Assembly (NCBI GenBank): GCA_043228905.1
Contig: JBHGNT010000012.1
Coordinates: 18,724,001 to 18,788,000 of the forward strand
Direction: 5' to 3'
DNA length: 64,000 nt
Source: Azolla caroliniana
Lineage: Eukaryota; Plantae; Polypodiophyta
Every line of letters starts with the position of its first letter. The first letter of the stretch is position 1. The position numbers were made by a program, and so were the translations under genes. Below the pieces are notes generated by a model. The model searched no databases. It had not been told where the DNA came from and worked only from the letters and a program-made list of their open reading frames with translations. This document shows, in pieces, positions 1-64,000 of this stretch.

Positions 1-934
1 GTCCTCAGGTAAAACCGGAAAAGGGTTAGGGTCAAGTTGGGTGACCTCTGGAGGGCTCGGCGAGGAAGTTGGTGCGGAATCAACTCGCGACTGGGTATCA
101 AGTGGCGAGGATTGCAACCGGTGAGCCTCCGATAGTTCCTGGAACGATTGGTCAATAACCGCCGATTTACGAGTACAGAGAGAATACACATATAGAATAT
201 TAGAAAACGAAACTTATATTAAATGATAGAGCTCCCAGTGAGTACAGTACTCGGCTCTCACCCGGAAACAGTTAGTGCAGAACTTGCTGCTAGGATATTA
301 CTCTCGCTAAGAATGATCTAGATACTCCCCCCCTTGAGGTACGCATAACTCGGGTTATATATAGTTTTCCCTTTCAGACAGAGCCGAGCCATCGGCTGAT
401 TGTGAGGGCTAAAACACAACTATTTCTAGTCTTACCTATTTCCTCACTTGCTCTTCTACCTAACGACAAGTTTACATAATATATTTATATTTCTGGCCTA
501 TGGACAACAGATTTGACGTACAAGGTAATGTCCCACGGGCGTGCCATGTGTTAACAAGCCGGCAAGGAAGTCCAGAATGGAAGAAGGGGAGAGCTGATTA
601 TATATATATATATATATACAATTATTATGATTTGAGAAGCGAGCGGATGGACTCGGAATCGGTATGCCGTTCCGGATACGGACCGGTTCGTAGCCGGTTG
701 CCGGTTGGCACCGATTTGTACCTAGAGCCGAAGACCTATAAAAGGGCCCAGTGAGATTGTAATCATTAGCAGATAATTAATAAGAGTGTTGTTGTTCTGT
801 ATCTTAATCAGGTTAATTGTCGTTCGGTGCTAAATATAATTCATCTTACGCGTGTATTGTGACTAATAATCCTGCCGCTTAGTAACCAATTAGGGTTTCA
901 TTAATAGTTGGTCCAACTTTATCTCACCGCAACA
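1..934. mobile_element. Probable LTR remnants (two fragments, ending ...GGACAACA at 509 and ...CGCAACA at 934)
   Basis: LTR-like CAACA ends, a TATA-like CTATAAAA near 737 and no credible ORF. No partner LTR is present in the window. Confidence 0.3.
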
Positions 935-1009
935 CCCCTTTGGTGAAGTGTCTCAAGGGACACCATGTGTTAGGCCATTGTTAACGTGCCGGAGAAGACT
1001 AGCCTGCGC

Positions 1010-1179
1010 TTATCTTTCGTTCTCTGGATCGTCATTCGCTCCAAACCAGTCGTCGTCGCTATCCATGTCCTCTGGGTCTGGTTTGTCTTCGTTCCATTTC
1101 TTGAATGCATTGATCCTCTTCCCAGCCACCGGCACAACTATTCTCGTTCCGTCGAGCTTCGCGAGATGGTAGGTGACGT
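1010..1179 (-). pseudogene. Gypsy integrase C-terminus of outermost host element H
   Basis: Minus strand reads TYHLAKLDGTRIVVPVAGKRINAFKK...*, the same as the integrase tails of X, Y and Z. Confidence 0.85.
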
Positions 1180-2122
1180 TGTCGTGAAGATTTTCGACAA
1201 TCGTGTGAAAATTGCATAAAACATACGAAATCGAGTATGAATTGCATAAAACAATAATAGTAAAGATACTAATTTGAAATAAGTTTAATATCTTGGTACA
1301 AAAAGATGGAGGTCATGAAGAGCTTTCGAATGCACTTTTCTACATAAGAAACAGACATCTAAGTGTCAAGTTATGTGGGTATAAAGTTTTACAAAAGAAA
1401 AAGAGAAAAATAAAATTGTGAAATATCCCAGATAGATAGGAAACATTTAGGCTCTAACTATATAAGCAGATTGAGATCCATCATATTTCATCTATGTGTT
1501 AAGAGCACATAAAAAATAGTTGGACTTGAGCCATTTCTGTCTAGATGGACATATGTGGCTAAGTTGTCGGATGTGGCTAAGTGCCCGAACCGGCCGGTGA
1601 AGAAACTCAAACCGCCCAATGACATAATCGAAAACCGGATGGAGCTGGCAACCAGATGAATCTGGCAAGTGGCAACTGGACGGTGATGATGATGGCATTC
1701 TATGACGGAACCGGCAACCGGTGAACGGGATTTGGCGTTAGAACCGGCGACCGGTGATGGCATCCGGCATCCGGCGACGGAACCGGTGACCGATGGTGAC
1801 CGACATCCGGCGACCTCGAGATGCGAACCGAACCAGGCCAGACCGAATGGATGCAAATCAGACGGATTGGTTGGGTCAGTTGATCGTCATGCATGATATC
1901 TTAAAGATATTTGGTCCAAAAGCCTAATAGTTTTTGTGCATAAAAGAAAAAGATGTAGGCAAGACTCGAACTTTGCACCTCGAAGATAAGAAGCAATAGG
2001 CTTACCATTAAGCCAAATCATTTCTTTAAAGATTATATTTCCTATCATTATACTTTTATCATTATATTTCCTTCCGGTCCAGGACCCTGGTGGTTCCGCC
2101 TAATGATCCGCGCTTAGTGACA
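1180..2122 (+). mobile_element. Orphan 5' LTR (family T) of the Trp-primed Gypsy lineage; internal part deleted
   Basis: TGTCGTGAAG...GTGACA termini like the other LTRs of this lineage. Preceded by ACGT and followed by GATT-TGG (spacer plus first PBS bases), then host integrase. Confidence 0.75.
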
Positions 2123-2574
2123 GATTTGGATTGTACGTTGTCGTGAAGAAAACTGGCCCTAAGAGGAATCAAGGAATCAAAGGCGTGAACCCACCCTTGC
2201 ACGAGTGTGCACGAATTGATATCAATTGTACATAACTAGGAATAGGACGGTTGATATAAATATACTAGGTGTCACATATTTATTAGGAAATCGATGCGTA
2301 TCTTTGTCCAAAGGGACAGAGAATAAAGTTGACATCTTTTGATGTAACAGCCTCCTCGGTGACCTATAAAAGGGGGGGGAGAAGAGGAAGAAGGGATGGC
2401 GTGTTTTTGAGAGGACAAAGTGATTTCGGACTGGGAACCGAGCTCTCTCCTCCACCGCAGTTGTTGCAGGGATTTGGGTTAGGTTGGTTGTGTTGGGGAC
2501 AAGGCCGTCAGTGCAGAAGTGCAAGCAACATTCGTGATGAAGGAATTTGTGTATGCATGAGCAAAATAGACAAA

Positions 2575-2607
<33 letters not shown>

Positions 2608-2999
2608 GCACAAAGGAAATGTTATATTCCAATATCAACCGTTACAAATGTCAACCAACCTTTACTAAAGGTTACAAAGTCACTTTATATAGTGACTATC
2701 CTAGGGCAACTGCCCTTTATGCTATTTACAGAAATAGCCCGAACTTAGGTTGTCCAAAGGGAGAGTGTGAATACGGCCATTATACACTTGTATTCGACAT
2801 TCCCCCGCAATGGGCGTATACATGGGTTATCTTAAAGAATTACAGGTATATATACAGGGTTTATCGGACAGATCGGTTTTGTCAGAGTCGGCAAGATCCG
2901 AAGATAGAAGACCGAATCGGTCGGGTCGGAAGAGCTAAAGCCGATCCTCAGAGAACCGATGTCGGTGGTCTAAAACCATCCTGTGCTGTGTGTCCGACT

Positions 3000-5900
3000 T
3001 TAACCGGACCGATTTTTCGTTACGCCCATCTGGTGCCGAAGGGAACGGAAACGATCCGCCGAAAGACACTTGGTCATTCCATCTGCGACATTATCGGTTG
3101 TGGATATCTTCTCGAGACCGATTCTCCCTGAAATGATGCAGTCCCAAACAAAGTGATATCGAATGTTGATATGCCTAGAGGCGTTGTGGTGAATCGGATT
3201 TTTTGACAAAGCAACATCACCCTGACTATCACTGTAGACAACTGGAGCCGAGTCGAAGTCGACCTATCGAAATGTGTATGCTAGCCGACCGAGCCATAAA
3301 GCTTCTTTTGCTGCGTCGGACGCAGCTACATATTCTGCTTCGGCCGTTGAGGTGGTTGTACACTCCTGAAGTTTTGACTTGCATGAGATTGCTCCATTGC
3401 CGAATTTGAAACAGTATCCGGTTGTTGATTTCTGACTGTCCACACAGCCGGCGAAGTCTGAGTCGGTGTAACCGACTACGACTGAGGTTGAGTTCGGGCC
3501 GAAAAGAATGTCATGGTCTTTTGTGCCAGCTAGATATCTGACCACATGCTTGACTACGTTCCAGTGCGATCGGCCGGGGTTGTGCATGAATATGCTGACA
3601 ACTCCTACGGCGTGAGAAATATCAGGCCGTGTCGCGACCATCGCGTACATGAGGGAACCGACTGCCAGTGCATACGGTACCGACTTCATATCTTCCCCCT
3701 CCGGACCGGATGTCGGACAGTCTCGTTAAGACAACCGAAGGTTAATGGGGAGCGGGGTCGAAGCAGACTTGGCCGATTGCATGTTGAAGCGTTCTAAGAC
3801 ACGTCCGATATAGTCAGTTTGAGACAAGAAAAGTTGTTGTGTATCGCGATACTGACTAATCTTCATACCAAGTATGTGTCTTGCCGGACCGAGGTCCTTC
3901 ATGGCAAACTTCAACCACAGTTGCCAAACGAGTTCGGTGAGCTCTCCGGCATGCCGACCAGAGAGTAGCATGTCGTCCACGTAGATGATGAGGAAGACGG
4001 GAGACCCATCTTGAGCTGTTTTGGTGAAGAGACAGTGGTCCTCATCGCTCTTTCGGAAGCCGACCGATTGGATGAAGTCGTTGAACTTCTTGTACCACTG
4101 TCGACGTGCCTGTTCCTGGCCTGATGACACAAAGCCTTTCGGTTGCTCCATATAGATTTCCTCTTGTAGGTCACCGTGGAGGAATGCCATTTTTACATCT
4201 AGCTGGATCAGCTCCAAGTTGTCGGCGGCCACGACACCGAGCATGAAATGAAGGATCGTCATTTTCACATTGGTGAAAAGATTTCGTCGAAGTTGACGCC
4301 ATATTCTTGTCGAAATCCCTTCGCAACTAATCTGGCCTTGTACTTTGGGGTGGTCGAGTTGGGCGTCTCTTTTAGTCGATAGAACCACTTACACGGAAGA
4401 GCATGTCGATTCTTCGGTAAATTCGACCACGTCCCAAGTCTTGTTTGCCCAAATGGATTGCATTTCCGACTCCATCACCAGATGCCATGTGGCTGAATCG
4501 GCAGATACCGTTGCTTCTTCGTAAGATGTCGGTTCGCTGACGTCAGTAAAGAAAATTCCGGGACAGTACCTCTCCAGAGGTTGCGACAGTCTCTCGGATC
4601 TATGAGGTATGACTGGACTAGTCGCACCGGGTGTCAATGTCGGATGGTCGGGAGCCGAGCCATTCGGTTGTGCCGAATCGGTGGATTCGGTGCGAGAGTT
4701 GTCGGTTACCCGTGAAACCGATCTCGTGTTGTGGGTTGGGCCGTCATGAAGGGTTGGCACTTCGGAAAATATTACCCTTCAGACTTCAATAGGCCTTTCA
4801 GCCGTTTTATGCATAGGTTACTCGTTGAACACGAGGTCTGAACTTCGAACGATTTGTCTGTGCTCGGGGTCCCAGAGTCGGTATCTGATCTCTTCGTCGA
4901 GTCCATATCCAAGAAAAACACATTTCCTTGACCTTGGTTCAAGTTTCCGGCGGTCGTCTTTCGGTATGAGAGCATACGCCTCGCAACCGAAGATCCTCAG
5001 TTTGTCATAATTCGGCTTATTGCCAGTCCATATTTCCTGAGGTATTTGAAGTCCTAGAGGTCTACTTGGCGACATATTTATTATGTGTACTGCTGTAAGT
5101 AGAGCCTCCTCCCAGAAGCCATCCGACAGTTCGGAGTGTTGGAGCATGGATACTACGTGTTCTTGAATCGTCTGATTCATGTGTTCAATAATTCCGTTCT
5201 GCTCCAGACTATAGGGTGCCGTATATTCACGTCGAATGTTGCGTTCCCGACAGAATTTGACGAATTCTTTAGACTTGAATTCTCCTCCATTGTCGGTTCG
5301 GAGACATTTCAGTTTCCGACCGGTCTGATTTTTGACCATTGCAAGCCATTCGTAGAAGATCGAGAACACCCGATCTTTGGTTCTGATGGGGTAAGCCCAC
5401 ACCTTCCGAGTTGAGTCGTCAATAAAACTGACGAAGTAAGAAACACCGCCGAGAGACTGATGTGGCATCGGGCCACAGACGTCCGAATGGACCAAATCGA
5501 GGGGACTCGATTCTCTTGGTGTTGATGTCGGGTGTGATGTGGCTACCTGTGTGCCGTACTGGCAATGCTCGTAGAATTGGTGATCCGAGAAGGAGAGTCT
5601 GGGGATGTAACCGGCTTTGGATAGGTGCGTTATGTTGGCCTTGCTGAGGTGTCCAAGTCGTCCCTGCCATAACGATGACACGGGGATATCAACCAAAAAT
5701 AAGTTACCCTCTTTGAGTGTGACATATAAAGGATACAAGGAATGTACCTTTGGTCCTCGAGCAAGCAGGAGGTTCCCTTTGTGGAGTGTCCACCCTCCTG
5801 ATGAGAATCCAGCACGGATGCCGACTTCGTCAAGTTGTCCGACTGAGATCAAGGGTCTTGAAAGCTCAGGAACGTGTCGGACGTTGTGTAGTACGAGTGT

Positions 5901-6951
5901 AGAGCCTCCCGGAAGATTGAGCTCTACGGTGCCGATTCCAAATATAGCACAGTGCTGCGAGTTTCCGACTCGAACTGAGTTGGAGTGCCGGTTCAAGTAT
6001 TGCCAAAACTGAGATCGGTGAGGTGTCACATGATACAATACGCCCGAGTCCAGGAGTCATGTGCTCAATTTCTCGGTCGTAAGCAGAACTTCTGATTCAA
6101 TTGGGTTCTCTATGGACAGTATGTTCGGGTCGGTCGTCAAAATTTCGGCTAAAGACCCGACGTAGTTGACGTCCTCATGCCGGCTACTCTTCTGATCCGC
6201 TCTCTGAGCTTTGTCAGTTTTTGGTTTGAGTGCTCGGCAGTCGGCTTTGATGTGTCCCGGTTTCTTATAGTAGTTGCAGATTCGGTTGTCCCGGGACTTG
6301 CTCCGGCTTCGCTGATTGTTCGGCGGTCGGGAAGAACTTCTTCCCCGGTTGTTCAATCGGTCGGTCGAACCTTGTACTACGTAAGCTTCATTTACCGAGT
6401 CTTTGGCGAAAGACTTTCTCCGAGTTGCTTCAGTCAGGATTGCGCTCGTGACTTCGGAGTACTTAACTGCAGCTGTTGAAGCATTGCACACGGTTGTAAC
6501 GAAAGTTTCCCATGAAGAAGCGAGACTACTCATGAGTATCATTGCTCTGAGTTCATCCTCGATTTCCGTCCCTTGAGACGAGATTTGGGAGCTTATGCTT
6601 TTGTACTCGTTGAGGTGTGCCTGAACCAAATCGGATCAAATACATCTTCGTTGCGGCAACCTTCTTTTCATAAGTTTCCGACAGTGTTTTCCAAAGTTCA
6701 AACATTGTCGTGCATGATTGCACTGTGAAGTACACTGACTCCGACAAGTGCATCCGAATCGTGGCGCCGACGATTTTGTCCAACTTTAGCCACTCGTTTG
6801 CCTTGTATGCTTCTGGAGGATTTTCATTCTCAATCGGGTCTATCTGACCCTTGACTATGAGATAGTCCTGCATTTATTCCTTCTAGAAGTTGAAGTTCGA
6901 ACCGTCGAACCTCCTTAGACTCATCTCCGATGAGCCAGATGTTGATGCCAT
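3000..6951 (-). pseudogene. Copia A gag-pol (gag, protease, integrase, RT, RNase H), disrupted by stops and frameshifts
   Basis: ORF fragments show the zinc knuckle CNYYKKPGHIKADC, integrase LVHSDVCGP...LRTDNGGEF, RT IYVDDML and RNase H YTDSDFAG...EAEYVA, in Copia order. Confidence 0.93.
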
Positions 6952-7583
6952 CTACTTTGGTTTCGGTTGGTAAGACTCGGTTCGGAGTTGACTATGAACC
7001 TTAGTGGGGTGCAGTCAGTCTGCTCACCCGATATCATTCTAGTTGGTTTGGTTTCGGATACTTGTTGTTGAACTTGCTCGAAGTGACTACGGTAAATTGA
7101 GGGACAAAACCGGTTGGTCTTCTTGAATGTTGCCGAATTGGAGTGAGCCCGGTTAGCTTCCGATTGTATGCTAAATACCGATTACACAAACCCGATTCTG
7201 CTTCGGATGACTACAACGATGAGAGGGATGGATCCAACTGATCCTCCCAAATGTCGATCAGCCAATTGAAGCACGAAGTGGTTGGTTGTTGCTCAAGGAG
7301 CTCCCCTCAAGCTGTTACAATCACAGGAACAGAGTACAACCGACTGGCTTATTCCAATTTGTGATTTAACATAATGAGATGCGAGCTTTTTGTTTTTCTT
7401 CTCCCTTCTTTGTTCTTCAAGGAAAACGAAAACAGAATGTTGTGTTGTGCGATGACGGTCGACAACGGGTTGAAGAACCTCCAACGCTTTGATACCAAAT
7501 GTTGGGGACAAGGCCGTCAATGCAAAAGTGCAAGCAACATTCGTGACGAAGGAATCTGTGTATGCATGAGCAAGATAGACACA

Positions 7584-7629
<46 letters not shown>

Positions 7630-7724
7630 CACAAAGGAAATGTTATATTCCAATAGCAACCGTTACAAATGTCAACCAACCTTTACTAAAGGTTACAAAG
7701 TCACTTTATATAGTGACTATCCTA

Positions 7725-10700
7725 AACACCGGGTCATTTGAAACAGGTAATATGTCGCATTCTCTTTTTCATATCTTAGTGAGATGTTAAAAAATGCCTT
7801 ATTTAAGCAGAATTTCAACAAGGCACAACGCATGTGTATGTGGTTTATGAAAACATAGCGAAAAAAAGAACTAACTAATATCACGTCAACAAAATCATCC
7901 GACGTATATTCCATCTACCATGTTTTTGTCCAAATCTTAGACAGGGGTGTATTTGTTAACACAAGTATAATAGTAACACGGGTCCTTGTGCATATTCTAA
8001 AAAGCATGCCCCATTGAATAAGTGACTTCTTCTAATTATGTGTGTATATTTAAATATAATACATCTTAAAGCAATTTGTGAACCTTGCCATTAAGAGATA
8101 CTACTATGTCAAGAGAAAATTTCCATTGACACGTGATACATGACACTGTCAATGTATAAATAAACTAGTCTACAATAACATTCCAATCATACGAGTAAAT
8201 GATAGAGTATAAACTTATCTCCAATATACCCCAAATGATAAAGGAGAGTTTAGATAACATGTACACATACAAGTATACTTAATTTCTAAGTTCAATGATT
8301 GTTACACGAAAATTATAAGTAAGCTCAACTTATATATTACGTCAAAATTTAACAATTCATATTGTTCAAAATTTACAATAAGCCATAACCATTCAATCGA
8401 ATAATAAGTCTGGTAAAGCCGTCTACTCAGGATTAGCTCTTTCATCAGGATTGTCCTCATTGGCTTCGTCAGTACGCTAAGTTGAATTGTTAGTATGTTC
8501 AGACTCTGAAACGTCTTCTAATTCAACAAGTTGCCCTGCGTCTTCATCTATAGTTCCACAAGTTTTCTAAAAGTCATTTGGAACATCTAAGTTTTATTGA
8601 TATGCTTTGCCCCAACTTCTTGGTCTTGATCAGGACAACCCCAGATACCTTGGATCCTCATTTTGATGACATTAACTTGCTCAAGGTCCTTCTCTAATGC
8701 AATAGAGTTCCTGATAATCTTTAAGGCGTATGTTTTAGTAGTACATGACAGTAGAATGAAATTGCACAGGTAACATCAAACTGAAGAATAGAATATAACG
8801 TTAATCTAAATTGATGTAAGTTTTATATTATATACCTGTGTCAGAAAACTAATCTAAAACCCATTGAAAATTTGAAACAATAAAATTTGAAAAAATAAAA
8901 AATCTTGGATTTTTAATTGGAATCCAATGCGATGCACTAGATTTCAGTTGAAAATCCAAGTTTTTTTTTTTTTGTAATTTTTAAAATTTTTTCCATTAAA
9001 AAATAAAAAATGGATTTTCAGGTAAAATACTATGCACTACATTATATTTTAGTATATATAGCTAGAATCTAATGCAATGCGTTGGATTAGAGTCGAAAAT
9101 CCTTTTTTCTTTTTTCTTTTTCCAATGTTATTTATTTATTTATTTTCCATATAAAAAAATAATAAACGGCTTTTCAACTGAAATCCGATACACTACATCA
9201 GATCGTAGTCTATACAGCTAGACATTGATGCATTGCATCAGATTTTAGCTGGCAATCCTCTTTCTTTTCAATTGTTTTTCATTTTTTCAAAAAATAAATA
9301 AAAATATATTACAAAAGTGGATTTCCAACTGAAATCTAATGCACTACATCGAATTTCAATTAAAAATCCAAATTTCTTTTAGGTTTTTCATAAAACAATG
9401 AAATAATAAAAAAATATTACATTTTCAACAAAATTTGAACCATTGAGTCGGATTTCAATTGCAAATTAATATTTTATGAAAAAACATAAGAAAAATATTG
9501 GAGTTTCAACGGAAATCCGATGCACTGCATCAGATTTCTGTTGAAACTCAGTGATTTTGAACGGAAATCCGATGAAGTGCATCGGATTTCCATTGAAAAT
9601 CCTGTTGAAAATGATTTGTTTTCAACGGGAATCCGATGCACTGCATCGAATTCCTGTTGAAAACACATCATTTTAAATGGAGAAAATCACAATTTGTTTA
9701 TTTTTAACACTTTTTTAGAGAAAAATATAAACAAATAAGAAAATTTGTAAACAAACAAGAAAAAGTGGACTTTTAATGGAAATCCGATGCAATGCATCGG
9801 ATTTCCGTTGAAAATCCATTTTTTTCAATTCCTATATATTTATTTATGATAAAAACAAAAACAATTCAAAACAAATTCAAAATATCTGAAACATTGGAAA
9901 CAAATAAGACAAAATGGATTTTCAATAGAAATCCAATGTAGTGCATCGGATTTCTGTTGAAAACCCATTTTTTGCAATTTTTATTTATTTATTTATGGGA
10001 AAAAATGAAAAAAATATTTTAAAATATGAAAATTTGGTAACAAATAGCAAAAAGTGGACTTTCAATAGGAATCCGATGCAATGCATCGGATTTCCTTTGA
10101 AAATTCATTTTTTCAATTTCTATATAGTTATTTATGAGAAAATAAATAAACAAAATACCAAAAAATTTCTAAAAACTATGAAAATTTGGAAAAAAAATAA
10201 GAAAAAGTGGCTTTTCTACGGAAATCCGATGCAGTGCATCGGATTTCCATTGAAAATCTATTTTTTCAATATTTATTTATTTTTTATAGAAAAAATTCAA
10301 AAAATTCAAAAAAATTCAAAAAAAAAGCAAATTTGGAAAAAAAATACGTAAAAGTGGACTTTCAACCAAAATCCGATGCAATGCATCGGATTTCCGTTGA
10401 AAATCCATTTTTTCAAATTTTATTTATTTTTTTATGGGAAAAATAAAAACAAATTCAAAAATAATTCAAAAATAATTCAAAAATAATTCAAAAAATAAGA
10501 AAATTTTCAAAAAAATAAGAGAAATTGGATTTTCGATTGAATCCGATGCACGGAATTGGATTTCCATTGAAATCTAATTTTTCAATTTTTATTTATTTAT
10601 TTACGAGTAAAATAAAAAATGTTTATTTATTTATTTATGGGAAAATGTTTTATTTTTTCAATTTGTATTTATTTATGTATTTTCGGGAAATCCATGCAAT

Positions 10701-11628
10701 GTATCATATTTTAGTCTATGTAGCTAGAATTAAATGCAATGCATTAAAATGCAAGAGTATTTTTTTAATGGAAATTTTAAAAGAAAATTCAAGACTTACA
10801 GGAATCTGATGCATTATATCCAATTCTAGATGTATAGAGTAAAATTCGACATGTTGCGTCAAATCTAGATTGAATGAATCGGATTTCTGTACAACATCAA
10901 AGGCTTACTATGAGAATCTAAGAAAAATGGAAAACATCTTTAAGACATTTTTTAGATTCTAATGATTTTGGTAGAAAGCTTCTCTCACATAATCTAATCT
11001 TGTAAATGGAAAGTACATAATGAAATATCATAACCAAAAAGTGAGGAGGAAAGATGCATCAAGCACATCTACTCTTACATTGGATAATGTTTATATATTA
11101 GTGTATGACTTATCTTTGACCAAAACAAGTTATCTGTGACAGACCACAATGAAGATACTAAAAGAGGATCTGGAATGTGGCTTCAGACACAACACAAAGA
11201 CAAACAAGAAGCATGACTCATAAACTCGATGAGGTTGGATTGCAATTGGATCAACACAATGCATTAGTTGCCATTGATGATGAGGATGAGACCTCATAAA
11301 CTCGTACTAGTTCATCTAATGGGTATGAAGATGATGACATAAACTTGAAAAATGATTGTCCTGATATGTTAACTATAAATATTGTATTGCACATCAAGAT
11401 TTGGATTCAGAATTTCTATAAATATGGGGGTTAGTCATTTTGGACATTCATTTGTAAGTTTGGCATGTCCATTATTTAGGCATTTTTTTTAACACCTAAA
11501 TTTCCGTACATTTTAAAATTCCTTTACGCATGCGGCACCCCTTTTTGTGAATCACCCTAATTTGTGTCATTTTTTGATGGACAGTTCTCAAAATGCGACA
11601 TATTACCTGTTTCAAATGTCCCGGTGTT
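7725..11628. mobile_element. Non-autonomous TIR DNA transposon (37-bp TIRs, 4-bp TSD CCTA), superfamily uncertain
   Basis: AACACCGGGTCATTTGAAACAGGTAATATGTCGCATT (7725-7761) is the inverse of 11592-11628 with 1 mismatch. It interrupts the Copia A LTR at GACTAT-CCTA-GGG, which is intact at ~2700. Confidence 0.88.
8905..10870. repeat. Array of ~18-20 imperfect palindromes (core AATCCGATGCA-N-TGCATCGGATT) with A/T-tract spacers
   Basis: Units such as TGGACTTTTAATGGAAATCCGATGCA-A-TGCATCGGATTTCCGTTGAAAATCCA, centred near 9792, 9941, 10081, 10233, 10381 and 10551, with degenerate copies on either side. Confidence 0.9.
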
Positions 11629-11991
11629 CCTAGGGCAACTGCCCTTTATGCTATTTACAGAAATAGCCCGAACTTGGGTTGTCCAAAGGGACAATGTGAA
11701 TATGGCCATTATACACTCGTATTCGACAGGTTGCCTCTGCTGCGTGAAAGCCCGCGTGCTTCCGGTAGAGGCTCCACCACGTATTTCAGTGCGTGTTGAG
11801 TTTGTCACCGGCTTGCCAATTGTAACATTGCACGTTGTAATCTATATTGTTATTGGAATTGACTGTTTCTTTCTGTCTCTCTGTGCTCCTGCAAATCTCT
11901 CTCTTCCTCTTATCTCTCACGCTCCTCGGTTCAGGGCCCCTGTGGTCCCGCCTTGTTTCATACGCGTGAGCGTAACAACACGACATTAATT

Positions 11992-12009
11992 TGGTGAACC
12001 CGACGTGAA
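11992..12009 (+). promoter_or_regulatory. tRNA-Trp primer binding site of X (same PBS at 23803, 29978 and minus 48254-48271)
   Basis: TGGTGAACCCGACGTGAA is complementary to the 3' end of plant cytosolic tRNA-Trp (...TTCACGTCGGGTTCACCA, recalled from memory). Confidence 0.85.
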
Positions 12010-12031
12010 ACAGGCGGCAGAGAAGTCGAAG

Positions 12032-13446
12032 ATGAGGGGATCGGAGCTCGCTGAAACCATGGCGGCAGCGGTCGATCGGATAGTAAGTGCTCACGAGGGC
12101 ACAAGCGCCCTCGATAGGGCCATTGAAGCAGTTGTCGGCACGATAGGCCGATTCGGTGGGAAGGACGCCACGAGCTATTTGGTGGCCTACCGAGCCGAGA
12201 TGGTGATGAGAGACATTCCGGAGGATAGGCATTTGGCCAGGTTCCCTCGGGTAGCGACACCGGGCATCCACGCGGAGGTGCTTGAGGTACAGGCTGGATG
12301 CCGAACCTGGGGAGAATTCGAAGCACAGCTCCTCGAAAGGTGCGGGCTTGATGATGCACTTCGGTTATCGAAGCGAGACTTCATGGAGTGGGTGGAAACC
12401 CCCGAGAAGGGGAGGAATGCATGGGCGCTCCTCCGAGAGTTCGAAGAACGCTTCGCACGGCTCTGAATGCTGGACAGGACCGTGTTGGACACGAGCCGTG
12501 TCTTGTCGTTCGTCAAATCGGTGGATGTGCAGGATAGGGGCCAGGTGGGTCTCCTACTGGAGACAGATGATGGGTTGACGACCGACTGGTCCGTGGTCAA
12601 AGGGGTCTACAACCGCTTCAACAAACGGCGAGAGTGGGGCAACGAGAAGTCGTCGGCGACAGGACCCACCCCGGCAAGGAAGTTCGACGAGTCTTCGTCG
12701 GCACGAAGGGAGGAAACCCGGGATTGGCTTGAAACTGGCCCAACGTCGAACGGAGCAGTCAAGGGCCCATCCTACAGAGCGGCTCTTGAGGAGCTGACAC
12801 AAATGGTGCGCGACCTGCAGATCGCGTAGACCCGGAGAGACAGTGGAGGACACCCACGCGACCGAAGGCCACCAGCTGGACAACGGTGTATGTGGTGCGA
12901 CGCGGTCGGGCATGGCCGACGAGACTGCGTGGAGTTTGTCGAAGCCCTTAGGGGAAATCTGGTGTACCTATGGAACGGACAGGTGCACATTGGTGATACT
13001 CGGAGAGAGGTGGAGACGAATTTTAGGCATGGAGGGATGAGGCGGCTAATGGAAGAAGCGGAGGCGCGCCATGTCGAGGTCGTCCATTATTCAGCATTGG
13101 CCGGGATCCGGGTAGGAGGTGATAAAGACCGGAAAACGAAGGACTTTGGCTTTTGGCCCTCGGTGCTAGAAGGCCTCTCCGGTGCACAACTGAAGAGGGA
13201 GGAAGCGAAACGCAATCGGAAAACGAAGGACTCAGGCTTCTGGCCCACGGTGCTAGAAGGCCTCTCCGGTGCATGACTGAAGAGGAAGGAAGCGAGTCCA
13301 TAGAGCGACGGGTCCGGGAGGTCATTGGATGGGACGATCCGGTTGAGGAGAAGACTGGTCTCGTGGAAGCTGCATGCCAGAACTATGAGGTTCTGATAGA
13401 AGACAAGCACGTGGGAAAGGCCGAAGGCGCCAGGCCGTCACAGCGG
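12032..13446 (+). pseudogene. X gag, 5' part (stops and an 87-bp internal tandem duplication); continues at 49003
   Basis: MRGSELAETMA...; zinc knuckle CMWCDAVGHGRRDC. ARPSQR|YETQFGQ rejoins across V. Confidence 0.85.
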
Positions 13447-15469
13447 TGTCGAGGAAATCCTCATGGATGCGTAGAAGTCGGGCAGGACCACGGGGGTCTC
13501 GAACCAAGGAATCAGGAAAACGAGGAGGGAGGAGTTTGGGGACCGCGTAGGTCTTGAGACCACGGGATAGCGGGTAAGTCTAGCGAACGAGAGAGAGCAA
13601 GAGAATCACGCGTAGACACAGACATGAACAAAGACACTGAGAACGGAGTATGTTAGGTAGAAAGAGTTCTATTAAAACCCAGGTGCACGGTGTCGCATTG
13701 TTACGCGCGTGCATGGGGAACAAGGTGGGACCACCGGGGTCTTGGACCGAGAAATAGCTGAGAAGGAGGAGAGCGGAAAGGCAACGGACTTTCTTGCACA
13801 CACACAAACACGGGTGCACGTAGGAATCACAGTCCAACAACACGGCAAAATGAGACAACTTGAAGTCCGAGTATATGAACACGTATGTATATTAATATAT
13901 GTATATATATCGAGACGGTTACAACTAATAGGCCGGCAAGGCGTACACCGACGCCTGTTCACTCACACACACAGAAGAGCGAGATGGGGACTCTGTCGGA
14001 AGCACACAGGCATTCCACGGAGCAGAGTCGGCCTCCCGAAAACCTGCGCAAAACTGGCTATGGAGAGTGGTAGAGGAGAAGGGCTCAATCCCAGTCCGGC
14101 AGCATTTCCCTCTCTAACGCGCAATCCCTTTCCCATTCCTCTCCCTCTCTTTTATAGCCCAAGGAGGGAGGCCGTTATCATCTGTTACATCATATTAATT
14201 CTCTGTCCTTTCGAACAGAGATACACCTTGATTCACTCCCTATTGAGTGCATGCTACCGAGGATTTCCTCTCAACCGACTTGTACCTACCTACTTACTAT
14301 ACAACGAAAAGTGTGCTCGCGTGTAAGGGCCGGTTTACACACGCTAAACTCGGTTTCAGCCTAGGGACGGTTTTCTTCACGACATCTGCCCCCACCTAAA
14401 CACACGTCCACCGATATGCGCCAAAATCGGCTCTTGCTGGAGAAAACCGGTCCATGCTTTACTCCTCGTCTTCCGGTTCGTCATCCGCCTCGGACCGCCC
14501 ATCGCCGTCGTGCATGCTTCCCAGGTTCGGCACGCACTCGTTTCGTTTCTTAAACGCTTTGACCCTCTTCCCCTCTACCGGTATTGCCATCCTCGTACCG
14601 TCGAGCTCCGCAAGATGGTAGGTCTCGTTGTTGTTGGCGCTTGACCATGGTTGTTAGGTACGTTAGGTACGGTACTGATACCATACGTATTTAACGTATT
14701 AATACGGGTATAGTACCTCCCAATTTTAAAATACGTTAAATATGTTTTTTAGTATGTTAAATACCTATAAAATACATAAAATACGTATAGTACGTTAAAT
14801 ACGTTAAATACTTCTAGAATTTGAAATTTATTTACTTTCTTAAAAAATATTTGTAATATTGTAATATTGTAACCGTGTATATGCAATGTAACGAAGCATT
14901 CCATGTCTGTAGTTGCATCTTAAAAGTACTAAAGGGCAAATCGAGCAAATATGAGAATCAAAAGGATACAAATCAACAAATCAAATAGATATTTGTTAGG
15001 TAAAAAAAAACCCAAACTTGTTGGGCATTTACAACAACAGCCAAGGCCACGAAGCAAAAATTGTATATCCCTCACATGATTGAGGGAATTCACATGATGA
15101 GTCATGACAAGCTAAAATTCTACAAAAAAAATCGTACTTTTGACAAAAACAACACTTTGACAAGAAGTGCAACATACCTATTGAAGAAAAGACCACATCT
15201 TTTGATTTGGAAAAAACCTTCAGAACACATAACATCAAATATTTGAGATACACTTACATTGCATTTTGTCAAAGAAATAGAATGCATTGTAGGAACAAAA
15301 TTTAGAAAAAAACCTTAACAACACATAACATCAGATATTTGACTTCTAAGAACACATAACTTGAACTATGTCCAAGACTCCAATGTACCAAAATGGGCTT
15401 AGATCAAAGAAAAGTAACATATGGCTATTGAGCTTAGTAATAATGTATAGAAATCAGAAATATTAGTCA

Positions 15470-18182
15470 TTAGATCTCGTCCTCATCACAATCACCATCT
15501 TCATCATCAGATTCAGTGTTAGTTGATGACATCAACATAGGTTCTTCGTCAGTAAGATCATCATAATTTGTATGAATTGCTTCTTCTATTCCATTGACAT
15601 TATCTTGATCATTTGGTGGTAAAGAAGCAAATGTACTTGATCTTGTTATTCTCCTATTACAAGAAGACCGCTCATCATCTCTTCTTGGCCTCTGCCTCCG
15701 TATTCGATCAATAGGGACTCCATCTCTTGATGTTGTTGTATGTGATCTTGTCATGCTCCTTGTCGTTCTTCTCATGCTCATTGTTTCTTGAAAATAAGTT
15801 TCATAGAATTCTCTATCCATATCATTCTCGTGGCTAATAGATGGAATATCAGGAGTCTTAGAGACATCTATCTCATTTGGATTCACCTGCAAACAAGATT
15901 ATAAAAGCTTAACGAAATTTGAGGAATGTAAATTATAAGAAGTGAATAAAACAATACCTGCATTGGAGATGCATTCACAGTCTCAAACTTGCGAACTAGC
16001 CTTAAGTTCTCTCGCACATATACCAATCGTTCAAGTTGTGCTACCTTTAGTCTGTTTCTATTTTTTGTATGTGCGAGAGCATGTGCATTCCAATTCCTTT
16101 TTGTTGCCCCAGAAGAGCAATCCTAATAGAAAACAAAATATGAAATAAAAGGTAGTACACAAAAGTGCCGTATTTTAGAACTTAACTATAAAATTGATCA
16201 TTTTTTCAAAACTTGACACTTACTTGGGATAATATGCGGACATCTAATGCTTGGAGCTTTGGAGTTCTTCCACCAAAATTTTCCCACCATGTGACTGGCA
16301 TCATCATAGATATCTCTTCACGTGCTAATGCATAGCTAAATGTCCCTGTACCATTTCGATATTCATGCAATTCACGAAATAAGATATCACATTGAAGTGT
16401 CGAGTACAATTTTTCTGTATAGCTCATCCATGCATCCATTAACTCGGGGTTAATAAATGTAGCCTCCTCTCTCCACATCGGATGCAGCAAATGAGCTACA
16501 AGGTGGATCGGCCTCTTGAACCATTTCCATCGTATGTCAAATAACTTCAAAACATCTTCGTACCTAAAAGGGTATTAGTAATTACAAAATGATCTGATCT
16601 TAAAACATGAGAAAACATTTGGAGGTTTAATGCTAGGAAACCATAAAAAATTAAAATAAATATGAAATTTACTTGGATCTGTGGGGGATGTTTTCTTCCA
16701 CTCCTTTTGCTAAAACATCTTTGCTTCTTCGCATAAACTCATATAACAAACCAATAGTGGATCCCTCCCTATCAGTAAGTCGTAAAACACTATACAATGG
16801 TGCCATTAGGGTCAAAAAAACTTGAAACGAGGACTCAGTTGTAGGATCAAGGATGTAGTTCTTTACATTCATGGCATCTGGCTTATTGCAATCTGACCAA
16901 GACCTCCACATGTCACTCACCACTGTTTGCTCAAGAGGATACCAAACTTTGAGCAAACGTTGTATGACAAGGTACATCACACCAAACCTTGTCTTAGAAG
17001 GTCTCAAGATGGCGAGGTTATTGTGAGCAGAAATTTTTTTCCTAGCATTCCTCTTCTTGCAAAAAAAACGTACGATATTATTTGCTTTCAACATAATACT
17101 TTTCATCCAAGGCAGCTGACCAATGTCCTCCAAAAGTAGATCCAAAGAATGGGTTGCACATGGAGTCCAAACAATATTAGGGAACTCTGATTCTAGCAAA
17201 GACCCCATGCGGACACAACTAGATGCATTGTCTGAAATGACTTGGACCACATTTTCCTTACCAACTTCTCTAATTGCCTCTGAAATTCTTTCAGCTAACC
17301 AAGAGCTATCAACTGTTGGTGTTGTATTAGCATGACTACAATCAATGGACTTAAGGAAGATTGTCCCATAACAAGATGATACGAGGACATTTACAAGTTG
17401 CCTATGAGAAACATCAACCCATCCATCTGTTAATATAGAACAACCATACTTGGGCCATAATCCTTTTACCCTTTCTAACTTTGCTTGCAAGGATATAACC
17501 TCATTTTTCAAGCCTTTCGTCCTCATGTAATTATATGTGACTCCATTATGTTTCTCTCCAATTGTAGAGAAAGCTTCTAACATGTTCCACCAACATGGTG
17601 TTTTTAATAGATTAAATGACAAAATTTGCTTCAATGATACATCTCACCTCCATAACGTTTGCATGTTGTTTCCTTTGCATTTGTAACACATGTCCTTTAC
17701 GCAACGGTTGTTGTTTCACTATAATTGCTGGTGGATATGGTTGGCGACTACCACCACCCATACATGACATGCTTTGACTTTCATCAACAAAGGTAGACGA
17801 GCATGAGGTAGAAACACCTAAAAGAAAAAAAAATTCAAGATAAATAATTTACAATTATTTAAACATTAGTAATCAAGACACCTATTGTAGGCTTGTGTCT
17901 ATACCTTGTTCAGGCATGTTGAATGAGTTGATCTCTGCTACTATATCTTCTTCTTCGCCAATTGCTTGGCTTCCACGTAAGGTCAATCAACATTTCCTTG
18001 GGGACATTGGTACATTTCGTTACTCCATGGCTAGGTTTTCCAATTAAATGAGCAATCATTCGTGTTGCTGACCCATGCATATGTTTGTTGCAAAATTTAC
18101 AGTTCCAACTCCTATTTCCTGTTTGACTTCTTACGACATTGAGGCAACATGTATCCCAATATTTGTTCTTAATGGGCGGCAT
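15470..18182 (-). pseudogene. hAT transposase (BED zinc finger, DUF659-type catalytic region, dimerisation domain), intron-containing, frameshifted
   Basis: WNCKFCNK...HL...C BED finger; SILTDGW, QVISDNAS, WTPCATHSLDLLLEDIG, TRF and WWENFGG..P.LQ motifs; GT-AG introns. Has a 17-bp deletion relative to copy 2. Confidence 0.9.
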
Positions 18183-18524
18183 TTTCCTTCTTTACGACAT
18201 TGAGGAGCAAGATTATATGAATGCATTAAAGCAAATCGAAGAACTAAAAACTTTGAATAGATCAACCTTCAGGGAGGATGAGGATTATACTACTTTAAAT
18301 AAGCAACTACAGGATACTCAAGAGTATCTTTTATTCATAGAAAGCAAATACAAGAAAATGTTACAATTAAGGACATGTATAAAAACAGAAAATTCAACTC
18401 TTTTGGAAGCTAAAAAAGAAAGCAAAAATTACCATAACTTAACTAAAGAGCCTTAATGCTTAACGTAATAACGACATGCATAAAAGCAAAAAATTCAACA
18501 AGTTTGGAAGCCAAAAGGGAAGTA

Positions 18525-18975
18525 GAATTTGGTCAAGAAATCCATCTTGAAGATGTACAGAAAGGGTTCGATGAAGATCTATTTATTCATAGTGCTTTGC
18601 TAGATATGTATGTCAAATGTGGATATATAGTGGAAGTGCAAAATGTTTTCAACCGAATGTCCAATCGAGATGTGGTATTATGGACAACATTGATTGCATG
18701 ATATGCTGAGCATGGACCCGTTGAGGATGCACTGAAAAGCTTTGAAAAGATACAAGATGAGGGGATACTTATTACTACCAAACACTTTCACCTTTTCTTG
18801 TGTCTTAAAGGAATGCTCTCATTGGAGGGTTTGTTGAGTATAGAACTACTGAGAAAGCATTAGATTCTTTCGATAAAATGCAAGTTGATGGAATCTTTCC
18901 GGATGCATATACATTGCCCATGTCCTAAAAGTGTGCGGTTTATTAGGGCCTACAGATAAAGGACAATCCATGTAT
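18525..18975 (+). pseudogene. Captured PLS-class pentatricopeptide repeat (PPR) gene fragment inside hAT copy 1
   Basis: GQEIH...DLFIHSALLDMYVKCG..VEVQNVFNRMSNRDVVLWTTLIA*YAEHG..EDALKSFEKIQDEGI is typical of S/P PPR motifs. Confidence 0.85.
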
Positions 18976-19644
18976 ATGGAGGCTGTATTGAAAGGGTTCT
19001 AGCAAGTGCACATTTATTCATACCCATCACATTCAAAAGCAGACAACCAAAACCATGATATTCCAAAAAATGAGTAGTTGTTAACAAAAATAAATATGCA
19101 TTGCAAATGATAAAAAATGGGACATCATTAAAAAAGGACCAAGCACTTTTCCCATGACACGAAATTGAGATCTTCAATGTTTCTGGAAACCAATGTCATT
19201 TATAGTAACATGGAAAGTAAATTAGAATGATCAATTTCTGAAATGAATTCAAATGGGATACAACCACTAAAATCAATAAGCAAAGGATTAACTAATGCTA
19301 CAAATTGTGAAAGATTTTGAACACATTGTCTACATGTATACATACATGTTTGAGTTTCAACACATGGTTCCTATAATATTTGATCTCAACACTTGCAAAG
19401 AGGAGAGTTTTATTGCATGACGTCAATTACAATTGTCTACCAATTTGTTACTTGTATAGATGCATTATTGTGGAATAGATAGATTGCTGGACACAAGCAT
19501 ACGTAAACTAGATCAACTAAAAATTAAATCTCCCTTGTCATTTGGTATTATCATACAACTTGACATTGGAATACAACAAAATGGGAGGTATACTTAATCA
19601 TAAAAAATAAAAGAAAGAAACATATTCACTAACCTGATTTTATT

Positions 19645-19867
19645 TTCTTCTTCTTCTTCTTCTTCTTCTTCTTCTTCTTCTTCTTCTTGTGCTTCTTCTT
19701 TTTCTTCTTCTTCTAGTGCTTCTTCTTCTTCTTCTTCTTCTTCTTCTTCTTCTTCTTCTTCTTCTTCTGCTTTTTCTGCTTCTTCTTCTTCTTCTAGTGC
19801 TTCTTCTTCTTCTTCTTCTTCTGCTTTTTCTGTTTCTTCTTCTTCTTCTTCTTCTTCTTCTTCTTCT

Positions 19868-19902
<35 letters not shown>

Positions 19903-19903
19903 T
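19645..19903. repeat. (CTT)n/(GAA)n microsatellite in hAT (shorter version at 60921-61070)
   Basis: Direct reading. Confidence 0.95.
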
Positions 19904-20157
19904 AAGTCTATTCTATCCGTCTTTCTTCCTTCCTTCTATTTTACTAAAGTTGTTCTTTTCTTTTGCTTTCTTTAGGGTTTTACTCACATTTTCTATAAAT
20001 ACGTACTATACGTATTTTTTTAAAGGTACATTAAATACCGTATTAGACGAATGTATATGACATTTGAATGAACAACTTTGACGTATGGTACGTACTATAC
20101 AAATAAGAAGGTATTATACGTATTGATATGTTAAATACGCGTACGTAAACAACGTTG

Positions 20158-23092
20158 CGCCTGAGACCACGTAAGGCCCGAACCACCTCCTTGCAAACTT
20201 CCGTGTTGCCCTGTGCTGGTTGTCGAGGCTGCTGTCATACACTAGGACCCACTCGCCTTCCTCGATTTTCTTCGGTCGCAGTCGGTGAGTCTGGTCAAAC
20301 CGCCCTTTGTTCTTCAACCTTGCCAACCGAAGCTTCTCCGCGGCTCCTTCCACGTCCTCCGGCCTTCGCTCGAGCTGTCGAATCCATGCCGCTAGCAGCT
20401 CCTCCCGACTCATCTCATCTCTCCAGTCCACCGTGGCCCATGAGGAAATGGTTCGCTCCGTTGGCATGATCGGCTTTTGTCCGTACATCGTAATTCGGTC
20501 CGCCCACAAGGCATAAGGTACCAGTCGCGGCTAGTTCCCGAGTTGGCCTTCACACGCCCGTACTAGCACTTTGACGATCGGCTCGTGTCCGCGCTCCACC
20601 TTCCTGTTAGCCTCTAGATTGTACGATGTGGTGAGCGAGAGTTTGACCCCTAGTCGGTCAAACAGCTCTTCAACCTCTTGCGCATCCAACTCTCCGCGGT
20701 CAACCACGATCTTTCCTACGCTCCCATACCGACATATCACGTCCTCGATCAGAAACCGGCACACAGCCGTGGTCGATTTGTTCTGCAGCGCTCGGCCTTC
20801 AACCTGGTTCGTCAGATCCTCCCGAGCCAGCACCAGATACCGCATTTGTCCTACCCCCATCGGCATCGTCACCAAATCCACCATCCATTTGAAGTGGACA
20901 GTCGGAGGGTAGGTCGGGTGAAGCTCGTCCCGATGTCGGATTATGGAGTGCATTTGACAGCTTTTGCAAGTCGTCACGAACCTATGCACATCCTGGTACA
21001 GTCCCGGCCACCAGTACTTCCCCTTTAGCTTCTCAAATGTGGCCCACATTTTGTGGTGTCCGGCCCAGGGACTCTCGTGGTAGGCCTCTAGCAACTCCTC
21101 TTGTTCCTCCTTCTTCGCCACCACTCGGAGCGGGATGTCGTCCCTCTTCTTCAGGTGCTTCCATATGTACCCGTCCCGAAGGAAGAATCGGTACGCTTTC
21201 TTCCGGATCCGGTTGGTCTCTTCCTTTGTCCACGCCGTGTCCGCTGTCATTGTTTTCAGGAGCCCGCCGATCTGGAGCCACTCCCCGTCATACTTGCTCT
21301 CGTCGAATTCGTTAAGCGCCGGAGTGCTCCCCTTTCTGGTTGTCACATATGCCGCCTCGAAGAAATCTACGCCGACTTCCTTGTCCTCTGAAACCATGTC
21401 GTCCTCGTTTTCGAACCTCGCCCTTGAGAGCATGTCGGCCATGGCATTGTCCTTTCCGGAAATGTGTTGTATCTCCGGATTCAGGGACTTCATGTACGCT
21501 ATCCACTTGAGCATTGCCAGGTCCAGCGTCACGCATCCAGAAACCATGCCGAGAATCGGCAAGCAGTTTGTCTCGATTATTACCTCTATCCCGATCAGGT
21601 AGTCTTTATCGGCCTTCATCGCCGATACGATACCCCAGAGTTCACGTTTAACCTGGGCGTATCCTCGTTGTCGCTCACTGAGGACCTTCGCGCCGAACCG
21701 GATGGGGAACCTCGTGCCAACATCATCCTCTTGATTGATCACCCACCCGATCCCAGTCGGGCTCGAGTCCACCGTCACATAGATGGGGACGCCCTTGCCA
21801 TAAGCCACTTTACGGAGAGCTGGTGCTACAGTAAGCGCCTCCTTTAGTATTCGGACCGACTCCGTGTGCTCCGTCCTCCACTCGAACCTATGCCCTTTCT
21901 TCAATAGCCCGTAGAGTGGCTCCGCAACATGCGCATAGTGTGGAATCCAAATGTGGTAGAACGCGCACGCCCCCAAGAATCTGCGGACCTCCGTAACCAA
22001 CCCGCAGTCGTCCTTCATTGTGGAGATGGCTTCTACCTTTGCCGGAGACGGTTTCCTACCGTAAGGCCCGCACAGGTGTCCGACCACCAAGATCTCTGAC
22101 TGCCCGAACGCCAGTTTTTCTCCGGAGAAGGTGAGTTGTGCACTCTCGAGCCTCTGCAGCACCTTCTTGCGGTCGTTGATGTGGTTCACTACGAACCTCC
22201 GGCATCCGTCCGGGCCGACAATCTCATCCGCATCTCCCACTAGAAACCCCTTTATCGGGATGTCGTCCAAGAATGGCATGGTGATGTCCGGGATGCAGTC
22301 CCTCAGCACTTTGTTCATTGCGTTCACCATATGCGCCACCGAGTTCGTCCCGCCATCTGGTAGGGTACACATCCGTACTAGGCCGAGAGGGGTTCGCATC
22401 GTCGTGACATCCCTGCTCTCCACGGCTAGCTAGAACTGGTCGTACCCCGAGTACAAGTCACCGACCGAATAGATCGACCTCCCAGGGAAGGCCTCCGCGA
22501 ACTCGTCTATGGTCGGTCTGATCCCTGCATAACGGATGGTCACCCTGTTAACCGGTTGCAGGTCCTGAATGAAGCGCAGCGTGCCGTTCTTCTTCGGCAC
22601 CGTAAACCACCGATTCGAATACGGGGCACTCGACGGTTCGAGGATGCCCATCTCCACCTTTTGCTTCAGAAGCTCCATCAACTTCGATATGTGAGCTCTC
22701 GGCACCGGAATTGTTTTGAGATTCCACGGTACATGCGGTACCGTAAAGATCACCATCGGTTCGACGATCGTCAGGTCTACGCACCCAATCTCCTCCGGCG
22801 AGAACGCGAAGGCTTTCCCATGCCTTCCGAGCATTCTCCGAAACCTGTTCTCCTCCGCCGTCAGTCGTAAGCCACCCCCACCGACCTTGAGCTCCCATAG
22901 CGTTATGTCGGTGAACCGGTGCCCTATGCCAGCCGGATTCCGTAAACTTGGGTCCGACGCGACCCCCTTTATCTGCTCCTCGCTGCCCTCCGGCAAGGGT
23001 GTCGCGACCAGCCTTACCTTCCGGTCCACAATCTTGTACTTTGTACTCACACGAGCTGTCCGATCCGACCCGATCCTTTCCCCAAAGTCCGT
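20158..23092 (-). pseudogene. Z pol (RT, RNase H, integrase), few stops
   Basis: FLDDIPIKG RT motif, VTVDSSPTGIGW RNase H, YHESPWAGH...CKSC zinc finger, WMVDLV...VDRGE integrase core and WFGPYVV. Confidence 0.9.
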
Positions 23093-23679
23093 TGTCGTGA
23101 AGAAAACCGTCCCCAGGCGCAAACCGTGTATAGTGTGTGTGAACCGGCCCTTACACATGGGCACGTCCCTTGTCGTATAGTAGGTAGGAAGGCGCAAAGG
23201 TTAGATCCTAGGTAGCAATATTCTATAGGGAGAATCGAGGAGTATCTCTATCCGAAAGGATAGAGAATTAATGTGATGTAAACGGGCAAGATGGCCTCCC
23301 TCTTTGAGCTATAAAAAAGAGGGAGATGGGGGAGAGAGGGATCGCGCGCTAGAGGGGACGAAGTGCTGCCGGACTGGAACCGAGCTCTTCTCCTCTTTCG
23401 TTCTCCATAAGCTTTCTTTGCGCAGGTTCTTGAGAGGTTGATTCTGCTCCGTGGAACGCCCGTGTGCTTCCAGGAGAATCTCCATCTTGCTCCCCTGTAT
23501 GCGTGGGTGATTAGGCGTCGACACCCGACTCGCCGACCTGATCGGCTGTAACCGTCCAAGTCATCTGCATACATATATTTATATATGTGTTCTTATACTC
23601 TACCTCCTACCCCAACATGTGTCTCTTGTGTTGATCGGGCTGCGTTCCCGCGCGCTTCTTTGTCTATCCGTGTGTGAGC

Positions 23680-23729
<50 letters not shown>

Positions 23730-23841
23730 ACCTATTCCTCGGTGCAAGACCCCAGTGGTCCCATCTTGTTCTCCACGCACGCGCGTAACAACGCGACATA
23801 TTTGGTGAACCCGACGTGAACAGGCGGCAGAGGAGTAGAAG

Positions 23842-25953
23842 ATGAGGGGGTCGGACCTTGCAGAAGCCATGGCTTCGGCTGTGGACTGTATAGTGAGTGT
23901 GCGCGAAGGCACCGGCGCCCTTGATAGGGCTATCGAGGCGGTTGTCGGTACGATCTGCCGGTTTAGTGGGAAGGATGCCACGAGCTACGTGGCGTCCTAC
24001 CGGGCTGAGATGGTAATAAGGGACATTCCGAAAGAGAGGCAACTAGCCGGATTCCCTCGAGTGGCGATGCCGGGCATCCATGCGGAGGTGCTCGAGGTAC
24101 GGGCCGAGAGCCGGACCTAGGAAGAGTTCGAAGGTCGGCTCCTCGAAAGATACGGGCTTGAAGATGCGCTTCGACTTTCGAAGCGGGACTTCATGGAGTG
24201 GGTGGAGACCCCCGACAAAGGAAGGAATGCGTCAGTGCTCCTTCGGGAGTTTGAGGAACGCTTCGCGCGCCTCTCGGTGCATGACCAGACCGTTCTGGAC
24301 ACAAGCCGTGTCCTATTGTTTGTTAAGTTGGTTGACGAGCGGGATTGGGAGCAGGTAGGCCTCCTGTTGGAGACTGACGACGGGCTAACGGCCGACTGGG
24401 CCGTGGTGAAAAGGGTCTGTGGCCGTTTCGAAAAACGGCGGGAATGGGTTGACAAAGGGTCGACAAGGGCGGGCTCTGTCGCAGCAAGGAAGCTCGAGCC
24501 AACACCACCAACGCGAAGGGAAGAGACCCGAGATTGGCTGGAGACCGGGTCGGCTTCAACCGGCATGGTCAAGGGCTCAATCGGGGGAGCAGCTCTGGAG
24601 GAGCTAACGCGGATGGTAAAGGATCTCCAGATCGCCCAGCCACGGAGGGATGGTGGCGAACAGGCCCGTGACCGACGACCTCTGGATGAAAACATGTGCA
24701 TGTGGTGTGATGCGGTCGGGCACATCCGGAAGGACTGCGGGGACTTCGCCGAGGCGGTGAGAAGCAACGTGGTGTACCTGTGGAACGGTCGGGTGCATGC
24801 CAGCGAGACCCGAAGGGCCTTGAATCTGAACGTCGGGCGAGGGGGTAGGAAAAGGTTGATGGAGGAGGCGGAGACCGTCCACTACTCGGCGTCAGTTGGT
24901 ATTCGGGTCGGAGGTGGCGAGGCCCCGAAGACGAACAAAGCCGGATTCTGCCCGACGATGCTAGAAGGCCTCGTCGGCGCACGACTAAGGAAAGAAGAGG
25001 TGGAACGCGCGGAAAAACGGGTCTGGGAGGTGACCCGGTGGAGTGACCCGGTGGAAGAAAAGACGGGCTTCGTCGAAGCCGCTTGTCAAAACTACGAGGC
25101 TCTAGTGGAGGACAAGCGGATAGGGAAAACCGGAGGGGCTCGGCCCTCGCAACGATATGAAACTCGGTTCGGGCAAAGGCGGAATGAGGCCGGTGTAACT
25201 GGCGCCCAGGATAATCCCAAGAGGGGCGGATACCGGCTGGGCACAGAAATCGAAAGAACCCCGGACCTGCGAAAGGTCCTGGAAGAACGAATCCTCAACA
25301 GCAAGGTGGAACTGTCGCTGAGGGAAGCGCTCGGGATCGCCAAGAAGGAGTTCCACGACTCCATCGTAGACTTGGTGAAGAGGAAGAGGCTGTCAATGGA
25401 GGAAGAACCGGAGAAGCCGGTGGAGGTGCGAACGACGCACATAGAGGACATGACGCTGGATGACGAGTTGGTGGAGAGCCACTATTCGAGGCCGCACTGG
25501 GCCAGAGCGACTACGGAGACCCCCGTGAAGATCGGAGAGGTTCATGAACCGGTGGTGGCGTTGGTAGACCACGGTTCAGAAATCAATTTGATGTCCATGG
25601 ACTTCTACAAGAAAGGGAAATGGCCGATCAACACCAAGCACGGATGGAAGATACGGGCAGCGACGCGTGGCACCGAAGAACTGCATGGAGCCTGCCCGAA
25701 TGTACGAGTAAACATCGGCGATGTCGAGATTGACCAGCACTTCTTCGTGCAGGAGACGTCCTCACATCCGGTTATACTAGGAGAACCGTACATCACGGCA
25801 GCACGGATGGAGACCAAGGTGCTGGACAACGGCTCGGCCTATGCAAGGGTCAAGAGCCAGGATGGGCGTCACTCAGTCCAGTTCCTGACGGTGAGACCGA
25901 CCCATGAGCGGAACCGTGAGACCCTCGGGGGCGAAAGCCGAGAGAATTTTTAG
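23842..25953 (+). pseudogene. Y gag-protease (one premature TAG at 24118)
   Basis: Gag, CMWCDAVGHIRKDC knuckle, DUF4100-like segment, protease ALVDHGSEINLM...VILGEPY. Confidence 0.88.
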
Positions 25954-28206
25954 AGATGGCTATCAAGGTGTGGGGCCGCGATAGTCCGGACACTCCGGGA
26001 GAACCCCACAAGTGTACGATAGCGAAGAAGACCTGTACTATAAGTAGGAAATTTTGGTTCTCCGACAACGGAGGGTATACGATAGTTGACGTTGTTGGGC
26101 GGAAGAAGAAGAGGGCGGAGGAGCGACTTCGGGCATGTGGCATCCTCGGCCTTGGAGAGGAAATCAACGAAGCCGTGGAGGCGGTCTCTTTCGACGATAC
26201 CTTGGGGAAGCTGCGAGAGGTAGTCGGAGGAGTCTTTAAAGAGGACCGGACGATTCCGGTATGTTCGGAAAAGATGTATGAGGTCATCGCGGACTTCAAA
26301 AGAGGGCTCGAGTCAGTTCGAAAGGCCCGAGTGGACACGAGGTACAAGACTGTGGACCAGAAGGTGAGGCCAGTCGCGGCTCCCTTGCCGGAGGGCAGCG
26401 AGTTGCGAATAAAGGGGGTTGCGTCGGACCCGAGTTTACGAAATCCAGCCCGCATAGGATACACGTTCACTGACATAACGCTACGGGAGCTCAAGGTTGG
26501 TGGGGGCGGCTTCCTACTGCCGACGGAGGAAGACCGGTTTCGGGGAATGCTCGGAAGGCACGGGAAGGCTTTCGCATTCTCGCCGGAGGAGATCGGGTGC
26601 GTAGACCCGACAGTCGTGGAACCGATGGTGATATTCACGGTACCGCATGTGCCGTGGAGTCTCAAACCGATTCCAGTACCCAGAGCTCACATCCCGAAGC
26701 TGATGGAGCTGTTAAAGCAGAAGGTCGAGATGGGAATCCTCGAACCTTCAAGTGCCCCATACTCGAATCGTTGGTTTACCGTGCCGAAGAAGGACGGCAT
26801 GCTGCGCTTTATTCAGAACCTGCAGCTGGTCAACAAGGTGACCATTCGAAACGCAGGAATTGGACCGACAATAGACGAGTTCGCGGAGGCCTTCGCCGGA
26901 AGGTCGATTTACTCGGTCGGTGATCTCTACTCGGGGTACGATCAGTTCCAGCTCGCCATAGAGAGCAGAGACATCACGATAATGCGAACTCCTCTCGGCC
27001 TAGTACGGATGTGTACCCTGCCGCAAGGAGGGACGAACTCGATGGCTCACATCGTGAACGCAATGAACAAAGTGTTGAGGGATTGTACCCCGGACATCAC
27101 CATGCCGTTTTTGGACGACGTCCCGATCAAGGGATGCCCGGTGGAGGAAAGGGACGAGACGATCGGACCGGACGGATGCCGGAAATTCGTGGCGACGCAC
27201 ATCGATGACTGTGAGAAGGTGCTGCAGAGGTTGGAGGGAGCAAGGCTCACCTTCTCCAAGGGAAAATCAGCCTTCGGGCAATCAGAGATCATGGTCGTCG
27301 GACACCTATGCGGGCCGTACGGCCAGAAACCGTCTCCTGCTAAGGTAGAAGCCATCTCCGCGTTGAGGAACGACTGCAGCTCGGTCACGGAGGTTCGGAG
27401 GTTCGGAGGTTCTTCGGAGTGTGCGCGTTCTACCACATATGGATCCCGCAGAGGTTCATGGGTTCGGAGGTTCTTGGGAGCTCTGGGGTATCGTTTCGGG
27501 GCAAAGGTAATTATCGAGACGGACTGCCTACCAATTCTGGGCATGGTTTCCGGATGCGCGACACCGGACCTGGCAATGCTCAGGTGGATAGCGTACTGTT
27601 GAAAATAATCGACACTTTCTAAACTCCACTTCTCGGCCACAACCAAGGAAACACACGAATCGTTGTTGCAGAAAATGGGAAATGCAAAAAATAAGTGGAC
27701 ACGCGATTTAACGTGGAAAACCCTGTACGGGAAAAATCACGGGAGTGCAAGGCTCCAACTATCACTATACGCTGGGAAATATACAATGGCGAGCTGCAAG
27801 GCGACGACCTTGAGCTCGCTATCCTCGCCACAGGCGGCGGTATTACACAGAGGCGTCGACCTCTTCCTCTCTCGCGCTCTATCTCTCTCACGGCTGCTCT
27901 CTCTTCACTCCTCTTGAGTGGAAAAACAGAAAAATGAGTAGCAACATAAAAACTGTTTGCCCTAAGTCATATTTATACACATATGACTTTCGGGCTATTT
28001 ACAACTATAGCCTCAAGGGCCCTTGGCAAACATATTCACAGATATGTCCCCGCATCCGGATCTCTCTCCGGGTACATTCGTCATCCGGCTCCGAAGCCGG
28101 GGTCTTCATCATCCGGTTCCGAAACCGCAACCGGGCTTGTCGGCATTCATCTCCGACATCCGACCATCCCATCCGGAAGGGACCGTAATCCCAACAAACT
28201 CCCCCT

Positions 28207-31200
28207 TCACTTCGGCATGGGATGTCTCTCCAATCCGATCCTCTTCCGGCATGCTTCCAGCTTGTCGGGTGTGAGCACCTTGGTCAGCATATCCGACCCG
28301 TTCTCGTCCGTGTGGATCTTCGTCAGCACGAACTCCTCGTCTTCTATCCTTTCCCGGATCCAGTGATATCTTCGCTGGATGTGCTTCGTCCGGGAGTGAT
28401 AGGCCGCGTTCTTCGCAAGGTGGATTGCACTCTGACTGTCGCAGTAGAGTCGGTACTCCTCCTGCCGGATACCGAGCTCTCTAATGAAGTCCTTCATCCA
28501 TATTATTTCCTTGCCGGCTTCAACAGCCGCCATGTACTCCGCCTCCGTGGTTGACAACGCAACCGTCTTCTGCAGCCTCGACTGCCATGAAACAACTCCC
28601 CCTGCATACGTCATCACATACCCTGATGTGGACCGGCTGGTATCTGCATCAGCCGACATATCCGAATCGGTGAAGCCGTCGAGTTCGGGCTTACCGGAGC
28701 CGAATCGGAGGCACACATTTGCTGTGCCCTTCAGGTATCGGAGTATCCACTTGGCCGCGTTCCAATGCTCTTTGCCGGGATTGCTCATGTACCGGCTCAC
28801 CACTCCGACTGCATATCCTATGTCCGGTCGGGTACACACCATTGCGTACATCAAGCTCCCGACGGCAGAGGCATATGGTACTTTCATCATGTCCTCCTTC
28901 TCAACCTTTGTCTTGGGGCTTTGCTTGCTGGACAACTTGCAGTTTGCCGGGAGTGTTGACCCGACCGGTCTTGCTTCCGACATGTTGAACCGGTGAAGCA
29001 CCTTTGTCACGTACTTCTCCTGTGACAGCCACAACTGCTTCTTCTTCCGGTCCCGGATGATGTGCATCCCTAGTATTTGCCTCGCCGGACCCAGGTCCTT
29101 CATTGAGAAGGTTCGGTGAAGAGCCTTCTTCAGCATCCCTATCTTGACCTGGTCCCGTCCGACGATCAACATGTCGTCTACGTACAGGAGGAGTATTAGA
29201 AAGTCTCCTCCTTCGAACTTCTTCACAAACACGCAGTGGTCGGACTGCGTTGTCGTAGTGTATTTCGTACACTACGTGAAAAAGGAAAAATAATATAACC
29301 GATTTAATTACATATAAATAAATAAAATAAGAATATCAAAATATTTATCACGTGCATAGGGCAAGATTTGAACCTGTACCTCCACGTAGCCAAACCTCAA
29401 CTTTACCATTATGCTACCTTATCTTTAGTGTTCTACAAATAGATTTAATAACTATAAGTGCTTTATTTACACATACCTTTATTAAAAGGTAAATCATGTA
29501 TTTTTAGAGTGCGTGAATATTTTATAGAAAAACGCTAGCAACTAAAAAGTGACTCATGCACATCTAGCGTGCATGAGCACTATATTTAGCAAATAAAAGC
29601 AAGGATTAGAAAAGCATCACATGCACATTTAGTGTGCATGAACATATTAGAAAAAAGCATGTAGCTATGCTTAGTCTCTCCCATCACTATATAAGGATGG
29701 GGAGCACATTGTAGTTTTTGTTGATTATTTTTCTATAATGATCAATCAATCTAAAATATTCGTGGGATTCACGAATTTGCTAAAATAATTCTCTCTTACT
29801 ACCTAAAATATTGACTAAATATACTAAACTCGTGGGATTCACGAGATTCTTATCTTATAACTCTTTATACCTATTCTTTACTAGCCTTATTTGTATTTTT
29901 CTTTCCTCCTAGTCCAAAACCTCGGCGGTTCCCACCCGACTCACGCAACGATCCGGAGCCAAAAGGCACGACACAGTTGGTGAACCCGACGTGAAGGCAG
30001 GTGGCAAGGAGATGGAGAATCAACAAGAGGCGATGAACATGATGATGATGATGTTCGAGCGGATGCTACAAGAACAACGAGCGATGTCGGAGATCACGGG
30101 GGCAGTAAAGCGGCTCGTACAACGAAATGGACAATTCAACGGAAACGATGTGTCATGCTATCTACGTGACTACAAAGGGGAGATGATGCGATGTGGGATA
30201 CCGGAAGGATTGCAAGTGATATCCTTCAGTCGGGTAGCCACGGATGAGCTACAAGAGAGAATCCACAAGATACGGCAACAAAACTCGACATGGGGGTCAT
30301 TCGAAGAAGCTTTACGAGAGGCATATGATTACAAGAGATCGAAGGGACAAGATCGGCGAAAATTCGACGAATGGGTGGCATCGGAGAAGACCCACCGAAG
30401 TGCAACACAAGCATTCCTAGAGTTCGAGCATCGTCTTGCTCGACTCTCGGAGCGGGAACAACGGTTGGTGGGGGAGGATAAAGTCCTAATGTTCGTAAAA
30501 TCGATCGATCGAAAAGAAAGGATGGACATCGGGATCGAACTCGAAGACGATGACGGTGCGAACGGTCTTACCGAGGATTGGGCCAAAGTCGAAAGGGTAT
30601 GCCGAAGACATGATGAGAGGAAGATGAGAATCTCGTCAACAACGACATGGCCCATGAAGGATGGTCGATTGAGGAAAAACGATGAAGCCGATATGAAGGC
30701 CGAAATACAACATGATGGTGCGACGGAAGAGGGTGTAAAACAAGCTACCCTCTTGTCTTGCGAAAGAACAACGACAAAGGATAAGGCCGATAACCCAAGT
30801 GTAGAAGAAGATTTCGGAATACAAGTGTCCGAAACATCAGGTGAAAAAGGGGTAAGCATAATTGATGTTTCCATAATTGATGCAGTGAAAGAGAGCAAGG
30901 AGGACTTGATTGAGGAGGTCACCAAGAAAGATGACATCGAATCGAAGGTGGCTATGGACGAATCAACGACGGATGGCCATATCGAGATTTCTCCACCGCT
31001 GATTCCAGAGACTCCGGCGGTTGCGTTCGAAAGGCAACGTGAGACCGAAGAGACGGAAGGTGGCGGAGAGAAAACAAAGGTCGAAGTCGATGCATACGAC
31101 AGAGAGATAGCCGAGAATATGGCTATGGGTGAAACAATGGAGGATGATAATACTGAGGATTCCTGCCCACTAATCCTAGAGACTTCGGCGGTTGTGTCTG

Positions 31201-34200
31201 AGAAGCAAGGTGAGACCGGAGAGACAGGAGGTGGCGGCAAGAAAGGTAAAGTCGGAAGCCGGTTCGGATGGAAGGTGATCCGGACGGGATTCCGATCCGA
31301 AAGAAAGCCGAACCGGGTAAAAGACGATTCGGCCAAAAGACGAACCGAAAGAAAGCCGAACCGAAAGGAAGAGAATTCGGCCGAAAGACGACCCGAAAGA
31401 AAGCCGACCCGAAAAGGGGTCGACTCGGTCAAAACCGATCGACCGAGTCTGACTTGGCCGAACGCGAATATGGATGGAAGCCGACCTAGCCGAAAGCCGA
31501 TCGGACGAGACCGATCCGAAAAGAAGCTAATCCGACTCAACCGGAGGTTGGACCAGTCGAGGCTGGTGAAAACGAGGAAAAGAAAGCCAACCGAAACCGA
31601 AACCGATAGATCGAAACCGGGCCGGAAGGAGACCGACTCAATCGAAACCGAACAACCGATTCCGATTCGGCCGAATACGAATCCGATCGGAAGCCGATCA
31701 AACCGAAAGTTGATCGGACGAGAGCGATCCGGAAAAAAGTCAAGGTTGATGAAGACAAGAAAGAGGCCAGTAAAAGACACTACCACGAATGACAAGGGCC
31801 AAGAATATGACGAGAGAGAACAAAGAATATGGTGGATTGGATGGCGACAATGGTTCGGGTGGAAAGAATGGGTCTACTCAAAATGGAGAGACAAAGTTGA
31901 CATAGCGGGACAAACGGAGGATGAAGGGGAGACAACGAGCATCGGCAACTTCGGCACATACCGGAGGATGTGCGGGTTCGGAGGGGGCGAGTGTCGTAGT
32001 GTATTTCGTACACTACGTGAAAAAGGAAAAATAATATAACCGATTTAATTACATATAAATAAATAAAATAAGAATATCAAAATATTTATCACGTGCATAG
32101 GGCAAGATTTGAACCTGTACCTCCACGTAGCCAAACCTCAACTTTACCATTATGCTACCTTATCTTTAGTGTTCTACAAGAATAGATTTAATAACTATAA
32201 GTGCTTTATTTACACATACCTTTATTAAAAGGTAAATCATGTATTTTTAGAGTGCGTGAATATTTTATAGAAAAACGCTAGCAACTAAAAAGTGACTCAT
32301 GCACATCTAGCGTGCATGAGCACTATATTTAGCAAATAAAAGCAAGGATTAGAAAAGCATCACATGCACATTTAGTGTGCATGAACATATTAGAAAAAAG
32401 CATGTAGCTATGCTTAGTCTCTCCCATCACTATATAAGGATGGGGAGCACATTGTAGTTTTTGTTGATTATTTTTCTATAATGATCAATCAATCTAAAAT
32501 ATTCGTGGGATTCACGAATTTGCTAAAATAATTCTCTTACTACCTAAAATATTGACTAAATATACTAAACTCGTGGGATTCACGAGATTCTTATCTTATA
32601 ACTCTTTATACCTATTCTTTACTAGCCTTATTTGTATTTTTCTTTCCTCCTAGTCCAAAACCTCGGCGGTTCCCACCCGACTCATGCAACGATCCGGAGC
32701 CAAAAGGCACGACAGCGTTTTGAGGTACCCTTCGTCGGTCATGAAAGAGTCGAACTTCCGGTACCATTGCCGGGGAGCCTGCTTCAGTCCGTAAAGGCTC
32801 TTCTTCAACCGGCATACCAGGTGCTCCTTCCCTTTCTTCTCGAATCCTTCCGGTTGCTGCATGTAGATCTCTTCTTCGAGGTCGCCGTGAAGGAATGCCG
32901 TCTTCACGTCCATCTGTTCTACCTCGAGGTCCATGCTTGCCGCTATGCTCAGCACCGTCCGGATGGAGGTCATCTTCACTACCGGGGCAAATATCTCGTC
33001 GAAGTCGACGCCCTTCTTCTGCTGGAACCCCTTCACCACGATCCTGGCTTTGTATCTCGGGAGGTTTCCGGCATCTCCCGGTTTCAGCTTGAACACCCAC
33101 TTGTTTCGAAGTGCCCGCTTTCCTTTCGGCAACTCCACAAGTTCATATGTGTGGTTCTCATGCAGGGAATCCATCTCCTCCTGCATGGCACTTAACCACC
33201 TGCGGCTATGGGTGTCAAGCTTTGCCTCTTCAAAGCTCTCTGGCTCCCCTTCGTCGGTTAGCAGTACGTGCTCTGGTTCCGGAAATCTCCGGGGGGCCCT
33301 TCTCTCTCTTAGAGGATATCTTCGTTCCGGAGCTTCGGTAACCGGCTCCTCCGTTTCCTCTTCATCCGAATCCATTTCGGGATCGGGGCCGGTTCCGGTA
33401 TCAGTTTCATCTCCCTCGGCCGGTTCTGTTTCTTCACCGTCTTCGGCCGGATCCTCGAGTGTTAACCGGTCCCTTGCCGGTCGGGACTGCTCCTCGTAGA
33501 GTTGATCCTCACCGGTCGACTTGGAGCTCTTCATCTTCTTCTCCGACTCCCAGTCGGCGAGTGTCTTGTCCTCCATGAAGATGATATCTCGACTCCTGAA
33601 TGTCTTCTTGTCGACCGGGTCCCATACTCGGTAGCCGAACTCGTCATCGCCGTAACCGAGGAATATGCATGGCCGGGTCTTTGGATCTAGCTTTCCTCTC
33701 CGGTCCTTAGCCACATGCACATATGCGAGACACCCGAACACCTTCAGATGCCGGTAGGATACTTCCCTACCGGTCCACACTCTCTGCGGCGTGTCTCCGT
33801 CCAAAGGTACTGAGGGTGATCTGTTTATCACGTATGTCGCCGTCGACATCGCCTCAGCCCAAAACCCCTTGGGTAATTCCGCATGCGCCAGCATACTCCG
33901 GACCCTCTCCATTATGGTCCGGTTCATCCTCTCGGCCAGCCCGTTCAGTTCCGGCGTCTTCGGCACAGTAAACACGAGCCGGATTCCCTTCGAGCGACAG
34001 TACTCCGCGAACTGCCCCCGGTATTCCCCTCCGTTATCCGCTCGTATCGCTTTCAGCTTCTTGCCGGATTCCCTTTCCACTCTCGCGTGGAGTTCTTTGA
34101 AGACGGACAACACTTGGTCCTTTGTCTTCAGCGGTGCCGTCCACAGCTTCCGGCTATGGTCATCTATGAATGTGACGAAGTACTGGGCTCCGCCATGTGA

Positions 34201-35748
34201 CTTCGTTTCTACCTGACACACGTCGGTGTGCACCAACTCCAATGGTGCGCTACGTCTCGTCGGTGGCCTTGAGCGGAAGGAGGTCCGGTTTTGCTTACCG
34301 GCCAGGCAATCGGTGCACTTCTCCAGGTGCACGTGCTTCACTGGAATAAGGTTGTCTTCTGCAAGCCTCTTCATCCCCTTCTCACTCATGTGGCACAGTC
34401 TCTTGTGCCATAGCTCACCGGCAATGTCGGCTGCCACGTTCAGTTCCTCCGGACATAGCCGGGAATTCATCAGGTACAGTGTGTTGACCTTCCGGGCCCG
34501 AGCCACTATCAGGCTCCCTTTGCTGAACTTCATGACCCCATTCCGGATGCTACCCGTGTAGCCTTCATCGTCTAGCCTCCCGGCCGAAATCAGGTTCAAT
34601 CGAACCTCCGGAACGTGTCGGACATCCTTCAACAGCATCTTGCATCCGGTTGATGTCATCAGCCACACGTCTCCTATGCCGGCAATCCAGCACGTACCTT
34701 CATTTCCCATCCGGACATAGCCATGCTCACCAGCTGTGTAGGATGAGAAGTATCTTCTTTCCGGGGTCAGGTGGAACGACGCTCCGGAATCGACCACCCA
34801 GGTAGTCTCATCGCCGGCAATGTTTAGTTCACCTTCTTCGGTGATGAGCATGATTTCCTCTTCACTTGCCGCGAATGCCGTCGTTCCTTTCCGGTCCTAC
34901 CCTCGCCGATCCGAACCATTTCGGTCTGTGGCTCCCCGGTAAGCACCGTTCCGTTCTGAAGACTTCTTCGAATCGGTGTCGTCGGCTCCGTTGTCTTTTC
35001 GGTAATGCCGACAATTCTTTCGGAAGTGCCCCAGCTTCCCACAGTGGAAGCATGTGGGCCTTCCTCTTGACTGCGACCGGGTCCCCGACTTCTCCCGTCT
35101 TTGCGGACTCCGGTTCCGTTGTCTTCCCCGATCCGATTCGGTAAACAACATCTTCGGATCGGAGGCCGGTTCTTTATCTCTCCGACGCGCTTCTTCGTTT
35201 AAGATACTTGTCTTTACCGTTTGTAGGGACAAGTTATCTTCGGTGCAGGAGGTGCTGAGAGTCACCACCAAGTTCTCCCAGCTTTCCGGCAATGTACACA
35301 TCAGAATGATGGCTTGCATTGCATCCTCCAGCGGGAACTTGATCGCCGCAAGCTGGTTCACGAATCCCATGAACGTGCTTACGTGTTCCACCATACTCTC
35401 GCCGTCCCGGTACTTGAGGTTCACTATCTTCCTCATCAAGGAGGTCCGGTTCAACGCATTCTTCCTCTCGTAGAGGCCCGACAGCTTCCGCCACATCTCA
35501 TATGCGTTGGTGTCGTTCGCCACATGTTGTAGAACGCTCACGTCGACGTATTGCCGAATGGTTGCAACGGCTTTCCGGTTCAGAAGCCTCCATTCCGACT
35601 CAAGTACCCCCTTCGGTATTTCCGACCTGTCAATCGGTTCGTACAGGTCCCGAACAATCAGAAGATCCTCCATCTTGATCTTCCAGTCGGCGTAATTCTG
35701 CGCATTCAGCACCATCATCCCCGGCTGCCCGCTGCCGCCGCCTTCCAT
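28207..35748 (-). CDS. Copia C gag-pol polyprotein; continuous except for one in-frame TAG (34897-34899) and insertion W
   Basis: Gag with CFHCGKLGHFRKNC; protease WVVDSGAS; integrase VHTDVC/RADNGGEY; RT LYVDDML; RNase H FTDSD...EAEY. All segments are in one frame. Confidence 0.9.
29251..32714 (+). mobile_element. Gag-only non-autonomous LTR element W (TR-GAG-like), Trp PBS
   Basis: 723-bp LTRs 29251-29973 and 31992-32714 are nearly identical; TSD GCGT; PBS 29978-29995; PPT GGAGGGGGCGAG. Confidence 0.93.
30012..32039 (+). CDS. Gag-related protein of W with acidic, basic and Trp-rich C-terminal extensions
   Basis: The N-terminal ~200 aa aligns with X/Y gag (GQFNGNDVSCYLRDYKGEM vs GRFSGKDATSYVASYRAEM; GLTEDWAKVERVC vs GLTADWAVVKRVC). 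The ORF is uninterrupted and stops inside the 3' LTR. Confidence 0.85.
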   Translation: MENQQEAMNMMMMMFERMLQEQRAMSEITGAVKRLVQRNGQFNGNDVSCYLRDYKGEMMRCGIPEGLQVISFSRVATDELQERIHKIRQQNSTWGSFEEALREAYDYKRSKGQDRRKFDEWVASEKTHRSATQAFLEFEHRLARLSEREQRLVGEDKVLMFVKSIDRKERMDIGIELEDDDGANGLTEDWAKVERVCRRHDERKMRISSTTTWPMKDGRLRKNDEADMKAEIQHDGATEEGVKQATLLSCERTTTKDKADNPSVEEDFGIQVSETSGEKGVSIIDVSIIDAVKESKEDLIEEVTKKDDIESKVAMDESTTDGHIEISPPLIPETPAVAFERQRETEETEGGGEKTKVEVDAYDREIAENMAMGETMEDDNTEDSCPLILETSAVVSEKQGETGETGGGGKKGKVGSRFGWKVIRTGFRSERKPNRVKDDSAKRRTERKPNRKEENSAERRPERKPTRKGVDSVKTDRPSLTWPNANMDGSRPSRKPIGRDRSEKKLIRLNRRLDQSRLVKTRKRKPTETETDRSKPGRKETDSIETEQPIPIRPNTNPIGSRSNRKLIGRERSGKKSRLMKTRKRPVKDTTTNDKGQEYDEREQRIWWIGWRQWFGWKEWVYSKWRDKVDIAGQTEDEGETTSIGNFGTYRRMCGFGGGECRSVFRTLREKGKII

Positions 35749-38679
35749 TTTCTGCAGCAACTCGCTCTGATACCAGTTTGTTGAAAATAATCGACACTTT
35801 CTAAACTCCACTTCTCGGCCACAACCAAGGAAACACACGAATCGTTGTTGCAGAAAATGGGAAATGCAAAAAATAAGTGGACACGCGATTTAACGTGGAA
35901 AACCCTGTACGGGAAAAACCACGGGAGTGCAAGGCTCCAACTATCACTATACGCTGGGAAATATACAATGGCGAGCTGCAAGGCGACGACCTTGAGCTCG
36001 CTATCCTCGCCACAGGCGGCGGTATTACACAGAGGCGTCGACCTCTTCCTCTCTCGCGCTCTATCTCTCTCACGGCTGCTCTCTCTTCACTCCTCTTGAG
36101 TGGAAAAACAGAAAAATGAGTAGCAACATAAAAACTGTTTGCCCTAAGTCATATTTATACACATATGACTTTCGGGCTATTTACAACTATAGCCTCAAGG
36201 GCCCTTGGCAAACATATTCACAGATATGTCCCCGCATCCGGATCTCTCTCCGGGTACATTCGTCATCCGGCTCCGAAGCCGGGGTCTTCATCATCCGGTT
36301 CCGAAACCGCAACCGGGCTTGTCGGCATTCATCTCCGACATCCGACCATCCCATCCGAAAGGGACCGTAATCCCAACACGTACATCAAGTCCCTGAATCC
36401 GGAAATACGACACATTTCCGGGAAAGACAACGCCATGGCCGACATGCTTTCAAGGGCGAGGTTCGAAAACGACGACAGCATGGTTTCACAGGATGAGGAA
36501 GTCGGCGTGGACTTCTTCGAGGCGGCTTACGTGACAACCAACGGGGAATGCTCTCCAACGCTTAACGACTTCGACGAGAGCAAGTATGACGGGGAGTGGT
36601 TGCAGATCGGCGGGTTCCTGAAAACAATGACACCAGACGCGGCATGGACAACGGACGAGGCCAACCGGATTCGGAAGAAAACCTACCGATTCTTTCTCCG
36701 GGACGGATACATCTGGAAGCACCCAAAGAAGAGGAACGGCATCCCGCTCCGAGTGGTGGCGAAGAAGGGGTAACAGAAGGATTTGCTGGCGGCGTACCAC
36801 GATAGCCCGTGGGCTGGACACCGTGGAACGTGGGCCACGTTCGAAAAGCTAAAGGGGAAGTACTATTGGCCGGGACTATACCGGGACGTGCATCGGTTCA
36901 TGACAACTTGGGAAAGCTGTCAGGTGCACTCCATGATCCGACATCGGGACGAGCTTCACGCGACCTACCCTCCGACCATCCACTTCAAGTGGATGGTGGA
37001 TTTGGTGACGATGCCGATGGGGGTAGGACAGATGCGGTATCTGGTGCTGGCTTGGGAAGATCGAACGAACCAGGTTGAAGGCCGAGCCCTGCAGAACAAG
37101 ACGACGGCATCCGTGTGCCGGTTTTTGATTGAGGACGTGGTATGCCGATACGGGTGCGTAGGGAAGATCGTGGCTGACCGTGGTGAGTTGGACGCAGAAG
37201 AAGCCGAAGAGCTGTTCGACCGGCTAGGAGTCAAAATTTCGCTCACCACAGCGTACAATCCGGAGGCGAACGGGAAGATGGAGCACGGACACGGGCCAAT
37301 TGTCAAAGCGCTAGTACGGGCATGCGGAGGCTGAGTCGGGGACTGGCCACGGCTACTACCTTACGCCTTGTGGGCGGACCGGACTACACACAGTTCGGTA
37401 ACCGGGTTCATGCCGGCCGAGCTGATGTTCGGACAGAAGCCGATCATGCCAACAGAGCGAACGATCTCCTCGTGGGCCACGGTGGACTGGAGGGATGAGA
37501 TGAGCTGGGAGGAGCTATTGGCAGCGCGGATTCGACAGCTCGAGCGGAGGCCGGAAGACGTAGAGCGAGCCGCGGAGAAACTTCGGGTAGCGAGGATAAG
37601 GAGCAAAGCCCGGTTCAACCGAGCACACCGACTCCGGCCAAGGAAGATCGAGGAAGGCCACTCGGTGCTAGTCTACGACAGCAGCCTCAACAATCAGCAC
37701 AGGGCCACGCGGAAGGTTGCGAGGAGGTGGTTCAGGCCTTACGTAGTAACAGGCGCCAACGGCAATGGGACATACCATCTCGTAGAGCTCGACGGTACGA
37801 GAATGGCGATACCGCTGGCGGGGAAGAGGATCAAAGCGTTCAAGAAATGACACAATGGTGAGCCGGAGCTAGGAGGCACGGACAGCAACGACGAGCAGCC
37901 CGAGGCGGAAGACGAACCATTTAACGAGGAATAAAAGCAAGGACCGGTTTTCTTCAAGCCGGAACCCAAATTTTGGCGCATACCGGTGGATGTGCGGTTA
38001 GGTGGGGGCGGATGTCGTGAAGAAAACCGTCCCCAGGCGCAAACCGTGTATAGTGTGTGTGAACCGGCCCTTACACGTGGGCACGTCCCTTGTCGTATAG
38101 TAGGTAGGAAGGCGCAAGGGTTAGATCCTAGGTAGCAATATTCTATAGGGAGAATCGAGGAGTATCTCTATCCGAAAGGACAGAGAATTAATGTGATGTA
38201 AACGGGCAAGACGGCCTCCCTCCTTGAGCTATAAAAGAGAGGGAGACGGGGGAGAGAGGGATCGTGCGCTAGAGGGGACGAAGTGCTGCCGGACTGGGAC
38301 CAAGCTCTTCTCCTCTGTCGTTCTCCATAAGCTTTCTTTGCGCAAGTTCTCGAGAGGCTGATTCTGCTCCGTGGAACGCCCGTGTGCTTCCGGCAGAATC
38401 TCTATCTTGCTCCCCTGTATGTGTGGGTGATTAGGCGTCGACACCCATCTCGCCGACCTGATCGGCTGTAACCGTCCGAGTCATCTGCATACATATATTT
38501 ATATACGTGTTCTTATACTCTACCTCCTGCCCAACTTGTGTCTCTTGTGTTGATCGGGCTGCGTTCCCGCGTGCTTCTTTGTCTATCCGTGTGTGAGCGT
38601 GTCTCTCACTCTCTCTCTCTCTTCTCACCTATTCCTCGATCCAAGACCCCAGTGGTCCCGCCTTGTTCTCCACGCACGC

Positions 38680-39604
38680 TGTCGGGGTAGTTGTGGTTCG
38701 TGCGGCGAAGTCGCAGGGACGAAGGTTAAGGGGAGTTGAAGGAACTTAAATTTTAATAAGGCTTGTATGGTGATGTTAGAAAGGTTAAGAGTAGCAAGAA
38801 GAAGAGTTACGAGTAATGTGCGTGTGAGAGAGAGATGAGAATAGATAGAAGATAGAGACAATATATGATTCAAGAAGCAAGATAGAGACAAAATATGATT
38901 TAATAAGGAAGATTGAGACAAAGTATGAATCAAGGAGCAAGAGTATTTGATATAAACATGATGTATATTAAAAAGAAAATATTTTACCAACTTTACAATC
39001 CTTGATCGCAAACTGAACACATTCTCTACCGACCCTTGATTTGAACCCACGACCTCAACTTCGAAACGAGAGGTTCTCCACCCAATGAGCTAGTCTTCTT
39101 TACTTGATGGTATTATTTTCTCACTTTCTCTTGATTCATTGATTCCCTTTTGTTTTCCTTTCCTCTCTTTTTATAAGTATTTCCATGCATATGGTAATGT
39201 CATGCATGTAATGCATGAGTTACATCTGATGCATGATCGCCATTTGGCGCACATGCATTGCATGTGATGCATGATAGCCATCATGCTCATTTGAGCTCCC
39301 ATGTATTGGGATAAGTATAATGATGGATATAAGCCTAAAACAAATAACCTAGCTTAGTGGTGTATGGTTTGTGCTTGATATACAAGGTTGAGGGTTCAAG
39401 TCCCTCAATTTTACTTAATACAATATATAGCTTCATTCTTATATCATGAAGCACATTTATTATACAGTTTTACAAATAAATAGCCTAGCCTAGTGGTATG
39501 TACATTGTACATCGTATATAAGGATGTGGGTTCAAGTCTCTCAAATATTATTAAATACAACATTTAAGCTCATTTTTATATCGTGAAGCACATTCTTCAC
39601 GACA
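38680..39604 (-). mobile_element. Solo LTR U in the 3' LTR of Y
   Basis: Minus strand TGTCGTGAAG...CCGACA with perfect TSD ACGC. The Y 5' LTR shows the empty site. Confidence 0.88.
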
Positions 39605-40146
39605 ACGCGCGTAACAATGCGACACCGCGATGACTTCATACATTCCCATCGAACCTACCGGAACAGTCCGGTCTTCTCTAAGGTCTTCACCGATCACCTT
39701 TCGCAACTCGCCCAAGGTGTCGTCAAAAGAGACCGCCTCCACGGCGCCGCTGATCTCTTCGTCGGGGGAGAGGACTCTGCATCCCCTAAGCTGCTCCTCC
39801 GCTTGCTTCCTTTCTCGGCCGTTGACGCCGGCCATAGTACAACCTCCATTGTCGGAGAACCAAAATTTCCTACCTATGGTACAGGTCTTCTTCTGTACTG
39901 TACATTTGTGGGGTTTTTTCGGGGTGTCCGGACTATCGCGGCCCCACGCCTTGATAGCCCTCTCTAAAAATCCTCTCAGGTTTCGCCACCGAGGGTCTCG
40001 CGGTTACGCTCATGGTTTGGTCGTACCGTCAGGAACTAAACCGAGTGACGCCCGTCCTGGCTCTTGACTCTTGCATAGGCCGAACCGTTGTCCGGCACCT
40101 TGGTCTCCATCCATGCCGCCGTGATGTATGGTTCTCCTAGTATAAC

Positions 40147-43100
40147 TGTCAGGAATAGTACTAAAGCAAAGATGGAATTAGTAGTAAGAAGAGTAGTACT
40201 ATTAGTACTAAGAGGACGGGACTGCGTAAGATTCCCGAGAGAGAGGAAGTGGGAAGAGGAGAGAGAGAGATAGGATGATGACAGCAGCTCTTATATTATA
40301 TGAAAGAAGCCACCAGATGCAACTCTTCTTTATTTCCTTGTTGAGAAAGGATGCTACCGAGGGCGAAATCTGATGCGTCAGCCTCCATGATGAATGGTTT
40401 GCTTGTATCCACATGAGCTAGAATCGGTGCTGATGTAAAGGCTTTCTTAAGATGCCGAAAAGCCATATCTGCTTCTATGGACCAAAGAAATGCTTGGCCC
40501 TTCTTCGTAAGTTGTGTGAGAGGTAAAATAATCTTCGAGTAATCTTGTATAAACTTACGGTAGAAGTTAGCAAAACCTAGAAAACATTGTACATCTCGTA
40601 CTGACTGTGGAATTTGCCACTCTAGTACAGTTTGGATTTTAGCTGGATCCATGGCGATGCCCTTTGAGGAGATGACGTAGCCTAGAAATTCCACTTGCTT
40701 GCAGTCAAAGCTACATTTTTCTAGCTTGGCATAAAGACCATTCTCGCGGAGTCGCTTTAGTACTAATAGTACATGAGAATCGTGCTCTTCCTGGGTCTTC
40801 GAATAAATCAATAGATCATCCAGATAAATGATCAAACAGATATCCAAGAGGTCTCTGAATATATCATTTGCCATGTGTTGGAAGACTGCGGGTGCATTGG
40901 TTAGGCCAAACGGCATAACAGTATACTCGAAATGCCCATACCGCATGCGAAAGGCGGTCTTCCACTCATCTCCCGGTCGGATCCGCACGAGATTATACGC
41001 TCCTCGTAGGTCAATTTTAGTAAAAAACATGGCACCATTAACTCGCTCTAAAAGACTTGATATAAGAGGAAGTGCACACCTATTCCGGATTGTGACTTTA
41101 TTCAATCCGCGGTAATCAACGACAAGACGAAGTGAGCCATCTTTCTTCTTGACAAAGAAGATGGGTGCACCGGCCGGAGATTTCGAATGGCGGATGAACC
41201 CGCTTGCCAAGTTCTCCTCTATGTAGGCTCGAAGGACTTCTAACTCGGTGGGTGACAAGTTGTAAATTGGTCCCCATGGTGGCTCAGTTCCTGGTTGTAA
41301 ATCGATGGGACAGTCATAGGGATGGTGATGAGGAAGGGTACTGGCTTTTACCTTGTCAAATACATCGGCATAAGGATGATATTTTGCTGGAAGTTGTACT
41401 GAGGAGTCCTTCTTAATAGTGCTGGAAGGATGTACTGATATTGCAAATAGGAACATTGCCTCCTTGGGTCCTTCTTCGCGTAGTTGATGGAGTGAAATGG
41501 TCGAAACTTGGTGAGTTGATTCTTGGGGTGGTCGATATCGGACTTCTCTTGTTCTCCAATCTATGGCTGAATTATGTAATTCAAACCAAGGTAATCCTAG
41601 GACAATGGGATGCTCTAGACTACTAATTATATTAAATGATATTACACACACAAAACTACCGAGGACAACTTGAATGGGTTCTGATTCTTCCACAATATTC
41701 CCGGAAGCAATGGGATGACCATCAATGACTACTACAGATGCGGGACAAGGAAGTTTTCTTAAGGATATCTGAGAAGCTTAGGCAAAATTTCGATCCATGA
41801 AACAGGAATTAGCTCCGGAATCTAAAAGTGCTAGGACGGGTACTGGGGCAGTACTTTTAGTACTAACAATGACTTGGGCTAGGAACACATTGCTAACTTG
41901 CTTGGAAGGAATGGAACCACTAATGGGCTGTACAGATCTAGGGCTGCTGTCCAACCAAACGGCTCCTATTTTGGCTGGACTCAATCGTTTAACTCTTCAT
42001 CTAATTTACTAAGGATTTCAAATTTATTTGAGATACTTGGGCTATTAGTACTATGAATACTATCAAACACTCTATTAGTACTGTTAATACTATCAGACAC
42101 TCCTAAGGGAAGAATTGACTCGGGTTTAGTACAGGCTACAATTTGATTTACCTGTCTTCTTGGCCTATGGGGACAATTGATTGCGATATGCCCTGGTCCA
42201 CCGCAATAAAGACATAACCGATTTGCACGTCGTCGTTGCTTTTCTTCTTCCGATAACGGGCCGCGTCGACGCATGGTATCGATCTCCATCGGTGTCGAAG
42301 TATTTGCTTGAGGTATGTCTCGTGCAAATGGTCTAGCCACGACTGCGGCGTAAGTGGGCTCCGGCCTAGCGCGTGGTATCTGTAATTGACGTTCCGAACG
42401 CCGTTCGAAGAGGCGGTTGTCACATCGGACCGCTCGACTGATTGCCTCCGTAAGAGACTTTGGTTCTTCGGGGAAGGTTAGAAGTAGATCTTTGACATCA
42501 TTTCGCAGGCCATAGCTAAACTGCTCCAATAGTGCTTGATCATCCCAGGGTATGTCGGAAGCGAGTAGGTGGAAATCTGCCGCATAGGCAGAGGCTGGAC
42601 GATCGCCTTGACGCAATCACCGGATCTTGTTGATCGCCGTCCTGATGTTGTCGGTGTCTCCAAAGCAGGATTTGAACTCACTAATAAAATCTTCAAAGTT
42701 ATTAAGCAAGGGCGATTGTTTTTCTAGAAGGGGAGCGAACCATGCTAAGGTTGAGCCGCTAAGCAACGTGCCTATTAAGCCGACTCGGGATGCATCAGTG
42801 GGATATCGGGAAGGATGCATTTGGAGGACTAATCGTACCTGATTAAGGAATCCTCTGAATTGTGATCGCGTTCCATCAAATTTCACAAGAAGTCCAATCT
42901 TCGGCTCTTTATGAAATCCTTGGGGACTTGATCCTTGTTGTTGCAATGCCGCTTCGAGTTGTTGCACCCGTAACGCTAACTCCCCATGTTGTTGCTACGT
43001 TTGTTGCTTTTCTAGAGCGATTTGTTGCAGATCCCTTATCAGCCGTTGGTTTTCTTGTTCTAGGGCAACAAACTTTTCCTTTAGGCACTGTAACTCGGAG

Positions 43101-43641
43101 AAAATAGATTGATATTCTTGGGCGATAACATTAGCCATATTAGAGGGAAAAGGGTAGGAGGATGAGGGAGAACGAAAAGTAGGCTGGAGGAAAGAGGAAA
43201 ACAAATTGGTTCAAACTGTCAGGAATAGTACTAAAGCAGAGATGGAATTAGTACTAAGAAGAGTAGTACTATTAGTACTAAGAGGACGGGACTGCGTAAG
43301 ATTCCCGAGAGAGAGGAAGTGAGAAGAGGAGAGAGAGAGATAGGATTATGACAGCAGCTCTTATATTATATGAAAGATAAGTACAAATCGGCTAAGAGGC
43401 TTAAGACTGGTGTTGAACCAATTTGGTTCAACATAATGCCTAGTGCCTTCTTTTATAGTGTTGTCAGGAGTAATCCTGAAACTTCTAGAATGTTCCAGAC
43501 AAATCCGGAATATACATTACTTTCTTATAATAAAATATAAATGAAAATAATATCCTATGAATTACAATAGATGGTGTGATGGTTAAGAGCTCGACCCATA
43601 TACCATAAGGTCATGGGTTCGAGCCTTGCCATATCCTGACA
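40147..43641 (-). mobile_element. Tcn1/Tf1-sushi-like Gypsy, internally deleted (integrase and part of the 3' LTR lost)
   Basis: 5' LTR 43217-43641, 3' LTR remnant 40147-40305, TSD ATAAC, no tRNA PBS. Confidence 0.9.
40306..43138 (-). pseudogene. Tcn1-like gag and pol (protease, RT, partial RNase H)
   Basis: KFDGTRSQFRGFLNQ gag, CLYCGGPGHIAINC, ALLDSGA, YLDDLLIYS and EADASDFALG. Candidate -1 slippery site GTTAAAC at 41987-41993. Confidence 0.9.
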
Positions 43642-45394
43642 ATAACTGGATGTGAGGACGTCTCCTGCATGAAGAAGTGTTGGTCGATCTCAACATCGCC
43701 GATTTTCACCTATACGTTTAGGCAGGCTCCATGTAGTTCTTCCGTGGCGCGCGTCGCTGCCCGTATCTTCCAGCCGTGTTTGGTGTTGATCGGCCATTTC
43801 CCCTTTTTGTAGAAGTCCATGGACATCAAGTTGATTTCTGAACCGTGGTCCACCAATGCCACCATCAGCTCCAGGAAATCCCCGACCTTAACAGGGGTCT
43901 CTATGGTCGCTCTGGCCCAGTGCGGCCTCGAATAGTGGCTCTCCGCCAACTCGTCTTCTAGCGCCATGTCCTCTATGTGTGTCATTCGCACTTCCACTAG
44001 CTTCTCCGGCCCTGGCTCTATCGACAGCCTCTTCCTCTTCACCAAGTCTACGATGGAGTCGTGGAACTCCTTCTTGGTGATCCCGAGCACTTCCCTCAGC
44101 GACAGTTCCACTTTGTTGTCGAGGATACGTTCCTCCAGGACCTTTTGCAGGTTCGTGGTCCTTTCGATTTCCGTGCTCAACCGGTACCCGGCCTTCTTGT
44201 CTTTATCCGGTGCGCCGGTCGCACCGGCCTCATTCTGCCTTTGACCAAATCGGGTCTCGTACCATTGCGAGGGCCCGGTCACTCCAGTTTTACCTACTCG
44301 CTTGTCTTCCACTAGAGACTCGTAGTTCTGGCATCGGCTTCAACGAAGCCCGTCTTCTCTTCGACCGAGTCGCTCCACTCGGTTACCTCCCGGACCCGTT
44401 TTTCCGCACGGTCCGCTTCTTCTTTCCTTAGCCGTGCGCCGGCGAGGCCTTCCAGCATCAGCAGCCGGAATCCGGCTTCGTTCGTCTTCCGGGCCTCACC
44501 ACCTCCGACCCGGATCCCAACCGACGCCGAGTAGTGGACGGTCTCCACATGGCGAGCCGCCGCTTCTTCCATCAGTCGTTTCATACCCCCTCGTCCGACA
44601 TTCAGGTCTAGGGCCCTTCGGGTCTCGCTAGCGTGCACCCGACCGTTCCATAGGTACACCACATTGGCTCTCATTGCCTCGGCAAAGTCCCCGCAATCCT
44701 TCCGAACGTGGCCAACCGCATCGCACCACAAACACCGGTTTCCAGCCAGATGCCTTTGGTCACGGGCCTGTTCGCCGCCATCCCTCCGTGCCTGTGCAAT
44801 CTGAAGGTCCTTTACCATCCTAATCAGCTCCTCTAGAGCTGCTCCTCTGGACGAACCTTTGACCATGTCGGTCGAAGTTGATCCGGTCTCGAGCCAGTCT
44901 CAGGTCTCTTCCCTTTGCGTTGGTGGGGTTGGCTCGAGTTTCCTTGCTTCTACAGAGCCATCCCCTGTTGATACTTTATCGACCCACTCTCGCCGTTTGT
45001 CGAAACGGCCACAGACCCTCTTCACCACGGCCCAGTCGGCCGTCAGTCCGTCATCAGTCTCCAGCAGGAGACCCACTTGCTCCCAGTCCCTCACATCCAC
45101 CGACTTAACAAACAGCAGGACGCGACTTGTGTCTAGTACGGTCCGGTCGAGCGCCGAAAGACGCGTGAAGCGTTCTTCAAACTCCCGGAGGAGCACCGAC
45201 GCGTTTCTCCCCTTTCCAGGGGTCTCTACCCATTCCATGAAGTCCTGTTTCGAGAGCCGAAGCGTGTCATCAAGCCCATATTTTTTGAGGAGCCGACCTT
45301 CGAACTCTTCCCAGGTCCGGCTCTCAGCCCGTACCTCGAGCACCTCCGCATGGATGCCCGGCATCGCCACCCGAGGGAATCCGGTCAGTCGCCT
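43642..45394 (-). pseudogene. Z gag-protease
   Basis: Highly similar to Y gag-protease; CLWCDAVGHVRKDC, ALVDHGSEIN. Confidence 0.88.
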
Positions 45395-46460
45395 TGTTAG
45401 ATATAATCAATGATCAGCCCCAAGTTGTAAATCTATCCCCATATGTGCTCTTAGAGTGCACATTTTGTGATAGCGCCCCAAATGAGGAGCGGCTAGTGTG
45501 CAACTCGACCATATGGGTCGATAAGGTGTTAATCTAGGAAACCGTAGATGCGTAGGACACAATATATTTAGGAAAGAGAGAAATAGATAAAAGGATTGGC
45601 TAATCAAGTCAGCTAGAATATTTTGTGGGCAAGTTACGATGTACTTAGTCTTGAAGTATGCGTCATTGACTTCAAGATAAGTATTATCTAGCACTAGCCT
45701 GTACCTAGGGAGTTGGGTCATATTAAATGACAAGTCAGTTGACAGAAAAGGAATATCTCCACTACTGTCAACTGACTTGCACATTTATACTAAGACCAAA
45801 CATAGATTATAAGTCACTTTTCTCACACAGTGGTCAGATTGATCATTAGTCCCCACTAATTTTGTAGTGAGTCGGTCCATATCCTATCTAAGCTCTAAGG
45901 TGTGAGCGCATGGGAAAACTACCATTTTGAACTACTCTCATATGTAATAGAAATTCTGTTTTCATATATCCATCTCTGCAGTTGTAACTCTATATACCTA
46001 TCTACTCGATTCTCAATATTTCTAATATGGTATCAGAGCGAAGAGGTTGATCTAGATTAGGTATATACGGGTAGTTGTTGTCTAGCAACAGAGAGAAATA
46101 GAGAGAGAGAGAGAGAGAGAGAGTATCAATGGCCTTGTCCACGAATGTTGCAGCTGCTCCATTGCGCATTCGCCCACCTCCATTGTCTGATGGAAAGCTA
46201 GATGGAACCAACTACACTCTATGGAAGTTCAAAATGTCTGCCATTTTGGATTCCTACGAGTTGTTGGAAACAATCATGGGACCCACAGGGGGAGACCCTG
46301 AGCCCATGGCAACCTTTGACCCTGCACACCCTACCACATCAATTCCTCCAAATGCTGATCTACTTCGAGCCTGGAAGAGAAGGAATGCTGATGCGCTATG
46401 TACCATAGTCACTGGTGTATGTGACTCCGTACTAACACTAGTGCAACATACAACTAGGGC
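45395..46460 (+). mobile_element. Truncated Copia B: 5' LTR 45395-46027, Met PBS 46028-46039, gag start 46129
   Basis: TGTTAG...CTAATA followed by TGGTATCAGAGC; KLDGTNYTLWKFKMSAIL Copia gag N-terminus. Confidence 0.85.
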
Positions 46461-46470
46461 ACTAACACTA

Positions 46471-48229
46471 ATTTCCGACCTGTGGTCGATTAACGCCACC
46501 ACCGGTTCCTTGAGATTCCCGATACGAACCGGCATTTCTATAGTAGCTCTTGCCCAATGCGTTTTGGCGTAGTGGCACTCCGCGAGGTCGTCTTCCACGG
46601 CTATCTCATCGAGGAGTGCCACCCTTACCTCCACCGGCTTCTCGGGCTCCGGTTCCGTTGCAACACGCTTCCTCTTCACGAGGTCCACGATGTTGTTGTG
46701 GAACTCCCTTCTTGCTATGCCGAGCACTTCCCTAAGCGTGAGTTCTATGCGACTGTCGAGAACTTGCTCCTCTAGAACCTTTTGTAGGTTCGTTGTTTCC
46801 TCTATCTCCAAGCTTAAGCGAAAGCTCAGAATCCTGCCCTTCTCCTTCTCCTGGGATCCGGTCGGAGTGGCATCGTGCTTTTTGGTTGCGCTTCGTGTGT
46901 CCTGCCTCCCCAATGGGCCCGCTCCCCCAGTTTTTCCCGCTCGCCTTTCGTCAATCAGGGGTTCGTAGTTTCTGCACGCGGCCTCCACAAAGCCGGTGCT
47001 TTCTTCAACGGGGTCGCTCCACCCGGTAACTTCGCGAACACGTTCTTCTGCGTGCTCCGCTTCCTCCTTCTACAGTCTTCCTCCGGACAAGGACTCGAGA
47101 ACGACCGGCCATAACCTAGATTTGGAATCGGGTTTGGTCTTCTTCTCCCCTACGCGTATGCTGGCCGAAGCCGAATAGTGGATGGCTTCAACGTGCCAGG
47201 CCACGGCTTCTTCCATAGCCTCTTCATGCCACCTCGTCCGAAATTCGTGTCAAGCAATATTCGCATGTCGCTCGCATGTACCCTGTTGTTCGAAAGGTAG
47301 ACTACATTACTCCTAAGCATTTCTCCAAAGTCAGCGCATTCTCTCCGGGCATATCCAGTGGCGTCGCACCATACGCACCTCTGATTGGCCGGTGGTCGCC
47401 AGTCGCGCGGCTGACCTTCGTCGCTTCGTCCGGCCTGGGTGGTCTGGAGGTCGCGCACCATCCTTGTCAGTTCTTCTAGTCCGGCGCCACCTGCAGGTCC
47501 CACGACTATGTTCGCCGGGGGTGGGCCTAGCTCGAGCCACCTCCTCATTTCTTCCATTCAGGTCGGCGTTGGTTCGGCCCTGATTTCGACAACTGGTCCG
47601 ACCGACGAGGACCCCTTTTCATTCTAGTCCCGGCGTTTGTCAATCCTGCTACATACTTCCTTGACGGTCGCCCAGTCAGTCGTGAGGCCCCGGTTAGTTT
47701 CTAGAAGAAGACCCACCCTTTCCCGGACGCGTGAGTCGAACGAAGTGACAAAAAATAGAACCTTGCTCATTTTGAGCACGGTTCTGTTCAACCTAGAGAG
47801 TTGTGCGAACTGTGACTCGAACTCCTGGAGGAGCGCAGAAGCGTTCTGACCCTTGTCAGGGATGTTGACCTAGTCCATAAAATTCTTTCTCAATAGCCGG
47901 AGCGAATCCTCGTAGTTGTACCTCTCGAGAACTTCCTCTACGAACTCTACCCAATCGTGACAGCCCACTTGTATTTCGACCATCTCTATATGGATGTGTG
48001 GTGTTACGACCTGGGGAAACCCCGCTAGCCGTCTATCTTCGGGTATGTCCCTCATCTGCATTTCAGATTTGTAGGCCTCTAAGTAACTCGTGGCGTCCTT
48101 TCCGCTGAACCGGCCTATCTTGCCGACTGTTGCCTCTATGGCCCGATCGAGGGCACTCGCGCCCTCGCGAGCAATAACTAGACGGTCTACCGCCACCGCC
48201 ATCGCTTTTGCAAGTTCGCTTCCTCTCAT
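46471..48229 (-). pseudogene. V gag to start of protease
   Basis: MRGSELAKAMA...CVWCDATGYARREC...VVALIDHRSEI, ending at a deletion junction. Confidence 0.85.
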
Positions 48230-49002
48230 CTCCAGATTCCTTTGCCGCCCTTCTTCACGTCGGGTTCACCAAAGATGTCGAGGAAATCCTCGCAGATGCG
48301 TAGAAGTCAGGCAGGACCACGGGGGTCTCGAACCAAGGAATCAGGAAAACGAGGGAGGAGTTTGGGGACCGCGTAGGTCTTGAGACCACGGGATAGCGGG
48401 TAAGTCTAGCGAACGAGAGAGAGCAAGAGAATCACGCGTAGACACAGACACGGACAAAGACATTGATAACGGAGTATGTTAGGTAGAAAGAGTTCTATTA
48501 AAACCCAGGTGCACGGTGTTGTGAGTGGTTACAGCCGGATCAAAGCCGGTGATGGAGCGCGGAGCTTGGCAAATAGCTAGGTACAAAGAGATGTTGGTGC
48601 GCAGAAGGTCGATCCCCAAGTCGAGAGCACTCGGGCTTCTGACGCGATCAAGGGGAAGCGCCTTCTTCCGCGGTCAGTCCTCGGTCTTTCTCTCTGTGTA
48701 TCCTTTCCTCTAAATGGCATCCCGAAGACAGTCAAAGGTCGCCCCTTTTATAGCTCAAGGAGCGACCATTACAAACATTCATGACCCGTTACTTTTGTCC
48801 TAGATTCTCTCCCCTGATTTACTCTCCTCATAACTCTTCCTACTTATGCGATGTTTATGCTCTAACTACCTAGTACCCCTCCTTATACTCATGCCTAGTA
48901 CTTGTCCTATTTAATTCCCTCGAGGCGTGCACTCGCGTCAATCGGTGTTCCTGTGCGTTTCACCTTGTTTCTACCTATGGCCCAGAATCTTCATGACAAC
49001 GG

Positions 49003-49998
49003 TACGAGACCCAGTTCGGGCAGAATCAAAACGATGGTGGTAACCTGGACAAAATGAAGCGGGTCGGTTACCGGCTAAGCACCGAGATTGAAAGGACGAC
49101 GGACCTACGGAAGGTTCTAGAAGAACGGATCCTCGACAACAAGGTTGAGCTATCTTTGCGGGAAGTGCTTGGGATTGCGAAGAAGGAGTTCCACGATTCC
49201 ATCGTAGATCTAGTGAAGCGCAAGCGGCTCTCTACAGAGTCGGAACCGGAGAAGCCGGTGGAGGTGCGGACGGCGCACATGGAGGATGCGGCCCTAGAAG
49301 ACGAGTTGGTGGAGAGCCACTACTCGAAGTTACACTGGGACAGGGCCACCACGGAAACCCCTGTCCGGATCGGGGACGTGCAGGAGCCAGTGATTGCATT
49401 GATAGAACATGGTTCGGAGATAAACCTGATGTCCATGGACTTCTACAAGAAAAGGAAGTGGCCAATCAACACCAAGCACGGTTGGAAGATACGCGCAGCA
49501 ACGCGCGCTATAGAGGAGTTGCACAGGGTGTGCCCAAATGTAAGCGTGAAGATTGGGGATGTCTAGATAGATCACCATTTCTTCGTACAGGAGACGTCCT
49601 CGCACCCGGTGATACTTGGTGAACCGTACATTACAGCGGCAAGCATGGAAACAAAGGTGCTTGATAATGGGTAGGTGTACGCGCGCGTAACAAGCTAAGA
49701 TGGATGACACTCCGTCCAATTCTTGACTGTAAGGCCGAACCATGAGAGGAACCGCGAGACCCTCGGCGGCGATAGCTGAGGGGATTTTTAGCGAGGGCTA
49801 TCAAGGTGTCGGGCGGCAATAGTCCGGGCACACTGGAGGAACCCCACACATGTACCATAGGTACGAAGTTTCGGTTCTCCGAGAACGGAAGTTGTACTTT
49901 AGCCAACGTCAACGGTCGGGAAAGGAAGTAGGCGGAGGAACGGCTCAAGGTATGTGGAGTCCTCACCCCCGATGAAGAAATTAGTGGTGCCATGGAAG

Positions 49999-50074
<76 letters not shown>

Positions 50075-50242
50075 TCCCTTATCTTCCCTATATAAACCCC
50101 TCCTATTCTATATGGTCATGTGCACTGATGAGCTCCTTAGGAGCGAAACTAGTTTGCCACATCGACCATTTCTTTGTATTACTTTTTAAGTTTCTTAATA
50201 TGAATTAGTTTTTAGTTCATTTCTCTCCCTCTAAACTTTGTA

Positions 50243-50300
<58 letters not shown>

Positions 50301-51846
50301 ATTCTCACTCTTAATCTCAAATTCACCCACCGATTGTATACCGTTCGCACTCCTTGTATTGACCCCACGGTCTAGAACTCACAATTCGTAGTAATTTCTA
50401 TGGAGGACCAATCCACAGAGACGTGAACCCACGATGGCATATGATCGACGCCCTTCGAGTATCCACTTCGTGTCGAGTTCCCTCATTTCAAGTGGAAGGC
50501 ATTTGCAACGGCATCATCGGCATCCCATACATGCCTTCAACATATTATCTCTCACTTCCTTACATCTTTTCATTGTAAGCATGGGACTACATTCGGTAGC
50601 CATGCATTCCCTTTTGTCTCTTTTATTATGTGTGCATATGGACTACTTTCAATATTTGGCATTTTGCATAATCTTAGTATTTCCTTTCCAATGCACAGGA
50701 CTACATTGTAGCCGGCATTTGTATTCAACATATGTTCTACCCTTCCGTTGTAACCAATATACCTTGCATCACTCTCCCTCCCACTCACTTTCTCTTGCAT
50801 GATATCCTTCCCCCATAGTCTCTCTCTATATTAACTTTACCCCTCTTTTATCTTTACCTAATTCTCATAATACCCTTACCTATTTTCAACGCTACCCCTT
50901 CCCTAACTTTTCAATATTTTCACTATACCCTCCCCCTTACTTTTCCTTATCTTTAACTCTACCCCTTCCCTAACTTTTCAATATTTTCACTATTCCCTCC
51001 CCCTTACTTTTCCTTATCTTTAACGCTACCCCTTCCCCTACTTTTCAATATTTTCACTATACCCTCCCCCTTACTTTTCCTTATCTTTAACTCTACCCCT
51101 CACATTTTAACTTTTAGCATCCTCCCCTAATTCAATTTCTCCTAATTCAGTTTCTCCTATTTTCCAATTCTACCCCTCACCTCTTAATTTTTAGCCTCTT
51201 CCCCTCATTCTCCTTTTTCCTATTTTCTAATCCTACCCCTCCCCTCACCTTTTATTGTTTCCAAATTTTATTTTTTTCTAACTGTCACCTCCCCCCTATT
51301 TTTTCCTAATTTGATCTTCTACCCCAACCTTTACTTTTTCATTGCCATTCTAACTTTACCCCTACCTTTCCCTAACTCACGCCAAGTATATGAAACGATT
51401 TGGGTGCGCTTGAATCGTTCTTCGTGATCTTTTCACTTCATTCCCACTTTGTCAATTTACTCTACCCCTGTCTCGTTCACTAATTTCAATCTACCCCTTT
51501 CCCCCTTCCTTTTTTCTAGAATTACATTCATACCCCTCCCTCTTTTAGTAATTTTCTCGTACCCCTCCCCCTTTCATTCTTCTTAATCTCACACTACCCT
51601 TTCCTCCTCCACTTTAATTTCCAATCTACCCTCCAATTCTTCCTACCCCCCCTCCTTTTTTCAAAGATCTCCATACAATCTAACATACTTCACCATCCCT
51701 AACTCCCACCTCACAGACTTCTCTCCTACCCTTCCTCTCTCTTTCTCTCTAACACTCCCCTACATGTTTTTCAAATAAGCCCATAAAATCTTCTATCCCA
51801 CACCAAATATATCAAACCCCATATCTCCTACATCATCAAATTTGAA

Positions 51847-51943
<97 letters not shown>

Positions 51944-54939
51944 ATTCTCACTCTTAATCTCACATTCACCCACCGATTGTATACCATTTGCACTCCTTGT
52001 ATTGACCTCACGGTCTAGAACGACACCCTCAGGGAAATCAGGAAGGTGATCGAAGAAGGCCTCAGTAAAGACCGGATGATTCCGATTAACTTGGTGGGAA
52101 TGTACGAAGTCATTGCCGACTTCAGGGAAAGGTTCAGGTCGGATCGGACGGCCTGCGTGGATACCAGGTACAGGACTGTGGACCGGAAGGTGAGGATGAC
52201 AGCAAGGAATGAATAAAAGGGGTCGTGTGGGACCCAAGTTTGCAGAATCCGGCCGGCATAGGACACCAGTTCATCGACATAACGCTACAGGAGCTCAAGG
52301 TCGGTGGGGGTGGCTTTCTACTGCCAACGGAGGAGGAGAGGTTTTGAGGAATGCTCAGGAGGCACGGGAAGGCCTTCGCGTTCACCCCGGGGGAGATCGG
52401 GTGTGTGGACCCGACAATCGTGGAACCAATGGTGATCTTCACGGTACCGCATGTGCCGTGGAATCTCAAGCCAATTCCAGTACCTAGAGCTCACATCCCG
52501 GAGTTGGTGAAGCTGCTGAAAAAGAAGGTGGAGATGGGCATCCTCGAGCCGTCGAGTGCCCCATATTCGAACCAGTGATTTATGGTGCCAAAGAAGAACG
52601 ACACGATGCGTTTTATTTAGGACCTGCAACCGGTCAATAAAGTGACCATCCGAAATGCAAGTATCGGGCCAACCATTGACGAGTCTGCAAAGGCCTTCAC
52701 CGGAAGGTCAATCTATTCGGTCGGGGATCTATACTCGAAGTACGAGCAGTTCCAACTAGTCATGGAGAGCAGGGATATTACGACCATGCGGACTCCTCTC
52801 GCCCTAGTGCGGATGTGCACCTTGCCGCAAGGAGGGACCAACTCGGTGCCGCACATGGTGAACGCTATCAACAAAGTGCTAAGGGACTGCATCCCAGATA
52901 TCATCATGTCATTTTTGGAAGATGTACCGATAAAGGGTTGTCCGTGGAAGATAAGGACATGTGGAGGTTCCTGGGGGCATGTGCGTACTACCACATCTGG
53001 GTTCCGCATTACGCGCACATAGCAGAACCGCTCTACGGGCTACTGAAGAAAGGATGCAAATTTGAGTGGGGTGAGGAGCATACGGAGTCGATCCGGAGAC
53101 TGAAGGAGGCACTTACTGCGGCACCGGCTCTCTGGAAAGCGGTTTACGACAAGGAGGTCCCAATCTACGTAACCGTAGATACGAGCCCGACCGGGATAGG
53201 ATGGGTGATCCATCAGGAGGACGAGAGCGGCACGCGGTTCCCGATCCAGTTCGGGGCGAAGGTTCTCAATGAGCGACAACGAGGATACGCCTAAGTTAAG
53301 CGCGAGCTGTGGGGTATTGTTTCGGTGGTCAAGTCCGATAAAGATTACTTGATCGGGACAGAAGTAATCATCGAGACGGACTGCCTGCCGGTCCTCGGTA
53401 TGGTTTCTGGATGCGTGACTCCAGACCTGGCAATGCTCAGGTGGATCGCGTACATTAAGTCTTTGGATCCAGAGATACAACACATCTCCAAAAAGGACAA
53501 CGCCATGGCCGATATGCTTTCTAGAGCACGGTTTGACGATGAGAACAACATGGTTTCGGAGGACGAAGAGGTCGGCGTAGACTTCTTCGAGTCGGCTCAC
53601 GTAGCGACAAGGGTAGGGAGCACTCCGGCGCTTAAAAATTTCAATGAGAGCGAGTACGATGGGGAGTGGCTCCAGATTAGAAGGTTCCTAAGGACAATGA
53701 CGCCGGACGCGGCATAGACCAGAGAGGAGGCTAATTGGATCCGGAAGAAAGTGTACCGATTCTACCTACGGGACAAAAGTACATGGAAGCTCCCAAAGAC
53801 ACGAGGCGGCGTTCCGCTCCACGTGGGACACCGCAGGACGTGGGCCACGTTCGAGAAACTAAAAGAGAAGTATTGGTGGCTAGGGTTGTACCGGGATGTG
53901 TACCGATTCATAACAACGTGCGAAAGTTGCCAACTACACTCCACAGTCTGACATCGAGAGGAGCTACACCCGACCTACCCGCCAACCGTCCATTTCAAGT
54001 GGATGGTAAAATTAGTAACGATGTCAATGGGGGTAGGGCAAATGTGGTACTTGGTGCTTGCGCCGGAGGATTTGACGAACCAGGTAGAGAGCCGCGCACT
54101 GCAAAACAAGACAACTGCAGCGATGTGCCGGTTTCTGATCGAAGAGGTAGTATGCCGGTACAGGTGCGTGGGAAAGATCATAGCGGACCATGGGGAACTG
54201 GATGCACAGGAGGCCAAAGAGATGTTTGAACGGTTAGGGGTTAAACTCTCGCTCACTACGGCTTACAATCCGAAGGCAAATGGGAAGGTGGAGCACGGAC
54301 ACGGCCCAATCGTAAAGGCGTTGGTACGGGCCTGTGGAGGCCAGGTCGGGAATTGGTCGCGGCTCCTACCCTACGCACTATGGGCAAACAGGACGATGCA
54401 TAGTTCAGTAACCGGGTACATGCCGGCGGAGCTGATGTACGGGCAGAAACCGGTCATGCCGGTGGAACGGACGATTTCCTCGTGGGTGGTGATAGATTGG
54501 AGGAACTAGATGAGCCCGGAAGAGCTGTTGGCGGCACGGATTCGACAGCTTAAGACCGGAGGACGTGGAGCGGGCAAAGACAAAGCTGCAAATGGCGAGG
54601 GAGAGGAACAAAGGCCGGTTCGACCAAACACACCAGTTGCGGCCAAAGAAGATCGAGGAAGGTGACTGCGTGTTGGTATACGACAGCAGCCTCGACAACC
54701 AGCACAAGGCAACGCACAAATTCACGAGGAGGTGGTCCGGGCCCTATGTCGTTCCGAGCACGAATGACAATGAGACATACCATCTTGCAGAGCTCGACGG
54801 GACGCGATTAACAGTGCCAATAGCCGGGAAGCAGATCAAGGCGTTCAAGAAGCGACAGGAGGACGAGCCGGAGCCGGGAAGCGTGACCGACGACCACCAC
54901 CGGTTCGGAGCAGATGAGGATTCGGGAGGTAACGGATGA
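49003..54939 (+). pseudogene. X gag-protease 3' part and pol (RT, RNase H, integrase), degraded; interrupted at 50007-52020
   Basis: Fragmented ORFs collinear with Y pol, ending KQIKAFKK...* before the PPT and 3' LTR. Confidence 0.88.
50007..52020. other. Unclassified 2-kb pyrimidine-rich insertion with (CT)n tracts, ~80-bp direct repeats and ~67-bp tandem repeats
   Basis: Interrupts X pol at EAVS|DTL. 50299-50378 is repeated at 51941-52020. Three tandem units lie at ~50890-51100. Confidence 0.75.
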
Positions 54940-55616
54940 TTATAGGCTGGTCTTCTCCGTCAATTGTTCGTGTCTGGTGCATACCGGTGGATGCACGGTT
55001 AGGTGGGGGCAGATGTCGTGAAGAAAACCGGCCCTAAGAGGAATCAAGGAATCAAAGGCATGAACCCGCCCTTGCACGAGTGTGCACGAATTGATATCAA
55101 TTGTACATAACTAGGAATAGGACGATTGATATAAATATACTAGGTGTAACATATTTATTAGGAAATCGATGTGTATCTCTGTCCGAAGGGACAGAGAATA
55201 AAGTTGACATCTTTTGATGTAATGGCCTCCTCAAGGACCTATAAAAGGGGGGGAGAAGAGGAAGAAGGGATGGCGCGTTTTTGAGAGGACGAAGTGTTGT
55301 CGAACTGGGAACCAAGCTCTCTCCTCCACCACGGTTGTTGCAGGGATTTGGGTTAGGTTGGTTGCCTCTGCTGCGTGAAAGCCCGCGTGCTTCCGATAGA
55401 GGCTCCACCACATATTTCAGTGCATGTTGAGTCTGTCACCGACTTGCCGGTTGTAACATTGCACGTTGTAATCTATATTGTTATTGGAATTGATTCTTTC
55501 TTTCTATCTCTCTGTGCTCCTGTGAATCTCTCTCTTCCTCTTATCTCTCACACTCCTCAGTTTAGGGCCCCCGTGGTCCCGCCTTGTTTCATACGCATGA
55601 GCGTAACAACACGACA

Positions 55617-56228
55617 ACGTTGTGGTGAGCGAGAGTTTAACCCCTAACCGATCAAACATCTCTTCAGCCTCTTGCGCATCCAGTTCTCCACGGTCCCCTA
55701 CAATCTTCCCTACGCACCCGTACCGACATACCACCTCTTCGATCAGGAACTGGCACACGACCGCAGTCGTCTTGTTCAGTAACGCTTGACCTTCCACCTG
55801 GTTCGTCAGGTGCTCTCGTGCTAGCACCAGGTATCGCATCTACCCTACCCCCATCGGCATCGTCACCAGATCCACCATCCACTTGAAGTGGACGGTCAGC
55901 GGGTAAGTCAAGTGCAGCTCATCCCGATGTCGGACTATGGAATGCATCTGACAGCTTTCGCAAGTCGTTACAAACCGATGCACGTCCTTGTATAGTCCCA
56001 GCCACAAGTACTTCTCCTTCAGCTTCTCAAACGTGGCCCACGTCCCCCGATGTCCGGCCCAAGGACTCTCGTGGTACGCCATCAACAATGCTTCCTACTC
56101 CTCCTCCCTCGCCGCTACCCGGAGTGGGACGACGTCTTGCTTCTTCGGGTGCTTCCATATGCTTCCGTCCCGTAGGAAGAATTGGTACGCTTTATTCCGG
56201 ATCCGGTTAGCCTCTTCCTTCGTCCACA
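55617..56228 (-). pseudogene. Host element H integrase (continuation of 2127-2138)
   Basis: YHESPWAGHRG...CESCQ...WMVDLV...GDRGELD...VKLSLTT. Confidence 0.88.
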
Positions 56229-56420
56229 TCAGCCGGTCGGTTAGATGATGAAGGCTATACGGGTAGCATCCGGAACGGAGTCATGAAGTTCTGCAAAGGG
56301 AGCCTAATAGTGGCTCAAGCCTGGAAGGTCAACACACTGTAATTTATGAATGCCCGGATATTCCGTGAAGAACTAAATGTTGCATCTGACACTACCGGCG
56401 AGTTGTGGCACAAAAGATTA
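56229..56420 (+). pseudogene. Copia pre-integrase fragment related to element C
   Basis: SAGRLDDEGYTGSIRNGVMKFCKGSLIV...GELWHKRL is nearly identical to C pol. Confidence 0.8.
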
Positions 56421-56693
56421 TTTGAAGAGTAAGTACAAGAATAACTATGAGGCTTAAGACTGGCGTTGAACCAATTTCGTTCGAAATAATGCCTTGTGCC
56501 TCCTTTTATAGTGTTCTCAGGAGTACTCCTGAAGTTTCTAGAATGTTATGGAGAAATCTGGATTATACATCAATTTTCTATAATAAAATTTAAATGAAAA
56601 TAACATTTTTCGTATTATAATACATCACTTAATGGTAACAACTCGACCCATGTAACATAATGTCATGGGTTCGAGTCTTGCCATATCATGACA
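56421..56693 (-). mobile_element. Partial LTR related to the Tcn1-like LTR at 43217-43641
   Basis: Collinear similarity (GAGGCTTAAGACTGG.GTTGAACCAATTT...CTTGCCATATC.TGACA). Confidence 0.8.
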
Positions 56694-57202
56694 GTTTCCG
56701 GTGCTATCTCGACTCCCCCCTGCTTCTGGAGGGTCCAAAACGATTGTTGGCATTACAACCATGCCTTCCATCTTGCTCCCGTCAGCCGCCTCCATTGCGC
56801 GTCGAGCGTGCTTCTCCTCTACTAGGAGCATCGACTGTAGGTCAAAAAACGATGGCGTATTCTCCCTCGTACGGACCGTAGTTTAGAAAGCTCCGAACTT
56901 CGACACAAACCCTCTGAGGCAAACCTGCACCATTTCGTCCTCCTCGACGTTTACATCGACGGAGGTGAGAGAGTCACAGATGTCCTTGATCTTGGAGGTG
57001 TAGTCAGCCACCGACAAATCTCGTTGTCGAACATTGCTCAGCTCTTGCCTGAGTTGGAGCTTTCTGGGTGTGGTGCTCGCGGAGAAAATCTTTTTCAGAT
57101 CTCCCCAAGCATCCTTCAGCGTCTTCGCATCCCGAATGTAGCTTAGAAGCTGATCACTTACACAGGATGTGAAGCAGTAGAGAACTCTGCTTGCCGCCTG
57201 TT
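56694..57202 (-). pseudogene. Copia gag (UBN2-like) fragment
   Basis: AWGDLKKIF...RKLQLRQELSNVRQRDLSVADYTSKIKDICDSL...FFDLQSMLLVEE. Confidence 0.8.
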
Positions 57203-57338
57203 CCATTGGATAGATATTCCGTAGAGGAATATATTTTGGTCAGTACTTTTGTCAGTACGCAGAGGACTTCAGTGCTCATCAATGAGCCTCTACACTAACT
57301 CCCAAAATATATTCCTCTATGGAATATCTATTCAATGG
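57203..57338. repeat. 136-bp foldback with 37-bp arms (MITE-like), followed by three GGTTTAYGCACC repeats
   Basis: CCATTGGATAGATATTCCGTAGAGGAATATATTTTGG is the inverse of 57302-57338 with 2 mismatches. Confidence 0.75.
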
Positions 57339-57444
57339 TCTCTTGGTTTACGCACCGCTACGGCCTCTCGTTGTGCACCCGGTTTATGCACCCAGTCTAC
57401 GCACTGGTTTACGCACCCAATGTTGAGCTTGTATCTTAACATGT

Positions 57445-58365
57445 TTTAAATTCAGAAATGAAGCAATTTCGTGGAAGTCGAAACTTCAGGAATGCACGAC
57501 CACTTCAACAACTGAGGCCAAATACGTAGCCGCATCTAATGCGGTGAAAGAAGCTCTATGGCTTGGTCGGCTAGCGTGTACGTTTTGACAAGCCGCCCCC
57601 AATTCGGCTCCATCAGGTAGGGTGGTGTTGCTTCGTCGAAAAAACTAGTTCATCACAACACCTCCAAGCATATCGACATTCGGTATCACTTTGTTCAAGT
57701 CTATGTAACTTCAGGGAAACTCAACCTCGAGAAGATCTCCACGACTGACCACATATCAGACGGGATGACCAAGTGTCTCACAGCTGACCGATTTTAGTCA
57801 CTTCACCACTAGATGGGGTTAAGGAGTATTCAGTCTAATCGAGTCGGACAACAGAGATAGCTTCGAGCACTCGGCCTCGACAACCAAACCAGCTTCTACA
57901 CTCAAACCAGCTGATTCGACCTTTGTTTCCTCTCGATCGTCATTGATTCAGCTACAAGCCAATTTACTCTAACATCTCTTGGTATAACCTGTACATCTTG
58001 ATTTATATTCCATGTTTCAACATAGTGTATACGCCCATTACGGGGGAGTGTCGAATACGGGTGTATAATGGTCGTATTCACATTGTCCCATTGGACACAC
58101 TAGGTTTAGGCTATTTCTGTAAATAGTGGAAAGGGCAGTTGTCGTAAGTCAGTTAGTATTTAAATTGACGTTTGTAACCTAGTCTTAAGGTTTTTGTCTC
58201 CATTCTATTGTAACTCTGAGTTCGAATAATACAATTACATATTGTGTGCCATTCTCTGTCTCTCCTTCTCTCACTCTGTCTCTTTGACCTTGGTCTACCA
58301 TGCTAACTTGGTGATCTTCTAACAATAGATTTTTTTCTTTGCACTAATGGTCTCAGCCACCAACA
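57445..58365 (+). mobile_element. 3' end of a Copia related to A: RNase H remnant, PPT, 3' LTR 58049-58365
   Basis: [22 protein letters not shown]...HIDIRYHF; ATTACGGGGGAG then TGTCGAATAC...CCAACA, similar to the reverse of 2491-2799. Confidence 0.85.
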
Positions 58366-58404
58366 TCTTGAACATCGTCTGCCTCATACAACATCAAGCT
58401 AGAA

Positions 58405-60666
58405 TGTAAAACTCCCGACATCGCCACTCCCCATGTTACGGGCATGACCATATAATATCCCATGGTGAGAATTTACCGTAGTATTCTATACACGTGGATA
58501 AGTGTGAGGGTTAAACGAGAGTGTAAAGAAGGGGAGGATTACTTTTAAATCCTTAGGATTGAGACAACCCATTAGGCCAAGTGTGAACATGGCTGGGGGC
58601 CTTGGGTATCGTTATAAATAAAGGCCTAGCTACCCTCATTTCATTATCTTGTTGACTACGTCGAGACTCTGTCTTGTGGTGGGTCAACTCTTGTAGCGAG
58701 CGCGCCAGCACCAGGTACGACTCAATGCCACGACAGTGGTATGGGACGCTGATCGAGGCTCGAGTCCGTCTCGATCCCTTCGCTCGGGGGTGGTCAAGTG
58801 GATCGGCACCCTTCTTTCTCTCTCTCCTTTCTTTCTATCTACCTAGATCTATCCTTATCTAATGCTTACTTTAGTACATGTCTCTAATATTTGGTATCTG
58901 AGCCTATGTACTAATGTTTCTTTTGTTGGTCTTAGCTTCTCGATGGATGGCGATCGATCGTTGTGCGGTTGGCCTTCATGCAGACAAGGATCAACAAGGA
59001 ACTTCGGTAATCTTTCTTGTTATTTTTTGTCTATTTTTTCTTCTCCCATCTAATCATGGGTATGGTTAATATGTAGATTATTTTTATTAATTAAATGATG
59101 TTGTAGTGGTATTTAATTGTTTATCTAAAACGCTTATATATGTGCACGAGGTCAATACCTCGTTTGACATATAAATAATATGTGATGAGTGTCGTATGCA
59201 TACGAGGTTAATACCTCAATTACGTATTACGTTCACAAACATATGTTACGTTTGCGTATGAGGTCAACACCTCGATTTTGTTGTAAATGATATGTGTTTG
59301 GTCTTGTATGCGTAAGAGGTCAATACCTCAATTGCGTATTACGATTAACCCTTATTTTTGGATGTCTCTTGCGCGTAGAGGTATATGCCTCGATTACGTA
59401 TCTCGATTACGTCATTTTTGTCTATTAAATATAACGATTTCTTTAATATAGCCATATGTGGTCACGTGTATACGTAGTTGATCGTATATATGTGATAATA
59501 TACATATGTGTATATAAGTTATTACGTGATTTTAAATCGAATGTTTTCCTTTTCGGGGAAAGGTTCTTGGTGGTCATCCTCACATTTTTGTGAGAAACGT
59601 GTTGTCATCATCCCTTTTTTTCAACAATTTTTTATTGTTGAAATCCCCATTGGTGACTTTGATATTTCATTACGTAAAGAAACTCCAATAGCCATAATGA
59701 TGTTGAGTACATAGGGTTTGACCCACTTCATGTGAGGTCGCTCTTATGACACACGTATCCAACATCCCTCCCTCATTACATGGATACGATGCCACCATGA
59801 GATCATTCTTACGAGAGGCATTCATAATGACGTGACCATGTGATGGGCCACATGGGCCTACTACGAAAAGAGGGCTCATTTGGCTTGACCATAAGGTTGC
59901 ACTTTGGCGTATGCCATCGTAATTACGAGACTTGAGGTTAGGTAACGTACCAACATAGTTGTAGTAAAAGAGGGCGAAATAAGGACTCTTGACATATATG
60001 TTTCTTTTAAAAAAACATATATGGGCAAATGCCTCGCATATCTCTTATATGCATGAAATATTAAACATTCAAGAAGAGCAACTTACTTGGTTGGCTCAAA
60101 TGTTTAATGCATTTGTTCTCGAGGTCTCGAGTTCAAATATGACCAAGATCATACAACATCGTTGATACATATGACTATAACACATGTTTAGACTTGAGGT
60201 CTAAGTGCACTTCGGGGTCCTCGTAATAGGACTTAAAGAGCCGAAACCACATATGTGGGCACCGAAACATAGTTTATTGTTAACATTTTTTTCGTGTATA
60301 AGCTATTCATGACGCGAACATACATGGTTGAGCCTCGAGGAGTCGCCATATAAAATCGATATAGAGATCAGGGAAAGACATTCATTTGTCACCCCCATGG
60401 TTTTTAAAACACCTTTGTGTTACCATAGTAACCTAATCTTGAACCTCATCTCATACGTCTAGAGGGGTATTGATGTGAGATCATGATATCGATTAATGTT
60501 TGCCCATTATAGGTTTACATCACGACATGATGTTGTGACTATCTCTCTGACCTTATCCTATTTCTTTTCCAAAAATAATCATTTAATGGCTCAAAATAAC
60601 GACCCGATGTCATCCGCTCAAGCGGAAGGAACTCAAGGGAATCCTCCTAGACAAATGTCCATTGAG
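58405..60666 (+). mobile_element. Putative long LTR (TGTAAAAC...GGTTTACA, 58405-60519) and possible gag start at 60586
   Basis: Inverted TGTAAA/TTTACA ends, TATA at ~58613 and internal tandem repeats. No TSD, PBS or partner LTR seen. Confidence 0.35.
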
Positions 60667-61739
60667 CAGCGTTGTTTACGTACGCGTATTTAACGTATCA
60701 ATACGTATAATACCTTCTTATTTGTATAGTACGTACCATACGTCAAAGTTGTTCATTCAAATGTCATATACATTCGTCTAATACGGTATTTAATGTACCT
60801 TTAAAAAAATACGTATAGTACGTATTTATAGAAAATGTGAGTAAAACCCTATAGAACGCAAAAGAAAAGAACAACTTTAGTAAAATAGAAGGAACGAAGA
60901 AAGACGGACAGAATAGACTTAGAAGAAGAAGAAGAAACAGAAAAAGCAGAAGAAGAAGAAGAAGAAGAAGAAGAAGAAGAAGCACTAGAAGAAGAAGAAG
61001 AAGAAGAAGCACAAGAAGAAGAAGAAGAACAACAACAACAACAACAACAAGAAGAAGAAGAAGAAGAAGAAAATAAAATCAGGTTAGTGAATATGTTTCT
61101 TTCTTTTATTTTTTATGATTAAGTATACCTCCCATTTTGTTGTATTCCAATGTCAAGTTGTATGATAATACCAAATGACAAGAGAGATTTAATTTTTAGT
61201 TGATCTAGTTTACGTATGCTTGTGTCCAGCAATCTATCTATTCCACAATAATGCATCTATACAAGTAACAAATTGGTAGACAATTGTAATTGACGTCATG
61301 CAATAAAACTCTCCTCTTTGCAAGTGTTGAGATCAAATATTATAGGAACCATGTGTTGAAACTCAAACATGTATGTATACATGTAGACAATGTGTTCAAA
61401 ATCTTTCACAATTTGTAGCATTAGCTAATCCTTTGCTTATTGATTTTAGTGGTTGTATCCCATTTGAATTCATTTCAGAAATTGATCATTCTAATTTACT
61501 TTCCATGTTACTATAAATGACATTGGTTTCCAGAAACATTGAAGATCTCAATTTCGTGTCATGGGAAAAGTGCTTGGTCCTTTTTTAATGATGTCCCATT
61601 TTTTATCATTTGCAATGCATATTTATTTTTGTTAACAACTACTCATTTTTTGGAATATCATGGTTTTGGTTGTCTGCTTTTGAATGTGATGGGTATGAAT
61701 AAATGTGCACTTGCTAGAACCCTTTCAATACAGCCTCCA

Positions 61740-62191
61740 TATACATGGATTGTCCTTTATCTGTAGGCCCTAATAAACCGCACACTTTTAGGACATGGGC
61801 AATGTATATGCATCTGGAAAGATTCCATCAACTTGCATTTTATCGAAAGAATCTAATGCTTTCTCAGTAGTTCTATACTCAACAAACCCTCCAATGAGAG
61901 CATTCCTTTAAGACACAAGAAAAGGTGAAAGTGTTTGGTAGTAATAAGTATCCCCTCATCTTGTATCTTTTCAAAGCTTTTCAGTGCATCCTCAACGGGT
62001 CCTTGCTCAGCATATCATGCAATCAATGTTGTCCATAATACCACATCTCGATTGGACATTCGGTTGAAAACATTTTGCACTTCCACTATATATCCACATT
62101 TGACATACATATCTAGCAAAGCACTATGAATAAATAGATCTTCATCGAACCCTTTCTGTACATCTTCAAGATGGATTTCTTGACCAAATTC
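61740..62191 (-). pseudogene. Captured PPR fragment in hAT copy 2
   Basis: Same sequence as 18525-18975. Confidence 0.85.
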
Positions 62192-62532
62192 TACTTCCCT
62201 TTTGGCTTCCAAACTTGTTGAATTTTTTGCTTTTATGCATGTCGTTATTACGTTAAGCATTAAGGCTCTTTAGTTAAGTTATGGTAATTTTTGCTTCCTT
62301 TTTAGCTTCCAAAAGAGTTGAATTTTCTGTTTTTATACATGTCCTTAATTGTAACATTTTCTTGTATTTGCTTTCTATGAATAAAAGATACTCTTGAGTA
62401 TCCTGTAGTTGCTTATTTAAAGTAGTATAATCCTCATCCTCCCTGAAGGTTGATCTATTCAAAGTTTTTAGTTCTTCGATTTGCTTTAATGCATTCATAT
62501 AATCTTGCTCCTCAATGTCGTAAAGAAGGAAA

Positions 62533-64000
62533 ATGCCGCCCATTAAGAACAAATATTGGGATACATGTTGCCTCAATGTCGTAAGAAGTCAAACAGGAAA
62601 TAGGAGTTGGAACTGTAAATTTTGCAACAAACATATGCATGGGTCAGCAACACGAATGATTGCTCATTTAATTGGAAAACCTAGCCATGGAGTAACGAAA
62701 TGTACCAATGTCCCCAAGGAAATGTTGATTGACCTTACAACTTTGTATGGTAATTGTGGAAGCCAAGCAATTGGCGAAGAAGAAGATATAGTAGCAGAGA
62801 TCAACTCATTCAACATGCCTGAACAAGGTATAGACACAAGCCTACAATAGGTGTCTTGATTACTAATGTTTAAATAATTGTAAATTATTTATCTTGAATT
62901 TTTTTTCTTTTAGGTGTTTCTACCTCATGCTCGTCTACCTTTGTTGATGAAAGTCAAAGCATGTCATGTATGGGTGGTGGTAGTCGCCAACCATATCCAC
63001 CAGCAATTATAGTGAAACAACAACCGTTGCGTAAAGGACATGTGTTACAAATGCAAAGGAAACAACATGCAAACGTTATGGAGGTGAGATGTATCATTGA
63101 AGCAAATTTTGTCATTTAATCTATTAAAAACACCATGTTGGCGGAACATGTTAGAAGCTTTCTCTACAATTGGAGAGAAACATAATGGAGTCACATATAA
63201 TTACATGAGGACGAAAGGCTTGAAAAATGAGGTTATATCCTTGCAAGCAAAGTTAGAAAGGGTAAAAGGATCATGGCCCAAGTATGGTTGTTCTATATTA
63301 ACAGATGGATGGGTTGATGTTTCTCATAGGCAACTTGTAAATGTCCTCGTATCATCTTGTTATGGGACATTGTTCCTCAAGTCCATTGATTGTAGTCATG
63401 CTAATACAACACCAACAATTGATAGCTCTTGGTTAGCTGAAAGAATTTCAGAGGCAATTAGAGAAGTTGGTAAGGAAAATGTGGTCCAAGTCATTTCAGA
63501 CAATGCATCTAGTTGTGTCCGCATGGGGTCTTTGCTAGAATCAGAGTTCCCTAATATTGTTTGGACTCCATGTGCAACCCATTCTTTGGATCTACTTTTG
63601 GAGGACATTGGTCAGCTGCCTTGGATGAAAAGTATTATGTTGAAAGCAAATAATATCGTACGTTTTTTTTGCAAGAAGAGGAATGCTAGGAAAAAAAATT
63701 CTGCTCACAATAACCTCGCCATCTTGAGACCTTCTAAGACAAGGTTTGGTGTGATGTACCTTGTCATACAACGTTTGCTCAAAGTTTGGTATCCTCTTGA
63801 GCAAACAGTGGTGAGTGACATGTGGAGGTCTTGGTCACATTGCAATAAGCCAGATGCCATGAATGTAAAGAACTACATCCTTGATCCTACAACTGAGTCC
63901 TCGTTTCAAGTTGTTTTGACCCTAATGGCACCATTGTATAGTGTTTTACGACTTACTGATAGGGAGGGATCCACTATTGGTTTGTTATATGAGTTTATGC
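62533..64000 (+). pseudogene. hAT transposase copy 2, 5' part, frameshifted
   Basis: BED finger exon, intron ~62851-62913, catalytic region with frameshifts near 63105 and 63695. Confidence 0.88.

What the first reader, a model, noticed from the sequence alone, without database searches (positions are those of the whole stretch)
1176..55620. Trp-primed Gypsy lineage inserts into CpG-centred 4-bp targets (7 of 7 sites are N-CG-N)
Seen: target sites are T ACGT (1176, left side only), X ACGT/ACGT (2135, 55617), V GCGG/ACGG (13443, 48999), Z ACGG (13687, left side only), Y CCGT/CCGC (23089, 39625), W GCGT/GCGT (29247, 32715) and U ACGC/ACGC (38676, 39605). The outer bases vary and the central CG never does. 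Copia and Tcn1-like insertions in the same DNA have ordinary 5-bp TSDs (GGTTG, CGTAC, ATAAC). Known: most plant LTR elements make 5-bp TSDs with weak sequence preference, and some insect errantiviruses prefer CGCG. Inference: this chromodomain-less integrase reads a CpG dyad, possibly methylated. That would steer it into CpG-rich old elements and explain the extreme self-nesting. I do not recall this being described for plants.
Basis: partly seen in the sequence, partly recalled or inferred. Interest (0 to 1): 0.82.

Follow-up and report, generated by a model that had tools for sequence, protein, structure and literature searches.

The report
Phygy-type retrotransposons inserting at CpG
These nested plant jumping genes really do land almost only on four-base targets with CG in the middle, but that habit was published in 2019 for the moss 'Phygy' lineage, to which they likely belong, and whether the CG must be methylated remains untested.

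Summary
Observation confirmed. All seven junctions lie at the stated coordinates, and all 12 target copies have a central CG. The duplication is 4 bp: empty-site contigs skip element + 4 bases. In an independent metagenome set, 41 of 47 unique LTR flanks are NCGN against 4.0% background; 5 of the other 6 are TG/CA, the expected decay products. The novelty claim fails. Neumann et al. 2019 (PMC6317226) list non-chromovirus Phygy as 186 elements, 4-bp TSD (100%) NCGN, tRNA-Trp primer (81%), no extra domain. The window's elements meet those features. I could not place them in a tree with a labelled Phygy reference, and they are shorter (about 6.6-6.8 kb against 7.7-10 kb). One refinement: no T at position 1 (0 of 41, background 36%) and ACGT in 21 of 41, so the motif is nearer VCGB. 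Methylation dependence is untested. CG preference does not explain self-nesting: only 8 of 47 independent flanks are same-lineage and 15 are Copia-like, and Copia DNA here is nearly as CG-rich. Verdict: real, ordinary, low interest.

The parts
1176..1179 (+). T left target ACGT, inside the 3' end of an older same-lineage integrase on the minus strand (about 987-1179)
1180..2122 (+). T: lone 5' LTR, followed by spacer GATT and TGG (start of a PBS), then a deletion junction
2135..2138 (+). X left TSD ACGT
2139..55616 (+). Element X: 5' LTR 2139-2490 + 11734-11985 (split by a Copia with TSD GGTTG), PBS from 11992, gag interrupted by V, pol, 3' LTR 55014-55616; LTRs differ at 38 of 603 sites
13443..13446 (+). 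V left TSD GCGG, in X gag
13447..48998 (-). Element V: 5' LTR 48276-48998, Trp-type PBS just inside 48276, gag; 3' LTR from 13447 interrupted by Z
13687..13690 (+). Z left target ACGG (single copy in V's sister LTR)
13691..45394 (-). Element Z: 3' LTR 13691-14384, PPT, pol 20153-23088 interrupted by Y, gag interrupted by a Tcn1-like element (TSD ATAAC); 5' LTR missing
23089..23092 (+). Y left TSD CCGT, in Z pol
23093..39624 (+). Element Y: 5' LTR 23093-23798, PBS TGGTGAACCCGACGTG from 23803, gag with DUF4100, RT-RH-IN split by a Copia (TSD CGTAC), integrase ends in an acidic tail without chromodomain, 3' LTR 38013-39624 split by U; about 6.8 kb without inserts
29247..29250 (+). W left TSD GCGT, in Copia RT
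29251..32714 (+). Element W: 3464-bp non-autonomous copy, 723-bp LTRs (1 difference in 721 sites), Trp-type PBS, one 708-codon frame with a gag N-terminus related to X, Y, V and Z (33-35%), no pol
32715..32718 (+). W right TSD GCGT
38676..38679 (+). U left TSD ACGC, in Y 3' LTR
38680..39604 (-). U: 925-bp solo LTR
39605..39608 (+). U right TSD ACGC
39625..39628 (+). Y right TSD CCGC
48999..49002 (+). V right TSD ACGG
55617..55620 (+). X right TSD ACGT, in a same-lineage integrase fragment (55617-56226, minus strand)

Best explanation
These are nested, chromodomain-less Ty3/gypsy retrotransposons, likely of the Phygy lineage of non-seed plants, that insert at CG-centred four-base targets, and their integrase likely picks the site itself by cutting with a 4-bp stagger around a CG step that it reads by sequence, without needing methylation. 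Shown here: 4-bp duplication, central CG, avoidance of T at position 1, RT-RH-IN order, and no chromodomain or extra RNase H detected. Inferred: the intasome bends the target at the central pyrimidine-purine step, as retroviral integrases with 4-bp TSDs do (PMC4422553, abstract). Base contacts would then select C:G over the other flexible steps (TA, CA, TG) and disfavour T at position 1. After insertion the element and its target are methylated and decay, which gives the mismatched TSDs and the few TG/CA centres. The pile-up in this window likely reflects a local transposon island rather than the CG rule.
For: Window junctions. Empty-site contigs skip element + 4. Independent flanks: 76 loci, 21 PPT-preceded set aside, 55 others, 8 duplicates dropped, 47 unique; 41 of 47 NCGN against 4.0% background (p 4e-51); 5 of the other 6 are TG/CA (p 3e-4), and the sixth (L025, CCTT) has CCGT on its right side. 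Right ends of LTRs not followed by a PBS: 4 of 5 NCGN. T at position 1: 0 of 41 against 36% background (p 1e-8); ACGT 21 of 41 against 6%. Published Phygy definition: 4 bp (100%) NCGN, tRNA-Trp 81%, no extra domain. No chromodomain or second RNase H in the closest intact relative P0002 or in X's integrase end. Named relatives are liverwort and fern proteins. RT is 26% identical to the window's Tcn1-like element against 72-92% within the clade. CG decay between LTR pairs (X 18 of 35 CGs, Y 14 of 52) points to methylated DNA.
Against: No labelled Phygy sequence could be aligned, so the lineage call rests on features, not on a tree. Elements are shorter than P. patens Phygy (Y 6816 bp; X about 6.6 kb after removing a roughly 2-kb insert; Phygy 7656-9968 bp). 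TatI also has a 4-bp TSD and a Trp PBS. One LTR in the independent set has unmatched sides (L071, CCGG / CCAT). Nothing here separates sequence readout from methyl-CpG readout. The independent set comes from one LTR-start pattern and from short metagenome contigs of related families (best LTR matches 66-92% to the window, apart from one 38-bp exact match), so it is not this genome.
Confidence: 0.7

Rival explanations
1. The integrase, or a host cofactor bound to it, recognises methylated CpG, and this replaces a chromodomain as the route into silent heterochromatin.
For: 27 of 47 independent flanks are recognisable LTR-element DNA, and many are CpG-depleted (observed/expected 0.2-0.6), as old methylated DNA is. 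All 7 window insertions are in transposons. No chromodomain was detected.
Against: The genome region is transposon-rich anyway and no background was available (no genome held). No methyl-binding domain was detected by Pfam. Decay of target CGs shows methylation after insertion, not before. ZAM integrase binds its CG-rich target in vitro as oligonucleotides and plasmid DNA, which shows that sequence readout of such targets is possible.
Confidence: 0.17
2. The elements share the NCGN habit but are a separate non-chromovirus clade (a Phygy sister group or TatI-like), not Phygy proper.
For: Shorter length. Wide host range of relatives (Riccia, Adiantum), whereas Phygy was defined from P. patens only. 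TatI shares the 4-bp TSD and Trp PBS.
Against: TatI is defined by an extra RNase H (100%), which was not detected here. Only Phygy is reported with NCGN. Phygy domains have since been reported from a liverwort (PMC12885004, passages).
Confidence: 0.1
3. The pattern is an artefact of boundary calling or of choosing elements that fit.
For: Two of seven sites are one-sided and two are mismatched. At T and Z the host sequence after the target also begins with TGT. One unassigned TGTCG-starting stretch (minus strand, 468) has a non-CG flank.
Against: Empty sites fix 4 bp. 41 of 47 independent flanks chosen only by an LTR-start pattern are NCGN. The same motif is published from 186 elements.
Confidence: 0.02

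Closest known systems
Phygy, non-chromovirus Ty3/gypsy clade of Physcomitrella patens (Neumann et al. 2019, PMC6317226; REXdb)
   Same: 4-bp TSD with NCGN, tRNA-Trp-type PBS, no chromodomain, no extra RNase H, no extra ORF, polyprotein spanning nearly the whole internal region, frequent nesting into other LTR elements (Phygy into Tcn1 in PMC6911290).
   Different: Shorter here (about 6.6-6.8 kb against 7.7-10 kb). Host probably not P. patens (weak: RLG2 primer not found). Includes a 3.5-kb gag-only derivative (W). The motif resolves here to about VCGB with ACGT modal; the paper gives only NCGN in the parts I saw.
TatI (non-chromovirus OTA; Neumann et al. 2019)
   Same: 4-bp TSD, tRNA-Trp PBS (75%), no chromodomain.
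   Different: TatI carries an additional archaeal-type RNase H (100%), not detected here. No NCGN preference is reported for it.
ZAM errantivirus of Drosophila (PMC2527525)
   Same: Ty3/gypsy element with strong sequence-specific targeting of a CG-rich site; its integrase binds the target directly in vitro.
   Different: Target is CGCGCg with a second binding site nearby. It is an insect retrovirus-like element, and its consensus is longer than a four-base CG-centred motif.
Retroviral intasomes with 4-bp TSDs (PFV, MLV; PMC4422553)
   Same: 4-bp stagger with a flexible pyrimidine-purine step at the centre.
   Different: Their preference is weak and covers YR steps in general; here it is nearly absolute for CG.

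Membership tests
Ty3/gypsy | Domain order GAG-PR-RT-RH-IN between LTRs, with PBS and PPT | tested here: met
   RT-RH-IN order, gag upstream, LTR pairs, PBS and PPT. Protease was not separately detected by Pfam in the window frames.
Phygy | Clusters with P. patens Phygy in RT-RH-INT trees (primary definition) | not testable with these tools
   REXdb FASTA and Additional file 1 too large to read. No Phygy-labelled or P. patens-named protein among listed hits. The tree has no labelled reference.
Phygy | 4-bp TSD | tested here: met
Phygy | NCGN target motif | tested here: met
   7 of 7 in the window; 41 of 47 independent
Phygy | PBS complementary to tRNA-Trp | tested here: inconclusive
   PBS TGGTGAACCCGACGTG in X, Y, W and V. 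The Trp assignment is recalled: no matching tRNA gene was found in the window or in two collection scans.
Phygy | No chromodomain (non-chromovirus) | tested here: met
   Integrase ends in an acidic tail shortly before the PPT; no Chromo Pfam hit; RT 26% to the Tcn1-like element
Phygy | No extra ORF; polyprotein spans nearly the whole internal region | tested here: met
   Y internal region of about 5.4 kb is covered by gag-pol homology
Phygy | Size 7.7-10 kb (descriptive; the authors call size of little value for classification) | tested here: not met
   Y 6816 bp; X about 6.6 kb net
TatI | Additional archaeal RNase H (aRH) domain | tested here: not met
   No separate RVT_3/RNase H domain in P0002 or the window pol frames
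Chromovirus (Tcn1 and others) | Chromodomain and chromovirus-type RT | tested here: not met

The most novel reading that the evidence does not exclude
The Phygy-type integrase is a methyl-CpG reader: it chooses methylated VCGB sites, so DNA methylation itself steers this bryophyte and fern lineage into silent chromatin in place of a chromodomain.
Probability: 0.15. Interest if true: 0.65.

Novelty: new member of a known kind. Interest (0 to 1): 0.2.

Why it matters
The target rule is already in print, so the finding as posed is not new. Two small additions remain: the preference holds in families outside the P. patens set, and it is narrower than NCGN (TCG avoided, ACGT modal). The mechanism looks unstudied in the library searched. 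A retrotransposon integrase with near-absolute CG centring is a clean system for asking whether an integrase can read cytosine methylation. If it does, methylation would both silence these elements and attract new copies.

Tried and rejected
Own-genome TSD census: no genome is held. 5-bp re-calling of boundaries: rejected by empty sites. T as a false LTR start made of integrase codons: considered, because the host reads N-V-T-Y-H across the site, and rejected because 1180-2122 is LTR-like. Laying contigs on W's 3' end: 12-20 contigs per run continue through the four target bases and then diverge, but the table is cut (39 rows hidden) and single flanks are not shown, so I did not count it. No RNA holder was listed for W. 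Getting a labelled Phygy reference: REXdb file unreadable; supplement cells cut at 400 characters; RLG2 forward primer has 0 matches at up to 3 mismatches, and it is not established that RLG2 is Phygy. ESM Atlas returned only generic Gypsy integrase clusters. The RT tree (16 of 19 candidate rows kept, 3 dropped for under 150 aligned residues) is mostly unresolved and has no labelled outgroups. tRNA gene search to confirm the anticodon: 0 hits. Paper searches for DUF4100 with retrotransposon and for non-chromovirus CG insertion terms gave 0 papers. Earlier-findings searches by words gave nothing.

Full report
Check of the observation. The window is a stack of LTR elements. Seven insertions belong to one family group with LTR starts of the TGTCGT type and, where present, the primer site TGGTGAACCCGACGTG (X, Y, W, V). 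All 12 target copies have CG in the middle. X, W and U have perfect 4-bp duplications, V and Y differ by one transition, and T and Z keep only the left side. The length is fixed independently. The intact sister LTRs hold one copy of the Z and U targets. Public contigs of uninterrupted Copia copies skip 3468 bases at W, which is 3464 + 4, in 4 of 4 runs laid. With CG at 5.2% in the window and up to about 8% in host elements, 7 of 7 has a chance of 1e-9 to 2e-8. The control TSDs GGTTG, CGTAC and ATAAC are 5 bp as stated.

Independent test. No whole genome is held, so I scanned metagenome contigs for the X/Y/Z LTR start and got 76 loci. 21 were preceded by the polypurine tract and set aside as 3' LTRs, 8 of the remaining 55 were duplicates, and 47 unique flanks were left. 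41 of 47 are NCGN against 4.0% background (p 4e-51). Five of the other six have TG or CA centres, the products of methyl-CG decay (p 3e-4). The sixth, L025, is a solo LTR with CCGT on its right side. Of 7 LTR right ends found, 2 were followed by the PBS and 4 of the other 5 were NCGN. The motif is narrower than NCGN: T never occurs at position 1 (0 of 41, background 36%, p 1e-8) and ACGT makes up 21 of 41 (background 6%). Position 4 of left copies may be inflated for T by CHG decay next to the LTR's TG, as Y suggests (inference). These loci are related families, not this genome.

What the elements are. Pfam gives RT, RNase H and integrase in Gypsy order, with DUF4100 in gag. The integrase of X and Y ends in an acidic tail just before the polypurine tract. 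Neither it nor the closest intact relative P0002 shows a chromodomain or a second RNase H. Named relatives are from the liverwort Riccia and the fern Adiantum; the closer hits are unnamed metagenome proteins. RT is 72-92% identical within the clade and 26% identical to the window's Tcn1-like element. W is a young, gag-only derivative that would need a helper to move. LTR pairs differ mostly by transitions and lose CGs (X 18 of 35, Y 14 of 52), so the DNA has likely been methylated.

Comparison with what is known. Neumann et al. [quoted passage not shown] Their table gives Phygy as 186 elements, 4 bp (100%) NCGN, tRNA-Trp 81%, 7656-9968 bp, no extra domain. Additional files 1 and 3 (element table and sequences) were too large to read; they bear on membership and may already show the finer motif. 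PMC6911290 (passages) confirms 4-bp TSDs for Phygy and reports Phygy nested in Tcn1. PMC12885004 (passages) reports Phygy domains in a liverwort. PMC7466625 (passages and supplements) and PMC3276498 (passages) gave nothing decisive. The window's elements therefore work like Phygy and meet its descriptive features except size (Y 6816 bp; X 8679 bp including a roughly 2-kb insert). The primary criterion, tree position, could not be tested. The Trp identity of the primer site is recalled, not shown. TatI shares the TSD length and primer but requires an extra RNase H, which is absent here.

Mechanism. Retroviral integrases favour a flexible pyrimidine-purine step at the centre of the target, most strongly with 4-bp TSDs, and add base contacts (PMC4422553, abstract). 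ZAM integrase binds its CGCGCg target directly (PMC2527525, passages). I infer the same two layers here: a bend at the central step, plus contacts that select CG over the other YR steps and disfavour T at position 1. Flexibility alone cannot explain it, because TA never appears at the centre and the few TG/CA centres fit decay. Methyl-CpG readout remains possible (about 0.15-0.17), but nothing here tests it.

Self-nesting. In the window 6 of 7 insertions sit in same-lineage DNA. Among the 47 independent flanks, 8 are same-lineage, 15 Copia-like, 4 Tcn1-like and 20 unassigned (Fisher p 0.0007). CG density is 0.070 in the lineage, 0.061 in Copia, 0.038 in the Tcn1-like element and 0.018 in the AT-rich parts. 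The rule would favour GC-rich transposons over AT-rich DNA about three- to four-fold, but it hardly favours self over Copia. Caveats: flanks were classified only against the window's own elements and four relatives, and short assemblies under-represent high-copy flanks.

Verdict. The feature is real and strong, and it is already described for Phygy. These copies are likely further members from another non-seed plant. In the library searched I found no paper on the mechanism or on methylation dependence; most subscription journals are not covered. Interest 0.2.

Noticed in passing
window 29251-32714: W is a young, gag-only derivative with an AT-rich 723-bp LTR and a 708-codon frame running into the 3' LTR. 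It is held by many public runs at high summed depth, so it looks like an abundant non-autonomous family.
   Followed up: partly
window about 50002-52021: A roughly 2-kb insertion in X's gag-pol junction, bounded by long (CT)n tracts and carrying a 134-bp direct repeat (50245-50378 and 51888-52021, 97%); possibly a microsatellite-targeting element.
   Followed up: no
window 1-986: An unassigned LTR-like stretch; on the minus strand it starts TGTCG at 468 with a non-CG flank. No partner, PBS or match to the fetched loci was found.
   Followed up: partly
window 14644-20152 and 60666-64000: A hAT-like DNA transposon (DUF659) inserted in Z's integrase, with a 95% identical inverted second copy at the window's right end.
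   Followed up: no
window 8875-10624: An AT-rich array of about 147-bp palindromic repeats inside the Copia that splits X's 5' LTR.
   Followed up: no
window 29251-29290 and 39570-39604: The LTR starts of W and U form short hairpins right after the terminal TGT.
   Followed up: no
L065 and L066: Both ends of one 12,071-bp contig carry the same LTR start and the same flank in opposite orientation; counted once as a likely assembly artefact.
   Followed up: no
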